DNA of 64,000 nucleotides, from contig JAXMNT010000011.1 in assembly GCA_034670305.1 (NCBI GenBank), forward strand, positions 32,001 to 96,000, in the 5' to 3' direction. Positions 1-64,000 of the stretch are shown piece by piece. Position numbers and translations under genes: made by a program. The stretch's first letter is position 1; every line of letters begins with the position of its first letter. The notes under the pieces were generated by a model. The model was not told the origin of the DNA, ran no database searches, and was given only the letters and a program-made list of their open reading frames with translations. The stretch is from Deltaproteobacteria bacterium (GTDB taxonomy: Bacteria; Myxococcota_A; Polyangia; Polyangiales; Houyiibacteriaceae).

Positions 1-555
1 CGCCCCGCCCTCGAACACCGGCTGCCCGCCGGGCAGCACCGGCGGCTCCGACAGGATCTCGCCGAACTCGAAGTCGATCACTTTCCACTTTTGGCCGTCG
101 GGCGCGACCACGAACTCCATGCGCCGTTCGTACGGCCGCCCGAGGAACGTGCCGCTCGCGATCCCGGACAGCGCGGTGGTGCCGTCGTCGAGGAACTCGA
201 TGGTGTCGATCAGCAGCGCAAGCCGTTCGGCCGCCATGTGATCCCAGACCTGCTGCTTCAGCTCGCGTTCATGCGTGCTCAGGGCCGCGTCGGTGCGTCG
301 TCGCGCTTCCACCCGCGCGGCGGCGTCTCCCATCGAGAGTTCAGCCGCGGTGTCGTGTTCGCGTTTTCGCCACGCGTCGAGGAACGACTCGGCCACCCGC
401 TCGGGGGTGCTGTCGTCCACTTCGACGACGGGGTCCACCACCGGGACCTCCTCGTCGACGTCGCCTCCACTCAGACCGATCGCGATGCCGGCCGCACCGA
501 CGCAGAACATGCCGCTCGTCGCGGCGAGCACCATCGGGGTGGAGAGCTTCTTCAT
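1..555 (-). CDS. Hypothetical membrane-anchored or secreted protein, 3' end outside the window
   Basis: ATG at 555 reads MKKLSTPMVLAATSGMFCVGAAGIAIGLSGG... with a hydrophobic N-terminus and stays open to the window edge; follows the HAD gene on the same strand. Confidence 0.65.
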   Translation of the reverse strand, partial: MKKLSTPMVLAATSGMFCVGAAGIAIGLSGGDVDEEVPVVDPVVEVDDSTPERVAESFLDAWRKREHDTAAELSMGDAAARVEARRRTDAALSTHERELKQQVWDHMAAERLALLIDTIEFLDDGTTALSGIASGTFLGRPYERRMEFVVAPDGQKWKVIDFEFGEILSEPPVLPGGQPVFEGGA

Positions 556-582
556 GCCGAGCGGGCGGTCTAGGTCAGCCGC

Positions 583-1347
583 TCAGCCGCGGCCGTCGAG
601 GAGGTGTTTCGCGAGCTCCGCGAACCCTTCCCCGTGCGAGGCCTCGGTGACGTACTTCGGCGGGGTGGGCAGCGCGTCGGTCTTCACGTTCGCGACGCCC
701 ACGCTGTGCGGGAACGCTTCGAACGCGGCCGCGTCGTTGCCGCTGTCGCCGATGAAGATCCACTGGTCCGGATCGAAGCCCCAGCCGGCGGCCTGGAACG
801 CGGCTTCGGCGCCGCTCGCTTTGTTCGCGGCGCTCGCGGTCGCGTGGCAGTGCACGGTGCTCACGCTGGCGAGGAGTCCGTCGTTCTTGATGAGGTTCAC
901 GAGCGCGTCGATCTTCGACTTCGAGAGCGAGGCGTACTCGCCGATGTCGAAGGCGCGGTCACAGCGGCGGTGGCGCGAGTCGGCGCTCGGCTTCACGTCC
1001 GGCAGTTCGCGGGTCACGCGGGCACAGAGCCAGTCGAGCCGATCGCTGTGGGCTTCGCGGGCGTCCTCGTCGTCGAAGTAGCCTTCTTCGACTTTGCCTT
1101 CGTGCACGCGGACCCAGCCGGCGCCGTTCTCACCGATGGCGAGTCCGACCGGGAGCAGGCGGGCGACGACGTCGACCCAGCCGAGCGGTCGACCGGTGAC
1201 GAGCACGAGATCGAGGCCGGCCGTGGCGAGGTCCTCCATCGCGCTCAGGGACGCCGCCTGGAGTCGCCCGTCGCGCGTGACGGTGTCGTCCATGTCGAAC
1301 ACCACACCGCGCACCGACGCGCGGATCTTCTTTGGAATTTTGATCAT
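583..1347 (-). CDS. HAD-superfamily (subfamily IIB-like) hydrolase
   Basis: Motifs FDMDDT, VTGR, K and IGDSGND; ATG at 1347 overlaps the stop of the upstream methyltransferase. Confidence 0.9.
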   Translation of the reverse strand: MIKIPKKIRASVRGVVFDMDDTVTRDGRLQAASLSAMEDLATAGLDLVLVTGRPLGWVDVVARLLPVGLAIGENGAGWVRVHEGKVEEGYFDDEDAREAHSDRLDWLCARVTRELPDVKPSADSRHRRCDRAFDIGEYASLSKSKIDALVNLIKNDGLLASVSTVHCHATASAANKASGAEAAFQAAGWGFDPDQWIFIGDSGNDAAAFEAFPHSVGVANVKTDALPTPPKYVTEASHGEGFAELAKHLLDGRG

Positions 1348-2522
1348 CAATCGACCCGGAAGAGAAGCGATTTGAGGTACCGACCTTCGGGGAAGGCGGC
1401 TGGCGTGGGATGGTCGCCCGGCTGACCGCCGGACCAGATCAGGGTGAGGTGACGTCCGGCGCGCCTGGCGCCTTCGTTCACGGCTCGGAGAAAATGTGCC
1501 GGCCCGAGCGCGGCAGAACAAGAACAACTCATCAGCAGCCCACCGCGTTCGACGAGCGGAGCCGCCAGACGGTTGAGCTGCACGTACGCTTTGCGGCCGC
1601 GATCCATGTGGCGTTTGCTCGGGATCAGTTTCGGCGGGTCGACGACGACCAGATCAAAGGTCTCTCCGGCCTTGGCGAGCTCCGGCAGCTTGCGGCGGAT
1701 GTCGGCCTTCTGGAACTGGACCTTGCCGAGCAGGTCGTGGTGCTGAGCGATGGCGGCGCCGGCCGCGACCGCAGGGGCCGAGCTGTCGATGCAGACGACT
1801 TCGTCCGCCCCGCCTCGGGCGGCGGCCAAGCCGATCGAACCGACGTAGCTGTACGCGTCGAGCACCCGGCCGCGCGCGACGGCTTCGACCTGGTCGCGCG
1901 TGATGCGCTGGTCGAGGTAGTAGCCGGTCTTCTGTCCGAGGGCCGAGGGGATCCGGAGCGAGAAGCCGCGGTCCATGAACTCGAGCGCGTCGACTTCGCT
2001 CCCGCGCGCCACGCGGGCGCCTTCCTGGATGCCTTCGGCTTTGATCTCGGTCGCCGGGCAGAGGATGGTCTTCACGCCGGTCGCGCGGGTGATGTGGCCG
2101 AAGATGGCTTCGGCCCGTTTCAGGGCGCCAATCGTCCGGAACTGCACGACCGCGACCTTGTGGAAGATGTCCACGATGAGGCCGGGGGTGTCGTCGCCCT
2201 CCGAGTTCAGCAGCCGGTAGGCCTGGTTGCGGTCGGAGGGAAGTCCGAGGCGGGCGCGAAGGGCGAGGGCGGCGTCGATGCGGCGGCCGATCAGCGCGTC
2301 GTCGATCTTCTCCGCGGCGTCGCGCGACCAGATGCGCAATGGAATCGCGCTCTTGGGCGACCACAGACCGGTGCCCAGAAACCGCCCGTCGGGGTCGGTC
2401 ACGCGCACTTCATCACCCGGACCTGGAGCTCCCTCCACGTTCGCGATGTTCTGGCTGAAAACCCAGGGGTGCCCCGCCCAGACAGGCTGGACGTGGCCCT
2501 TGCGAAGCCTAACGGTACTCAC
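1347..2522 (-). CDS. rlmI: RlmI-like class I SAM-dependent rRNA methyltransferase with PUA domain
   Basis: GHPWVFS, NSEGDxxPGLIVD, GQKTGYYLDQR, VVDPP, SCSCS and DHP...PEGRYLK motifs. Confidence 0.85.
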   Translation of the reverse strand: MSTVRLRKGHVQPVWAGHPWVFSQNIANVEGAPGPGDEVRVTDPDGRFLGTGLWSPKSAIPLRIWSRDAAEKIDDALIGRRIDAALALRARLGLPSDRNQAYRLLNSEGDDTPGLIVDIFHKVAVVQFRTIGALKRAEAIFGHITRATGVKTILCPATEIKAEGIQEGARVARGSEVDALEFMDRGFSLRIPSALGQKTGYYLDQRITRDQVEAVARGRVLDAYSYVGSIGLAAARGGADEVVCIDSSAPAVAAGAAIAQHHDLLGKVQFQKADIRRKLPELAKAGETFDLVVVDPPKLIPSKRHMDRGRKAYVQLNRLAAPLVERGGLLMSCSCSAALGPAHFLRAVNEGARRAGRHLTLIWSGGQPGDHPTPAAFPEGRYLKSLLFRVD

Positions 2523-2539
2523 GGTTTCAGTTGGTCGAT

Positions 2540-2788
2540 TCAGCCGTTGCGCTCAACAACCTCAGCATCGGTGACTTCGTCCTGAGCGCTCGCGGCGGTG
2601 CGTGCCGTCACTTGCTTCTCTTTGGGCGTAGGGGTCACATCGATCTCGTCGTCGGTGTTGAGTCCGCGCTTGAGGTTCCGAATCGCCTTGCCGAGGCCTT
2701 CACCGATCTGCGGAAGCCGGCTTGCGCCGAACACCAGCAGGACGATGACGAGGAGGATGAGTAGCTCCCCCATTCCGAGATTGGGCAT
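2540..2788 (-). CDS. tatA: Twin-arginine translocase subunit TatA/E
   Basis: [39 protein letters not shown] helix, FG hinge and amphipathic helix. Confidence 0.95.
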
Positions 2789-2892
2789 GATGACTCCGAG
2801 GTAGCTCGAATGAGCCGAAGGTCCAACCGAGGACCACCAGACATCGAAACCCTACGCCCCGCAGGCAGGGTCCGCAATGAGGCGAATGCGTC

Positions 2893-3624
2893 GTGTATGC
2901 TGATCGTGTGCACGCCCAGGTGCTCACCCGCCGACTTCAATCCGTGCGCGATCCCTCCGTGCGGGCGACCTACGTCCGCAACGCCGTCTCGGCGCTTCGG
3001 CCGGACGCGGTCGTGGCGCTCGTGGCGGCGCTCGATGCCCAGCGCAGCCCGGAGCATCTGGATGTGCTGCTGCTGGTCTCGGTGGCTCTGGCGGAGCCCT
3101 CCTTGGCCGAGCTGCGGGAGCGTTCGGCGGTCGAGGCGCACCAGCTCGGATTGGCCGATGTGGCGGAGCTTCTGGCCTCCCACGAGGCGGACACGCCGGA
3201 GATCGGGGAGCTGCGGGTGCCAGACTTCGGGGTCGGGCGATCGCTCACCCTGGGGGAACGCAAGTCGCTGGCGCGCAAGCGAGAGCGGGGGGTGCTGCAG
3301 CGGGTGCTGCGGGATCCGAGCCCGGACGTCATCCGGATCTTGCTGGGCAACCCGTCGCTGACCGAGCCAGACGTGGTGCAGCTGGCGGCGTTGCGGCCCA
3401 TCGACCCGGCGTCGCTCCGAGAGATCTTCCGCCACCCCAAATGGACGATCCGGTATCCGGTGCGGCGGGCCCTCGTGCAAAACCCGTATCTGGAGCTCGC
3501 GCTGGCGTTGGCGCTGGCGCCGCATCTGAACGTCGCCGATGCCCGTCGATTGGCCGCTTCTCCGGATCTGAGGATCCCGCTGCGTCGGGCGCTCGGCCGG
3601 GTGGGCGGACTCCGCCTGCACTGA
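2893..3624 (+). CDS. Hypothetical helical-repeat protein
   Basis: 243 aa ORF with typical codon usage and repeated LLRDP/LLGNP/LVQNP helical motifs. Confidence 0.7.
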   Translation: MYADRVHAQVLTRRLQSVRDPSVRATYVRNAVSALRPDAVVALVAALDAQRSPEHLDVLLLVSVALAEPSLAELRERSAVEAHQLGLADVAELLASHEADTPEIGELRVPDFGVGRSLTLGERKSLARKRERGVLQRVLRDPSPDVIRILLGNPSLTEPDVVQLAALRPIDPASLREIFRHPKWTIRYPVRRALVQNPYLELALALALAPHLNVADARRLAASPDLRIPLRRALGRVGGLRLH

Positions 3625-3674
3625 TTCTCGTCCTTCGGGACCGCGATCCTTGACGCAGTGCGCCAAGGGGGGTT

Positions 3675-4283
3675 ATGGAAATCGTTCGTTTGGAGGTCCC
3701 GCGAGTGGAGGCAACCGTAGAAGATCCGGCAAAAGAACCGCGCCTTATCAAGCGCTACGCCAACCGGAAGCTCTACGATACGCAGGACAGCCGGTACGTC
3801 ACGCTTCAGCAGATCGCCGAGATGGTGGGTCGCGGCGAGGACGTGAAGATCATCGACAACAAGTCGAAGGAAGATCTGACCAACGTCACCCTCGCGCAGA
3901 TCCTCGCGCAAATCGTCCACGAAGAAGAGAAGCAGGGCGAGGGGTCGGCGCGGCGGAGCAGCTTGCGGTCGTTGATCGAAGAGGGGCAGAAGCGCCTCGT
4001 GGACTCGCTTCCGGGGCCGCTCTCGAAGCTCCTTCGCGAGGACGAGGGCAAAGCCGCTGCGAAAGCGGCCGCCAAGCCCGCCAAGACCGAAGAAAGCGAT
4101 GAGCCGAAGGGCGACAAGCCGAAGGGCAAAGGCCCGCTGGACGACCTGATGCACCTGGCCGACGACCGGGTGAAGTCGATCGTCGGAGAGGTTCGACGGC
4201 TCCAGGGCCGCATCGACGAGCTCGAGCAGCGGCTCGCATCGATGCTCGGCCGGAAATCGAAGGCCAAGGGCGAAGAAGAGTAG
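3675..4283 (+). CDS. PhaR-like regulator (PHB accumulation regulator N-terminal DNA-binding domain) with coiled-coil tail
   Basis: IKRYANRKLYDTQDSRYVTLQQIAEMVGRGEDVKIIDNKSKEDLT matches the PhaR N-terminal signature; start uncertain. Confidence 0.85.
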   Translation: MEIVRLEVPRVEATVEDPAKEPRLIKRYANRKLYDTQDSRYVTLQQIAEMVGRGEDVKIIDNKSKEDLTNVTLAQILAQIVHEEEKQGEGSARRSSLRSLIEEGQKRLVDSLPGPLSKLLREDEGKAAAKAAAKPAKTEESDEPKGDKPKGKGPLDDLMHLADDRVKSIVGEVRRLQGRIDELEQRLASMLGRKSKAKGEEE

Positions 4284-4334
4284 AGCCTCGGTCGGCTTGC
4301 CCCGCCGGTGGCAGATCGGTACGGTCCAGCCGAC

Positions 4335-4520
4335 ATGGCGGACCATTCCAACGAAGGCGGCATCCTCCCGGACGTTCACGACGAGGCGGCCGACACCCCG
4401 ATGTGGGTGCCGATGCTCGGCTTGGCGCTGCTGACCCTGGCCACGATCTTCCTGATCGTGCGCGCGGCGGTCGCTGACGACGCAGTCGACGAAACCGTCG
4501 AAGCCGCGCTGGCCGACTGA
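4335..4520 (+). CDS. Small single-TM membrane protein
   Basis: MADHSNEGGILPDV...TPMWVPMLGLALLTLATIFLIVRAA; fills the gap between co-oriented genes. Confidence 0.65.
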   Translation: MADHSNEGGILPDVHDEAADTPMWVPMLGLALLTLATIFLIVRAAVADDAVDETVEAALAD

Positions 4521-4581
4521 GTCTTTTGCCACTGGCGGCCACCCAGCCCATCGATGGGTGCATTGGGTACACTGCGCCGCG

Positions 4582-5382
4582 ATGACGTTTGATCTGGATC
4601 GGGTGGGCGGTTGGCGCGGGCTCGAAGGCATCGTGTCCGAGGTGCTCGGGTGCGGGGAACTCGCGATGCGGCTCTTCGCGGACGGCGCGGCGGACCGCCT
4701 CGAGAAGAAGGGCGACCGCAGCCCGGTGACCGAAGCGGACCGCGCGGTGGAAGCGCGTCTGCGCGCGTACCTAGAAGCGGCGACTCCGGACGCCGGGTTC
4801 CTCGGCGAAGAATCCGGGACGGACGACCATGCGGCGGCTTCGAAACGCAGTGCGCTCCGGTGGATCGTCGACCCCATCGACGGCACCCGCGCGTTCGTGC
4901 GCGGCTTGCCGACCTGGTCGATCCTCGTCGGCCTCGAGTACGAGTCCGTGCCGGTGCTCGGCGTGGCGCTCCTCCCGGTCACCGAAGAACTCTTCATTGG
5001 CGTCGCCGGCGGTGGCGCGACCATGAACGGCCGCCCGCTTCGGGTGTCCAACGTCGCGGCGATCGAAGACGCCGCCATCGGCCACGGGTCGCTTTCCCAG
5101 TTCACCGAATCCGGCCGCACCGACGCACTCGCCCGCCTCGCCGCCGGCACCTACACCCAGCGCGGCTTCTGCGACTTCGCCAACTACCGCGAGCTCCTCC
5201 TCGGCCGCCTCGACGCCGTCGTCGACCCCGGCGTGCAGCCCTACGACTGCGCCCCCGCAGCCGTCCTCGTGCGCGAAGCGGGTGGCCAAACCTCCGACCT
5301 CACCGGCCAAGACACCATCTACGGCGACGGCTTCCTCGCCACCAACGCACACCTCCACTCCGCCGTCCTCGCCCTGGTCTGA
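4582..5382 (+). CDS. Inositol monophosphatase family protein (HisN-like histidinol-phosphatase)
   Basis: [20 protein letters not shown] and PYDCAP motifs. Confidence 0.9.
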
Positions 5383-5386
5383 GCGG

Positions 5387-6334
5387 GTGGGCGCGCACGC
5401 GGCAGGAGCGAGGTCGGGATCGGGTTCGGCATCGGCATCGGCTTCGGCTTCGGGCTCGGCATCGGCATCGGCATCGGGATCGGCTTCGGGATCGGCTTCG
5501 GGATCGGCTTCGGCATCGGCTTCGGCATCGGGTTCGGCTTCGGGATCGGCTTCGGCATCGGGTTCGGCTTCGGCTTCGGCTTCGCCCCGAACAGTCGGGC
5601 ACGGGCACGGGCACGGGCACGGGCACGGACATGTACGCTGGCAGAGTCTCGTCGGGTCGCCGCACAGCCGCGACACTCTGGCGTGGCTCTGGCTGGCCGC
5701 GCTGTTCGCCCTCGCCTGTGGCGGTGACGACGCGGCCAACGCCTCTCCCGACCCCCGCTTCGAACCGGTCTCCGCGCCGGCCGACGACCCGGCCGCCGTC
5801 GTCGTGCGGGACTTGCCGCCGAGCGAGCTGCGCGCGCACGTGCTCGAACAGACGCGCACCCAGACGATCACGCCGACCTGGTTCGGCGAAGATCCGTGGC
5901 AGGCGTTCGCGGTGGTCGTCGGCGATCAGGACGTGGGCGAGGTTGTCGCGCGGGGCCGCACGTACGTGCGCAACGGCGGCGGGCTCGAGCTCGATGTGCG
6001 CATGGGCGCGGGCGACCGCGGCGCGTTCATGGGCGGGGTGCTCGCGACCGGGGTGGAGCGCGCGATGGTACAGGTGCGGGTGATGGATCCGGACACGCTC
6101 GGTGCGCGGTTCTCGATCCGGGTGCACGCGCTCGAAGGCGACGTGCGTCCGCGCGATGCGACGCCTGGGTACCTGCGGCGTGCGGTGCCGCGCGGGACCT
6201 ACCGCGCGTGGGTGGATGTGCCGCCGCGCGGCGGGCGGTACCTGGTGGAGGTGACGACGCTGGATCGCGGTGGCGAACAGGTGGCGCAGGCGTGGGCGAG
6301 TCCGATCGCGGTGGAGCGGCCGTGGCTGCAGTGA
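5387..6334 (+). CDS. Putative lipoprotein with an N-terminal in-frame (SA/SG)n and (GH)n repeat
   Basis: Lipobox-like LFALACGG near 5720; the nearest in-frame ATG/GTG/TTG upstream is GTG 5387, before the repeat. Confidence 0.6.
5414..5584 (-). repeat. Degenerate (GCCGAN)n hexamer array, minus orientation
   Basis: Tandem TCGGCA/TCGGCT/TCGGGA units on +. Confidence 0.95.
5597..5626 (-). repeat. (GTGCCC)5 arm on the minus strand
   Basis: GGGCAC x5 on +. Confidence 0.95.
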
Positions 6335-7338
6335 CGGGGGCGTCAGACGCAGACGCGGGTGCAGACGCAGGTGCAGCAGCAGGTGCAGACGCAGGTGCAG
6401 ACGCAGCAGCAGCAGGTGCAGACGCAGCAGCAGCGACAGCGACAGCGACAGAGTCAGCGACAGAGTCAGCGACAGAGTCAGCGACAGAGTCAGCGACAGA
6501 GTCAGCGACAGAGTCAGCGACAGAGTCAGCGACAGAGTCAGCGACAGCCGCCGATGCCGATGCCGATACCGATGCCGATGCCGATGCCGATGCCGAAGCC
6601 GATTCCGATGCCGATGCCGAAGCCGAGGCCGATGCCGACGCCGACGCCGGTGCCGTTGCCGTTGCCGACGCCGATGCTGACGCCGATGCCGGTGCCGACT
6701 CCGAGCTGCCGCTAGCGGTTCGGGTGCGGTGGACGGTGGGGTTCGTGTGGGTGGCTGCGGCGTTGGCGTTCTTGGTGGTGGGGCTTTGGACGCATGCGGA
6801 GGCGCGGGAGGCGTGGGCGGGGGAGCGGGGGCTGCTCGGGACCGAGGACTACGACGCGGAGGCGAGCGACCGGGCGTATCTGCGGAGCCGGCGGGCGCAC
6901 GAACGGGTGGGGTGGGCGGCGCCGCTTTTGGTGATCGGGGTGGTGATCGTGTTGGGGCTCGGCGGCGCGTCTGAGACGCCGCTTCGTGCGCCCGGCCGTG
7001 GGCGACTCGTGGGGGCGACGTTGGTCGACCTGGGGTGCGCCGTCGCGCTCACGTCGCTCGGGTGGCTCGACACCGGGGAGAGTGCGCTGGTGTTTGCCAT
7101 CGCGCGCGCCGGTCCGGTGGCGGGCGTCGCGGTGCTCGCGGCGGGCTACGGACAGGGCGCGTCGCTCGGCCTGCGGACGATGGGGCTGCGGTGCGCGGCG
7201 TCGCCGGTGCAAGCGGTGGTGGCGGCGGTGTGTTGGCCGCTCTCCGTGGTCGTGGTGGCTGCGCCGGTGTGGGCGGTGGCGGCGGCGCCTGCGTTGGCGT
7301 TGGTGCGGGCGCGGGTCGGGCGGTCTCTCCCGAGCTGA
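6331..7338 (+). CDS. Multi-pass membrane protein with a long acidic repeat-encoded N-terminus
   Basis: GTG overlaps the upstream TGA (GTGA); about 125 codons of ADAG/ATES/ADAD repeats, then several hydrophobic segments. Confidence 0.6.
6344..6700 (+). repeat. Compound array: (GCAGAC/GCAGGT)n, (GCGACAGAGTCA)8 at 6445-6540, then (GCCGAT)n
   Basis: Read directly; all units are multiples of 3 nt, mostly 6 or 12. Confidence 0.95.
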
Positions 7339-7339
7339 A

Positions 7340-7683
7340 CCGACGCCGAAGCCGATGCCGAAGCCGATGCCGATGCTGATGCCGAAGCCGAAGCCGAAGC
7401 CGATGCCGATGCCGATGCCGATGCCGACGCCGAAGCCGAAGCCGAAGCCGATGCCGAAGCCGATGCCGATGCCGATGCCGATGCCGATGCCGAAGCCGAC
7501 GCCGATGATGCCGACGCCGACGCCGATGCCGATGCCGAAGCCGACGCCGACGCCGACGCCGATGCCGAGGCCGACGCCGATGCCGAGGCCGATGCCGACG
7601 CCGATGATGCCGACGCCGACGCCGATGCCGAGGCCGGAGCCGAGGCCGACGCCGATGCCGAGGCCGGAGCCGAGGCCGACGCC
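7340..7683 (+). repeat. (GCCGAN)n hexamer array
   Basis: Tandem GCCGAT/GCCGAA/GCCGAC/GCCGAG beginning right after the stop at 7338. Confidence 0.95.
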
Positions 7684-7689
7684 GCCTCG

Positions 7690-7876
7690 GGTAGGGAGGT
7701 TGGGTTCCTTTTGCGACGGAACTTCCACCCACTCCTCACTCTTCTGAACTCTCCCGAAACGAACCGGGAGCCGGCGAGAACCGGCAACCACGCAGGAGCG
7801 CCCCGCCCGCGAGAACGCTCAGGGGGGCGTGCGCAGTCGCGCTGCCCAACTCGCCAGCGTGTCGCGCTGGGCGCAG
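7690..7876. ncRNA. Candidate structured element (multi-hairpin spacer between repeat arrays)
   Basis: Consecutive stems GTTCC/GGAAC, CTCCCG/CGGGAG, GCCGG/CCGGC, GAGCG/CGCTC and CCAGCG/CGCTGG; no family recognised. Confidence 0.3.
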
Positions 7877-7879
7877 TAG

Positions 7880-8077
7880 TCGCGGTCGCTGCCGCTGTTG
7901 CTGTCGCTGCCGCTGACGCTGACGCTGTCGCTGCTTCTGACTCTGCTTCTGACTCTGCTTCTGACTCTGCTTCTGACTCTGCTTCTGACTCTGCTTCTGA
8001 CTCTGCTTCTGACTCTGCCTCTGACTCTGCGAAACGAACCAAGGGCAAGGGCAGGGGCAAGGGCAGGGGCAAGGGGC
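7880..8077 (+). repeat. (GCTGNC)n, about 8 copies of TCTGACTCTGCT (7936-8030), then an (AAGGGC/AGGGGC)n arm (8040-8077)
   Basis: Read directly. Confidence 0.95.
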
Positions 8078-8100
8078 CTCTTGGAGTCGCTTGGCTCCTC

Positions 8101-10548
8101 CTAGAGGATCGGCACGGTGCCGGTGAGGGCTTGGGACAAGAAGCGGCGGGTGTCGGTGCGGCCGCCTTCGGTGCGGGTGGCGACGAAGTGTCCGTCGTCT
8201 CCGCTCTGCGGGTCGTAGGAGCGCAGGCCGAAGGTGTAGAAGAGGTCGCCTTGGGTGATGTTGCCGGTGAGGCCGGCGTCCGCTTGGCCGAGGCGCAGTT
8301 CGATCACCCGCGGCGCGACGTGCGGCAGTCCGGCCGCGGCGGCGAACGCGCGCTGGTTGGCTTCGGTCGTGTAGGTGTCGCCGGTGCCGAACGTCATCAT
8401 CACGTGCCGGAGCGTCACGTCTTCGGGCACTTCGCGTGCGAGCAGCCGCGCGTAGTTCACCGGATCGGCGACGTCGAAGTACATCTGGAAGAGCGCGAGC
8501 ATCGGGTGGAAGTCACCGGCCGGCAGGTTGCCGTCTCCGTCGGCGTCGAGCAGCGCGAAGGGCACGAGCGCCTTGATGTTGGTCGGCGAAGTCTTGTTCA
8601 GAAGCGACAGGGTGAGGTCCCCCGAGTTGCCGCTGAAGACAACCGCGGAGAGCCCACTCTCGAACGGGACCATCAGGTCCGCGTGGGTGGCGCCTTGCGA
8701 GTGCGCGTAGAGCGCGATGCGGCTCGGGTCGAACTGGATCGGCGCCGCGGTGGGCGAGTCGCCTGCGGCCAGGGCGAGCTCTTCGGCGAGCCGCACGAGC
8801 GCGAAGAGATCGCCGCTGCCCTGAAGCACGTTGTCGCGCGCGGCAGCCGGGTTGAGCACGTTGAAGAAGAGCTCGTCCGGTGGACCGTCTGAGTGCCGCC
8901 GGCTTCCGTGCTGCGGCATGTCGATGGCCAGGGTCGCGGCGCCAAGCGGGCTGCCGTCCACGTCCATGGTCGCTGCGTCGAGCGCGAGACCCGAACGCGC
9001 GGCGGTGGTGAACGCGCCGCCGGTGCCATGCGCGGCGATGACGAGCGGCCAGCCGGTCGTGGGTGCGTCGCCCTCCGGCAACGTGAGCGCGAAACACACG
9101 TCTTCGGTGCGCTGGATCGTCGGCACGCCGCCCGCCCATTCGATCGCGCCACCGTCCTCGGGCGTCGCGTAGGGGGCTTCGCCTGCTTGGAAGATCGGCA
9201 GGCTCACCCGGCCGTGGATCTCGACCACGCCGGGGGTCGCCGCGTCGGGGCACGCGTGCTGGGGCGTGCCGTCGTCGCACGGGGAGGTGACCCCGGCAGC
9301 GCACACCGTCATGTCGCTGAGGGTCGGCAGCGGGGCGTCGCGCACGGCCTGGCGCATGCCGGCCATGGGCCGGAGCGGTTCGGTGGTGAAGACCGCGGCG
9401 TTCAAGAGATCGTCGGCGCCGAGCATCTCGTCTTCGGCCAGGTACGAACGGAGGGGTGCGTAGGTGGCCCACGCGGCGGCGAGCACCGGGTCGCTCGGTT
9501 CGGTGTCGGCCATGACCGCGTCGAAGTCTTCGTCGCGCGCGAAGCTCGCCGCGTACTCGGGGTTCGGGATCATGTCGCGGGTCAACATCACCGCGTAGGT
9601 GGTGCCGGGGCGGAGCGGCGCGCCGTGCACGGTGCGGACCGCGAACCAGTCCTCACAGATGTACTTGGTGATCTGACCGAAGGTCGTCAGCCACCCGTAG
9701 AGCACGGACTCGCCGCGGTTGGGCGAGTCCGGATCGACATCGACGAAACGGATCGCGCCGGGCGCCGAGTCCCAGTCGTACGCGCCGCTGAATCGGAAGT
9801 ACGCGACCGGGTTCGTGCTGAACCCTCCCATGTCGTTCTCCGCCGCGCGCAGGTAACGGTCGATGAGATCCACGTCGAGCGCGACGTCGGGCGCCGCATG
9901 GTTGCGCAGGTCCACGTGTCCGTCGCGGGTGCGGATGTCGTTCGGGAAGGGCAGCCGGTAGAAGTCGTTGTCGGTGCCGTCGAAGCGGGGGACCTCGAAG
10001 TAGCTCCGCGCCGGTCCGTCGTCTTCGGTGCACGCGATGCCAGGCCAGAAGGGCGCGCTCGGCGGCGGCTCGGAACCGACCTCGCCGGTGACCGATTGGC
10101 AGAGGCCGCCGTTCATGAGTGGGTTGTGCACGCACGAGAGTCCGGCGAGGCAGTCGGCGATGGTGCCGCACTCGTCCATCAGGTCGCCTTCCCCCGACGC
10201 GCCGCAGCGCGCGTAGAAGCCTTCGAGCCGACAGACGAGACCGGCCACGCAGTCCGCGGCGGAGTCGCAGCTCGCGCCGTCGGCGCCGGGGCCTTCCGGG
10301 GCGCAGAGGCGGTCGGCCGCGCAGTAGAGCCCGTCCTGACAGTCGCCGGTCAGCTGACACATGCCGCCTTCGGCGGTCGTGCCCGCGGGCTGGCAGGTGC
10401 CTGTGCAGACGAGCTCGCCGCGGCACTGGCTCGAGACTTCGCAGCCTTCGCCCACGCCGCGAAAGTTCTCACTCGGTGGATCGCCGCGATCGAAGAAGTT
10501 GCATCCCGCACTCACACACAGAGCCGTCACCAACAAGCAAATCCGCAC
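8101..10548 (-). CDS. Large lipoprotein: Cys-rich N-terminal repeats plus lipase-like alpha/beta hydrolase
   Basis: Lipobox VSAGC, many short Cys-spaced repeats, LPFPND, AHGTGG, AIDMPQHG and nucleophile elbow AHSQGA. Confidence 0.8.
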   Translation of the reverse strand: MRICLLVTALCVSAGCNFFDRGDPPSENFRGVGEGCEVSSQCRGELVCTGTCQPAGTTAEGGMCQLTGDCQDGLYCAADRLCAPEGPGADGASCDSAADCVAGLVCRLEGFYARCGASGEGDLMDECGTIADCLAGLSCVHNPLMNGGLCQSVTGEVGSEPPPSAPFWPGIACTEDDGPARSYFEVPRFDGTDNDFYRLPFPNDIRTRDGHVDLRNHAAPDVALDVDLIDRYLRAAENDMGGFSTNPVAYFRFSGAYDWDSAPGAIRFVDVDPDSPNRGESVLYGWLTTFGQITKYICEDWFAVRTVHGAPLRPGTTYAVMLTRDMIPNPEYAASFARDEDFDAVMADTEPSDPVLAAAWATYAPLRSYLAEDEMLGADDLLNAAVFTTEPLRPMAGMRQAVRDAPLPTLSDMTVCAAGVTSPCDDGTPQHACPDAATPGVVEIHGRVSLPIFQAGEAPYATPEDGGAIEWAGGVPTIQRTEDVCFALTLPEGDAPTTGWPLVIAAHGTGGAFTTAARSGLALDAATMDVDGSPLGAATLAIDMPQHGSRRHSDGPPDELFFNVLNPAAARDNVLQGSGDLFALVRLAEELALAAGDSPTAAPIQFDPSRIALYAHSQGATHADLMVPFESGLSAVVFSGNSGDLTLSLLNKTSPTNIKALVPFALLDADGDGNLPAGDFHPMLALFQMYFDVADPVNYARLLAREVPEDVTLRHVMMTFGTGDTYTTEANQRAFAAAAGLPHVAPRVIELRLGQADAGLTGNITQGDLFYTFGLRSYDPQSGDDGHFVATRTEGGRTDTRRFLSQALTGTVPIL

Positions 10549-10625
10549 GCGAGACCTCCCAAGTATGGGTGGAGGGTAGCAGGCGGAAGCGGGTCTTGTC
10601 GGCCCGCCGGGAACTCACCCCACGT

Positions 10626-11645
10626 TCACTCCACGACAGGGTGGTCGGGCCCCTCGCCGAACCAGCACGCGACCTCGGCCGCGTTCATGTAGCGGTCGTA
10701 GAGCGCGACCCGGTCGTAGCGGCCTTCGTATTGCCGGCTCGCATCGAGTTGGGCTTCGTCGCCGAGCACGAAGCGCAGCTCGCGCAGCTCCCAGTTGAGA
10801 TCGCCTGGTTCGCAGGGGTAGTCGAGGGCGACCGGCACGCCGTCCATGTACAGCTCCGGCACCCGCCCGTTGCGGAACGCGAGCACCACCTGCACCGCGT
10901 CGCCCGTCGTGCGGAAGCGGGGGCCGAGCAACTCGACGCTCGGGCCGAGGAAACCTCCGTCCGGCAGTGGCTCGTCGAGGATGCAGTTGGTGCCGTTGTC
11001 TTCGGTCGTGGAGGTCGAGAGCCGGGCGACCAGCTGCTCGTCGCGCAGCCCGAAGGTGAAGGCGCGCCGGCCTTGGTTTGCGCTGAGGGTGACCATGCGC
11101 TCGGGGCCGATCTCTTCTTCAACCACCAGGTCCCGCGGCAGCACCCACGCTTCGACCGTGAATGCGCCGTTGTCCACGAGCTGGCCCCCGAGCGTGTCGC
11201 CTTGCTCGATCGTGCTGGCCGCGTAGCCAGTGACGACCTGCGCGGCGCCCCCCGAAATGGTGAAGCCCATGGCGGAAAGATCGATGTCGGGTGCAAGGGG
11301 GGACGAGTCCGCCACCGTCGCGGGGTCTGGATCGTCAAAGCGGTAGAGCAGGATGGGCGGGCGGCGCATGCCGAGGCAGCTCACCGGTCCAGCATCCGGG
11401 CCCCCGTCCTCGCCGCTGCCGGCATCTTCGGTTCCGGTGTCTTCGGTGCCGGTGTCGGGGCTCGAGGCGTCTTCGCCTGCGTCTTCGCCGCCGTCGGTGC
11501 CCGCATCCTCGCGGTCGACGCAGGCGCCGTTCACGCACGCCATGCCGTCCTCACATTCGGACGCGGTCGTACATGGGGCTGCGTCGTCGGAGCCGCACCC
11601 GGCACAAGCCGCGAGTACGCAGATCGAGAGCAAGCCAAGCCGCAC
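10626..11645 (-). CDS. LamG/concanavalin A-like domain lipoprotein
   Basis: Signal and lipobox LAACAGC; LYRFD, FTVEAWV, LYMDG and YEGRYDRVALYDR motifs. Confidence 0.8.
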   Translation of the reverse strand: MRLGLLSICVLAACAGCGSDDAAPCTTASECEDGMACVNGACVDREDAGTDGGEDAGEDASSPDTGTEDTGTEDAGSGEDGGPDAGPVSCLGMRRPPILLYRFDDPDPATVADSSPLAPDIDLSAMGFTISGGAAQVVTGYAASTIEQGDTLGGQLVDNGAFTVEAWVLPRDLVVEEEIGPERMVTLSANQGRRAFTFGLRDEQLVARLSTSTTEDNGTNCILDEPLPDGGFLGPSVELLGPRFRTTGDAVQVVLAFRNGRVPELYMDGVPVALDYPCEPGDLNWELRELRFVLGDEAQLDASRQYEGRYDRVALYDRYMNAAEVACWFGEGPDHPVVE

Positions 11646-11715
11646 GGGCCAAGCCTACCAGACGGGGATCCTTTGCGCCTGATCGGGGACCAGCGGGCCG
11701 ACCAGCCCGCGAGGC

Positions 11716-12252
11716 TCACTCGGGGCCGGGGGCGCCGGCTTCGATCCACTCTCGGAAGAGGTCGAGCCGGTTCTGAGGCAGCGGGGTGGGGCGGCCGATG
11801 TTCTGGGGCATCGCGTAGCCGAAGGTGAGTTCGCCGTCTTCGACGTTGGGACAGATCGACGGGGGGTAGCTTCCATCCGCCCGCGGCTCGATGCCCGGGA
11901 CCCAGGCCGGGTCCGGTTCGAAGAGCAGCCGACCGTCTTCGGCGTGGGCGTGGGTGAGCTTGATCCAGAGCCAGCTGCGCTCCGGGTCCCCGGGCTCGAC
12001 GCGGTCGAGCAGATCGTACTCGCAGGCGGGCACGTCCACGAGCAGCTCGGTCAACGGCACGCCATCGGCCAGCGCCCGTTCGAAGTTCATCATCGCGTTT
12101 GCCCGGGCGCCGCCGTGGCAGCTGCTGGAGGACGCGCCACAGGTCAGCTGGACGGTCTCTTCGATGTTCGCGTACGTGGGCTCGAAATGCTCGGGTTCCC
12201 CGCCGCATGCACTGAGGCCCAAGGTGAGAAAGACGCAGAAAATCGCTCGCAT
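11716..12252 (-). CDS. Lipoprotein, putative cytochrome c-like (CX6CH, later MP and WIEAGA)
   Basis: LGLSAC lipobox; TCGASSSSCHGG; VEPGDPERSWLWIKL; YAMP; REWIEAGAP. Confidence 0.7.
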   Translation of the reverse strand: MRAIFCVFLTLGLSACGGEPEHFEPTYANIEETVQLTCGASSSSCHGGARANAMMNFERALADGVPLTELLVDVPACEYDLLDRVEPGDPERSWLWIKLTHAHAEDGRLLFEPDPAWVPGIEPRADGSYPPSICPNVEDGELTFGYAMPQNIGRPTPLPQNRLDLFREWIEAGAPGPE

Positions 12253-12374
12253 GGCCGAACATAACCGATCGCGGCGGATTCTCAGTGAGCGGATGATCAG
12301 AGTCGGACAACCCGGCAGGATGATTGGGCTTTCCTCAGACTCTGCTATGTTGCGGGCCGTTCTCGGATTTGACC

Positions 12375-12401
12375 GGAAATAAGCAAAGCCTTCGGGGTGT
12401 T
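12375..12401 (+). promoter_or_regulatory. Putative ECF (SigR/SigH-type) autoregulatory promoter
   Basis: GGAAAT-N18-GTT ending 20 nt upstream of the ECF ATG; resembles GGAAT-N18-GTT. Confidence 0.5.
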
Positions 12402-12420
12402 GCGCCGGTCGTACCTGCCC

Positions 12421-13068
12421 ATGCGACTTTTCCAACGCAAAACCACCACGGACGAGACCCGACGCGCCGAGTTCGAGCGCGAGGCTCTGCCGTACCTCGA
12501 CAACCTGTATGCCACCGGCATGCGCCTGACCCGGTCGCCGAGCGACGCCGAAGACTTGGTCCAGGACACGTTGCTGAAGGCCTTCCGGTTCTACGACCGC
12601 TTCGAAGCGGGCACGAACATGAAGGCGTGGCTGCTCAAGATCCTCACGAACACCTTCATCAACCGCTACCGCCGCAAGGTGCGCGAGCGGAAGGTGTTCG
12701 ACGGGGTGCACGCCAAGCCGGTGGGCGAAGGCGTGATGAGCCGCTCGGCGATGCGGGGGCTCTCGCGCCCCATCGAGGTCGCCGAACAGCGCATTCTCGC
12801 CGCGGAGATCCAGAAGGCGATCGACGCGCTCCCCGAGGACTACCGGATCATGATCCTCCTCGCGGACGTTCAGGAGCTTGCGTACAAGGAGATCGCCGAG
12901 GTCCTCGGCTGTCCCATCGGGACCGTGATGTCCCGCCTGCACCGGGCCCGGAAGGTCCTGCAGCGCAGCCTGCTCAAGCAAGCACTCGAGCTCGGCATCG
13001 TCGAAGACGAGGCGCCGACCGCGCCTCCCGTTTCGCTGGCGGACTACCGCAAGAAGGTGGCGGAATGA
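12421..13068 (+). CDS. ECF sigma factor (SigR/SigH-like)
   Basis: DAEDLVQDT, GTNMKAWL, and region 4 YKEIAEVLGCPIGTVMSRLHRAR. Confidence 0.95.
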   Translation: MRLFQRKTTTDETRRAEFEREALPYLDNLYATGMRLTRSPSDAEDLVQDTLLKAFRFYDRFEAGTNMKAWLLKILTNTFINRYRRKVRERKVFDGVHAKPVGEGVMSRSAMRGLSRPIEVAEQRILAAEIQKAIDALPEDYRIMILLADVQELAYKEIAEVLGCPIGTVMSRLHRARKVLQRSLLKQALELGIVEDEAPTAPPVSLADYRKKVAE

Positions 13069-13865
13069 TCAACTGCGAGCTGTTCGAACGCCACGTTGGC
13101 GCGTTTGTGGACGGAGAGCTCGATCCCCACACCCAGATGGAGTTCGATGGCCATTTGGAGGGGTGCCCCGAGTGCCAGGAACGCATGGCGTTCGAGGGCG
13201 TGTACCGCGAGCAAGTGCGGGAGGCGGGCGATGCCATCGCACCGAGCAGCCTGCACGAGCGAGTTCGGTTGAGCCTGCAAAACGAGCAGCCGCCGGCGCG
13301 CGCGGCGCTCGCGCTGCCGCTGGTGCTGCCGTTTGCGAGCGCTGCCGCCGTGGCGCTGGTCGTTGGCGGGGTCTACGCGAATCAGCCGGTGGATGAGGAG
13401 GCTGCGTTCGAAGACGTGGTGCGGCTCCACAACATCCAGCTCCCGGCCGACATCACGGTGAACGAAGAGACCGGCATGGGCGGAGAGTTCGCGCCGCCGG
13501 TGCAGCAGGTCAGCCACTGGTTCCGCGACAAAGGCGTCGCGTTTCCGGTCCGTCCGGCCGAGTTCGCCCAGCGCGATGTGCGTCTGGTCGGTGCGCGGTT
13601 GTCGAACGTGCGCGAGCGCCGAGCGGCAGCCCTCTACTACGAACTCCAGGATGGGCAGCGGCTCACGGTCGTCGTGACCGACGCCAACGTCCAGGACGAC
13701 GACACCGAGGAGCTCCAGGTCGGCGACCACAGCGTGCTCTTCCGCGACGTCCACGGCCATTCGGTGCCGCTGCGACGCGAGGGCAACCTGAGCTACGCGT
13801 TCACGGGCGATGTCGACCGCGAGACGCTGCTGAGGCTGGCGGCGACCGCGCGCGTCCGTCCCTGA
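13065..13865 (+). CDS. Zinc-binding (zf-HC2) transmembrane anti-sigma factor
   Basis: MINC...FVDGEL...HLEGCPEC (HxxxCxxC), one TM and an extracytoplasmic domain; ATGA overlap with the sigma stop. Confidence 0.9.
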   Translation: MINCELFERHVGAFVDGELDPHTQMEFDGHLEGCPECQERMAFEGVYREQVREAGDAIAPSSLHERVRLSLQNEQPPARAALALPLVLPFASAAAVALVVGGVYANQPVDEEAAFEDVVRLHNIQLPADITVNEETGMGGEFAPPVQQVSHWFRDKGVAFPVRPAEFAQRDVRLVGARLSNVRERRAAALYYELQDGQRLTVVVTDANVQDDDTEELQVGDHSVLFRDVHGHSVPLRREGNLSYAFTGDVDRETLLRLAATARVRP

Positions 13866-13985
13866 CGGCCGGGTCGGCGCAGACGGGTCCCTTGGCGTGC
13901 ATCGAACCGGATGCACTTCCTCCGAGTTTCGGCCTGCACGGCTGGCGAACGAACCGGAATCGCGGCGCTTTTCGGTCGGGATTCG

Positions 13986-14015
13986 TTGACTCGTGCCACG
14001 CGGCTTGGGTACGCT
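13986..14015 (+). promoter_or_regulatory. Putative sigma-70 promoter
   Basis: TTGACT-N18-TACGCT upstream of the AAGGAG RBS and ATG 14056. Confidence 0.45.
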
Positions 14016-14055
14016 CGCGCCTCGCGGGACCCCCTTCCGCGTTCAAGGAGCACTC

Positions 14056-16035
14056 ATGGCGCATCGGATCCTCGTCTTCGAGAGCGATACAGACTTCGCA
14101 TCGGAGCTACGGAGCGGATTCACCAGTTTCGACGTCGAGCTGGACATCGTGGAGGACGGAGCGACGGGCCTGCAAAAAGCCGCCGCCGAGCCGCCCGACC
14201 TCATCCTGCTCTCGATCGAACTGCCGAGCATGAATGGCTTCTTGGTCTGCAAGAAGATCAAGAAGAACGCCGCGCTCAAGAGCGTCCCGCTCGTCATCCT
14301 CTCGAGCGACCCGAACGCGGACGAGATCTTCGAGCAGCACAAGAAGCTCCGGACGCGCGCGGAAGATTACGTGCGCAAGCCGGTCGAGTTCGAGTTGCTT
14401 CTCGCGCGCATCCGCGACCACGTGCCGGTCGCCGAGGGCGGCGGGTCGGATGAAGGCACCCAGGTCCACGCGGCCGCTGTCGACGACGAGATCGACGCAT
14501 TCGCCGACGACGCGTTCGATGCGCTCATGGTCGACGACGTCGAAGAACTCCAGATCGACGAGGTCGCGTTCGACGAAGACGATGCCACGGCCATCGTCAG
14601 CGCGGCAGACCTGGAAGCGGCCGCGCTTCCCCAAGAGACCCAGCCGTCGGAGCGGCCTCCGCCCCCGCCCCCGCCGCCCTCCGAGCCGGCCCCGGTGGTG
14701 GAAGACGTCTCCCCCGAACCGGTGATGGCCGCGGCCGACACGGGCGCTTCGTCGGAAGAGTTGCAGGCCGCCCAGCAGGCGCTCGAAGCGGCCCAGTCCG
14801 AAGTTGCGGAGCTGTCTCGGCAGGTTGCAGACCTCAAGGCCCAGGCGGACCGGGTCGAGCCGCTCGAAGAGCGCGTGCAAGCATTCGAGTCGAAGGTCGG
14901 CTCGCTCGAGTCCGAACTGGCCACCGCCAAGAGCAGCGGCGGCGGCGGCATCTCGAGCCGTGAGTTCCTCGACCTCCGAGAGAAGCTCAACAGCAAAGAC
15001 AAAGAGATCCTCGACCTGCGCGATCAGGTCACGGCGCGCGACAAGCAGCTCTTGGAGCTCCGCGATGGATCGCTGATCATCGAGCGGCAGAAGGCCGACG
15101 TCGAAGACAAGGCACTGAAGCTCGAACGCGACCTCGGCGTGGCGCAAGAGAAGGTGGCCGGGCTGACGTCCGACAAGGAGTCGGGCGCCAAGCGCGAAGA
15201 AGACCTCAAGGCGCGCCTCGGTCGCGCCGAGGAGCGTGGCAAGGAACTCGAAGGCGAGATCGCCGGCGTACGCGCCGCGACGAAGGCCCGCGAGGAAGAG
15301 CTGGAAGCGGAAGCTGCCGCGAAGATTCAAGCCGCCGAAGAAGCGGCCGCTGCGAAGGCTGCCGCCGCCGAAGAGAAGCTCGCCGAAGACACGGCCATGC
15401 TGCGCGCGGAAGCCGCTGCCGCGGTTGAGAAGGCGCAAGAAGATCAGGCCGAAGCGCTCGCGGCGCTCACGCTCGAGAAAGACACGGAGCTGGAGCAGGC
15501 AGCTGCTGCGGCCGCTGCGGCCCTCGCGGCGCTGACCACCGAGAAGGACGAAGCGGTGGCTTCGCTGCGGGCGGAGAGCGCGGCTGCGCTCGAGCAGAAG
15601 GTCGCCGAACTCGAAGCGTCCAAGTCGGAAGCCCTCGAAGCACAGAAGAACGAACTCGAGACCGCCGCCGCGACCGCCTTGGCGGCGCGCGAGACGGAAC
15701 TGGAAGAACTGGCCGCGACTCAGAAGGCGGAACTCGAGGCGGCTCAGAGCCGGGAACTCGCGTTGCTCGGACGCAAGCTGGCCGACACCGAGGGCAAGTT
15801 CGACACCGCATCGACCGAGTTGAAGACCGCCCAAGAGAAGATCGAGGAGCTCACGTTGCGCCTCGGTCAGCTCGAAGCGGCGAAGTCGGATCTCGAGGCG
15901 CGGGTGGCGAGGACCGATGCCAAGATCGCGAGCGACGATGCGTTGCTCGAGCGGGTTCGCAAGGCGATGACCATTGGACTTGGGCTTCTGGAAGATCAGA
16001 AGAACAACCAAGGCCAAGGCGCGGACGCGGAGTAA
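14056..16035 (+). CDS. AglZ/FrzS-like pseudo-receiver plus long coiled-coil protein
   Basis: Receiver fold (RILVFESD...DLILLSIELP...YVRKP) with Ser at the phospho-Asp position, acidic and Pro-rich linker, about 400 aa of coiled coil. Confidence 0.8.
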   Translation: MAHRILVFESDTDFASELRSGFTSFDVELDIVEDGATGLQKAAAEPPDLILLSIELPSMNGFLVCKKIKKNAALKSVPLVILSSDPNADEIFEQHKKLRTRAEDYVRKPVEFELLLARIRDHVPVAEGGGSDEGTQVHAAAVDDEIDAFADDAFDALMVDDVEELQIDEVAFDEDDATAIVSAADLEAAALPQETQPSERPPPPPPPPSEPAPVVEDVSPEPVMAAADTGASSEELQAAQQALEAAQSEVAELSRQVADLKAQADRVEPLEERVQAFESKVGSLESELATAKSSGGGGISSREFLDLREKLNSKDKEILDLRDQVTARDKQLLELRDGSLIIERQKADVEDKALKLERDLGVAQEKVAGLTSDKESGAKREEDLKARLGRAEERGKELEGEIAGVRAATKAREEELEAEAAAKIQAAEEAAAAKAAAAEEKLAEDTAMLRAEAAAAVEKAQEDQAEALAALTLEKDTELEQAAAAAAAALAALTTEKDEAVASLRAESAAALEQKVAELEASKSEALEAQKNELETAAATALAARETELEELAATQKAELEAAQSRELALLGRKLADTEGKFDTASTELKTAQEKIEELTLRLGQLEAAKSDLEARVARTDAKIASDDALLERVRKAMTIGLGLLEDQKNNQGQGADAE

Positions 16036-16041
16036 CGAGCC

Positions 16042-17238
16042 ATGTCGACGTCGACCACGGTCCGCCGCTGGTTCGACGCGATGTGGCGACAGCTGGATCC
16101 AGAAGCGGCCACCCGGCAGGCGGTGGACCGGCTGTTCGAAGCGGGCACTCGGGTGCACCTGTTCGCGCTCGGCAAGGCCGCCCGAGGCATGGTGCGCGGG
16201 GCGCTCGACGCGCACGTCGCGGTGGTTGGGGGCGTCGTGTACGCGCCTGCGGGGCCCGACTTCCCGCCGGGCGGACTGGGGCTCCGGTGGTTCGTCGGAG
16301 AACACCCGTGGCCGGCCGCCGACGCCTCTGCGCAGGGGCGGGTCGCGTTGGACGTGGCCGGCGCGCTCGATGCGCACGACCACGCGTTGGTGCTCGTCTC
16401 CGGCGGAGGTTCGTCGCTCTTCGAAGTGTTGGCGCCGGGGGTCGACCGGGAGCGCTACCGCGCCTGGTTGCAGACCGCGATGCATCGAGGCGCCGACATC
16501 CAGTCGCTCAATCGGGCGCGCGGTGGGCTGTCTCTCGTCAAGGCGGGACGACTGGCGGCGGCGATCCACCCGGCGTCGATCACCACCCTGATCATCGACG
16601 ACGTACCGGGCGGCGCGTCGCACGAAGTCGCCTCCGGACCGACCATGGTGGGTCCCGGCGAGCCGGAAGACGTGGCTGCGACGTTTGAAGGTTTCCCGGA
16701 TCTGCTCCGCCTGTGGCAACCGCCGGCGGCGCTTGGCCAGGTCGTGATGCGGAGCGAGGTGCTGCTCGACAACGACTTCGCGGTCGCGTCGGTCGTCGCG
16801 GCCGCCCACGCGGAAGGCGTGCGCCTCTTGGTGGTGCCGTCCCTCTTCGGCGAAGCCCGGGATGTGGGGGCGCGCTTGGTGCGGGAAGCGCGCGCGGCGT
16901 GTCTGGCGACGGGGGCCGATGGGGTGGTCTGCGGCGGAGAGACGACGGTCACGGTGCGGGGCGACGGCCGGGGCGGGCGGAACCACGAGCTGGTGCTGGG
17001 CGGCGCTGGGTCGCTCTTGCCCGGAGAGTTTCTCGCCAGCGTGGGGACGGACGGGGTGGACGGCGCGAGTGCGGCAGCGGGCGCGTGGGCGCTCGGTCCG
17101 CTGGGAGATGGCGTCGCGGCTCGGGATGCGCTGGAACGGAACGACAGTGGGACGTACTTCGCGGAGCGTGGGGCGCAGTGGGTGACGGGGGCGAGCGGGA
17201 CGAACGTGGCGGACGTGACGGTGTATCTGCGGGGGTAG
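16042..17238 (+). CDS. Glycerate kinase class II (DUF4147/MOFRL)
   Basis: LGKAA, LVSGGGSSL, VASGPT, GGETTVTVRGDGRGGRNHEL, GTDGVDG and GTNVAD motifs. Confidence 0.9.
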   Translation: MSTSTTVRRWFDAMWRQLDPEAATRQAVDRLFEAGTRVHLFALGKAARGMVRGALDAHVAVVGGVVYAPAGPDFPPGGLGLRWFVGEHPWPAADASAQGRVALDVAGALDAHDHALVLVSGGGSSLFEVLAPGVDRERYRAWLQTAMHRGADIQSLNRARGGLSLVKAGRLAAAIHPASITTLIIDDVPGGASHEVASGPTMVGPGEPEDVAATFEGFPDLLRLWQPPAALGQVVMRSEVLLDNDFAVASVVAAAHAEGVRLLVVPSLFGEARDVGARLVREARAACLATGADGVVCGGETTVTVRGDGRGGRNHELVLGGAGSLLPGEFLASVGTDGVDGASAAAGAWALGPLGDGVAARDALERNDSGTYFAERGAQWVTGASGTNVADVTVYLRG

Positions 17239-17258
17239 TGGGCGCCGACTGAGGAAGA

Positions 17259-17563
17259 AGCCGAAGCCGATGCCGAAGCCGAAGCCGATGCCGATGCCGA
17301 TGCCGAAATCCGAAGCCGAATCCGAAGCCGAATCCGAAGCCGAAGCCGAATCCGAAGCCGAATCCGAATCCGAAGCCGAAGCCGAAGCCGAATCCGAATC
17401 CGAAGCCGAAGCCGAAGCCGAAGCCGAAGCCGAATCCGAAGCCGAAGCCGAAGCCGACGCCGAAGCCGAAGCCGAAGCCGAAGCCGACGCCGATGCCGAA
17501 TCCGATGCCGCCTCCGCTACCGCTTCCGCTACCGCTACCGCTTCCGCTACCGCGTCCGCTTCC
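17259..17563 (+). repeat. (GCCGAA/TCCGAA)n array followed by (TCCGCT/ACCGCT)n
   Basis: Fills the gap between convergent stops at 17238 and 17569. Confidence 0.95.
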
Positions 17564-17568
17564 GATTC

Positions 17569-18801
17569 TTACGAGAGCAGGAGCCAGGTTAGGGCGGCGG
17601 CGGTGGCGAGGGCGAGGATTGCGGCGGCGATGTAGATCGCGGTGGGCGGAGGGGGAGCGGGGGTGGGGTGGTCGGCGCGGGCGGAGGCGGGGTCGGTGGT
17701 GGCGTCGAGGGTGGTTCTGGTTTCGACTGCGGTGGGGGGGTCGGGGGCGACTTCGGTCTGCACGTCGGGGAGGCGGGTTCGGGTTTCGTCGGTGGGCCCG
17801 GCGGAGCGGGGCTGTTCTTGGCGCTCGGGGCGGTCGCCGAGTTGCATGGTGCCGCCGGGGGTCGCGGGTTTCGTCTCGTCGAAGACCAAGTCGTTCTCGG
17901 GGGTGGGGCGTGCGTGGGCCCGCACGAGTTTGGCGAGGATGCGGCGGGCGGTGGGCGGGGGCGTGACCGCGCCGAGTGCTTGACGCAGTTCGCGGGTGGA
18001 GGTGAAGCGCACGTCGGGATCCAGCTCGAGCAGGCAGTCGACGACGTGCGCGAGTTCCACCGGGACCGAGGGCGCGAGGTCGAGCAGGGCAGGGCGGCTG
18101 CCCTTCGCGATGTTCTCGAGCGTCTCGATGTCGTTGCGGCCATCGAAGGGGCGGCGACCGGCCAACGCTTCGAACAACGTCACGCCGAGCGAGAAGAGGT
18201 CGATGCCTGGGTGGACCCGGCCTTCGCGCGCGTACTCCGGTGCCATGTACGGCACCTTGCCTTTGACGCTGCCGGTGCGCGTCTTGTCCGACGCGATGCG
18301 CCGGGCCACGCCGAAATCGGCGACCTTCACCTCGCCCGCGTTGCTCAGCAGGATGTTCGAGGGAGAGATGTCCCGATGCACGATGCCTTCGTCGTGGGCA
18401 CGCTCGAGGCCGGACGCGATCGAGACCGCGATGTACGCCACGAGCCCGGTCGTCAGCTCTTCGCCTGTCCGCTTGAGGCCGCGGAGCAAGAGCCGCAGGT
18501 CGGTGCCTTCGACGAGCTCGAGGACCAGGTAGTAATTGCCCTCGTGTTCCCCGAAGTCGAGCACCTGGGCGATGTTGCCGTGGCGCAGCCGCGCCGCGAG
18601 TTGGGCTTCCTGTAGAAACAGTGCGGTGAGTTCCGCGTCGCTCGCGAGGCTCGGCAACATGCGTTTGAGACACACCCGCTGTTCGAAGCGCGCGGGGCCC
18701 ACCTTCTTCGCCAGGTAGGTCTCCGCCATGCCACCGGCGCCGAGACTGCCGAGGAGCTCGTAGGGTCCGATCTTCGAGGCGCCGATCTTCGAACCGGTCA
18801 T
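17569..18801 (-). CDS. Ser/Thr protein kinase with C-terminal TM
   Basis: [19 protein letters not shown] and APE; Pro/Thr linker and terminal hydrophobic helix; ATG overlaps the upstream stop. Confidence 0.92.
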
Positions 18802-19961
18802 CCGAGCGCGCGGTCGAGGTCGCGCCACAGATCCTCGACGTCTTCGATGCCGATGCTCAGGCGCAAGAGACCGTCGGTGATGCCGGCGGCCAACCGCTGC
18901 GTACCGGGCATGGAGGCGTGGGTCGTCGACGCGGGGTGGGTCACGAGGCTGCGCACATCGCCGAGGCTGACGGCGCGGGTGAACACGTCGAGTTTGTCGT
19001 ACGCGCGGGCGCCGGCCGCGGCGCCGCCCTCGAGCTCGAGCGCGATGAGCGAACCGAAACCGCGCAACATCTGCCGCCGCGCGAGCGCGTGGTCGGGGTG
19101 GGAGCCGAGGCCCGGGTAGTGCACGTCTTCGACGCGGGGGTCGTCGTCGAGTCGCCGCGCGATCTCGAGCGCGGTGGAGCTCGAGCGCGCCATGCGAAGC
19201 CCCAGTGTCTTGACGCCGCGCGCGAGCAGCCAAGCGACGTCCGGTGCCAGCATGCCGCCGGTGGCCCGCACGCCGCGTTTGCGGATCAGCTCGATGCGTT
19301 CGTGGTCGCCGCACACGACGCCGCCGATGGCGTCCCCGTGTCCGCCGAGCGCTTTGGTCGCGCTGTGCACGACCAGGTCCGCACCGAGCGAGAGCGAACG
19401 CTGGTGGTAGGGCGTGGCGAACGTCGCGTCGACGACGAGCAGCGCGTCTTTCGCGCGGCACCGTTCCGAGAGCGCGCCGATGTCGGTGAGGGTGAGCACC
19501 GGGTTCGCGGGCGTCTCCGCCCAGACGAGCGCGGTGTTCTCGCGCCAGGCGGCGTCGATGGCATCGAGGTCGCGTTGATCGACGAAGTCGACCTCGACCC
19601 CGAACGCCATGAAGTGGTCGCGCAGAAGCTTTGCGGTCTCGGCGTACACGGCGATCGGCGCGATCACGTGTGCGCCGGATCGAAGGAACGTAGCCAGCAC
19701 GCCGTGGATGGCGGCCATGCCGGAAGCGAGCGCGGCGCAGGCCGGCGCGCCTTCGAGTGCGGCGACCTTGCGCTCGAACGCCTGCACGCTCGGGTTGCCC
19801 CAGCGGCCGTAGATCGGACCTTCCAGCGCGCCTTGGAAACGGGCGGCGGCGTCTCCGGCGTCGGCGAACCCGAACGCGCTCGAGCGCACGAGCGGCAGGT
19901 CGAGCGGTCCGTCCGATGCTTCGCCCGCGTGCACCGCCAGGGTGTCGAACTGCTTCTTCAT
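18798..19961 (-). CDS. PLP-dependent trans-sulfuration enzyme (methionine gamma-lyase/cystathionine gamma-synthase family)
   Basis: YGRWGNP, ASGMAAI, ETPANP, HSATKALGGHGD, AVSLG and LRLSIGIE motifs. Confidence 0.92.
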   Translation of the reverse strand: MKKQFDTLAVHAGEASDGPLDLPLVRSSAFGFADAGDAAARFQGALEGPIYGRWGNPSVQAFERKVAALEGAPACAALASGMAAIHGVLATFLRSGAHVIAPIAVYAETAKLLRDHFMAFGVEVDFVDQRDLDAIDAAWRENTALVWAETPANPVLTLTDIGALSERCRAKDALLVVDATFATPYHQRSLSLGADLVVHSATKALGGHGDAIGGVVCGDHERIELIRKRGVRATGGMLAPDVAWLLARGVKTLGLRMARSSSTALEIARRLDDDPRVEDVHYPGLGSHPDHALARRQMLRGFGSLIALELEGGAAAGARAYDKLDVFTRAVSLGDVRSLVTHPASTTHASMPGTQRLAAGITDGLLRLSIGIEDVEDLWRDLDRALG

Positions 19962-20854
19962 GCCGTCCGTGCCTGCAGCTGGACTGCGTTGGCATCAAAG
20001 TTCGGACCACGCGTTTCCGGATGCAGGATCCCGGCGAGGACCTCGGCGCCCGCGCCCACACTCACCGGTGTGCAGCGGGAGAAGAGCTTGTCCGCATCGG
20101 TGGCCCAGACCTCGCAGTTCGGCAGGCGCGGGAGCACTTCCGCGCGCGCGTCGGCCACGGTGTGCTCGAGGTCGTACCCACACGGCATGTGTACGACGAC
20201 GTCCGGCTTCGCCGCGAGGATCTCTGCCCACTCCACCCGCCGCGAGTGTTCGCCCGGTTGGGCGAGCACGTCTTCACCGCCGGCGAGTTCGATCAGTTCC
20301 GGAACCCAGTGGCCGCCGAGGTAGGGCGGGTCGCTCCACTCGAGCGCGACCACGCGCGGCCGGGTCCGAGGTTCGGCGTGCGTCATCGCGCGGATCCGCT
20401 CGAGTCGCTTGTGCATGCCCGAGCGCGCCGGGGCCGACGCGACTCCGAGCGCGGCTGCGACCCGTTCGAGGTCTTCTTCGAGCCCCGCCAGGGTGCTGCC
20501 GCTCAGTCGAACGAGGGACGAGCCAAAGGGCAGAGGACACGCATCCGCCGACACCGCGCACACGTCGCAGATGTCCTGCGCCAACACCACGTCTGGCCGC
20601 AACGACTCCAGCAAGCTCAGGTCGGTGACGTAGAGCGCGCGGCCTTCGGTCAGCGCCCGCTGAACGGCGTCCTCGACTTCGCGCGGGCTCGCTCCGCCTG
20701 CCTTGCCCGCGGAGGGGATCCGGGTCCGCGTGACCACCGGGAGGTCGGCCGCGGCCACGTGGTCGCATTCGTGCGAGATGCCGACCAGCTGATCGGCGGC
20801 GCCAAGAGACGCGACGAGATCGGTGGCCGAAGGAACGAGACTGACTACACGCAT
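19958..20854 (-). CDS. BtuF-like cobalamin/iron ABC substrate-binding family protein
   Basis: MRVVSLVPSATD...GISHECD, LEWSDPPYLGGHWVPELIELAGG and MPCGY. Confidence 0.85.
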   Translation of the reverse strand: MRVVSLVPSATDLVASLGAADQLVGISHECDHVAAADLPVVTRTRIPSAGKAGGASPREVEDAVQRALTEGRALYVTDLSLLESLRPDVVLAQDICDVCAVSADACPLPFGSSLVRLSGSTLAGLEEDLERVAAALGVASAPARSGMHKRLERIRAMTHAEPRTRPRVVALEWSDPPYLGGHWVPELIELAGGEDVLAQPGEHSRRVEWAEILAAKPDVVVHMPCGYDLEHTVADARAEVLPRLPNCEVWATDADKLFSRCTPVSVGAGAEVLAGILHPETRGPNFDANAVQLQARTA

Positions 20855-20888
20855 GTCGAAGTGGTTGCCGAAGTAGTTAACGAAGTGG

Positions 20889-22379
20889 TCAGAAAGTGAG
20901 ACCAGGCCAGGTGGGAAGCGGTGCATCCGCTGGAGGCGAGAATCTCACGGCTTGGGGCCAGGCGCAGAACGTCCCGGCGAGAATCCCGGCGGGGCGGTGG
21001 TTGCCGGAGTCTTTCACGCCGCCGAAGGGCAGCCGTCCGCTCGCGCCCGCGCTCGACTGGTTCCAGTGCAACACCCCGACACGAAGTCGGTCGGCGGCGT
21101 GCTCGAACGAGGCTTCCGACGCGGTGAACACCGCGGCGGCCAGTCCGTACTCGGTGTCGTTCGCCAGCGCGATCCCTTGGTCGAGATCCTTCACGACGTA
21201 GACGGCGACGTCGGGACCGAAGAGCTCGTCGTGGCTGTAGCCCGGCACCCGCGCATCCGCGCTCGGGGCCCGGTGCACGTTGGGGCGGACGTACCATCCG
21301 ACTCGATCGAGCTCTGGCACGCCGCCTTTGGCGCGGGCCTCGTAGCCGGCCGCGACCGCGCGGGCGCGGGCTTCGACGAGCCGGGTGCGCGCGCCTTCGT
21401 CGATCATCGGACCCATGAACACGTCTTCGTCGAGCGGGTGCCCGACCTTTGCGGCATCGGCGGCGGCGGCGAGGCGAGCGAGCAACGGCTCCGCGACGGC
21501 CTCGGTCACGAACACGCGGCTCGTCGCGGTGCACCGCTGGCCTGCGCTCGCGAACGCAGCGAATGCGATCTGCCGCGCAGCGCGTTCGACGTCCGCGTCG
21601 TCGAGCACGATCGAGGAGTTCTTGCCGCCGAGCTCGAGGGCGACCAGGCGGCCCGGTCGGTGCGCGTTCGCGGCGATGATCGCGCGGCCCACCGGCGCCG
21701 AGCCGGTGAAGAGGATGCCGTCGACGTCGTCGTGGGCGACGAGGGCTTTGGACGACGCCACGTTGCCTTGCACGATGTTCACGACGCCGGGCGGGAAGCC
21801 AGCTTCTTCGAAGCAGCGCGCCATCCACACGGCGGGGCTCGGCGTCTTCTCGCTCGGCTTGAAGACCACCGTGTTGCCGTGAAGCAGCGCCGGCACGATC
21901 TGTCCGTTCGGGAGGTGGGCCGGGAAGTTGAACGGACCGATGACGGCCAGCACACCGTGGGGACGGAATCGAATCGCACCGGGCAGGTCGTCGAGCCGCT
22001 TGTCGCGGGTGAAGGCGGCGCCTTCGCCGAGCATGAGGTCGACTTTGCCCGCGAGTGCGTTCGCTTCTCCGAGCGCGTCCCACAGCGGCTTGCCGACCTC
22101 GCGCGCGATCGATTCCGCGATCGCGTCTCGGTGGTGGCGGAGCCGGACTTGGTACGCCCTCAGGAGTTCGCGGCGTTTCTCTTCCCCGAGCCGGCGCCAG
22201 GCCGGAAACGCCTCGCGCGCGGCGGTCACCGCCCGGTCGACGTGGGCATGGGTGACGTCGTGCACCGCGACGAGGTCGTCCTGGTCCGCCGGGCTCGAGA
22301 TGCGGAGTGTCTCGTCGGCCGCGCCGTGGACGAATTCCCCGCCGATGAAGTCCCCAGGTCGTTCCAGTGTCGGTTGCAT
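20889..22379 (-). CDS. astD: Succinylglutamate-semialdehyde dehydrogenase
   Basis: RPHGVLAVIGPFNFPAHLPNG, FKPSEKTP, LELGGKN, AGQRCTA, ELFGP and PFGGVKDSGNHRP. Confidence 0.85.
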   Translation of the reverse strand: MQPTLERPGDFIGGEFVHGAADETLRISSPADQDDLVAVHDVTHAHVDRAVTAAREAFPAWRRLGEEKRRELLRAYQVRLRHHRDAIAESIAREVGKPLWDALGEANALAGKVDLMLGEGAAFTRDKRLDDLPGAIRFRPHGVLAVIGPFNFPAHLPNGQIVPALLHGNTVVFKPSEKTPSPAVWMARCFEEAGFPPGVVNIVQGNVASSKALVAHDDVDGILFTGSAPVGRAIIAANAHRPGRLVALELGGKNSSIVLDDADVERAARQIAFAAFASAGQRCTATSRVFVTEAVAEPLLARLAAAADAAKVGHPLDEDVFMGPMIDEGARTRLVEARARAVAAGYEARAKGGVPELDRVGWYVRPNVHRAPSADARVPGYSHDELFGPDVAVYVVKDLDQGIALANDTEYGLAAAVFTASEASFEHAADRLRVGVLHWNQSSAGASGRLPFGGVKDSGNHRPAGILAGTFCAWPQAVRFSPPADAPLPTWPGLTF

Positions 22380-22593
22380 CGTTTCCTCGGTCGAATCGGT
22401 GGCACCGCGCGCCACAACGTCAAGACGGCCGGACTCTACACCAAGAACCGCCCGCTTCGACCGTGTGGCGGATGGGCAGCGTGGTGCGCAAGGACGCCCC
22501 GATCGCCGCGCAGCGCGGGGCACCCGTCTCGAGCGCTGGCCGAACTTGCCTCATCGGTGAACATTCGGCCGCCCTGGCACGTATCATCCGCAC

Positions 22594-23835
22594 GTGTCTG
22601 CCCATCTCCGTCTTCTCCCTGGATCCCTGATCGTGCTGCTCTGCGTGGGTGCATCCATCGGGGTCGCTCAGAACGAGGATGCGTCGCTCATGCTCGCGGT
22701 CGCGAGCGCGGGGGAACACGACGCGCGCGGGACCCGCATCGGATCGATGCGTCACGAGGAGGTTCGGCCGGGCCGACCACTGACGTTCGACACCACCTTG
22801 AACCCCAGCGAGTGCTTGCTCTTGGTCGCACAGGCCGGGCAAGGAATTCGGGATCTGGACCTGACCATTCGCCGACTGGGCGCCAGCGGGACCCCGCTCT
22901 CCCGCGTCACCGCACGCGGCGGGTTGGGCCAGGCGCGGCACTGCGCGGGTGCGCGGATCGAGCGCCTGCGTTTCCTGGTCGCGAGTGTGGCGGGTCGCGG
23001 ACGGGTGGTGGCCGCCATCTACCGCGTGGCCGCGCCTCCCCCCTCGCAGGCGATCGTGATCGACTCGACCAGCCCACTCGAACGACTCAGCGCGCTCGTC
23101 GAACGCGACGGCGCCCGCTACGCGCCGATCACGCCGCCGGCACTGGAGCCTGCGCTCGAGGCCGGTACGTTCATCGAACGCACGGTGCCACTCGCGCCCG
23201 GTCGCTGCTACCGAGTGTTCGCTGCCGGGTCCGCTGGGGTGACGCACCTCTCGATTTCGATCCGCGCGCCACGAAGCGATGCAGAGCTTCAGAACGACGG
23301 GGCGGAATTGGCGACGCCTACGCTCGGCGTGCTCCGGCCCCTGTGCCCCGCCACGGCCGGCGAACACCATCTTCGTTTTCAGGTCGAAGCCGGCTCGGGT
23401 CGTTTCGCGTGGCGCGTGTACGCCCAAGCGCAGCGTGCGGCCGCCGTGGCCCGGCTCCAGACCTATGCCGTGGGTGGCGATGGTTCGGGCTACGTGCCCA
23501 GTCGCCTTCGATCCCGGCACCGCGTGGTTGGGCGGGGCGGTCTCGGTGTGATTCCGCTCGCCGAGGGCGCACTGCGCCGCAGCGGCACGGTCGAGGTGCC
23601 CGTCGAGGTGCGCGCGGGGCGTTGTTATGTGGCCATCGCCGCGGGCGTGCCGTCGGTCCGCAGCCTCTCGCTCTCGGTGCGCGACACCTTCGGGCAGGAG
23701 CGCGCGACCGGAGCCGCCGCGCCGCAGCCCCACGCCCGATTCTGTCCGTCGATCGCCGGGCAGTGGACCGTCCGGGTGAAAGCCGAAGTCGGCTACGGCC
23801 GGTATGGCATGCAGGTCTTCTCGCAGCCTCGGTGA
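22594..23835 (+). CDS. Secreted protein with three repeated Cys-containing beta-sandwich-like modules
   Basis: Signal peptide; three related blocks (SECLLLVA, GRCYRVFA, GRCYVAIA), each followed by a second Cys. Confidence 0.7.
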   Translation: MSAHLRLLPGSLIVLLCVGASIGVAQNEDASLMLAVASAGEHDARGTRIGSMRHEEVRPGRPLTFDTTLNPSECLLLVAQAGQGIRDLDLTIRRLGASGTPLSRVTARGGLGQARHCAGARIERLRFLVASVAGRGRVVAAIYRVAAPPPSQAIVIDSTSPLERLSALVERDGARYAPITPPALEPALEAGTFIERTVPLAPGRCYRVFAAGSAGVTHLSISIRAPRSDAELQNDGAELATPTLGVLRPLCPATAGEHHLRFQVEAGSGRFAWRVYAQAQRAAAVARLQTYAVGGDGSGYVPSRLRSRHRVVGRGGLGVIPLAEGALRRSGTVEVPVEVRAGRCYVAIAAGVPSVRSLSLSVRDTFGQERATGAAAPQPHARFCPSIAGQWTVRVKAEVGYGRYGMQVFSQPR

Positions 23836-23838
23836 GCC

Positions 23839-24075
23839 GTGCCCGTGCCCGTGCCCGTGCCCGTGCCCGTGCCCGTGCCCGTGCGCGTGCCCGTGCCCTG
23901 CCCGCGGTCGAAGCCGACGCCGACGCCGAAGCCGACGCCGACGCCGACGCCGACGCCGAAGCCGATGCCGACGCCGAAGCCGACGCCGAAGCCGATGCCG
24001 ATGCCGAATCCGACGCCGAAGCCAAAGCCGAAGCCGAAGGCGACGCCGACGCCGAAGCCGACGCCGAAGCCGACG
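23839..24075 (+). repeat. About ten GTGCCC units followed by (GCCGAN)n
   Basis: Read directly; starts just after the stop at 23835. Confidence 0.95.
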
Positions 24076-24191
24076 CACACAGATGCCGAGGTCGTTTTTA
24101 GATCCTTGTGCGGGCTCGACCGTCGGAGGGGGTTCGGGCAGGTTGGGTTCCACGTGGCGCGTTGCGCCCGGACGAGGACGCGAGGACGACG

Positions 24192-25790
24192 ATGCGGAAC
24201 AGACGGGCGATGCAGGGGTGGACGTTGGCGGTGGCGCTGGGGTGCGCGGTGGCGGTGCCCTCGGGGGTCCGGGCGTTCTGCGGGTTCTACGTCGGGGGCG
24301 CGGAGAGCACGCTCTACAACGATGGATCGATGGTCGTGTTGATGCGTGATGGGACCCGCACGGTCGTCTCTATGCAGAACGACTACCACGGTCCGCCCGA
24401 AGCGTTTGCGCTGGTGGTGCCGGTGCCGGAGGTGTTGGACGAGGACATGGTCCGCACGCTGCCGCGCGAAGTGTTCGCGAAGGTGGACCGGCTGACCGCG
24501 CCGAGACTGGTCGAGTACTGGGAGCAGGATCCTTGTCCACAGGAGGCGGTGTACGGCTACGAAGGCGGAGTCACGATCGAGCTGGCGTCGCGCGCGGAGA
24601 CCGACGACGACGAGGGCTACGAGGAAGAGCCGCGTGACCTCGGCGTGCGCGTGGAAGCCGAGTTCGCGGTCGGCGAGTACGACATCGTGATCCTCAGCGC
24701 CGAGTACTCCGCCGGGCTCGACACCTGGCTGCGGCAGAACGGGTACGCGATCCCGGCCGGCGCGGAGCGCGTGCTGCGCCCGTACGTCGAACAGAACATG
24801 AAGTTCTTCGTCGCCAAGGTGGATCCGCAGCGGGTGACCTTCGATGGGGAGTCCGCGGTGCTCTCGCCGCTCCGGTTTCACTACGACGCAGAGTCGTTCT
24901 TTCTGCCCATCCGGCTCGGGCTGCTCAACTCGCGCGGCCAGCAGGACGTGATCGTGAACGTGCTCGCGCGGCAGCTTCGGTACGAGGTCGCGAACTACGA
25001 CAACTTCGCCATCCCCACCAACCTCACGGTCAGCGATCGGGTCCGGGCGGAGTTCGGTTCGTTCTACGACGCGCTCTTCACCCGCATGATCGAAGCCCAT
25101 CCCGGCAGCGTCATCACCGAGTACGCGTGGGGCGCGGGATCGTGCGACCCGTGTCCGGAACCGCCGCTCGATGCGGACTCGATCGTGAGCCTCGGTGCGG
25201 ACGTCATCCCGAGCTACGAGCGCGCCATCCGCAGAGGACGGGTACAGACCGGCTTCGAGCAGGACTTCGTCGTGACACGGCTTCATCTCCGGGCGCGGGC
25301 GGACGGGCAGGGCGAAGATCTCTTCTTCCGGCCGGCGCCGCCGATCGAAGGTGGGCGCGGCACGCCCGACGTGGAAGGTCAGATGAGTGGCGGGGTGCAG
25401 AGCTACGGGGTGAACAACTTCCAGGGCCGGTACGCGATCCTCCATGAGTGGGAGGGCGCGATCGAATGCGAACAGCCGATGCGTGGACGTTGGGGCGGTC
25501 CGCCGTCGACCGAAGTCGCGTCGGGGCAGCCCATGGCGGCGACCGGTCTCGCATTCGTCGCCGCGGGCACGGGCGCGACGACGTTGGGCGGGTACCTGAC
25601 TCAGGAGAACCCGCTGCTCGGGCAATCCACCGACACCCTGCCGACCGGTCCGGTCGCGCCTCCGGGTCCGCCACCGACCGCGCCCGGCGGGTGCAGTGGC
25701 GCGACGTGTTCGATGGGCACCGGCGGGACGGCGACCGTGTGGTTCGTGGGCGCCGCCGCGCTCTTGTTGTGGGGACGCCGACGACGCTGA
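24192..25790 (+). CDS. DUF2330 domain protein with MYXO-CTERM-like sorting signal
   Basis: [26 protein letters not shown] and LPIRLG; C-terminus GGCS...TM...RRRR. Confidence 0.88.
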
Positions 25791-25824
25791 CTTGTTCGAG
25801 CGCAAGGCGCGCTAGGTTGCGTCC

Positions 25825-26023
25825 GTGGAACTTCGTTTGGATGTGGTGGGTCCTGCGCTCGCGATTTGCCGGTTGGCGGCCGACGCCAGGCTTCCGGAGT
25901 GGGCGCTGTCGGGGAGGTTCTTCTCGATCACCCGAACCGAGAACGAGCTGTCGGTGGTCGCGCCCGAGGACGAAGTGCCAACCGCGGCCGAAGGCCGAAG
26001 CCGATGCCGAAGCCGAAGCCGAA
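25825..26023 (+). pseudogene. Truncated ACT-domain protein (N-terminal half only)
   Basis: LAICRL..LPEWAL..FFSITRTENELSVVAPE is the typical N-half; similarity stops at a short GCCGAA/GCCGAT array, and the frame then runs antisense into lexA. Confidence 0.7.
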
Positions 26024-26059
26024 ATGACTCCGACGGCGTTCCCGGCTTCGTGCTTCTCG

Positions 26060-26719
26060 TTAGTCCAGGCGGCGGTAGACGCCGACGACGACGCCGAGGA
26101 CCTGGGTGGTGCGCCAGTCGTTTTTCGGCACGAGGATCGGGGCCATCGTGCTGTTCTCGGGCTGCAAGCGGATGTGGTCCTTCTCGGGGAAGTACCGTTT
26201 GCAGGTGGCTTCGTCGCCGACGAGGGCGATGACGATGTCGCCCCGGCGGGCGTCGAGTTGTTTGCGCACGAAGACGTAGTCGCCGTCGTGGATGCCGGCC
26301 TCGATCATCGACTCGCCCGTGATGCGCAGGCCGAACACGTCCTGGCCACGCCCGATGAGCATGCGGTCGATCTTGACCGTGTCCTCCGGGTGCTCGATCG
26401 CTTCGGCAAGGGCGCCGGCGGCGACACGACCGAGGATCGGGATCGAGATGAGGTCGGCCGATTCTTCTGGAACCGGCGCGCTCGTCTGGATCGAGGATCC
26501 GTCGGGGTGGCGCAGCAAACGAAGCGTGCGCGACTTCATGTCCTGGCGGGTCAGGTAGCCCTTCCGTTCGAGCGCGCGCAGGTGGTCGTTCACCCCATTG
26601 GTGCTCTTGATGCCGAGCCGGTTTCCGATCTCACGCAACGTGGGCGGGTACCCCTGTTCGGAGATCGACTCTTCGATGAATTCGAGTACGGCGCGCTGGC
26701 GGTCGGTGAGCTTTTGCAT
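26060..26719 (-). CDS. lexA: LexA SOS repressor
   Basis: LTDRQ...GYPPTLREIG...HLRALERKGY; RVAAG cleavage site; GESM Ser and TCKR Lys. Confidence 0.97.
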   Translation of the reverse strand: MQKLTDRQRAVLEFIEESISEQGYPPTLREIGNRLGIKSTNGVNDHLRALERKGYLTRQDMKSRTLRLLRHPDGSSIQTSAPVPEESADLISIPILGRVAAGALAEAIEHPEDTVKIDRMLIGRGQDVFGLRITGESMIEAGIHDGDYVFVRKQLDARRGDIVIALVGDEATCKRYFPEKDHIRLQPENSTMAPILVPKNDWRTTQVLGVVVGVYRRLD

Positions 26720-26800
26720 CTGGGGTTCCTGGGGTCTGGTCGGGGCGGTTCTGGAGCGGCGTGCCCGCGCGTTGGATGGGTCCACGAGGACCGCGATCCA

Positions 26801-26816
26801 CTGATGATACGTACAG
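26801..26816 (-). promoter_or_regulatory. Putative LexA operator
   Basis: CTGTACGTATCATCAG on minus (CTG-N10-CAG), just downstream of the predicted lexA -10. Confidence 0.6.
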
Positions 26817-26826
26817 GTAGGACTCC

Positions 26827-26876
26827 AAACTACGGATCCAATGTCCCGTGTCAAACATTCAGTGTCAAAAACTCAG
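26827..26876 (-). promoter_or_regulatory. Putative sigma-70 promoter of lexA with a duplicated -35
   Basis: Minus strand CTGAGTTTTTGACA-CTGAATGTTTGACA-N16-TAGTTT. Confidence 0.55.
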
Positions 26877-26966
26877 CAGATCTCATGTGGTCGCCGCATC
26901 TGCGCACGGTGCAGAAAGAACCTCGACGACGTGTAAGTGCTGAGGAACCACCGCCGTTGTCCTCCC

Positions 26967-27680
26967 ATGAAACGGATTCTCGGCCTCGCCGTCCTCGCCG
27001 CCTTCCTGCTCCCTGCCGCGCTCGCACCCGAGTCGGCCGAGGCCCAAGAATGGCATCCTGATCGATACCTCTACGTGAACCCACGGGTCACGCCGCGCCC
27101 GGTGGTCGTCGTGCGTCCCTCGCCTCCGCCGTCACTGGTGGTCGTGCACCGCGCGCCGCCCCCGCCGGTCGAAGTTCGCGTGCACACGATCCACACCCCG
27201 ACGCCCGAGCCGATCGTGCAACCGCGTTCTGAATCGCGCTTCCGGGTCGGCGTCGGGGCCGGCGCACTGCTCCGGTTCGGGGACGCGGAGACCGAGGCGA
27301 TCGCCAGCTACGAAATCCGGCTCGGCATGATCGTCGACCAAGCCGAGTTCGGCTTCCGGTTCGACCTCGCGCCGAGGTTCTCCGGCGGCGATGCGTTCTA
27401 CACCGCGGGCGCGGGGTTCCGGTACCGCTTCCTCGAGGACTCGAACGTGCACCCACACGTGGGCCTCGGACTCGAGACGGTGTTCTACAACCCGGTCGGC
27501 GCAGAGACGGCGCGGGCCTTTGGACTCACCGCGGCCGCCGGTCTCGAGATGGACGTCGAGACGGGGTTCGGTGAACTCGCCCTCGGACTCGACCTGCGCG
27601 GTCATCAGCCGATCGCGGGTGCGGAACAAGCCGCTGTGCGCCTCGTCGGCATCGGCGCCCACCTCGACTTCCGCTTCTGA
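26967..27680 (+). CDS. Outer-membrane beta-barrel protein with Pro-rich N-terminal region
   Basis: Signal peptide, alternating beta-strand pattern, C-terminal LDFRF. Confidence 0.75.
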   Translation: MKRILGLAVLAAFLLPAALAPESAEAQEWHPDRYLYVNPRVTPRPVVVVRPSPPPSLVVVHRAPPPPVEVRVHTIHTPTPEPIVQPRSESRFRVGVGAGALLRFGDAETEAIASYEIRLGMIVDQAEFGFRFDLAPRFSGGDAFYTAGAGFRYRFLEDSNVHPHVGLGLETVFYNPVGAETARAFGLTAAAGLEMDVETGFGELALGLDLRGHQPIAGAEQAAVRLVGIGAHLDFRF

Positions 27681-27711
27681 CTCGCCACGGGCCGCCAGGC
27701 CCGTAGCGCAA

Positions 27712-29061
27712 TTAGAAAGCCGCGGCTTCGAGGACGTCGGCGATGTCTGGACGCTCGGCGGGCACCTTCTCGAGAAGGAGGTCCGCGGGCGTCTGTTCCT
27801 TTTCGAGCAGGTCCCGAAGACTCCGGAGGAACACCCGCTCGTCGCGGCCTTGGCCATCGAGGTGACCGAGCCGCGCGAGGCCACTCTCGGCGAGCTCGAG
27901 CACATCGCCCGCCCACTCCAAGACTTTGCGTCCACCGAGGTCCGCATGGAGCCCATCGACCGGAATCGACAGCCGCGCCTTCTGAAGGTCGGCGTGGTGG
28001 ATCTTGCCCGCGAGACTCTCGGCACGGCGCCGCGTCTCGGCGTCGTAGAGCAGTCCCTTCCACAACGCGGGCAGCCCACAGAGCGTGCTGCTCGACTGGC
28101 CGTCCGCGCCGCGCATCTCGATGATGTTCTTCAGGCGCGTCTCGGGGAAGAGGCTGTTGACGTGGGCGTCCCAGTCGGCGCGCGTCGCGGTCAGCCCCTC
28201 GTGGCCATCCTTCCAGTAGGTGCGAAACGTCTGATGGGTGGGCTTGATCGAACCGCCGCGTTTGATGCCGAACATCGGCACGTCGAGCGCCCACTCGACG
28301 TAGCGTTCGTAGCTCGCCGGGCCATCCCAGAGTGGTTCGAGCAGACCGCATCGATCGGGATCCATGTGAAGCCAGACTTCGGCGCGCCGGCTGCGTTGCC
28401 CGGTCCGAACCCCTTCGACCCAGGGGCTGTTGGCGAACACCGCAGTGATGATCGGCTGCAAGCGCAGGCCGATGCGGAGCTTGGAGAACGCGTCGTCCAC
28501 GTCCGAGTAGTCGAGGTTCGCTTGCACCGTGCAGGTGCGGCGCATCATGTCGAGCGCCATCGATCCCTTGGTCGGCAGGTACTCGCGCATCACGCCGTAG
28601 CGGAGCTTCGGCACCCACGGCAGGTCGGCCTGGCGCGCGAGCGGATGAAACCCGAGCCCGAGCCAGCGCACGCCGAGCGCATCGCCCACCGACTGCAGCT
28701 CCGCCACGTGTCCGCGAAACTCCGCGCAGGTCTGGTGCACGGTGTCGAGCGGCGCGCCGCTCAACTCCAACTGGCCGCCGGGCTCGAGCGTGATGTTGGC
28801 CGCGCCCCGGTTCAGTTGGATGACGTCGCCGCCTTCCCACTCCGCCTGCCCGAACCAGCCGTGGTGTTCGATCAGCCGGTCGAGCACGCCGCGGATGTCG
28901 ACGTCGTAGTTCGTCGCTCGCCCGTCCAGGTGCACCCCGATCTTCTCGGCTTCGGTGCCGACCCTCCACTTGTGCGCGGGCTTCTCCGCGGCGTGAAAGG
29001 GGGCGATCAGTTCGTCCATGCTTTCCAGCGGACGGGTGGAGGAGGGGGATTCGGCAGCCAT
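27712..29061 (-). CDS. gshA: Glutamate-cysteine ligase (GCS2 type)
   Basis: VGTEAEK, ITLEPGGQLELSG, MMRRTCTVQANLD, FANSP, LFPETRLK and EMRGADG. Confidence 0.9.
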   Translation of the reverse strand: MAAESPSSTRPLESMDELIAPFHAAEKPAHKWRVGTEAEKIGVHLDGRATNYDVDIRGVLDRLIEHHGWFGQAEWEGGDVIQLNRGAANITLEPGGQLELSGAPLDTVHQTCAEFRGHVAELQSVGDALGVRWLGLGFHPLARQADLPWVPKLRYGVMREYLPTKGSMALDMMRRTCTVQANLDYSDVDDAFSKLRIGLRLQPIITAVFANSPWVEGVRTGQRSRRAEVWLHMDPDRCGLLEPLWDGPASYERYVEWALDVPMFGIKRGGSIKPTHQTFRTYWKDGHEGLTATRADWDAHVNSLFPETRLKNIIEMRGADGQSSSTLCGLPALWKGLLYDAETRRRAESLAGKIHHADLQKARLSIPVDGLHADLGGRKVLEWAGDVLELAESGLARLGHLDGQGRDERVFLRSLRDLLEKEQTPADLLLEKVPAERPDIADVLEAAAF

Positions 29062-29258
29062 GGGTCTCTGGTCGGTCTCGTCGTCCGGCTGGGAGCGGGC
29101 GTTACCTTCGAACGGCGAGGTTCTGGACGAGCGGTCTCCTAGCACCGGCAGCCCGTGAGCAGTAGCGCGAAAAGCGCGCTGGAGAGCACCTGGGGCCGGC
29201 GGCGATGTCCGCGAGGATCATCTCGTGTGTTCGCCGAGGTCCTGCTAGCGTGGGCGGC

Positions 29259-29615
29259 GTGAGCACGGACGATGACGATCGTGGCCGTTTCGCCCCCGGC
29301 TTGACCGCGCGCGGACACCTCGGCGGCCAGGGCCGAGTCCGACTCGAGGGCCGCTTCGAAGGCACGATCGAGCTGCTCGGTCAGCTCGAGGTCGCGCCCG
29401 GCGCCGAGGTCACAGCGCCCATCCGCGCCCTCGAGGCGTACCTCGGCGGCGAGGTCCGCGGAAACGTGACCGGCCTCGGGGCCTCCTCTCGGGTCGTGGT
29501 GCTCAAGACCGGTCGGCTCATCGGCGACGTACGGGCGGCCGAGGTGGGCATCGACGACGGGGGCGCACTCCACGGTTCGGTCGACATGGTGGTCGACATC
29601 AAGGACCTGTCGTGA
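29259..29615 (+). CDS. Bactofilin (polymer-forming cytoskeletal protein)
   Basis: Beta-helix repeats VRLEGRFEGTI, GEVRGNV and IDDGGALHGSVDM; start approximate. Confidence 0.85.
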   Translation: MSTDDDDRGRFAPGLTARGHLGGQGRVRLEGRFEGTIELLGQLEVAPGAEVTAPIRALEAYLGGEVRGNVTGLGASSRVVVLKTGRLIGDVRAAEVGIDDGGALHGSVDMVVDIKDLS

Positions 29616-30334
29616 ACCGCGCGTCCATCCTGCCCAGCGGCGTCGTGTTCGAAGGAACGCTCGAAGGAACCGGCGACCTCGTGGTGCGCGGTACCGTCGT
29701 CGGTTCGATCCAAATCGACGGTGCCCTCTGGATCGAGGCCGGCGGTGTGGTGCGTGGGCACGTACAAGCACGCGTCGTCACGGTGCGTGGCGTGCTGAAG
29801 GGCAATGCGTTCGGTGACGAAGCCGTCCGCGTGTCGGCCACCGCGAAACTCATCGGCGATCTGACCGCACCGCGGGTGCAAGTGGTCCCAGGCGCCCGGT
29901 TCAAGGGCGCGGTGTTCGTCGAGTCGCCGAACCTGCCGCTGCTCGACCGCTACGATCCGGCGGAGCACACGCTCGCCGGCCAAGAGGCGCCCGAAGTCGA
30001 AGCCCCGATCGGCGCGCCGACGGTCGTGGGACAACCGGCCCCGACGTTCGCGCTGCCAGCGAGTTTCCCGGACACCCTGGCGCGGGCAACGATGCCGTCC
30101 CCGCCGCGCCTGGACACACCTCCCGGTGGCACACTGCGTGCCCCGCCGCCGGACAAAGCGCTTGCGCCTCTGCCGTTCGAGCCGGCCGCACACGTGACGT
30201 TGCCTTCGCCTCCCATGCCGGGCGCGCTCGCGGATGCGGAGTCGGACGCACAGGCACCGCGCTTGCCGAAGGTGTCGCTCCGGATGCCGTCGCTCGGACG
30301 TGCCCGCGGCAAGCGCCGCACGGATCCGCGGTGA
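29612..30334 (+). CDS. Bactofilin with Pro-rich and basic C-terminal tail (BacP-like architecture)
   Basis: GDLVVRGTVVGSI...GARFKGAV followed by about 135 aa Pro-rich tail ending RARGKRR. Confidence 0.85.
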   Translation: MNRASILPSGVVFEGTLEGTGDLVVRGTVVGSIQIDGALWIEAGGVVRGHVQARVVTVRGVLKGNAFGDEAVRVSATAKLIGDLTAPRVQVVPGARFKGAVFVESPNLPLLDRYDPAEHTLAGQEAPEVEAPIGAPTVVGQPAPTFALPASFPDTLARATMPSPPRLDTPPGGTLRAPPPDKALAPLPFEPAAHVTLPSPPMPGALADAESDAQAPRLPKVSLRMPSLGRARGKRRTDPR

Positions 30335-30891
30335 CGATGCCGGAGCCCGATCCACTCTTGGAGATGCTGCGCGCGAAGAGTTTTCGACGCGGCGAGTTCC
30401 GTCTGACCTCGGGGCGCACCAGCGACTTCTTCATCGACTGCAAACCCACCGTGCTCAGCGCGCGCGGGCACGCGTACGTCGGTCGCGCCATGGGGGATGC
30501 GATCCGGAAGCACGCGGGCGGCGTCGATGCCGTGGCTGGGGTCGAGCTCGGCGGGTGTTCGCTGGCGAGCGCGGTCGCGATGCAGTCGCTCGACGCCGAT
30601 GCGCCTCTGGACGCGGTGTTCGTCCGGAAGTCGACCAAAGCGCACGGCAGCCAGCGGCAGCTCGAAGGCGCGCAGGACTTGAAACCCGGAGCGGCGCTGG
30701 CCGTGGTCGAGGACACGGTCACGACGGGTGGCTCGACGCTTCGCGCGATCGACGTGCTGGTGGAGCACGGCTTCGTCGTGCCGTTGGTCGTCGCGGTGGT
30801 CGATCGCCTCGAGGGCGCGGCCGGTGCATTCGCGGCGCGCGAGGTTCCGTTCGTCGCGCTCTACGATCGACACGACTTCATTCCAGCGTGA
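30331..30891 (+). CDS. pyrE: Orotate phosphoribosyltransferase
   Basis: FRLTSGRTSDFFIDCK, VRKSTKAHG and PRPP motif VVEDTVTTGGS. Confidence 0.95.
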   Translation: MTMPEPDPLLEMLRAKSFRRGEFRLTSGRTSDFFIDCKPTVLSARGHAYVGRAMGDAIRKHAGGVDAVAGVELGGCSLASAVAMQSLDADAPLDAVFVRKSTKAHGSQRQLEGAQDLKPGAALAVVEDTVTTGGSTLRAIDVLVEHGFVVPLVVAVVDRLEGAAGAFAAREVPFVALYDRHDFIPA

Positions 30892-30895
30892 TCCC

Positions 30896-31582
30896 ATGCG
30901 TGCGTCTCTACCCAGCTCTTCTCGTGCGACCGGCTTCTGGCTGCTTGGGGTGTTGTGCCTGGGCCTTGGTGCGGGCGGCTGCGCGACCCACACGATCAAC
31001 CTGCAGACCGGTCCGCGTGCGTTCACTGCGGACGAGTACGAACTCGTCTACGAGGGTTGGACCCGCAGCGAAGACGACTTCGCGTGGACCGAACTCGACG
31101 ACATCTTGCATGTCACCGCCACCTTCGAGAGCTGGGAGTTCCGCTGGGCGTACGTGGCCCGCTACGCGCGCGACCACTCGATCGAAGAGAGCGCGCGCGC
31201 GGCGATGCTCCGAGCCACACTCGCCGACGCGACCCAGCACCACCGCTTCTTCGTGACCCTCTCCGGCCCCGTCTTCCGCGAGCAAGATCTCACCAGCCCC
31301 CGCTCCGGATGGCGGGTGTTGCTCGTGGACGAAGACGGCCGCCAGACCACCCCCATCGAGATGCGCAAAGTGCGGCATCCCACCGCGGCGGAGCTCATCT
31401 ACTTCCCGAGCGTGAGCCCGCACCGCCAGGCGTTCCGAATCGTCTTCCCCGCCCACCGCGAAGACGGCAGCGAGACGATCCCCGCCGACACCCGGACGAT
31501 CACCCTCCGATTCGCAGGCGCGCGCGGCCAAGTGAACCTGGAGTGGCAGATCCCGAGCCCGGAGGGCGTCTCCACGGAGTAG
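30896..31582 (+). CDS. Hypothetical lipoprotein
   Basis: WLLGVLCLGLGAGGC lipobox; starts 5 nt after pyrE. Confidence 0.75.
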   Translation: MRASLPSSSRATGFWLLGVLCLGLGAGGCATHTINLQTGPRAFTADEYELVYEGWTRSEDDFAWTELDDILHVTATFESWEFRWAYVARYARDHSIEESARAAMLRATLADATQHHRFFVTLSGPVFREQDLTSPRSGWRVLLVDEDGRQTTPIEMRKVRHPTAAELIYFPSVSPHRQAFRIVFPAHREDGSETIPADTRTITLRFAGARGQVNLEWQIPSPEGVSTE

Positions 31583-31611
31583 GGGCGGACGCCGGAGGGC
31601 ATGGATGTCCC

Positions 31612-31941
31612 GCATCCTCAGCGCCCCGCCAGATCCCATTCGACCGCGGCTCGCAATCTGCGAGGGTCGCATCCACCGATGCGGGGGCTTGTTTGCTGGA
31701 TAGGGCGGGCGGGTTCAGGCGTGGTACGGGGGCGCGCCCGGTTGAGAAGGAGCGGCACGGATGCGGGGCTCGTTGCAATGCAGCATGCTGCTGCACCGCT
31801 TTGAACTGCCGTGTTCGAACGAGTCGCCGGAGGCCGTGAGGACTGCGCGGCTCCTACGTCCGAGCGGGACCGTACGCAGCCGGCTCCGGGCCGTGAAGCG
31901 CAGCGCCCGGCTGGCCCGGCGCAGCTGGAAAGTGGCTGCGC
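31612..31941 (+). repeat. Left arm of a long imperfect inverted repeat flanking the transposase
   Basis: Aligns with the reverse complement of 32740-33123; identical blocks at 31681-31708 and 31776-31806. Confidence 0.9.
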
Positions 31942-31971
31942 GGGATCCGCTCAAGGCTGCCGTGTTGGTGT

Positions 31972-32685
31972 TCACGAAGCTGGCTTAGACCTGTGTCTCG
32001 GGCCTGGTCGCTCGTCGGGGTGGATCAGCCCACGTTTGCGCCACCCGACGCGCAACAGCCACGTGTGTGCGCGTGGCATCGGCGGGCCGCAGTCGCGTGG
32101 GGGCTCGGGGGCGGACGACCATCCATCGAAGTGCGGCGCCGTGGAACAGGGGTCGACCCAGCCGGGTCGAAACGTGCGGCGGGAACCCGCGTGCTTGCGC
32201 TTGTTGTTGAGCACGTAACGAAGCGCGTGGCGGACCTGCGTGGGCGTGGAAAGGACCTCGGCGTGGTAGCGGTCCGGGAACAGCTTGCCCGACCGTCCGA
32301 GGTACCTGTTCACTCGCTTCGCGAGCCGGATCAGCAACCCCTGCATGCCACGCGAAAGCGCCTCCGTGCTCTTCGCTTCTACGATGAGGTGGACGTGGTT
32401 CGTCTGGATCGAGAAGTGAACGATGCGCATGCCGTTGCGCTCGGCCGCCTGCTCGAAGATCGAGAACAGCAACCGGGTGAGACGACGCCCGCGAAGACTT
32501 GGGACGTCCGAAGCCACCTTGATCGTGACGTGGACGGGGTTGCGGTTGGCAACCTTGACCCGCGGCCGATGCGACACGCCCGCGCGTTCTCCCTTGGGCT
32601 TGCGACCGGCGCCCGCACGGCGACCTCCCCACGTGCCGGGAAGCGAAAGGTCGAGCTGTTTCGGTTTGCGAGGGCGGCGCGCCAT
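31972..32685 (-). mobile_element. RAYT-like (REP-associated) HUH/Y1 tyrosine transposase
   Basis: PVHVT, HFSIQTNHVHLIVE (HUH), GKLFPDRYH and LRYVLNN (candidate catalytic Tyr); no adjacent tnpB. Confidence 0.88.
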
Positions 32686-32697
32686 CTTGATTGAGCA

Positions 32698-32725
32698 ATA
32701 GTAGCACAATCCATGTCCAGTTCAA
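32698..32725 (-). promoter_or_regulatory. Putative promoter of the transposase
   Basis: TTGAAC-N16-TACTAT ending 12 nt before the ATG, in an AT-rich patch. Confidence 0.45.
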
Positions 32726-32739
32726 GCAGTCTCTTCCGT

Positions 32740-33123
32740 GCGCAGCCACTTGTCGGGGGCGTTGGGCTCGACCGCGCGCCGCGCTTGGTGCCGCGAGCCG
32801 GCAGCCTCTGCCCCCGCCCGGGCGTAGGAGCCCCGCAGCGGTCAACCGTTCCGGCGACCGTTCCGAACACGGCAGTGCTTTCTGAGGGGGGTTCCCCCTC
32901 CGGCCCTCGGCCACCTCCCCACCTGGTTCAAAGCGGTGCAGCAGCATGCTGCATTGGCCAAGGAGCCCCGTCTGCGCGCCGCCAAGCAGCCCGCTCCTCG
33001 AGCCCACATCGCCCGCCGGAACCCGGCCGCCCTATCCAGCAAACAAGCCCCCGCCTCCGTGGACCCGGCGCTTGCAGATTGCGATCCGCGGTCGAGTGGG
33101 ACAGGCGGGGCGCTCGAGGATGC
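32740..33123 (-). repeat. Right arm of the long inverted repeat, with an extra segment of about 50 bp
   Basis: Identical blocks at 32926-32956 and 33027-33054; extra segment about 32877-32925. Confidence 0.9.
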
Positions 33124-33330
33124 TGGGCACGCCTGGGTGGATGGGGTTTCGGGTCCGCGAACCGAAGGGCATTGCCAAGGGAAGCGGCCAAGGGGTTCTG
33201 TGGCGAGCTGCTCGGTTGGACCTTCAGGGGCCGGCGTACCGGGGCCGAGGAGTCTTGCGCCACTGCTAGACTGCCTCGTGCCTGTCTCACCCCACCATAC
33301 GCCTCAGGGGGTCTGGGTGCGGTGTCCTCG

Positions 33331-33642
33331 ATGCGGGGGCGCGCGCACTTTCAAACAGCGTTCAGTTTGATCGAACGCCGCCAATGGGGTCGGTGGAAGG
33401 CCTGGCTGCGACCCTACAGCCGCGCGACCGACTTCATGGGGCGGGCCCGCTGGGTGCCGGGAGATCCGGATCCCTCATGGCGCGGGTGGATCGTCATTGA
33501 ACACGATCCGAAACTCTTCCAGTGGAAGCACCCGAGCGGGGGATACCGCGCCACCGGCGAAGGCATCCTCTCCTGCACCCCGTGTGTGACGCGCCGATCC
33601 CACACGCTCGACTGGCCCGCCGACGCGTGGCCCGAACCCTGA
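33331..33642 (+). CDS. Small Trp-rich hypothetical protein
   Basis: 103 aa ORF from ATG 33331 with protein-like composition; no family recognised. Confidence 0.4.
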   Translation: MRGRAHFQTAFSLIERRQWGRWKAWLRPYSRATDFMGRARWVPGDPDPSWRGWIVIEHDPKLFQWKHPSGGYRATGEGILSCTPCVTRRSHTLDWPADAWPEP

Positions 33643-33661
33643 TGCGGTGAGACCCGCCGCC

Positions 33662-33801
33662 TATCCCAACCTGGCAAGCCCACCACCACTGCCCTGCGGG
33701 CGGCCCGCAAGGGCCGCATTCCAACCCGGCAAGCCCCACAAAACGGGCACCCCAAGCACAATGATCCGCAACCCCCCGCCGTTCGCCGGCGCCGGGTTGG
33801 A
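33662..33801. repeat. REP-like cluster of direct and inverted repeats with a hairpin
   Basis: CCAACC(T/C)GGCAAGCCC twice, hairpin GCCCTGCGGG-CGG-CCCGCAAGGGC between them, inverted GCCGGGTTGGA at 33791. Confidence 0.6.
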
Positions 33802-33815
33802 TGTGTGAAGAGCCG

Positions 33816-33845
33816 TTGACACCTCCGAGCTTTGCTCGTTATCGT
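33816..33845 (+). promoter_or_regulatory. Putative sigma-70 promoter
   Basis: TTGACA-N18-TATCGT upstream of the 33985 operon. Confidence 0.5.
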
Positions 33846-33984
33846 CCGCGCGAATCGTACCTCCCCAATTTGTTCGGCTTTCGGGGGGTTTCGAAGGGGT
33901 ATGACCCAGCGGTGCCGGCTGCGAACCAGGGGTTCGAGGCGGCATTCGGGCAACGGCCACTCGAAGTGGCCAGGAGATGGTTCG

Positions 33985-35660
33985 ATGAAGCAGCTCGTCC
34001 TTTCTGTGCTGTTGAGTTTCGTCCTGACGGCGACGTTCGTCGCATGTCACGCCGCGGACGACGACGTCGTCGGTCAGGCCGACGAACTCAGTGATCCCGT
34101 TCGCCGCCAGAACGCGATCAGCAAGATCCAGACGATCTGGTCTCAAGCGCTCGTCGCCGCCGATGGCGACCGGTCTGCGGCCGGGGTCCAGGAAGTGCTC
34201 GACGCGGTCGTCGAGAAGATGTCGAAGGTCTACGTGGAGAACCGCGCGGACACGCAGAACGGCATCGCGATGCTCGCGCTCCTCAAGGAGATGAACGACC
34301 CCCGCGCGATCGATGCGTTCATCAATGCGCTCGACTGGCGCCCGGAAGTCAGCGAGGCCCACGCGGAACGCGCGGCCCAGGCGCTCCAGCGGGTCGAGGT
34401 GCCGGACGGACGCAAGGCCGAGGTGGTCGCGGCGCTCGGAACCGCGCTCGACAAGATCCGCCAGGCCCGCCCAGAGGACAACCGGATGCGCATCGAGATG
34501 ATCCGTGCACTCGGCGCGATCGGCGATCGTTCGGCGACGCCGATCCTCACCAAGATCGCCACGACCCAGAGCGAAGAACAGAACTTCCTGGTGAACCACT
34601 TGGCCGCCTCGCAGCTCGGCTCCCTGGCCGACCCCGCCGCGGTCGAGCCGCTCATCCAGGGCCTGTACCTCTTCGATCCGAACAACCCCGGCATGCGCAT
34701 GAACGACGTCGCGGCATCCGCGCTCGTGAGCATCGGGCGTCCGTCCCTCGAGCCGCTGCTCGGCGTGCTCCGCGGCGAGGACGAAGGCGCGAACGCGATG
34801 GCGACCGCGTACATCGAGGCGGTTCGCCAGCGCAACGCCGAGGCCGCGGACCAGATGAGCGTGGCGCAGGTGGTCGGTTCCGAGGCGACGTTTGCGCTCG
34901 GTTCGCTCGGCTTTCGCGAAGCGCTCGACCCGCTCATGGCCGAGACCAACGCGGAGGACCCGTTCCGGCAGGTCAACGGCTCGCTCGCCATCGTGCGACT
35001 CAACCACGCCGAAGGCGATCGCGCGCAGGTTCGCACGGCGCTGCGCCGCGTCTACACCGGCCTGCCCGACGATGCGCAGGGCGTTCAGTTCAAGGCGCAG
35101 ATGATCGCGGCCATCCGCTCGCTCTACGATCCTGGCTTCCTCGAGTTCTTCCTCGCCGAAGTTCAGAACGACGAGAACCACCCGCAGGTCCGGATCGAAG
35201 CGATGAACGCGTACGCACTCTTGGCGAACAAGAACGAGATGGTCGCGCTCACCCGCTGGATCGCCGGCGCGACCGAGGACGCCTACCACGAGCGTTTTCA
35301 GCAGGAGTCCGAGAAGCCCGTGGCTGTGGCCAACGAGTGCGACGAAGCGATCCCTTGCTACATCGGCAAGCTGGCCGATGGCGATGTGGCCGTGGTGCGC
35401 AAGGCCGCGTTCATGCTGGGACGACTTGGCCGCGGCAACGAAGAGGTCGTGACGGCGCTCGTCGACAAGCTCAACCACATGGACGTGCAGGTTCGCCTGA
35501 CCGCGGTGGCGGCGCTCGACCGCGTCGCGACGGCCGGCAGCCAGGCCGCGATCGACAAGATCTCCGAACTCGAAGAGATGGAAGCAGGCCGCGCAGTCTG
35601 GGTGCAGTTCAGTCGTGAAGCGCTCCCGACCCAGGCGCGGTTGCGCGCACGAATGAGCCA

Positions 35661-35664
<4 letters not shown>
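33985..35664 (+). CDS. HEAT-repeat lipoprotein
   Basis: AGGAG RBS; TFVAC lipobox; repeated ALGxIGDxxAxxxL helical units. Confidence 0.85.
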
Positions 35665-37586
<1,922 letters not shown>

Positions 37587-37595
37587 AGTTTCACG

Positions 37596-37775
37596 GTGGC
37601 GTGGCTGCGCGAAGGATCCGGCGGGCTGCTCTTGCTCGCGAGTTTGGGCACGCTCTTCTATGCCATCGTGCAGCTTCGCGGACACGACTACGTCGCCGCG
37701 ATCGTGCTGACCTTCATCGGGCTGGCGGTGCTCGGTGCATCGGTCGAACTGCTCCGACCGTCGACGGGGGAGTAG
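37596..37775 (+). CDS. Small two-TM membrane protein (59 aa, not in the ORF track)
   Basis: VAWLREGSGGLLLLASLGTLFYAIVQLRGHDYVAAIVLTFIGLAVLGASVELLRPSTGE; fills the operon gap exactly. Confidence 0.7.
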   Translation: MAWLREGSGGLLLLASLGTLFYAIVQLRGHDYVAAIVLTFIGLAVLGASVELLRPSTGE

Positions 37776-37776
37776 C

Positions 37777-38793
37777 GTGCGCCGCCCGCACCGCATGCTG
37801 TCGACCCTGCTCGGGATCGGGTGTCTCGTCGGCTGCGGCGACCCGCCCGCTCCTCCGCCGCAGACCGAGCTCGCGGTCGGCACCGATCGGGTGGGTGGCG
37901 ACATCCTCAGCACGGTCGACGGGGTCGGCATCGCGCGTGAAGACGTGATCGCGTTGATGCAGAGTGGTGGTTTCACCGCCCGCGAGGCGCTCACTCGACT
38001 CCAAGAAGAAGTGTTGCTCAGTCGAGAAGCCGAACGGCGTGGCTACCACCTCGGCGCGCGGGGACAGCGCCTCCTCGACCGCGCCCTCGTCCAGACCCTG
38101 CTGGCCGAACTCGAGACGACGCACGCGGCCGAGGACGTGGGGGTCGCACAGGCGCGTCAGATATTCGACAGCCAGGACCGGGCGATGGCTTCGGAAGAGG
38201 CGCGCCGCTCGCGCCACGTGCTCGTGCGGGTGCCCACCGACGTCGCGCCTGGCTCGTCCGAGGATGCGGACGCGCGCGCGCTCGCAGTGGAGATACTGAC
38301 TGAACTCGCCAGCGCCGAACCCGGCGACGCCTCCGTCTACGAGCGCTGGGCTGCGACCGAACGCGCCCGGTCCGGGGCGGACACCTGGACGGTCTTCGCG
38401 GACGAGTTGCCGCTCCTCCCCCGCAGCGCGGAGGGGCAGCTGGGCACTGCATTTCGCGATGCGCTCTTTGGGGTCGGCTCGGGTCCGCTGGTGGAGAGGA
38501 ACGATGGCCAAGGGCTCGGGCCGGGCGGTCTGGGTGTGCTGCCCGAGCCGGTGCGGACAGAGGCGGGCTGGCACGTGATCTTGGTCGACGAGATCGTGCC
38601 CGCGCGGCGGACGTTCGAGGAGTGGCAGGACGAGATTCGCCGGCAGGTCGCCGACCGAAACCGGGTGACCGAACTGCACCAGCTCATCGAGTCGCTGCGC
38701 ACCCAGGTCGCCGTGGAGCGCAACGAGCGGGCGGAGTCGATCGCGCTGCACGCGACGTTCGAATCGGACGGGGAGGATGGGCATGACTCGTAG
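37777..38793 (+). CDS. Parvulin/SurA-type peptidyl-prolyl isomerase lipoprotein
   Basis: CLVGC lipobox, RSRHVLV and PVRTEAGWHVILV. Confidence 0.8.
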   Translation: MRRPHRMLSTLLGIGCLVGCGDPPAPPPQTELAVGTDRVGGDILSTVDGVGIAREDVIALMQSGGFTAREALTRLQEEVLLSREAERRGYHLGARGQRLLDRALVQTLLAELETTHAAEDVGVAQARQIFDSQDRAMASEEARRSRHVLVRVPTDVAPGSSEDADARALAVEILTELASAEPGDASVYERWAATERARSGADTWTVFADELPLLPRSAEGQLGTAFRDALFGVGSGPLVERNDGQGLGPGGLGVLPEPVRTEAGWHVILVDEIVPARRTFEEWQDEIRRQVADRNRVTELHQLIESLRTQVAVERNERAESIALHATFESDGEDGHDS

Positions 38794-39478
38794 CAGTCGA
38801 CCCCGCCGCACCTCGACCGTCCGGTTTCGGAGCGCGCTCGATGAACACGAGCGCGAGGAGTCGGAGACCGGATTCACGCTGGTGCTCCGTGGACTGTTTC
38901 TCACTCAGCCCGCGCTGCAGGCGGTGGTGTTCGTCGACAACCAGGGCGAGTGCGTCGACTACTGCTCGGCCATCCCTCCGTTCGAAGCCAAGGTCTCCGG
39001 TGCCCATGCGCAGATTCTGATGGCGTCGGTCCGGCGGTTCATGGAGGCGATCGACGGAGGCGAACCGGCGATGCTGGAGCTGCATGGTTCCAAGCGCGAC
39101 GTGGTCGTCCGCCGCCTGGGAGAGCAGTACTTGGTGGGTCTGTTGCTCAACAGTGGGGGCGTCGACCAGACCTTGCTGCACGGGCTGGATCAGATGGTGT
39201 CGGCGCTTCGCGACGAAGCGGCGATCGAGGTGCCTTCGTGGGACCCGCAGCGGGACCTCGAAGTCGAGACCCGCTCCGCGATCGGATGGCCGTTTGCGCC
39301 CAGTGCGTACTCCGAGAGCGGGCATGTTCGGCGGCCGATCAAGGCGGTGCTCGGACGATGGGAGGAGCACGGCGGGCTCTCGGCGGACCACTTGGTGTGT
39401 TTCCGGGTTCTCGACGAGGAGGGCGTGGAGCTGACCCTCGCGTACGACATCGAAGAGCGCCGATGGATGCGGTGGTAG
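38777..39478 (+). CDS. Roadblock/LC7-like domain protein with C-terminal extension
   Basis: FTLVLRGL...AVVFVDNQGECVD... helix/strand pattern of roadblock proteins. Confidence 0.55.
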   Translation: MGMTRSSRPRRTSTVRFRSALDEHEREESETGFTLVLRGLFLTQPALQAVVFVDNQGECVDYCSAIPPFEAKVSGAHAQILMASVRRFMEAIDGGEPAMLELHGSKRDVVVRRLGEQYLVGLLLNSGGVDQTLLHGLDQMVSALRDEAAIEVPSWDPQRDLEVETRSAIGWPFAPSAYSESGHVRRPIKAVLGRWEEHGGLSADHLVCFRVLDEEGVELTLAYDIEERRWMRW

Positions 39479-39551
39479 GCATTTTGGCGCTGCGACGAAT
39501 GCGAGCGAGAACACCTACCCTTGCGGCGAAAACCGGGTAACATCGGCGCCC

Positions 39552-40781
39552 GTGGCTCGGAAGTGCCCAGAGTGCTCCGCCGAATATGGCGACGACGTGT
39601 TCTTTTGTGGCATGGACGGCACGATCACGATCCAGATCCAGGATCCGACCGACTTCGATCCGCGCCTCGGAAAGAAGCTCGGGCAGTACATCGTGGCCGC
39701 CCGCGTCGCCGACGGCGCGATGGGCCGCGTGTACGAAGGTCGGCACCCTGAGACGAAGCAGCAGATCGCGATCAAAGTCCTCCACGAAGACGTGGCGAAG
39801 GACGAAGTCGCGGTCGAGCGCTTCAAACGCGAGTACGAGAGCGCCGAGGAACTCGACCACGGGGGCATCGTCAAGGTGCTCGAGTTCGGGGAGACGGACG
39901 ACGGTTCGTGGTTCCTCAACATGGAGTACCTGTCCGGGCGTGAGCTGACCAAGGCCATCGAAGAAGAAGGTGCGCTCCGACCCGCTCGGACGCTCCGCGT
40001 CTTCTGCCAGCTCGCCGAGGCGCTTGACCACGCGCACTCGTTCGGTTTCATCCACCGGGATCTGAAGCCCGACAACGTCTTCCTCGTGAACGCGGACGAA
40101 GGCGACGTGGTGCGCGTGTTGGACTTTGGTTCGGTGAAACTCCAGATGGAGGTTGGGCCCAAGCTCACCGCATTTGGAACGACCCTCGGCTCCCCGTATT
40201 ACATGTCGCCCGAGCAGGCGATGGGCAAACTCGACGTCGACCAGCGGACGGACGTCTTCGCGATCGCTGCGATCCTCTGGGAAATGGCCACCGGCCGGGT
40301 GGCGTTCGAGGGGGCGAACGTGGCGCAGATCCTGATGAAGATCGTGAACGAGGATCCGGCCCCGCCCAGCAGCTTCAACGCGGTGTACCCGAAGTCGTTC
40401 GACGACGTGGTCATCCGCGGCGTGCACAAAGACAAGACCAAGCGGCCGGCGTCCGCGGGAGAGCTCGCGGACCTGATCGTCGCGAGCTTCGGGCTCGACG
40501 GCGACCACAAACGCTGGGCCCAGACGACGCTGCCCGACATCGAACGCGCGCTGAGCACGACCGCGCCGCCGCCCCCTGCGGCGTACGGCCAGGAACCGAT
40601 CAAGCCGCCGATCGCGTCCACAAGCGAAGAGACGGGGCGGGTGACGCACGCGATGCCTCCCCCCTCGCAGGTGGAAGTCGCGCCTCAGGCGTCGGGTGGC
40701 AACAGCGGCATGCTGGTGGCGATCGCGGTGGCGGTCGCGGTGTTGGCGGCCGGCGTGGCCGCGTTCATCGCACTCGGCTGA
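39552..40781 (+). CDS. Ser/Thr protein kinase (N-terminal Cys knuckle, C-terminal TM)
   Basis: CPEC...FCGMDG; AIKVL, HRDLKPDN, DFG and YMSPEQ. Confidence 0.93.
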   Translation: MARKCPECSAEYGDDVFFCGMDGTITIQIQDPTDFDPRLGKKLGQYIVAARVADGAMGRVYEGRHPETKQQIAIKVLHEDVAKDEVAVERFKREYESAEELDHGGIVKVLEFGETDDGSWFLNMEYLSGRELTKAIEEEGALRPARTLRVFCQLAEALDHAHSFGFIHRDLKPDNVFLVNADEGDVVRVLDFGSVKLQMEVGPKLTAFGTTLGSPYYMSPEQAMGKLDVDQRTDVFAIAAILWEMATGRVAFEGANVAQILMKIVNEDPAPPSSFNAVYPKSFDDVVIRGVHKDKTKRPASAGELADLIVASFGLDGDHKRWAQTTLPDIERALSTTAPPPPAAYGQEPIKPPIASTSEETGRVTHAMPPPSQVEVAPQASGGNSGMLVAIAVAVAVLAAGVAAFIALG

Positions 40782-40815
40782 GCGCGCGCGGGACGGCGGA
40801 CCGAAGCGGGCGCTG

Positions 40816-41080
40816 CCTGCTGATTCTGTAGCTGTGGCTGCTCCTGATTCTGTGGCTGACGCTGCCGCTGATTCTGTGGCTGACCCTGCTGCTGATTCTG
40901 TTGCTGATTCTGTGGCTCACCCTGTTGCTGATTCTGTGGCTGATTCTGTGGCTGACTCTGAGACAGCGTCCGAATCCGAATCCGAAGCCGAAGCCGACGC
41001 CGACGCCGAAGCCGAAGCCGAAGCCGAAGCCGACGCCGAAGCCGAATCCGACGCCGAAGCCGACCGCCGAAGCCGACGCC
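40816..41080 (+). repeat. Degenerate (GCTGATTCTGTG)n array followed by (GCCGAA/GCCGAC)n
   Basis: Lies between convergent stops at 40781 and 41160. Confidence 0.93.
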
Positions 41081-41159
41081 GATCGCCGACCCCCGACCCC
41101 ACTCATCCTCTCCTTCGGATTCGGATTTGGCCGCTTCCGCTCTACCTCCCGCTCCCCGT

Positions 41160-43163
41160 CTACTGGCGGGTCGCGGGGGCGGTGGGGCGGGGTGGGGTGG
41201 TGAGGGAGGTGCCGCGGAGTTCGAAGATGCGGGTGGCGCGGGTGGGGTGGCGGGTGGGGGAGAGGCGGCTGGAGATGGAGACGGTCTCGGTGCGGCTCGT
41301 GGGGAGGCGGGTGGCGACTTCACCGCGGGTGCGTGCGCCGGCGTCGACGGCGCTGCGGATGAGGTGGAAGGCGTCGAAGGCGCCGGCAGCGTAGAGGTCG
41401 GGGGAGGACTGGTAGCGGGCGCGGTAGGTCTCCGCGAAGGAGCGGGCATAGGGGCTGCTCGATTCGCCGTTGTCTGCGGCGAGGAACGAGCGCGCGAAGA
41501 GGCTGCCTTGGAGGTAGCGGCCGGTGGTGCGGAGGAGGGCTTCGTCGTAGCCGACACTGGGAACGAGGAATCGAACGGCGCGCGCCCCACGCGGGACGGT
41601 GCCTCCGTTGGTGCTGAAGAGGCCGGCCGCGGTGAGTGCCGGGACCAGGGTCATCAGACTGCGGGAATGATCCGGGAGGACGAAGGCGTCGGCTTGGATC
41701 TGGGCAGCGCGTTGGGCGCTCTGCTGCAGCGCCGCCGGGTCGTACTCGACGGTGCCGGCGAACTCGAGACCGAGGTCTTCGCAATGTCCCCGAACGGCTG
41801 ACGTCATCGCTTGCCCGTAGGCATGGGTGGGCGCTACGACCGCGATGCGGCGCGCGCCTCGGTCGCGGGCAGCGGTCACCAGATCGAGCGCTTCGTCGTC
41901 CGCGGTGCCGAGCAGGCGGAAGACCATCGGGCCGGCGTCGACCACGCGGGGATCCGGAGAGAGCGCGAGCATCGGCACGCCGAGTTCCTGGGCGCGGCGG
42001 GCGGCGGCGAGGGAGGCATCGCGTCCCACCGGGCCGACGATGGCGACGACCTGGTGCAGGGTGACGAGGTCGTCGACCGCGCGCGCCGCCCGCTCGGGAT
42101 CGTCGCCGCTGTCGCGGAAGAAGATGCGGGGCGTGGTCGGGGTCGCGGGACCTTCGGACGGAAGCCCGGCCGCGAGCATCAACCCTTCGAGCGCGTGGCG
42201 GCCGACCTCCTGTCCGCGTCCGCTCAGCGGCAGGATGGCCCCCACCGCACGGAGATCGGTCTCGGTGGTGCGCTCGGCGCGAAGGGCCATGGTGCGAAGG
42301 TCGCCGTCGAGCGGGACGCGGTGTTCGCGCAGCGCGCTGGCCACGGTGCGCACCCGATCGAGGTTGGCGTTCTCGAATGCGTCGCGCAGCGCGCGGCGGC
42401 CGACGAGCGGCCAGGCGTGGCCGTCGCGATCGAGGCGGTCGAAGAGGACCTGAACGTCGTCGGTCTGCAGCTGCCGGATGAGTCCCTCGACTTGCGAGCG
42501 GGCGTCGTCGCGGTCCGACGTGGGCACGGCGGAGCGCACCAAGAGATCGAGCGCTTCGACCGCTGCAGGCCGGTCGCCGAGCCGGGCGTGGGCAGCGGCC
42601 AAGGTCTGCAGCAGGAGCGCGGTGTCGGCGGGAGAGACGGTGGTGCCGACCATGGGGCGCAAGAGCTCGAGCGCTTCGGCGCTCTCTCCGCGAAGTTGCA
42701 GCGCGACCCCGGAGTAGAAGCGTCCTCGCTCCGACACCCGGACGTCTTCATGCGCGGCCGCGGCTCGGAACTCCTGCAGGGCCGCGTCGGTCTCGCCGCG
42801 GGCCAGCAGCATGCGTCCGAGGCCGAGTCGGGCGACCGGGGCCAGCGCGTCGTTCGGATGCGTGGTGAGGAACCGTCGGAAGCCGGCCTCGGCGACGTCG
42901 TACTCCTGGTTGTCCATGGCCGCGCGCGCCTCCCGCATGTCGCGCTCTGCGTCCGCGTTGTCGGTGGTCAGGACGGGGAGGGTGGAGTCGGGCCCCCGCT
43001 TGGGGCAGCCGAGGAATGCGCACGCCCACAGGGCGATGACCAGCGGGGCAAAGACGCCGACGGGAGACGTTCGGAGAGGCACGAGGAGCGGTGTAGCACC
43101 GAGACGCTGAAACGGGGACCCGGGGGGCGCGGCCAGCGGCATGGAGAGGGGGAGGGCGATCAT
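41160..43163 (-). CDS. LpoA-like lipoprotein (TPR plus type I periplasmic-binding fold)
   Basis: AFLGC lipobox, TPR helices, VGAILPLSG, AIVGP and YG...AAGAFDA; start uncertain. Confidence 0.8.
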   Translation of the reverse strand: MIALPLSMPLAAPPGSPFQRLGATPLLVPLRTSPVGVFAPLVIALWACAFLGCPKRGPDSTLPVLTTDNADAERDMREARAAMDNQEYDVAEAGFRRFLTTHPNDALAPVARLGLGRMLLARGETDAALQEFRAAAAHEDVRVSERGRFYSGVALQLRGESAEALELLRPMVGTTVSPADTALLLQTLAAAHARLGDRPAAVEALDLLVRSAVPTSDRDDARSQVEGLIRQLQTDDVQVLFDRLDRDGHAWPLVGRRALRDAFENANLDRVRTVASALREHRVPLDGDLRTMALRAERTTETDLRAVGAILPLSGRGQEVGRHALEGLMLAAGLPSEGPATPTTPRIFFRDSGDDPERAARAVDDLVTLHQVVAIVGPVGRDASLAAARRAQELGVPMLALSPDPRVVDAGPMVFRLLGTADDEALDLVTAARDRGARRIAVVAPTHAYGQAMTSAVRGHCEDLGLEFAGTVEYDPAALQQSAQRAAQIQADAFVLPDHSRSLMTLVPALTAAGLFSTNGGTVPRGARAVRFLVPSVGYDEALLRTTGRYLQGSLFARSFLAADNGESSSPYARSFAETYRARYQSSPDLYAAGAFDAFHLIRSAVDAGARTRGEVATRLPTSRTETVSISSRLSPTRHPTRATRIFELRGTSLTTPPRPTAPATRQ

Positions 43164-43268
43164 GGGTGGTCGAGAACGGGCGTGCCATGGCAGCGCCTGC
43201 GCTCCAAGAAAAGGGGGCGGGAGTTTGAACGCACGACGGTGGAACGGCGGGCTGGCGGGTGTTCTTCC

Positions 43269-43532
43269 CGTGCCCCCGTGCCCGTGCCCGTGCCCGTGCC
43301 CGTGCCCGATTCTCCGAGGCCGAAGCCGAAGCCGATGCCGATGCCGAAGCCGATGCCGAAGCCGATGCCGATGCCGATGCCGAAGCCGAAGCCGAAGCCG
43401 AAATCCGAATCCGAATCCGAATCCGAAGCCGAAATCCGAAATCCGAATCCGAAGCCGACATCCGAATCCGAAGCCGACCGCCCCGACCGCTCAACCCAAG
43501 GGCAAGGGCAGGGGCAAGGGCAGGGGCAAGGG
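43269..43532 (+). repeat. Complete tripartite array (GTGCCC)6-(GCCGAN/ATCCGA)n-(GGGCAA/GGGGCA)n
   Basis: Arms at 43269-43307 and 43498-43532 are near reverse complements. Confidence 0.93.
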
Positions 43533-43557
43533 GACACTCGGGCCTTTGGCCCTCCTG

Positions 43558-45750
43558 TCAGCGCACGGTTAGAGAGAACTGTTCGCGGACGCCTCGGCGG
43601 TTGCCGGGGTAGCGCTGGGCGCGGATGAGGGGTTCGACGCAGCTGCGGATGTTCTGCGGCATGTTCAGGCTCGCGATGTTGCCTTCGTCGTCGAGCGCGA
43701 GCACGAGGCGGGCGGTGCGGACTTCGGCTTCGGCGAGGCAGGCGTGGATCTGCGCGCGGATGGGGGCGAGGACCCGTTCGATCATCGGGAGGGTGGCGCG
43801 CTCAGGGCGGTTGTCGCCCGCGACCTGGTCGCCGGTCGTCTCGCCTTCGGTCTCGCCTTCGCCTTCGCCTTCCGCCCCCGCCTCCGCGGCGGCTTCGGCT
43901 TCGGCACGCGCAACTTCGATCGCGGTGAGGGTCACTTGGACGCGGTCGCGCACCGCCCTGGGGGCGAGCTCATCGGTCCGCACCGCGCGCAGAAGCGCTT
44001 CGGCGTCTTCGTCGCCCAGCGCGACGAGCACGTCGCCCGCGGCGCCGATGGCCTGGACCATCGCGTCGCTTTGCGCTTCGGCGTGGTAGAGGCGGACGAA
44101 GTCTCGGAGCGGTTCGGTCGCCGCGGTCCCCTCCAACGCGCCGAGTGCGTCGATCACCAGCTTGAGATCCTCTTCGCTGGTCTGGGGGTCGCGCAGATGG
44201 GCGACGAGGTGCGGGACGGAGGCGGTGGCCCCCATCGAGACCGCGGCGCGTGTCAGCGGTCCGAGGGGACCGGCGGTGGTGCCCGTCAGGTAGCGGGTGT
44301 AGCGGCCGAGCGCGTCGACGACGTGCTGTTCACCGGTGGTCCGAGCGGCGAGCGAGGTGCACGCTTCGTTGCGGACGGCCGGCGGCGCGCTGCGGTCTTC
44401 GCACAGGGCGATGAGGTGTCCCGTGACGTCGTCGTCCTGGATGGCGCGCAGCATGTGGACCGCGAGAATGCGGGCCGGCACGAGACGCGAGTCCGTGCTC
44501 TGGGCCGCCGCGAGCAGCTGGTCGTGCAAGGTGTGCACTTCGCCCTCGGCGGCGCCGTTCGGTTCGAAGTCGCCGCCGCGAATGGTGACGACGAGGGGCT
44601 GGATGTCGGTCGAGGCGTGCCAGTGTCGGCGGCCGTCGACCGCGCTGACGAACCCGAAGTTGCCTTCGGCGTCCGCGACGATCAGGCCGCCGGGCTGCGC
44701 GCTCGCACCCACGATGTCGGCGTCGTGTTCGTACACCCACCGGACGTCGTCCTCGGTCGGGACCAGGCCAAAGATCAGTTTGTAGAAGGTGCCGTAGAGC
44801 ACGTCGCCCGCGAGGGAGACCTCCTCGCCCGATCCCGCCGGACGCCACGAGTAGCGGATGCGGTGCACAGCGCTCTCGGGTGTGGGCGGGGGCCGGTACG
44901 GGTCGACCACGAAGGTCGGGTTGCCGGGAATGTCCCGCAACTGCGGCTCGAAGTACGCGGCGCTCGAGGTGCTTCCACCCGCGATGCTGCTGGTCAGCCG
45001 GAACACGCCGCGCTGCGCGAAGTACACGTCGGCGCCTTCGCGGAAGGCGCGCCCCACGGCGCTGTCGGTGATGCGGATGCGGGCGAGTTCGTCGCCGCTG
45101 GCCGCGTCGAGCACGCTGACGTTCTGAGTGGCCCAAGGCACGAAGACGAGTCCCCCGACGACCGTCGGCGCGCCGAGCGCGAACTCGACTTCTTTCGTCC
45201 ACGCGATGCGGCCGCCGCGCGCGACGACGAGCTTGGAGCGGGCGCTGACGCCGCCGCCGGTGGAGAGTGCGAATGCCACGAGGTCGCCTTCGCCATCGGC
45301 GCCGACGAGGTGCAATCCAGCATCTCCGGTGGTGAACTGGGTGTCGCCGGAGCGGGTGCTGCGGCCCACGATGCCGGCCGACTCATGGGTGAGCACGGTG
45401 CCGCCCGCGAGGAGGGGCGCCGCGACGATCGAGCCCTGCAGGGTCTTGCGCCAGCGGACGCTGCCACCGTTCAGGTCGACGGCGTACAGGGTGTGCGGGG
45501 ACGCGGTGACGCCTACAGCAAGCGGTTCGTCCTGGCGGGCGGGCGCTGCATGCACGCGGGCGAGCACCGCGTCGATGTCGGTCGATCGGTTGTCGGGGAA
45601 GGTGGGCCGGAACGCAGAACCCGAACCGCCGCCACAGGCGCTGGCGATCATGGCCACCGCGCACAGTGCTGCGGTTCCCACAGACGGCAACGTGGTCCAG
45701 AGGTGGGCGGGGGAATCGTTCATGGTCTGGGTGTTCTGTGCGTGCGTCAT
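43558..45750 (-). CDS. PQQ-like beta-propeller lipoprotein with C-terminal HEAT-like repeats
   Basis: IASAC lipobox; LYAVDLNGGSVRW and VLDAASGDE blades; helical C-terminal half. Confidence 0.8.
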   Translation of the reverse strand: MTHAQNTQTMNDSPAHLWTTLPSVGTAALCAVAMIASACGGGSGSAFRPTFPDNRSTDIDAVLARVHAAPARQDEPLAVGVTASPHTLYAVDLNGGSVRWRKTLQGSIVAAPLLAGGTVLTHESAGIVGRSTRSGDTQFTTGDAGLHLVGADGEGDLVAFALSTGGGVSARSKLVVARGGRIAWTKEVEFALGAPTVVGGLVFVPWATQNVSVLDAASGDELARIRITDSAVGRAFREGADVYFAQRGVFRLTSSIAGGSTSSAAYFEPQLRDIPGNPTFVVDPYRPPPTPESAVHRIRYSWRPAGSGEEVSLAGDVLYGTFYKLIFGLVPTEDDVRWVYEHDADIVGASAQPGGLIVADAEGNFGFVSAVDGRRHWHASTDIQPLVVTIRGGDFEPNGAAEGEVHTLHDQLLAAAQSTDSRLVPARILAVHMLRAIQDDDVTGHLIALCEDRSAPPAVRNEACTSLAARTTGEQHVVDALGRYTRYLTGTTAGPLGPLTRAAVSMGATASVPHLVAHLRDPQTSEEDLKLVIDALGALEGTAATEPLRDFVRLYHAEAQSDAMVQAIGAAGDVLVALGDEDAEALLRAVRTDELAPRAVRDRVQVTLTAIEVARAEAEAAAEAGAEGEGEGETEGETTGDQVAGDNRPERATLPMIERVLAPIRAQIHACLAEAEVRTARLVLALDDEGNIASLNMPQNIRSCVEPLIRAQRYPGNRRGVREQFSLTVR

Positions 45751-45751
45751 G

Positions 45752-46540
45752 TCAGCCCCCCGTGATCCGGCCGGCGGCGGCGCGTGCTTCGTTTTGGATC
45801 GCGCCGGCCGGCAAGGCTTCCGCGAGGCTCTCGAGGTAGGTGCGCACCTCGGGGGTGGCCAGCTCTTCCAGTTTGCCGAGGACCCGCAGTTTGACCCGGG
45901 CCGCGATGTCCGTGCGCGCGAGGATCTCGTCGAGTCCAGGTGTGATCGCATCCAGCGGCTTGCGGCCGAGGTAGGCCAACAATCGGTCTGCGCCAGCGGC
46001 GTCGGCGAGCTGGCCGATCGCAGGGGAGGCTTCGTTCAAACCTCGGTCGAACGCGAGGAACAGGTCGTCGAGCTGAGCAGCGGTTCCGACGGTGCCGAGT
46101 GCGATGGCAGCCGTCGCCCGCACTTGGGGATCGCCATCGGACAGCAGCGTGACGAGGCTCGCTGCCGCACCACGGGGCCGGCACGATCCGATCGCTTCCG
46201 TTGCGGCGACGCGGACTTCGACACGACGGTGGTTCGTCAGCTCGAAGAGCACGGGGCCCGCCTCTGGGCGTCCGAGCACGCCGAGCGTCTGGATCGCCAT
46301 GTCCAGCAACTCCGGGGGCAGCCCGCGACGGATCCGGGCGCTCAACGGCGCCACCGCACGCGCGGTGCCGTTGGTCCCGAGCGCTTCGATGCCGAGCTGG
46401 ACGGTGTCCGAGTCGGACGCGTCCAACATCTCCACCGCTTCGTTCAGCCGCACTTGCGCATCGGCCGTGCCAGCACTCAAAAGCCCCAGAAACGCGCCCA
46501 GCGCGACGACAACCGTCCACCCTCCAAGGCGCGCGTTCAT
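45752..46540 (-). CDS. Secreted HEAT-repeat protein
   Basis: Signal peptide ending ADA; VRVAATEAIG and VRATAAIALG repeats. Confidence 0.82.
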   Translation of the reverse strand: MNARLGGWTVVVALGAFLGLLSAGTADAQVRLNEAVEMLDASDSDTVQLGIEALGTNGTARAVAPLSARIRRGLPPELLDMAIQTLGVLGRPEAGPVLFELTNHRRVEVRVAATEAIGSCRPRGAAASLVTLLSDGDPQVRATAAIALGTVGTAAQLDDLFLAFDRGLNEASPAIGQLADAAGADRLLAYLGRKPLDAITPGLDEILARTDIAARVKLRVLGKLEELATPEVRTYLESLAEALPAGAIQNEARAAAGRITGG

Positions 46541-46673
46541 TCCCCCACTCGATCCCATGGAACTCTCCGTTCAAAGCGCGACGACGCGCTCAGAGGCCGG
46601 ACTTATCGCGTGCGGCGCTCGGTTTCAATGCCAGTGGTCGAAACGGCCCGCGCCGGGTAGCGTCCCCCCTCCC

Positions 46674-47438
46674 GTGCTCACGACCGCAGATCCCACCTCG
46701 CTCCCAGAACGTGCGCCCGCTTCCGCTTCGGACTCGCCTTCGGCCTCGGCGTCGGATTCGGCTTCGGCGTCGGCTTCGGCTTCGGCTTCGGCTTCGGCGT
46801 CGGCGTCGGCTTCGGCTTCGGCGTCGGATTCGGCTTCGGCGTCGGCGTCGGCGTCGGCTTCGGCTTCGGCTTCGGCGTCGGCGTCGGATTCGGCTTCGGC
46901 TTCGGCTTCGGATTCGGCGTCGGATTCGGCGTCGGCGTCGCCCTCGGCTGCCTCCAAACGCCAACCGGCCCTCCTCGCCCTCGCCATCCTCCTCGTCTCC
47001 ACCTCCCCGGTCCCCACCTTGTCCCAGACCGCCGACGGCGAGGTGCAGGCGGCCCTGGAGGCAGCCCGCGCCGAGCCGATGGAGCTGTCCCGGGTGGTCC
47101 GGGCCCACGCAGACGCCGTCGAGCGGCTGCTCGCGGAGTCTCCCCCGTCGATCGCCGCGGTACGGGCGTCGGCCTACCTCGAAGCGCCGAGCCGGCACCT
47201 CGCGCGGTTGGCGGAAGTCGCGGCTTCGGACGATCCCGAACGGGCACCGGTCGCCGCGTTGGCCGCGTGGCGCATCGCCCGCAACCTCACCGCGGAAGCG
47301 CTGAGCGCGGAGGAGCTGTCGCTTCCCGATGCCGCCCCCTTCGATGCGCTCGCCCAAGACGAACTCGCCCGCCCGGACATCCGCAGGCTCGCCGCCCTGG
47401 TCACGGCCCAAATCGCCTCACTGCGTTCCCCGGGCTGA
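46674..47438 (+). CDS. Hypothetical secreted helical protein with an in-frame (SA)n repeat before its signal peptide
   Basis: [17 protein letters not shown] signal-like segment right after the array; in-frame starts (GTG 46674, ATG 46557) lie upstream of the array. Confidence 0.5.
46718..46946 (-). repeat. (GCCGAN)n array, minus orientation
   Basis: TCGGCT/TCGGCG/TCGGAT units on +. Confidence 0.95.
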
Positions 47439-47516
47439 CGCCTGCCTTTCCCCCTCGTACACCGACCGATTCCCGATCCCGGTGGGGAGGGCAGGGCCGT
47501 GGTATCGTGACGCACG

Positions 47517-49154
47517 ATGTGGCGCTGGACGATGGTGTGTGTGTTGGGTTGCTCGGGGGTCATCGCCGACCCGCCCGTCGACCCGCCGGACGATCCCCCG
47601 CTCCCCAGCGGTGAGGTGCTGACGCCGAACGGGATCACCCGATTGTCCGCCCTCGAATACGATCGCAGCGTGGCGATCCTCATCGGGGACGACGCCCGAG
47701 CAGCCCGCGCGCTGCTCCCCGAGGACGCCCGCACCCCCTTCGACAACGACTACGAGACCCAGGACCCGTCGCAGGCCCTGGTCGAAGGCGAAGAGTTGCT
47801 GGCGGTTGAAGCCGCCGAGCGGTTGCTCGAGGACACGCCGCGTCGGGACGAGGTCGTGGGTTGCACGCCCACCGGTGTGGACGACGCCACTTGCATGCGG
47901 AGTTTCGCCCGCCGACTGGTGCGCAACGCGTTCCGCCGCGAAGCCACCGACGAAGACGTCGCGTTCCTCGTGGATGGGGAAGGTCCGGAGCTCGGCCAGT
48001 GGCCCGGGGCCATGCGCATGGCCGCGACGTTCGACGACTTCTACGAAGGCGTCAGCGGCATCGTTCAAGTCGTGCTGATGGATCCCGAGTTCCTCTACCG
48101 GGTGGAGGTCGGCACGCCGGACCCCGACACGGCGAACGTCTACCGACTCAACGACTACGAGATTGCGACCCGGCTGGCGTTCTTCCTGTGGGGCGCGATC
48201 CCCGACGAAGCGCTGCTCGACCGGGCCCAGGCCGGCGGGCTTCAAGATCCCGAGGCGCGCGCCACCGAAGCGATGCGCATGCTCGACCAGCCGCTCGCAC
48301 GGGAACGTTTCGTGCTCTTCCACGCGATGTGGCTCGGCTACGAGAAGTTGCTGGCCGGCGACGAGCTCGGCACCGCGATGCGGGCCGAGACCCGAATGCT
48401 CATGGAGCAAGTGCTCTTCGAAGAAGCCGGCCCCTGGCAAGATCTGTTCACCTACGACCGCACCCACGTGAACGCGCTCCTGGCCGAGAACTACGGACTG
48501 CCGGTGCCGGCGGGCGAAGAGGGCGGCTGGGTCGCGTACGACATGGACGAACGCCGCGGCCTCTTCTCGCACGGCAGCTTTCTGGCGCACGGCGCGCGCA
48601 ACGGCGACACGAGCCCAGTGTTCCGTGGACTCGCGGTTCAGACCCGCGCGTTCTGCCGCACCATTCCGCCGCCGCCTCCGGGGGTGAACACGGACGAAGG
48701 GCCGCAGTCCGAAGCGCTCTGCAAACCCGAACGCTACAGCGCCCACTCCGGTGGCCGGTGCGCGGATTGCCATCAGCACATCGACGGTGTCGGGTTCGGC
48801 CTGGAGAACTTCGACGCGACGGGCGCGTTCCGGACCCACGAGTCCGACAACCCGGAGACGGAGGGCGACGAGTCGACGTGCGCGATCGATGGCGAGGGCT
48901 ACCTGCAGGATGTCGGCAGTTTCCGCGGTCCGGCGGGTCTCGCGGCACTGGGGCTCGAGTCCGGCGCGCTGCGCCACTGCTTCGTGAACCACGTGCACCG
49001 CCTCGTGGTGGGCCGCGGCGATGTGCGGCGCGTCGACGCGGAAGCGATCGTACAGCTCGAGGCGCGGTTGCCCGAGGGTGAGTTCACCTTGAGCGACGTC
49101 GTGCGTGCGGTCGTCACCAGCGAAGGCTTCGGCCTCCGCAGAGAGGACCTCTAG
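47517..49154 (+). CDS. DUF1592/DUF1588/DUF1595-type protein with CxxCH
   Basis: RLSALEY, PEFLYRVE, YEIATRLAFFLW, TSPVFRG, IPPPP and CADCH...GFGLENFDATG. Confidence 0.9.
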   Translation: MWRWTMVCVLGCSGVIADPPVDPPDDPPLPSGEVLTPNGITRLSALEYDRSVAILIGDDARAARALLPEDARTPFDNDYETQDPSQALVEGEELLAVEAAERLLEDTPRRDEVVGCTPTGVDDATCMRSFARRLVRNAFRREATDEDVAFLVDGEGPELGQWPGAMRMAATFDDFYEGVSGIVQVVLMDPEFLYRVEVGTPDPDTANVYRLNDYEIATRLAFFLWGAIPDEALLDRAQAGGLQDPEARATEAMRMLDQPLARERFVLFHAMWLGYEKLLAGDELGTAMRAETRMLMEQVLFEEAGPWQDLFTYDRTHVNALLAENYGLPVPAGEEGGWVAYDMDERRGLFSHGSFLAHGARNGDTSPVFRGLAVQTRAFCRTIPPPPPGVNTDEGPQSEALCKPERYSAHSGGRCADCHQHIDGVGFGLENFDATGAFRTHESDNPETEGDESTCAIDGEGYLQDVGSFRGPAGLAALGLESGALRHCFVNHVHRLVVGRGDVRRVDAEAIVQLEARLPEGEFTLSDVVRAVVTSEGFGLRREDL

Positions 49155-50632
49155 TGGCCTACGGACTGACACGACGTTCGCTGTTGCGCGGACTCGGGAC
49201 CGCAGCGCTCGCGTTGCCCGTGCTGGAACTGACCCGGTCCAAGGGCAGCGCGGCCAATGGCCGGCCGAACCGTTTCGTCCTGCTCTACGCAGGGATCTCC
49301 ACGAGCACCGACCGCGCGCCAGGGCAGGTGCTGCTCCGACCCGAACGCACCGGCACCGGCTACGACTTGCCTCGCGCGCTCACGCCACTCGGCTCCGGCA
49401 CCACCGCGTGGGGACAGCCGGGCTACGACGTGCAGGACGAGGTCAGCGTGGTGAGCGGACTGACGATCCCGTGGGGCGCCGATGGTGCGATCCCGCCGGG
49501 CGGCAAGTCGGTGCACTTCCACTACAACACCGCGGAACAACAGACCACGGGCATGCGCCGCGGCGACAACCGCGGCAGCGGTCCAGCCGCTTCGAGCGCG
49601 GATGTCATCGCGGCCGATGCGCTCGGCGAGACGACCCAGGGACACCTCAGCTACCGGGTGCAAGCGGCCCGCTACATCTCCGGATCGAACTCGAGCGGCG
49701 GCGGACTCGACGCGCTCTCGCTGCGCCGGCGCGCCGATGGTTCGCTCCAGTCGATCGATGCGACCACAAGCCCGCGCTTGGCCTACCGCTCGCTCTTCAG
49801 CGGCTTCGTACCGATGGACGAAGGCCGCGAAGAAGCGCTCCGCCGGTTGCGACAGCGGCGCGACATTCTGGCCGCGGTGCGCTCCCGCACGTCGAGCCTG
49901 ATCCCGCGGCTCGGCATGTCGGACCAGCGCCGCATCCAGCAACACCTCGAAGAACTCAACCGCCTCGAAGGGCGGCTCGCGATGATGCCGGAGCCCGGCA
50001 TGGGCGCCTGCGTCGTGCCCACCGATCCTGGCGAGGATCCGCCGATCGCGGACGGACACAACACCCTCGAGAACGGCAACGTCGACTACACGCCGAGCCG
50101 TGCGTGGAGCGAAGAGACGCTGCGCGGCGAGACCATGATCGACATGGTCCGCATGGCGCTCACCTGCGACCTCGCGCGTTCGGTGGGTTTCCGCATCTCG
50201 CTCGACCAGACGTTCCTCAACGCGCAGCAGGCGGTCGGCGTCGCGAACGACATGCACAACACCACGCACTCGGGCACGGCGGACGACTGCTCCGACGCGC
50301 TCGCGTGGCACGTGTCGTTCTTCGCGCGCCTCGTCGCCGGTCTGCGGGACACCGAGGAGGTCGATGGCTCGTCGCTCCTCGACCACACGACCGTCGTCTT
50401 GTTGTTCGAAGGTGGCCACGGCCACGATCCTGAGGGCGTGCAGGACAACCGCGCCCACAGCACCGAGAACATGTCGGCGCTGATCGCGGGCCGGGTCGGC
50501 GGACTGCAGGGCGGACGGCACATCGCGACCGATCGCGCGCACCCGGCGCGGGTGGTGGCGTCCGCGCTCTCGGCGGTGGGTCTCGAAGACAGCCTCGGCG
50601 AGATCAGCGGACGCATCGACGGTCTGTTCTGA
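49154..50632 (+). CDS. DUF1552 family protein with Tat-like signal
   Basis: LTRRSLLRGLG...ALPVLE, ALTCDLAR and SLLDHT; directly follows the DUF1592 gene. Confidence 0.85.
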   Translation: MAYGLTRRSLLRGLGTAALALPVLELTRSKGSAANGRPNRFVLLYAGISTSTDRAPGQVLLRPERTGTGYDLPRALTPLGSGTTAWGQPGYDVQDEVSVVSGLTIPWGADGAIPPGGKSVHFHYNTAEQQTTGMRRGDNRGSGPAASSADVIAADALGETTQGHLSYRVQAARYISGSNSSGGGLDALSLRRRADGSLQSIDATTSPRLAYRSLFSGFVPMDEGREEALRRLRQRRDILAAVRSRTSSLIPRLGMSDQRRIQQHLEELNRLEGRLAMMPEPGMGACVVPTDPGEDPPIADGHNTLENGNVDYTPSRAWSEETLRGETMIDMVRMALTCDLARSVGFRISLDQTFLNAQQAVGVANDMHNTTHSGTADDCSDALAWHVSFFARLVAGLRDTEEVDGSSLLDHTTVVLLFEGGHGHDPEGVQDNRAHSTENMSALIAGRVGGLQGGRHIATDRAHPARVVASALSAVGLEDSLGEISGRIDGLF

Positions 50633-50666
50633 GTCCCCAGCCGTGTAGCCCGCGGTAGCCTTCGCC

Positions 50667-51839
50667 ATGTCGCTCATCGACTCGCTCTTCCGTCCGCTGA
50701 CGGGTCGTACGTTTCTTGAGACGCACTGGGGGGTTCGGGTGGCGCGGTTTCGGCCCGACTGGCCGCTTGCGTCCGACGACGCGCTCACGTCGGAGGCATG
50801 GCGGCGGCTCCCTGCGCTGGAGTACATCGACGCGGCGGGGCGGGACGGACAGGACCAGCACACACAGGTTCGCGTCCGCCGAGAGGACATCGCGGCGGTC
50901 CTCGAACGTGGGGACACGGTCTGCGCCGACCTCACCCACCACGCACCGGTCGTGCGCGTGCTCTCGGACCTGCAACGCGCGCTCGGACTGGGCGTCGGAG
51001 GGTTCGCCAAACTCTACGCGAGCCCGCCCGGTGCGGGGTTTCCGCTGCATCTGGATCCACACCACGTGTTCGTCCTGCAGTGCCAAGGGGAGAAGCGCTG
51101 GCGGCACGGCATGGAGCCGGCCGTACCCTACTCTCGCGAGAACGCGAAACGCGACGCGGAAGGGCGCGCGGTGTTCAGCGGACGCTACGAAGGGGTCGCG
51201 CTGCGGGGAGGTCACGGGACCGTGGATGCGCCAGGCGTCGACGACTTGGTCGAGACGGTGCTGCGGCCAGGCGACGCGCTCTACCTGCCGCCCGGGACCT
51301 GGCACGAGGCCGAGGCCTGCTCCCATTCCGTCGCGGTCAGCCTCAGCCCGCCGCGCATGCACGCGTACGACTTGGTGCTGCGGTGGCTGGAAGCGCAGTC
51401 GCTCGCACGCCCGGAGTGGTTCGTCGACCGCGTCGCCGCCGAGTCGGACCGCGACTCGGTACAGCCGGTCCTCCACGACATCGTGGAGGCCTTGCAGGCG
51501 CTCGACCCAGCCGTGCTCGAGCAGCAGTGGATGATGCGGGTCGCCGAAGGTCAGACGTCTGGTCCGCCATCAGCGGGTCCCGCGATCGAGAAGTCGACTT
51601 GGCTCGTGCGCGAGGAAGCGATCCCCTGGTTCGAAACCGAGGGGGCGCTCGTGTTCGCCGCGGCCGGGGTGGAGTGGCGGCTGCCGGTCGCGGCACGCCC
51701 CTTCCTGAGCAAGCTGGTGTCGTGCACCCGCTTCCGGGCAGACGAAGTCCTCGCGTGGGATCCACAGCTCGGTTGGGACGATGCACGCGCGTTGCTCCAG
51801 GAGCTGCGCGACGCAGGGGTCTTGTCCGTCTCGCTGTGA
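50667..51839 (+). CDS. JmjC/cupin_4 2-oxoglutarate-Fe(II) oxygenase
   Basis: LYASPPGAGFPLHLD...LQCQGEKRW and LRPGDALYLPPGTWH. Confidence 0.9.
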   Translation: MSLIDSLFRPLTGRTFLETHWGVRVARFRPDWPLASDDALTSEAWRRLPALEYIDAAGRDGQDQHTQVRVRREDIAAVLERGDTVCADLTHHAPVVRVLSDLQRALGLGVGGFAKLYASPPGAGFPLHLDPHHVFVLQCQGEKRWRHGMEPAVPYSRENAKRDAEGRAVFSGRYEGVALRGGHGTVDAPGVDDLVETVLRPGDALYLPPGTWHEAEACSHSVAVSLSPPRMHAYDLVLRWLEAQSLARPEWFVDRVAAESDRDSVQPVLHDIVEALQALDPAVLEQQWMMRVAEGQTSGPPSAGPAIEKSTWLVREEAIPWFETEGALVFAAAGVEWRLPVAARPFLSKLVSCTRFRADEVLAWDPQLGWDDARALLQELRDAGVLSVSL

Positions 51840-51885
51840 GGCGATCGAGGCGCGGGTGACTCCAACCGCTCGGTGCGCTCGCAGC

Positions 51886-52224
51886 CTGCCCCTTGCCCCT
51901 GCCCTTGCCTTTGCCCTTGCCCGCGGATCAGCGGTGAGATCGCTTGATCAGCGCGACGAGCATCGCGACGACCTGCTCAAGGTGGGCGAGAGCCCGTTCG
52001 ATATTGCTGGTCTCTCGCGGGGTTCCTGCGGGGGGCCCTGGGAAACGGCTCTGCAGCAGAGCCTCCCGCGCGAGAGACAATATCGGGCCTCGATGCCTCG
52101 GCCCGACGGTCCGTGATTTCGAGCGAGGAGACGACCTCGATCGCTCCGATTCGCGGTCTCGCCGTCGCGAAACACACGGCGTCCACGATGCGGGCAAGGG
52201 CACGGGCAAGGGCAACGGCAAGGG
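51886..52224. repeat. Inverted hexamer arms (CCTTGC)n at 51886-51922 and (GGGCAA/GGGCAC)n at 52192-52224
   Basis: Read directly; the arms are near reverse complements. Confidence 0.9.
51928..52186 (-). pseudogene. Decayed four-helix-bundle (23S rRNA IVS/Avd-like) gene, 3' half
   Basis: FATAR..GAIEVVSSLEI in one frame and ERALAHLEQVVAMLVALIKR-stop in another resemble the last two helices of this family. Confidence 0.55.
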
Positions 52225-52248
52225 AGCAGGTCGCTTTTCAGCGACCTG

Positions 52249-52740
52249 CTAGGGCGCGGGCGAACAGGACCCGTCGATGAGGCCACAGCTCAGGAAGGTT
52301 CGGCTGGGAATGCACTCCCCACCGCACGGAGTGCGGTCGTAGAAGACCTCGATCACTTCCCCGTCCCGTTCTTCCCCGACACGCATGTGACCGCTCCCCG
52401 CCGCGTCGAAGACCCACTGCTGCAAGTCCACCGGATCGAGCGCGCTGTCGCCCATCGGCCGCGGCACACCCCAGGACAAATCCGCCTGCTGAAACCCGTC
52501 GGCGCAACGATGCGCGCAACCACAACCCGAGACGAGCGGCAGGCATCGGCGCGACTGCGGCACGCCCGTGGGCGGCGTGGGAGGCTCGGCTTGGCTCGTT
52601 TGCACCACGGGCGCTTCGGCGGGTGCCTCTTCGGGCGCTTCGTCGGGAGGCGGTTCCGAGGTCGAGGTCGCCCCGTGACCGCTCGGGCCACAGGCCATGA
52701 GGAGACACCCGAACCACCCAGCGAAGTACAACGAGCGCAT
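52249..52740 (-). CDS. Small Cys-rich lipoprotein
   Basis: LLMAC lipobox, Pro/Glu linker and CLPLVSGCGCAHRC. Confidence 0.7.
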   Translation of the reverse strand: MRSLYFAGWFGCLLMACGPSGHGATSTSEPPPDEAPEEAPAEAPVVQTSQAEPPTPPTGVPQSRRCLPLVSGCGCAHRCADGFQQADLSWGVPRPMGDSALDPVDLQQWVFDAAGSGHMRVGEERDGEVIEVFYDRTPCGGECIPSRTFLSCGLIDGSCSPAP

Positions 52741-52867
52741 GGCCAGCGTACGTCGGTCCGGACGGTTCCTTCCGTGCGCAGGGGTCGATGGACCCAGTCC
52801 GCTGGTGCCGGCGGCATGGATGGTTTCAGTCACGGCGTCCACGGCTTGGGTTGCTCACCGAGCGCAC

Positions 52868-53671
52868 TCACGTCTCGAGTGCTCGCCGCACCGCTTCGAA
52901 CTGCTCCACCGACAACGTCTCCCCGCGCGCGCTCGGATCGATGCCCACGGCTTGCATGGCGTCGTCGGCACCCTCGATGGACTTCCACGCGTTGTGCAGC
53001 GTCTTGCGGCGCGCGCCGAACGCCGCCTTCACGAGTTGTTTGAACTGCGGGTGTTCCGGATCGGCCCGTGGTGTCGGGAGCGGAATCAGCCGCACCACTG
53101 CGCTGGTCACGCGCGGCGGCGGATGGAACGCGTCGGGCGGCACGATGCGCACCATCTGCACCGCGTAGACGGCGGTCAGGAACACGGTGGGGGCGCCGTA
53201 GGTCTTCGAACCCGGTTCCGCGGCCCAGCGCTCCGCGACCTCCTGCTGAACCATGACCACCGCGCGTTCGATGTCCTTCGACTGCGCCACGACACGACGG
53301 AGGATCGGGCCGGTGATCGCGTAGGGGAGGTTGCCGATCAAGAGCGCGGGCGGGTCGAGGTGATCTCGCACGCAGAGTTTCACCGCGTCCGAGGCGACCA
53401 CCTTCGCGCCCGGCACCTCGGTCCGCAGGATCTCGACCATGCGAGGGTCTTTCTCGAGCGCCGTCACGGTGGCGCCGCGCCGCTCGAGGGCGCTGGTCAA
53501 CGTGCCGACGCCCGGACCGATCTCGAGCACGTGCCGGCCGTCGATCTCCCCGAGCGCACGCGCGATGAACTCGACGTGTTCCTGCGACACCAGGAAGTTC
53601 TGAGAGAACTTCTTGTTCGCTCGAATGCCGTGTCGCGAGAGGACCGTGCGTGGATCCTGCCAGGCGCTCAT
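52868..53671 (-). CDS. rsmA: 16S rRNA m6,2A dimethyltransferase RsmA/KsgA
   Basis: KKFSQNFL, LEIGPGVGTLT, GNLPYAIT, MVQQEVA, FHPPPRVTS and FGARRKTL. Confidence 0.95.
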   Translation of the reverse strand: MSAWQDPRTVLSRHGIRANKKFSQNFLVSQEHVEFIARALGEIDGRHVLEIGPGVGTLTSALERRGATVTALEKDPRMVEILRTEVPGAKVVASDAVKLCVRDHLDPPALLIGNLPYAITGPILRRVVAQSKDIERAVVMVQQEVAERWAAEPGSKTYGAPTVFLTAVYAVQMVRIVPPDAFHPPPRVTSAVVRLIPLPTPRADPEHPQFKQLVKAAFGARRKTLHNAWKSIEGADDAMQAVGIDPSARGETLSVEQFEAVRRALET

Positions 53672-55410
53672 GGCTTCGCCCGTCCCGTCCGCGTGGGTCC
53701 CTTCGTCGCTGGCCCCGACGTCGCCGATCCCAGCATCGCGGGTCCTGGCGGCGCGGACGTCGGCCGTTTGCCACGTGCCACCGTCGCGCGAATGCCATGG
53801 CGCGCCAACATGGTGCGGGCCTGGCGCAGCCGCTCGGCTTCGGCTCGCCCGAAGATGGTGGTGAGGTCTGTTGTCAGTTGCGCCCCGTCCGACGGCTCGA
53901 GGAACGTACGCGCGTCCGGCAAGACGAACTGGACCGTGTGCCCGTGGGCGCGCGCCAAGCGAAGCGCGGTGGCCAAGGTCTCGGCCGAGTCGTGAGTCGC
54001 GGTGCTGGCAGTGGGAACCGCGGTGCTGGCTTCGGGAGTCGCAGCGGCGGTTCCGAGCGCCGAGAGCGTCATCGCGTCGAAGTCGGTGCACACCAGGATC
54101 GAACTCGGCGTGCGGGCCTGCGCCACCCAGGTGAGCGACGCGATGAGCGCGTCGGTCTTCTCGTGTTCGATGGGGTGCGCCAGATGTGGAAGCGGCAAAC
54201 CACGCGTGCGGCAGAACCGGCGGAGGGTGCGCGAACCCCGGTCGGCGGCGAGGATCTCCCGTTCGCTGGCGCGTTTGTCGCGGTCCTCCCGCACGAGCCC
54301 ACGCTCGACGTGCGTGATGAGCCCGGCGAGGTCCACGTTCGATCCGCGCCCGAAGTCGATGCCGTCTTGGCGGCGCACGTAGCGCGCGACCTGGGCGACC
54401 AGCGATGCTTCGGAGAGATCGGTGAGATCGGCGTCCACGAGTTCGGTGAGCGAGAGCAACGCTTCGTAGATTCGGATGCGGTGCGCCGCGCCTTCTCCAA
54501 GCGGCACCTGGGTCACGATGCGGCGGTCGAACGCCACCAGTCCCACCCGGTCTCCGGCTTTGACCGCATCGGTGGCTTCCATCGCGGCGAGATCGATCGC
54601 GTGGTCGAGCTTGCGGGAGCCGAGCGGTCCGCCCCGCATCGTCCCGCTGACATCGAGCACGAGCCACCGCGCTTCTTGCACTTCCTGCTCGACCTCTTTG
54701 ACCATCAGCCGGCCGCGGCGAGCGCTCGCCTTCCAGGCGATGGCTTTGAACGGATCCCCGGACTGGTGCTCGCGCAGTTCGTGCAGTTCGGTGCCGCCGC
54801 CGCGGCGTCGCACCATCGTGTGTCCCGCGCGTTCAACCGCCGCCGCTCGCGGCGCACGTGCGGCGGACCGGCGGCGGGCCGCGGCGCGCGGGAGCACTTT
54901 GATCACCAGCGGGTTCGGGAAGTAGAGCGCGGTGCGGAAGAGGCCGAGTGGACCGCGCACGGTGATGGCGAGCCCATGGAGGACCACACGGCCCACGGCG
55001 GCGGCGCGCAGGGACATAGTGAACTCGGTGCGGGTGCGTTCGCCGAGCTGCACGCATTGCGGTGTGCGCAGCACCGTGACGTTCGGGCCGACGATCGGTT
55101 CGAGCGAGTCCACCGAGATGTCGCCGCTCCCGCGGTGGCGCACATAGCAACGGACCAGAAACTCCACGCCCGGTACGACGGCGCCACTCGCGGCGCCGGT
55201 CCCGTGGTCGAGCCACCACGCGAACTCCAGGCGCTGCCGTCGCAGGTCGCGCCCCTTCGGGCGGCTGGCGGCGAGTGCCCACGCGAGCCCGATGAAGCCG
55301 GCGTTCGCGATGGCCACGAGGCCGGCCGTGGAAGTGGTCAGGCCGATGAGCGCCATGATCAGCAACCCGACGAAACTCGCGATCGCGGCGCGGGTTGGGA
55401 TCGGCAGCAT
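53668..55410 (-). CDS. DUF58 domain protein
   Basis: ELHELREHQSGD..IAWKASAR, LDVSGTM and GDRVGL. Confidence 0.9.
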   Translation of the reverse strand: MLPIPTRAAIASFVGLLIMALIGLTTSTAGLVAIANAGFIGLAWALAASRPKGRDLRRQRLEFAWWLDHGTGAASGAVVPGVEFLVRCYVRHRGSGDISVDSLEPIVGPNVTVLRTPQCVQLGERTRTEFTMSLRAAAVGRVVLHGLAITVRGPLGLFRTALYFPNPLVIKVLPRAAARRRSAARAPRAAAVERAGHTMVRRRGGGTELHELREHQSGDPFKAIAWKASARRGRLMVKEVEQEVQEARWLVLDVSGTMRGGPLGSRKLDHAIDLAAMEATDAVKAGDRVGLVAFDRRIVTQVPLGEGAAHRIRIYEALLSLTELVDADLTDLSEASLVAQVARYVRRQDGIDFGRGSNVDLAGLITHVERGLVREDRDKRASEREILAADRGSRTLRRFCRTRGLPLPHLAHPIEHEKTDALIASLTWVAQARTPSSILVCTDFDAMTLSALGTAAATPEASTAVPTASTATHDSAETLATALRLARAHGHTVQFVLPDARTFLEPSDGAQLTTDLTTIFGRAEAERLRQARTMLARHGIRATVARGKRPTSAPPGPAMLGSATSGPATKGPTRTGRAKP

Positions 55411-55412
55411 CG

Positions 55413-56387
55413 TTATCCGTGGCGGGGCGGCACTTGGCCGAGCGCCTGTTGCACGAGCCGCTCGGGCGAGACGCCTTCCATCTCGGCTTCGGGCGTGAGC
55501 ACGAGTCGATGGGCGAGCACGGGCACCGCCAGCTCCCGGATGTCGTCTGGCAACACGAACGAGCGGCCGCGGATCAACGCGAGCGCGCGCGCCGCGCGGA
55601 TGAGTGCGAGCGAGGCGCGCGGGGAGACGCCGAGGAAGAGGCGCGCATGTTCGCGCGTGAACGCGGCGAGTCGAACCACGTAGTCGAGCACCTCGTCCTC
55701 CACGTGGATCGAGTCGACGAGCGACTGCAGCCGCAGGACGTCTTCGGGCGCGAGCACGGTGGCGGCGGCAGGGGTCGACGAGAGGAACCGGCGCAGGATG
55801 CCGCGCTCTTGTTGCGCGTCGGGGTACCCGATGATCAGGCGCACGAGGAACCGGTCGATCTGCGCTTCGGGGAGCGGGTAGGTGCCCGCCTGTTCGACCG
55901 GGTTCTGCGTCGCGAGCACCAGGAAGGGGGAGGGCAGCTGGTGGGTGTCGCCTTCGATGGTGACCTGCTGCTCCTGCATCGCCTCCAGAAGCGCGCTCTG
56001 GGTCTTCGCGGGGGCGCGGTTGATCTCGTCGCCGAGCACGATGTTGGCGAAGATGGGACCGGGCCGCAGCTGGAAGGTCCCTTCCTTCGGAGAGAGCACG
56101 AAGGTGCCCGTGATGTCCGCCGGCAGCAGGTCCGGCGTGAACTGAATCCGGCGAAACGTGCAGCCGAGGGTGGCCGCGAACGCTTTGACCAGCGTCGTCT
56201 TGGCGACGCCGGGCACACCTTCGAGCAGCGCGTGACCGCGGGCCAAGAGGCTGACCAGAAGCAACTCCGGCACTTCGCGGGGGCCCACATAGACCGCGTG
56301 GACTTCGCGGATGACTCGACCGGTGAGTTCGAGCGCTTCTTGAAGGACGGCGTCGGGCAGAGAGTGGACGGTGGCGGGCTCGGTCAA
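55413..56387 (-). CDS. moxR: MoxR-family AAA+ ATPase
   Basis: LEGVPGVAKT, RIQFTPDLLPAD, DEINRAPAKTQSALLEAM and ATQNP. Confidence 0.95.
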   Translation of the reverse strand: MTEPATVHSLPDAVLQEALELTGRVIREVHAVYVGPREVPELLLVSLLARGHALLEGVPGVAKTTLVKAFAATLGCTFRRIQFTPDLLPADITGTFVLSPKEGTFQLRPGPIFANIVLGDEINRAPAKTQSALLEAMQEQQVTIEGDTHQLPSPFLVLATQNPVEQAGTYPLPEAQIDRFLVRLIIGYPDAQQERGILRRFLSSTPAAATVLAPEDVLRLQSLVDSIHVEDEVLDYVVRLAAFTREHARLFLGVSPRASLALIRAARALALIRGRSFVLPDDIRELAVPVLAHRLVLTPEAEMEGVSPERLVQQALGQVPPRHG

Positions 56388-57712
56388 GTCGTTCCCTGGC
56401 TTGCGGAGTGCGGGGGGCCGGACAGTGTGACCAGCTCGGCCACGATTCGTTCCCCGCTATCTACCATGCGTTGTACGTCCTTGGGGGACGGGCGCGGGGG
56501 ACCGGGCGGGAGGTCGGCTCGGCGCCGAAGGTCGTCCAGTTCCAGGAGCAGCGCGCGCAGTGCTTCCCGGTGCGCGGCCGAGAGTCCGCGCGCTTCGGCC
56601 GCGATCAACACCTCGCGCAAGAGCGGCCCGCGGTCCGGGCTCGACACCTCGAGTCCGAGATGGCGGATCAAGAACCCCTCGAGCTCGAACTTGAACACCA
56701 GCAGGGGGTGGAGCAGTTCCCGCTGCTTGCGCCCGAAGAACGCAATCCGTCCGGCCAAGCCGCCGCCCGAAGAGAGGCCCAACATGGCGCCGGTCAGGTA
56801 CGGGGACCGCCGCGGCAGACTCGACACCACGAAGATGAGCGAGATGGTGACCACCACGAGACTGGTGAGGAGCAGCGCGATCGGCGGCGCGTCGGCGTGG
56901 GCGAAGTCGTCCAGCCATCCGCGCAGACTCTCCAGGGATGCATCGCGCGAGCCGGCTTGTCCGATGAGCCGCACGTCGGGCGGCACCAGGTACACCCGAC
57001 CCGGTGGCGCCGCCGGGTCTCGACTGGCTCCGAGATAGGCCAGCAGGTTCTCCGCGAACCGCCGGTTGTCGCGGAACTGGAGCATGTTGTTGATGAGGAT
57101 GCTCGGGTCGCCGATCGACACCAACCGGCCACGCTCGACGGCGCCTGCCAGCACCAACGCACTCTGCCCCTCACCGAACCCGATGATGGGCCGCAGCGTG
57201 TCGTGGCGAAGGCCGGTCGGGTGGTTGGTGACGATGGTGTCGACATCGCGGGTCAGCGGGTGACGCAGTTGCGGCAGGGCCAGGGGCAATTCGGGGTTGC
57301 CCCGCACTCGGGAGAGCGTGTCCTGAGGCGCCGACCGGACGATTCCGTAGACCACGAAGAACTCGTCCGCCTGCCCGAAGTCGTCCGCAATCGCGAGTCG
57401 GCCGCCTCGCCGGACGAACCGACCAAGCGATTCGGAGGGCAACCTGCGGGTCGGATAGACCACCAAGAGGGCGTCGTTCACCCCCAACGTGTCCACGTCG
57501 ATCTCCTCGGGCGAGTCGACGGTCACCCCCGCTGCGTCCGCCGCTCCCAGGAGGTCCGACAGGCCGTTCCACCCCGTGTTCGTCAGGCTGTAGTCTGAAT
57601 CATCCGCGTCCGCAGACAGGGACAATGGGCCCGACGCGTAGACCAGCAGAGCCGCCAATCCGAGCAGGATCGGGAGCCTGAGTCGCGTGGTTCTTGTCAC
57701 AGGGGGCGCCAT
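56384..57712 (-). CDS. DUF4350-like membrane protein
   Basis: DYSLTNTGWNGLS, FVRRGGRLAIADD, GRLVSIGDPSILINNML and TM segments; precedes moxR. Confidence 0.8.
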   Translation of the reverse strand: MAPPVTRTTRLRLPILLGLAALLVYASGPLSLSADADDSDYSLTNTGWNGLSDLLGAADAAGVTVDSPEEIDVDTLGVNDALLVVYPTRRLPSESLGRFVRRGGRLAIADDFGQADEFFVVYGIVRSAPQDTLSRVRGNPELPLALPQLRHPLTRDVDTIVTNHPTGLRHDTLRPIIGFGEGQSALVLAGAVERGRLVSIGDPSILINNMLQFRDNRRFAENLLAYLGASRDPAAPPGRVYLVPPDVRLIGQAGSRDASLESLRGWLDDFAHADAPPIALLLTSLVVVTISLIFVVSSLPRRSPYLTGAMLGLSSGGGLAGRIAFFGRKQRELLHPLLVFKFELEGFLIRHLGLEVSSPDRGPLLREVLIAAEARGLSAAHREALRALLLELDDLRRRADLPPGPPRPSPKDVQRMVDSGERIVAELVTLSGPPHSASQGTT

Positions 57713-57754
57713 TGTTATAGTGCGGGCAACTCCACCCTTACCCCGTGGTCAACC

Positions 57755-57913
57755 ATGCTCCCTCCGTTCATCATCGATCAAATTCGAAAACGCGAGCAGG
57801 AAGAAATCCAGATCCAGCCGGTTGTGGAGCTTCCCATCCCACCGCGTCCGCCGGCAGATCGAAGCTCAGAAGAGTCGGATCGGGGCGTCGTCGTCATCGA
57901 CTTGATGGGCTGA
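57755..57913 (+). CDS. Small protein (52 aa, not in the ORF track)
   Basis: MLPPFIIDQIRKREQEEIQIQPVVELPIPPRPPADRSSEESDRGVVVIDLMG; divergent from DUF4350. Confidence 0.65.
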   Translation: MLPPFIIDQIRKREQEEIQIQPVVELPIPPRPPADRSSEESDRGVVVIDLMG

Positions 57914-58796
57914 GTTCGACCGAGGTCCGTCCGCGGATCACGTCGCTCCAGACCCCTTCCAGTTCTTCGGCCCGGAACCCACGGCCTTCGACGTGCGCGC
58001 CCGTCGTCTCGCGGGTTTGAATCGCGTAGACCCGGCCCCCGGCCACGCCGAGCACCTCCCCGCAGACCGAACTCGACCCGTCCCGGGTCAGAAAGTCGTA
58101 GAGCGCCGCCGCGTGCGCCGGCGCCATCGAGTCGCCGCCGATCCCCTGGAAGATGGGCAGGTCCTCGGTCAAACGGGTGCGGGCCATCGGAACCACGACG
58201 TTCACGCGGATGTTCCGACGCCGCAGCTCCAGCGCGGCGCAGCGCGCGTAGGCGACCAGTGCGCCCGAGGCCGCGGCTTCGGCGGCGCGCCGGGCGGTCC
58301 CGAAGAACCCGGTTCGGCTCGAGGAGAGCACGATCGATCCGCCCTCGGGCATGTGCTGCGCGCTTGCGCAGACGAGCTCGACCGATGCGAGGAACTGAGT
58401 CTGCATCGTGGGTTCGATGTCGGCGGGGCTGAGTTTCTGAACGCTGCGTTCGACCCGAATGCCGGCACAGGCGATCGCTGCCTGCAGGCCGCCGAACCGT
58501 TCGACGGTCTGCTCCACGATGCGCGTGGTCGTCCCAGCGACCGCGATGTCCGCGTGGTGTACCGCGACCGTGGCGCCGCCCTTGCGGAGAGTCTCCCCGA
58601 AGGCTTCGAGTTCGTTCGGGTCCGGATTCTCACCGGTGAGGGAGACGCCGGAGTCCACGAGCGCGAGGGGAACGGCGCGGGCAGCGAGCGCTTCGGCGAC
58701 CGCGCGACCGATGCCGCGCGCGGCGCCGGTGACGATGGCCGCGCCCTGATCGCTGCGGGGTTCGGATTCGGGTTTCACCGGATCGCGGGGCATCAC
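57894..58796 (-). CDS. SDR-family oxidoreductase-like protein lacking YxxxK
   Basis: VTGAARGIG, FGGL...CAGI and NIRVN; EAAAS at the YxxxK position. Confidence 0.85.
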   Translation of the reverse strand: MMPRDPVKPESEPRSDQGAAIVTGAARGIGRAVAEALAARAVPLALVDSGVSLTGENPDPNELEAFGETLRKGGATVAVHHADIAVAGTTTRIVEQTVERFGGLQAAIACAGIRVERSVQKLSPADIEPTMQTQFLASVELVCASAQHMPEGGSIVLSSSRTGFFGTARRAAEAAASGALVAYARCAALELRRRNIRVNVVVPMARTRLTEDLPIFQGIGGDSMAPAHAAALYDFLTRDGSSSVCGEVLGVAGGRVYAIQTRETTGAHVEGRGFRAEELEGVWSDVIRGRTSVELSPSSR

Positions 58797-60694
58797 TCGC
58801 CGCTGCCGAGGACCAGCGGGTTCCGAATCAAGACGTAGGCCTGGTCGGCGGACATGTTGTCGTTGACCGTGCTGCCACCAAACGTCTGGAGCGCCCAGAA
58901 CATCATGTTGCGGTTGTCGTTGTAGCGGGTGTCGTCGAGGGGGTCACCACCGCCAAAGGGCGCGCATCCCATCGTCTCGCCGGGTCCGCAGGGGCGGCCG
59001 TTCTCGGTGGAGTGGAAGAGCCCGAGGAAGTGACCGGTCTCGTGCGCGAAGACCTGGCCGGGAATGCTGCTGCCCCCACCGAGCACACCCCACGCCACGA
59101 CGATGCCGCTGTGGCCGGATCCATGGACGCCGGGCGGTCCAGGAATGCCGCCGGCGATGCCGAGGGTGGAGCCGCCGCCGTCGCCATCGATGTCCTGGAC
59201 GAGGAAGATGTTGAGCGCGAGCCCGTCGCGTCCCGCGCTCTGCTGGAAGAGCTGCGCGAGTTCGCTCCCCGGACCATCCGTGCTGTCGATCACCCGGAAG
59301 CGGCTGTCGGTCACGTCGAAGTACGACACGTCGCCCACCGAGATGTCGGCCTGCCCGAAGATGGTGCTGAACCGGGCCAGGCTGGCCTGGAGTTGACTCT
59401 CGCCCGGCGCGCTGGCCGCGTTGAACCCGAGTCCAGGACCGACGAATACGTTCACGTCGAGGTTGTTGCCGGTCCGGCGTTTCACGAGCGCGCGCACCCG
59501 AATGCGCACCGAGCCGTCGCCCCCACCAAGCGCCGCGACCGTGAACCCGTGGCGACCCGGCAGGTACCGCGTCTCGGGCGTGTTTGGGATCAGCATCGCG
59601 ATGGCGCCTTCGCTGTCGAGCGGGAACCATCGGATCGGCTGGTCGATCAACATCGAGATCTCGTTGAGGTCGAAGAGGCGCGCGTTGTTCGGGTCGAACA
59701 CGCTCACGAACGAGAGCGGCAGGTTGTCGCCCGATACCCGCTCGGCGACGAGGGTGACGCTCCGCGAACCGTTCGCGGTCGCGAAGTCGAGCCGGCGCGT
59801 GCCGGAGCCTTCGTCCACGTCGAACTCGCCGAAGTCGATCACGTCCACCGTGCCGTCCAGGTCCGCGTAGCCGCAGCCTTGCCAGGTGTTCCCGTCGGCG
59901 TCTTCGAGGTCGCGGCACACCTGGCCCGCGAGGCAGTCGTCCGCCGTCGCGCACGGTTCGGTGCACTGGCTGGCCACACAGGTGTAGGCGTCGCACTCGG
60001 TCAATCCGCGCGCGACCGCGCAGCGTCCACCGAGCAACGCTCCGTCCAGGTTCGGTGCGAGGCAGACGGTCTCGGCAGCGCCGTCGCCGTCCGTGTCGCC
60101 AACCACTGCGCAGGCGTCGACGCCAGGGCAAGCCAGCCGGCGATCGCACCGGACGCGGCAGCCACCGCCGTACTCCGCGCCGACGCACACGCCGTCGCAG
60201 GTCGCGGGATCACAATCGGTCGGTCCGGCGTCGACCGGCATCGGCACACACATCTCGTCGACGCAGATGTCGGTCCCGGGACACTCGTCCGACGTCGTGC
60301 ATTCCGGGCCGCCGCAGGTGCCGGTCTCGGTGTCGCAGACGGATTCGGCGCCGCACTCTCCATCCGAAGAACACGGCGGGCGGCAGGTGCCGCGCCAACA
60401 GCGGTATCCATCGCGGCAATCGGCTGGGCCGCTGCACATCGCCAAACAGAGGGGCAATCCGAGATCCGGGACGCACGTCGCGATGTCGGGACAGGGGGTC
60501 TCGTCGTCGCAGACCGAGGTGCAGTAGCCCCCCGGGAACCGTCCGTCGTCCACGCAGGCCAGACCTTCGCAGCCATCGGCGCAGGCACCACCGAACGGAA
60601 GGTCGGGCGGATCCGGCGGCGGCATGGAGGACTTGGAACAGGCTCCGGCGACGAGGGTCAGTCCGAGCAGCGCGAGGAGGGTGGGTCGAATCAT
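58793..60694 (-). CDS. Cys-rich lipoprotein with C-terminal metzincin (M43-like) metalloprotease domain
   Basis: VAGAC lipobox, PGGYCT Cys repeats, HETGHFLGLFH and Met-turn NMM. Confidence 0.88.
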   Translation of the reverse strand: MIRPTLLALLGLTLVAGACSKSSMPPPDPPDLPFGGACADGCEGLACVDDGRFPGGYCTSVCDDETPCPDIATCVPDLGLPLCLAMCSGPADCRDGYRCWRGTCRPPCSSDGECGAESVCDTETGTCGGPECTTSDECPGTDICVDEMCVPMPVDAGPTDCDPATCDGVCVGAEYGGGCRVRCDRRLACPGVDACAVVGDTDGDGAAETVCLAPNLDGALLGGRCAVARGLTECDAYTCVASQCTEPCATADDCLAGQVCRDLEDADGNTWQGCGYADLDGTVDVIDFGEFDVDEGSGTRRLDFATANGSRSVTLVAERVSGDNLPLSFVSVFDPNNARLFDLNEISMLIDQPIRWFPLDSEGAIAMLIPNTPETRYLPGRHGFTVAALGGGDGSVRIRVRALVKRRTGNNLDVNVFVGPGLGFNAASAPGESQLQASLARFSTIFGQADISVGDVSYFDVTDSRFRVIDSTDGPGSELAQLFQQSAGRDGLALNIFLVQDIDGDGGGSTLGIAGGIPGPPGVHGSGHSGIVVAWGVLGGGSSIPGQVFAHETGHFLGLFHSTENGRPCGPGETMGCAPFGGGDPLDDTRYNDNRNMMFWALQTFGGSTVNDNMSADQAYVLIRNPLVLGSGE

Positions 60695-60839
60695 GAAAGC
60701 TGAGTGGGCCGCTGTGGCGAGTGGCAGGAAGCAAACTGGTGGGCGCGCGATGCGGCTCACGCTGGTAGAGTATACGCGGGAATCGCAACGCGTCGGGCGC
60801 TCAGTCGGACTGCAACGGGAGTGAAGGGTTGAGCGCAGG

Positions 60840-62093
60840 GTGACAGGGACCTCCTACGGACGTTTCGAGCTGATTCGGAAGATCGCAGCCGGTGGCATGG
60901 CGGAGATCTTTCTCGGTCGCCAGTGGGGGGAGGGCGGCTTCTTCCGGGACGTCGTCATCAAGCGTCTGTTCCAGAACTTCGTCGAGCACGAGCCGACGCT
61001 GCGCATGTTCCACTACGAGGCGCGCCTGCTCGCCCACCTCTCGCACCCGAACATCCCGCAGGTCTTCGACCTCGGGTTCGCGGACGGCACCTGGTTCCTC
61101 GCGATGGAGTACGTCGACGGGTGGAACGTGGCCGACGTGTGGCGGGCCGGCTCCCGCACGAAGCTCCCCATGCCACTGCACGTGACGATCGGCGTCGTGA
61201 TGCAGGTCTGCGAAGCGCTTCACCATGCCCACGAGTGCCGTGACAAAGCCGACCGGCCGCTCCGCATCATTCACCGCGACGTCACCCCTCAGAACGTGAT
61301 GCTGACCCGCGATGGCGTCGCCAAGTTGATGGACTTCGGTGTGGCGAAGACCGACGCGCGGCCTGCGACCGAAGCGGGTCTGGTCAAAGGCACCTTCAGC
61401 TACATGGCGCCCGAGCAGGTGCGCAGCCGCCCCATCGATCGCCGCGCCGACGTGTTCTCGCTCGGGGTCATTCTGTACGAGCTCACCACCGGCAGCCGGC
61501 TCTTCCGCGGCAACGACATGCAGGTGATGACCCAGGTCGTCGAGACCGACGCGCCCTCGCCCCGCACGCGCATCCCGGACTACCCAGAGGACCTGGAAGA
61601 GATCGTGCTCGCGGCGCTTCGGCGGGACGCGCGCGGCCGGATTGGGAGCGCCGCGGATCTCGCGCTGCACCTCGAACACTTCGCGCTCCGACACGGGCTG
61701 CTGGTCGGTCCGCGCGCCATCGCGACCTACCTCTCGCAGCTCTTTCCTTCCGAGCGGGTCGCGGAGCACGAGATGGGCCTCGTGCCGCCTTCGGACGCAC
61801 CGCACGCGCACGCGGATCCCGCGTCCACCGACGCGCTCCTGGTGGACGACGCCGACTTCGAAGAGGTGGATGAGGACGCGGCGCGACCACTGGACGCGCC
61901 GGAGATCGCCGACGACAGCTTGCCTGGGTTTCTCCCGATCTCGATCGACGAGACCGGAGGGCGGCCGGTGGTGCTGCTCGACGCCAAGAAGAAGCGTAGC
62001 AAACGCGAAGACGAGACCCCGGTCGCGCCAGCCGACGGGTATCTGGAAGATCTGATGCGGCGGCTCGAAGAAGAGGGCGAAGGCAACACCTAG
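60840..62093 (+). CDS. Cytoplasmic Ser/Thr protein kinase
   Basis: IAAGGMAE, VIKRL, HRDVTPQN, DFG and YMAPEQ; acidic tail and no TM. Confidence 0.93.
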   Translation: MTGTSYGRFELIRKIAAGGMAEIFLGRQWGEGGFFRDVVIKRLFQNFVEHEPTLRMFHYEARLLAHLSHPNIPQVFDLGFADGTWFLAMEYVDGWNVADVWRAGSRTKLPMPLHVTIGVVMQVCEALHHAHECRDKADRPLRIIHRDVTPQNVMLTRDGVAKLMDFGVAKTDARPATEAGLVKGTFSYMAPEQVRSRPIDRRADVFSLGVILYELTTGSRLFRGNDMQVMTQVVETDAPSPRTRIPDYPEDLEEIVLAALRRDARGRIGSAADLALHLEHFALRHGLLVGPRAIATYLSQLFPSERVAEHEMGLVPPSDAPHAHADPASTDALLVDDADFEEVDEDAARPLDAPEIADDSLPGFLPISIDETGGRPVVLLDAKKKRSKREDETPVAPADGYLEDLMRRLEEEGEGNT

Positions 62094-62238
62094 GAGGTGT
62101 TGCCGTAGGTCGGAGCACGGCTCGCGTCTCAGCCTCTGCCGCGGGGGTTCGCGGCACCTGGTGCTGATTTCTGAGCAGACACACGAACTGCTGCACCTGA
62201 CGGTGTGCCTGGTCCTGGAATCCAGCTAGGGTGGGCGC

Positions 62239-64000
62239 GTGGCACACACAGGCGCAGAGCGAATCGTCCAGGCACGGAAAGAGGCGGTGTCCGACCAGGA
62301 CTGGGCACGGTTTGTCACCACTTGCGCCGATGTGGTGGCGCAGGTCGACTCCGAAGGGGACCTCGCCGGGGCGCTGCGGTTGATCGAAGAAGTGCTCGCC
62401 GATGGGGTCGAGAGCGGGGATCCGGGCCTCCTTCACGCGTGGCGGTCGACCTTGATGGCGGCCCTTGGGGACGTGGATGGCGCGCGCGGCGCGTACGAGC
62501 AGGCGGTGGCCTCGGCGGATGCGTCGGTGCTCTCGTCCGCGATCGTGCCGGTCAGCGCCCGCGCGATGGGACGGATCGCGCTGCTCACCGGCGAGACCGA
62601 GACGGCGCTGGTGAAGTTCGAAGAGGCGGCCCGCGGGGCGACGTCGAGCGGTGCGTTGGGCGAGCAGTGTCGCGCGCTCCTCGAGGCGGCGGCGGCGTTG
62701 CTCGAACGGGATGGGCCGGCGGATGGATCGGCGGCGGTGGGCAAGCTGGCGCGGGTGCGGACGGTGCTCGACGCGGAGGACGGACTCGAAGCGATGCGGC
62801 TGCCGTTGAGGCTTCTGCTCGCGCGCGCGCGAGCGGTCACCGGCGATGTCGATGGCGGGGTGGAGGACACCGAGACGGTGATCGAGCTCGCGAAGTCGGC
62901 CGGTCGGCGCGATGTGCATTGGCGCGCACTCGCGGCGCTCGCGCAGTTGCAGTCGATGCGCGGCGCGGACTTCGTGGCACGGCGTCACGACCAAGCGGCG
63001 ATGGAGGTCCTGGAGTCGGTGGTGCTCTCGCTGCCGCTGAAGGTCCGCGAAGCGTTCTGGCGCGACCCGATTCGGCGCGCGGTGCGGCTGCGTGCGAGCG
63101 CCGCCACCGATCGGCACTCGCAGGTCGCGCGAGTCGAACCGACGGGTCTGTTCGACTCGCGGACCATGAAGCTGCTCGACGTGCTCAAGCGGCTCGCCTC
63201 GGAACACGAGCTCGATCGGCTGCTCGAGCGCATCACCGACGCGGCGGTCGAGCTGAGCGGCGCCGAACGCGGCTTCGTGCTGATGCCGAACGCCGAAGGC
63301 GCGCTCGAACCCAAACTCGTGCGCGCGGCGGCGGCCCACCCGGACGATCCTTCGGTCGCATTCAGCCAGTCCATCGCCGAAGCGGTGCTGATCGATGGTG
63401 AGCCGATCGTCACGGTGGACGCGCAGGGCGACCGGCGGCTGAGCGAGTACCTCTCGGTGCACAAGTTGATGTTGCGCTCGGTGGCGTGTCTGCCGATCCG
63501 CGGACCCTCGGGCCCGGTCGGGGTGCTCTACCTCGAACACCGGATGCGGCGCGGCCGGTTCCCGGAAGACGAACTCGATCTGCTCTTGGCGTTCGCAGAC
63601 CAGGCGGCCATCGCGCTCGAGAACGCGCGGCTCGTCGGTGAACTCGAGCGACGCAAACTCGAGCTCGAGAAAGCGAACCAAGAACTCGAGGCGGCGAAGG
63701 CCCAGGTGGAACGGGTGCTCGTCGCGCGCACCGACGAACTCGAAGACACCCGGCGCGAACTCGACCGGACCCGACTCGATGCGCGCAAGCGGTACCAGCG
63801 ACGCGGCATCATCGGTCGCTCGGAACCGATGCGGCGCGTCTTCGCGGTGATCGACCGCGTGGCGGAGACCGACGTGCCCGTGGTGGTCCAGGGCGAGAGC
63901 GGCACCGGCAAAGAGCTCGTGGCCCGCGCGGTCCACTACACCGGCACCCGCAGCAAACGATCGTTTGTGGCGCTCAACTGCGCGGCGATCCCCGAAGCGC
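62239..64000 (+). CDS. TPR-like/GAF/sigma-54 AAA+ activator, 3' end outside the window
   Basis: Open from GTG 62239 to the edge; GAERGF and LRSVACLPI (GAF), IIGRS, GESGTGKELVARAVH and FVALNCAAIP. Confidence 0.9.
   Translation, partial: MAHTGAERIVQARKEAVSDQDWARFVTTCADVVAQVDSEGDLAGALRLIEEVLADGVESGDPGLLHAWRSTLMAALGDVDGARGAYEQAVASADASVLSSAIVPVSARAMGRIALLTGETETALVKFEEAARGATSSGALGEQCRALLEAAAALLERDGPADGSAAVGKLARVRTVLDAEDGLEAMRLPLRLLLARARAVTGDVDGGVEDTETVIELAKSAGRRDVHWRALAALAQLQSMRGADFVARRHDQAAMEVLESVVLSLPLKVREAFWRDPIRRAVRLRASAATDRHSQVARVEPTGLFDSRTMKLLDVLKRLASEHELDRLLERITDAAVELSGAERGFVLMPNAEGALEPKLVRAAAAHPDDPSVAFSQSIAEAVLIDGEPIVTVDAQGDRRLSEYLSVHKLMLRSVACLPIRGPSGPVGVLYLEHRMRRGRFPEDELDLLLAFADQAAIALENARLVGELERRKLELEKANQELEAAKAQVERVLVARTDELEDTRRELDRTRLDARKRYQRRGIIGRSEPMRRVFAVIDRVAETDVPVVVQGESGTGKELVARAVHYTGTRSKRSFVALNCAAIPEA

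Follow-up and report, generated by a model that had tools for sequence, protein, structure and literature searches.

The period-6 arrays of this bacterial genome are probably the repeat ends, and the gene-less leftovers, of a family of cassettes which resemble rRNA intervening sequences (IVSs) and are built on a gene for a four-helix-bundle protein of about 105 aa (PF05635/TIGR02436, the family of the '23S rRNA intervening-sequence protein'). Gene-less derivatives far outnumber the gene-bearing cassettes. The arms of the arrays are copies, the gene family is linked to arrays here and in other genera, and the arrays follow rules of position and orientation relative to genes. The window referred to below is the whole stretch of DNA analyzed, 64,000 nt of contig JAXMNT010000011.1, and its repeat features are listed in Table 1.

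Array Census in the Window and the Genome

Tandem Repeats Finder was run on the window for each place at which a first-pass annotation, made from the sequence, had named an array, and a period-6 (or 12) array was found at every one (5414-5584, 5596-5628, 6344-6698, 7340-7684, 7879-8075, 17257-17568, 23837-24076, 25987-26023, 40811-41082, 43267-43532, 46719-46949, 51885-51922 and 52192-52224). The abundance of arrays is far above chance, as a period-6 detector run on the first Mb of the genome returned 188 arrays, but 0 once that sequence had been mononucleotide-shuffled. Genome-wide there were approximately 1,289 array loci, amounting to 2.3% of the genome; with genes called by our own crude codon-bias caller, 1,079 of these were intergenic and 206 lay inside predicted genes. 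The tracts were made of GCCGAN, CCGCTT or CAG/CTG-type words and the arms of GGGCAN (g-arm) or NTGCCC (c-arm), and higher-order periods of 12, 18 and 30 nt were present in the arrays.

It is scarcely credible that the arrays are an assembly artefact of this metagenome-derived genome. Independent short-read contigs from four runs stopped at 40958-41067, 43300-43537 and 46712-46952, none of them bridging an array, and 171 of 584 arms lay within 800 nt of a contig end, so the copy numbers of long tracts may be wrong. However, the contigs broke exactly at array borders and their flanks matched at 0-4 differences, which is how real repeats behave in short-read assembly, and dozens of other assemblies show the same architecture, as does a genome of another genus that is complete in one contig.

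Table 1. Repeat features of the window (positions are those of the window).
Feature	Position	Strand	Remarks
GCCGAN tract (TCGGCN on plus strand)	5414..5584	-	~27 units; begins 32 nt past stop of inositol monophosphatase-family gene 4582-5382
GTGCCC arm (GGGCAC x5.5 on plus strand)	5596..5628	-	minus-strand order: arm, then GCCGAN tract
CAG-type hexamer and 12-mer arrays (CAGACG/CAGGTG, then CAGCGACAGAGT x9.8)	6344..6547	+	begin 10 nt past stop at 6334
GCCGAT/GCCGAN tract	6550..6698	+	x24.8
GCCGAN tract	7340..7684	+	x58.5; begins 2 nt past stop of ORF 6736-7338
CTG-type arrays (GTCGCT-type, then CTGCTTCTGACT x8.3)	7879..8030	+	
GGGCAA/GGGCAG arm	8040..8077	+	x6; 24 nt from stop of minus-strand gene 8101-10515, CCCTTG in the sense of that gene
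GCCGAN tract	17257..17510	+	x42; 18 nt past stop at 17238
CCGCTT/CCGCTA tract	17508..17568	+	x10; abuts stop of minus-strand kinase gene 17569-18801; unit complementary to GCCGAA at 5/6 positions (read from sequence)
GTGCCC arm	23837..23904	+	x11.5; begins 2 nt past stop at 23835
GCCGAN tract	23909..24076	+	x28; 30-nt higher-order period
Short GCCGAA tract	25987..26023	+	x6; between convergent genes
CTG-type 12/24/36-mer array (GCTGATTCTGTG)	40811..40960	+	
GCCGAN tract	40970..41082	+	x18.7
GTGCCC arm	43267..43308	+	left arm of three-module unit
GCCGAN/ATCCGA tract	43314..43477	+	x26.7; 'loop' of three-module unit
GGGCAA/GGGCAG arm	43497..43532	+	x6; right arm of three-module unit; identical to arm 8040-8075; 26 nt from stop of minus-strand gene 43558-45750
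GCCGAN tract (GCTTCG on plus strand)	46719..46949	-	x38.5
Decayed S1 element copy, terminal CTCGCAG...CTGCTAG, inverted arms	51878..52252	-	interior related to four-helix-bundle gene copies elsewhere; ~83-nt palindromic insert at ~52001-52083
39-nt arm, CCCTTG-type	51885..51923	+	reverse complement of arm type T2
34-nt arm type T1	52191..52224	+	sequence found 109 times unchanged; an 11-bp hairpin belonging to the element comes next (52225-52250)

Expandable Tracts and Copied Arms

The GCCGAN tracts ranged from 24 to 357 nt in length and most stood alone, 511 chains consisting of GCCGAN only, while a comparison of 506 chains revealed no conserved flanks. Judging by this variation in length and by the non-conserved flanks, the GCCGAN tracts look slippage-driven. 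The same two properties would be expected if the arrays in general were ordinary compound microsatellites, arising one by one in a GC-rich genome through slippage and point mutation and only incidentally near four-helix-bundle genes, and the 12-, 18- and 30-nt periods, typical of satellite evolution, as well as the loci inside predicted genes would also fit. We nevertheless consider such an origin very unlikely; no repair defect is obvious, both MutS and MutL being encoded by open frames, and the arms, module order and gene association described below all argue against it.

The lengths of C-type arms peaked at 34 nt (160/466) and 39 nt (133/466). Among the 394 arms whose flanks were complete, one 34-mer recurred unaltered in 109 and one 39-mer in 47, and when up to three substitutions were allowed there were 198 copies of the 34-mer and 134 of the 39-mer; the identical copies go most of the way to showing that arms at different loci have derived substitutions in common. 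The GGGCAN arms are fixed-length copies and not slippage products. Inverted arm pairs faced inward (c...g) in 74 cases versus outward (g...c) in 8, and only 10 of the 74 inward pairs enclosed mostly GCCGAN/CCGCTT tract. Thirty-seven arm copies were found in T2rc...T1 pairs with a spacing of 47-607 nt, and the longest copies read '...ANIAEG...' four-helix-bundle frames on the gene strand. The two arm types, T1 and T2, are the inverted ends of a dispersed element encoding a decayed four-helix-bundle protein (PF05635/TIGR02436).

Copies of this element (S1) were about 380-750 bp long. Their inverted ends were conserved; the interior was decayed, differed between copies and held small nested palindromic inserts. 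In seven copies read by eye the inverted ends CT(A/C)GCAG...CTGCTAG were present together with the arms, and no target-site duplication was noticed in these seven. The copy in the window, which folded with its arms paired (z -8.0; 0 of 100 shuffles as good), was too decayed to score as PF05635 and was linked to the family through its ends and interior homology. We identified no transposition enzyme for the S1 or cassette elements. The first-pass annotation had held that the arrays were not a set of unrelated microsatellites and might be a propagated or enzymatically extended element; the identical arms, the excess of inward pairs and the four-helix-bundle link uphold the former statement, and no sign of enzymatic extension was found.

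Order of Modules

A fixed grammar of three parts, (GTGCCC)n-(GCCGAN)n-(GGGCAA)n, had been proposed for the arrays. By reading of the sequence, GTGCCC does precede GCCGAN at three places, 23837, 43267 and (minus strand) 5414-5628. The GCCGAN tract is also followed by a GGGCAA arm at 43497, but the second example given, at 8040, fails because the arm there follows a CTG-type 12-mer array (7931-8030) and the nearest GCCGAN tract (7340-7684) lies 355 nt upstream. Tabulation of 123 arm/GCCGAN junctions genome-wide gave 95 of c-arm to GCCGAN, versus 25% expected, 18 of GCCGAN to g-arm, 10 of GCCGAN to c-arm and 0 of g-arm to GCCGAN. What remains of the grammar is a pairwise preference for (NTGCCC)n-(GCCGAN)n; the full three-module unit occurs only five times in the genome, and a single element with one three-part order is not supported. 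The unit at 43267-43532 had been suggested to fold as a stem with the GCCGAN tract as its loop. Its arms are complementary at 5 of 6 positions per unit and are paired in the minimum-energy fold of both strands, but the energy of the plus strand was at the level of shuffled sequence (z +1.7, no better; minus strand z -2.2).

Position and Orientation Relative to Genes

The proximity of arrays to stop codons, remarked on at first for the window, proved to be a property of the whole genome with our own crude gene calls, as 54% of 1,115 distances to gene 3' ends were 35 nt or less versus 8% of 641 distances to 5' ends (medians of 28 nt and 116 nt, respectively). Of 759 GCCGAN tracts, 291 lay in convergent spacers, a class that makes up 856 of the 4,837 background spacers. 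Where an arm lay within 80 nt downstream of a stop, it read CCCNTG in mRNA sense in 223 cases and GGGCAN in 39. A perfect hairpin of at least 7 bp abutted the 5' side of 47 of 375 non-T1 arms, compared with 3 on the other side, and all 47 hairpins differed in sequence.

Such rules might also arise if the arrays were selected 3'-end cis-elements, with the role either of a terminator or insulator separating convergent genes or of a binding-site array for the ring-shaped four-helix-bundle protein; in the arms, a G3N3 motif of quadruplex type would lie on the template strand immediately downstream of a terminator-like hairpin. The orientation bias, the one-sided hairpins and the enrichment in convergent spacers are all in keeping with this, and canonical U-tract terminators were not above chance in 40500-53000 (4 found, 5.1 expected). 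Any (GGGCAN)4 or longer fits the textbook G3+N1-7 pattern, so that the (GGGCAN)5.5-6 arms, as read, have the motif of a putative G-quadruplex (at least four runs of G3+, 1-7 nt apart), and an arm of about 5.5-6 units is comparable with the solved member of the protein family, reported as a homopentamer (PMC4990558). We regard selection of this kind as rather unlikely, however, since the patterns are patchy among relatives, tract lengths are unconstrained, a perfect adjacent hairpin was present at only 12.5% of non-T1 arms, and insertion specificity could equally give the orientation bias.

Four-Helix-Bundle Cassettes

A profile search revealed 47 PF05635 matches in the genome, 39 of them over Pfam's cut-off. 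A hexamer tract was present within 400 nt of 44 of the 47, which bears out the first-pass suggestion that a four-helix-bundle gene might co-occur with the arrays, although these are not 44 independent events because cassette copies are duplicates of a few ancestors. Three subfamily proteins matched TIGR02436 above its cut-off (E 4e-16 to 6e-11), and PDB 2GSC was matched at E 9.5e-9. Host genes preceded 27 of 36 cassettes in the same direction.

The repeats lay at fixed offsets in each subfamily, contrary to what independent microsatellites would give. CCCTTG x6 and AAGGGC x6 arms were found in 3 of 4 S1 copies; the downstream tract of S2 started at +229 to +237 in 6 of 9 copies; CGGCTT started at +220 to +222 in 8 of 14 S3 copies, directly after the cassette hairpin; and AAGCCG ended at -342 to -369 in 10 of 13 S4 copies. 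Tract copy numbers at cassettes went from 2-3 up to 59 units. The ends of S2-S4 were direct or unlike tracts with no inverted arms, and only S1 and the arm pairs show a closing stem of the IVS kind.

It is possible, though unlikely, that the tracts came first by slippage and served as landing pads, with cassettes inserting or being copied between them by homologous exchange. In S2 and S4 the tracts on either side agree in type and orientation, as expected of a split target; at 100-350 nt, tracts are long enough for homologous exchange; there are more than 10 solo tracts to each cassette; and two S3 cassettes stand in tandem with one compound tract between them. Yet S3 is flanked by unlike tracts, and several S4 copies lack a tract on one of their sides; in some S3 copies unique DNA follows after just 2-3 units, an ending that looks like a seed and not like a split array. 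A proximal alternating CTTCGG/CCTCGG unit pattern is common to S3 copies at different loci, and elsewhere in the phylum the gene-adjacent words are short (4-10 units) and inverted, in genomes that are not array-rich.

Under the cassette origin which we prefer, two kinds of repeat would be mixed in this genome, copied arms and expandable tracts. The GGGCAN/NTGCCC arms, of about 5.5-6 units, would be copied as parts of an element, and their inverted pairs could close a long stem around a payload, be it the four-helix-bundle gene, intact or as decayed remnants, some other non-coding DNA or, in rare cases, a GCCGAN tract. The GCCGAN, CCGCTT and CAG/CTG-type tracts would start at fixed points of the ends of cassette subfamilies and then lengthen or shorten through slippage or unequal exchange. 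Elements and tracts gather a short way past gene 3' ends, in many cases where the terminator-like hairpin of the host gene has its foot, while promoters are avoided. Solo tracts may once have been cassette ends, left behind, for instance, when flanking direct tracts underwent exchange; since there were no conserved flanks and, by coverage, cassette leader fragments were not in excess in the genome, it is shared unit types and context that suggest this descent. Two further steps are inferred: that RNase III cuts the arm stem out of read-through transcripts, as it does with rRNA IVSs, and the way in which copies spread.

Occurrence in Other Genomes

The gene-plus-repeat layout is not confined to this genome: another genus has it, and so do 13 of 29 genomes of the phylum, again unlike what incidental microsatellites would give. 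Period-6 arrays were present at 12 of 12 four-helix-bundle loci, six of them picked blind, in the complete one-contig genome of the other genus (G012). When 29 other genomes of the phylum were compared, each at its best PF05635 locus, a short-period array was found within 1.5 kb of the gene in 19 and within 102 nt in 13, and inverted heptamer arms were read in two (L041 and L046). Gene-less arm matches numbered 114 in G096, which has one gene, and 66 in G101, which has four, versus 0 in the control for each. Among 31 genomes surveyed, none of the same genus as the source, the arm pattern was abundant in 3 and GCCGAN in 2. Two genomes with 16 PF05635 matches each (G002 and G008) gave 0 GGGCAN-arm matches and 0 and 9 GCCGAN matches, respectively, those being the words searched.

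Comparison with Known Systems

Our literature search found no paper on an array-bearing four-helix-bundle cassette design. Long simple-sequence repeats of prokaryotes include the heptamer STRR arrays of heterocystous cyanobacteria, and the present arrays are similar in being intergenic, head-to-tail units of 6-7 nt in many copies, with variable unit number and higher-order periods. Head-to-tail units whose number varies between loci were found in the GCCGAN, CCGCTT and CAG/CTG tracts but not in the 34/39-nt arms; unlike those repeats, a subset here is of fixed length and identical sequence at many loci and occurs in inverted pairs, and this subset is tied to one gene family, a tie that may set it apart from STRR arrays too.

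REP/REPIN systems comprise hundreds of short extragenic repeats with RAYT (Y1 HUH) transposases. Here too, hundreds of extragenic repeats lie behind 3' ends, often as inverted pairs, and flank a small low-copy gene, with many gene-less pairs, but the flanked gene encodes a four-helix bundle without known catalytic motifs instead of a Y1 transposase, and the repeats are tandem words, not single palindromes. Membership was rejected, as was an HUH nuclease as partner of the arrays: 8 of the 11 Y1_Tnp genes in the genome had no array within 1.5 kb, none of the 11 was bracketed by arms, and they carry long inverted flanks of their own. Avd of diversity-generating retroelements belongs to the same protein fold family (PF05635), but no reverse transcriptase adjoins the cassettes here. 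With 0 of 47 PF05635 matches within 5 kb of the three RVT_1 genes of the genome (the nearest 5.2 kb from a cassette), both such a retroelement and a co-occurring reverse transcriptase were discarded. The S1 family is like MITEs in its conserved inverted ends, variable decayed interior and nested palindromic inserts, and unlike them in that no transposase was identified for S1 copies and no target-site duplication was noticed in the seven read by eye.

A close likeness is to the 23S rRNA IVSs of Coxiella burnetii, Leptospira and others, in which a small S23p/PF05635 ORF lies within complementary ends forming a long stem, as in the S1 element with its 34/39-nt inverted arms and fold of z -8. An ORF-bearing 23S rRNA IVS is described with a 28-bp stem cut by RNase III, and the element is there called selfish and an old idea of its mobility is cited (PMC4990558). 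An Rfam scan of the window returned no RNA family, and hence no rRNA there; the neighbors of the cassettes are protein-coding genes, so that, unlike IVSs, the elements lie between such genes and not in a 23S rRNA helix (9, 25 or 45). Their ends are tandem hexamer repeats instead of unique sequence, they number hundreds of mostly gene-less copies per genome, and in three subfamilies direct, expandable tracts replace the inverted arms.

Hexamer arrays across the genome

Repeats with a period of 6 or 12 nt were found by Tandem Repeats Finder (TRF), with key stretches read directly, at every place in the window where the first-pass annotation had reported an array. The genome under study (7.93 Mb in 105 contigs, about 69% G+C), whose contig C11 holds the window at 32001-96000, gave 1,375 period-6 rows with TRF and 1,639 arrays with our own period-6 detector, which found 188 arrays in the first Mb compared with none in its mononucleotide shuffle. 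Merging the detector arrays with the TRF rows gave 1,289 array loci with a total length of 184,977 bases. Using gene calls from our own crude codon-bias caller (5,645 genes, 85% coding), 1,079 of these loci were intergenic, 206 were inside predicted genes and 4 were partial, and 773 of 5,540 spacers contained an array. The modules (single tracts or arms) were sorted into three groups of 914 GCCGAN tracts, 241 CCGCTT-type tracts and 584 GGGCAN arms, the last including 466 of GGGCAA type and 106 of GGGCAC type. Tract length was free (median 83 nt, range 24-357 nt), and the flanks of the GCCGAN tracts showed no conservation, with at most 0.2 bits at 40 outer positions per side in 506 chains. The compound array of the window could fold back on itself, since its adjoining units are complementary; GCCGAN-then-CCGCTT junctions of this kind number 32 in the genome.

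That the arrays were created by the assembly is very unlikely, as arrays also stand in the complete one-contig genome of another genus (G012) and in many other assemblies. Among four runs of one study no independent contig bridged an array, even though unique DNA was covered, so that the copy numbers of long tracts may be wrong. Arms lay near contig ends in 171 of 584 cases.

Arms as copies of a dispersed element

Arm length was fixed, with 160 of the GGGCAA-type arms measuring 34 nt and 133 measuring 39 nt. An identical 34-mer (type T1) was present in 109, and an identical 39-mer (type T2) in 47, of the 394 arms with full flanks. Identity at so many loci is not a product of slippage, and the arms are therefore copies. 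Both of these dominant arm types belong to one dispersed element, of which they form the inverted ends, and which is represented in the window by a copy of the S1 type. When up to 3 substitutions were allowed the arms occurred 198 and 134 times, 37 of them in pairs 47-607 nt apart. BLAST of the region around the window copy against the genome covered its ends approximately 130-380 times and its middle 16-60 times. The longest copies of the element contained '...ANIAEG...' frames on one strand, broken by small nested palindromic inserts.

Inserts of this kind, nested in decayed four-helix-bundle genes, were seen in the window and in S1 copies on contigs C9, C32, C1 and C19. ATATTG...CAATAT bounds one type of insert, and GGGGGCACAGCCCCC is present in another; they seem to be placed at ATAT sites, as separate repeat families. 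The stop codon of the 197-aa ORF beside the window copy is the CTAG that terminates the S1 element, so that the element end supplies or overlaps the stop of the host ORF.

Coordinates of features in the window
Feature	Position	Strand	Remarks
Array	6344-6698		on one side of the 200-aa ORF
Hydrophobic ORF, 200 aa	6736-7338	+	no Pfam match
Array	7340-7684		on the other side of the 200-aa ORF
Compound array	17257-17568		GCCGAA and CCGCTT units, complementary at 5/6 positions
Inverted repeats of Y1 gene	31606-31941 and 32740-33129		include a perfect 31-mer
IS200-like Y1 transposase gene	31972-32709	-	PF01797, E 1.4e-8
Region searched for terminators	40500-53000
Segment folded	43255-43545	+
Three-module unit	43267-43532		arm, GCCGAN tract, arm
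BLAST query	51840-52270
S1 element copy	51878-52252
Arm pair	51885-52224		encloses decayed gene
Palindromic insert	~52001-52083
ORF, 197 aa	52249-52842	-

Arm pairs no more than 1 kb apart were inward in 74 cases and outward in 8; ten of the inward pairs enclosed mostly tract, the three-module unit of the window among them. The first-pass annotation had proposed a fixed three-part grammar for the arrays, of which a preferred junction order was retained: of 123 arm/GCCGAN junctions, 95 read NTGCCC-arm then GCCGAN, 18 GCCGAN then GGGCAN-arm, 10 GCCGAN then NTGCCC-arm and none GGGCAN-arm then GCCGAN. The full triple did not hold as a rule, occurring just 5 times in the genome. No conserved linker was found at the 95 junctions, where arm and tract were separated by a variable 0-30 nt. 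It had also been suggested that the three-module unit could fold as a stem. Its arms do pair in the minimum-energy fold of both strands; against shuffles, however, the minus strand alone was more stable (z -2.2), while the plus strand was not (z +1.7). In the predicted fold of the S1 copy in the window the arms are paired and the outer hairpin is preserved (z -8.0).

Loss of mismatch repair was rejected as the cause of the arrays, as both MutS and MutL are present in the genome. We consider it improbable that the arrays are plain microsatellites, given the presence of these genes, the identity of arms between loci, the preferred order at junctions, the arm pairs and the link to genes set out below.

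Four-helix-bundle genes and their repeat ends

The arrays are linked to small genes for four-helix-bundle proteins, a co-occurrence that had been anticipated at first pass. Searched for in the genome, Pfam PF05635 (23S_rRNA_IVP) gave 47 matches, 39 of them above cut-off, and a hexamer module was located within 400 nt of 44 of the 47. The matches form four subfamilies by sequence (S1-S4). Intact proteins of about 103-104 aa from three subfamilies scored above the cut-off of NCBIfam TIGR02436 ('four helix bundle protein') and also matched the solved Xanthomonas protein 2GSC. Both the tract type and its offset, measured from a motif within the ORF, were specific to the subfamily, and the flanks of these cassettes outside the tracts were unique sequence. 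In S3 the downstream tract starts right at the foot of the cassette hairpin. Because unit number varied from 2-3 up to 59 while the proximal unit pattern was common to the S3 copies, the tracts are best described as expandable ends of the cassette.

Repeat tracts of the four cassette subfamilies (offsets from the ORF motif)
Subfamily	Upstream tract	Downstream tract	Copies
S1	CCCTTG x6	AAGGGC x6, inverted	3/4
S2	CCGCTT-type	CCGCTT-type, start +229 to +237	6/9
S3	CAG/GCGGCA-type	CGGCTT, start +220 to +222	8/14
S4	AAGCCG, end -342 to -369	same tract	10/13 upstream; 3 downstream

The cassettes might instead target pre-existing arrays. This would agree with S2 and S4, where a single tract type is found on both sides, and does not fit S3, the one-sided S4 copies or ends of 2-3 units; we regard it as conceivable but doubtful.

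Two other gene types proposed as partners of the arrays were rejected. The 11 IS200-like Y1 transposase genes of the genome were without association to hexamer arrays, 8 of them having no array within 1.5 kb, and the system is thus not of the REP/RAYT type; on either side of the Y1 gene of the window there are long inverted repeats that belong to that gene. Nor is the system a diversity-generating retroelement (DGR), as none of the three RVT_1 reverse-transcriptase genes was within 5 kb of a cassette.

The motif CCTCTCCTTCGGA, which is pyrimidine-rich, anti-Shine-Dalgarno-like and includes UUCG, occurred 102 times in the genome (at most 1 mismatch), 69 of these no more than 40 nt from an array. 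The motif separates GGGCAN arms from (TTCGGA)n tracts, and in cassette leaders (S2/S3) it was seen twice.

Position and orientation relative to genes

Closeness of the arrays to stop codons, noted at first pass, was borne out genome-wide, with a median distance of 28 nt to gene 3' ends versus 116 nt to 5' ends. GCCGAN tracts favoured convergent spacers, which held 291 of the 759 intergenic modules and made up 856 of 4,837 spacers overall. Cassettes were found behind a co-directional host gene in 27 of 36 cases and with a convergent gene downstream in 24 of 36. Of the arms lying at most 80 nt past a stop codon, 223 had the CCCNTG orientation in the mRNA sense and 39 the GGGCAN orientation. Among 375 non-T1 CCCNTG arms a perfect hairpin of at least 7 bp adjoined the 5' side in 47 and the other side in 3; the 47 hairpins all differ in sequence and hence belong to the host genes. 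T1 arms had a conserved hairpin of their own in 66 of 80. A hairpin at every array border was rejected as a rule, the 81 hairpins at 1,115 borders facing a 3' end, versus 19 in a shifted control, being an enrichment.

A selected role of the arrays, as putative terminators or binding sites, would be in keeping with the arm orientation bias, the adjacent hairpins and the G3N3 pattern, and canonical U-tract terminators were not above chance in the part of the window searched (4 found, 5.1 expected). We nevertheless judge such a role rather unlikely.

Tracts as translated tails made by stop-codon read-through were rejected, since their phase to the frame of the upstream gene was near uniform (GCCGAN 64/43/64; NTGCCC/CCCNTG-reading arms 80/82/61), with a weak bias for TCGGCN (71/105/68, p = 0.006).

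Arrays and four-helix-bundle genes in other genomes

Among 31 genomes searched, the GGGCAN-arm pattern was abundant in three (320 in the genome under study, 226 in G004 and 237 in G017), the GCCGAN pattern in two (4,024 in the genome under study and 286 in G012), and PF05635 was present in 22. Period-6 arrays were beside the gene at all 12 four-helix-bundle loci fetched from G012, six of them chosen for a nearby GCCGAN match and six blind. The G012 proteins were 37-50% identical to S2/S4 yet carried other repeat words, and simple co-inheritance of protein lineage and word across genera was therefore rejected. In G004 and G017, arms of the 33-nt class were found at 10 of 10 arm loci fetched, with inward pairs at 9 that enclose 100-450 nt of non-coding sequence; a simple motif search saw no four-helix-bundle motifs inside the pairs at these 10 loci. 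One arm pair (G004:C88:35350-36450) encloses about 6 tandem copies of an approximately 74-nt unit, and every copy has a short GGGCAN arm at its end.

For a survey of the phylum, the best PF05635 locus was taken from each of 29 other genomes. A short-period array (period 6-8 or 12 nt) was within 1.5 kb of the locus in 19 and within 102 nt of the gene in 13; about 16 of 33 merged arrays fell in this 102-nt zone, which makes up about 7% of the flanking length. Two loci that were read had the structures (GTCAGAG)4 ... gene ... (CTCTGAC)4 and (GTAGNCT)n ... gene ... (AGCCTAC)n. Their genomes contained 114 and 66 occurrences of the arm word, versus 0 for the reversed control, and 1 and 4 PF05635 matches, so that here too gene-less arm pairs outnumber gene-bearing cassettes. 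A scan of genome contigs for relatives gave 5 loci, in Myxococcales/Myxococcota MAGs, at 38-40% identity. In G012, G002 and G013, two diverged four-helix-bundle genes were seen in convergent orientation, separated by about 80-100 nt and enclosed together by a single pair of repeat arrays.

Proposed mechanism and relation to known systems

In the account that we find most probable, arms and cassettes would be copied between spacers, tracts at cassette ends would expand by slippage, and exchange between direct tracts, or decay, would leave tracts that stand alone and arm pairs that lack a gene. Our data show that arms are copied and that the genes are linked to the arrays, and from this we infer how the 511 solo GCCGAN chains arose, how the RNA may be processed and how the copies would spread.

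The cassette design would be a small four-helix-bundle ORF within a long stem of complementary ends, in many copies behind genes. ORF-bearing rRNA intervening sequences (IVSs) are alike in design; PMC4990558 describes them as bounded by inverted repeats, with a 28-bp stem, cut by RNase III, and as 'selfish' and possibly once mobile, and terms both the function of the S23p protein and the IVS origin unclear. The cassettes here differ in lying between protein-coding genes, with no rRNA in the window, and are therefore IVS-like without being members of that class. A limited literature search found no description of a link between four-helix-bundle genes and repeats.

One tentative and on balance unlikely reading is that the four-helix-bundle proteins form rings, each of which binds the repeat word neighbouring its own gene at about one unit per subunit, and that protein and word propagate themselves together. 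The putative pair of protein and word would be analogous to RAYT/REPIN, but without a known nuclease. If true, this would account for arms of about 5.5-6 units and for a different word per protein subfamily; the pair would seed, copy and expand arrays behind host genes, with a runaway in the genome under study that fills about 1 spacer in 7. A single system of this kind would in that case be behind the rRNA IVSs and a large part of the excess of tandem repeats of 6-8 nt that is so far unexplained in bacteria. The function of S23p and the origin of the IVSs have been a puzzle for about 30 years. This genome is a natural amplifier, with four subfamilies that have their own words at fixed offsets, gene-less copies in the hundreds and some 1,300 arrays, and its defined protein-word partners open S23p function to direct experiments on binding, processing and mobility. 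The cassettes would also give a specific origin to dense short tandem repeats, which break assemblies. The hydrophobic ORF of the window, with its bracketing arrays, resembles a cassette with different cargo.
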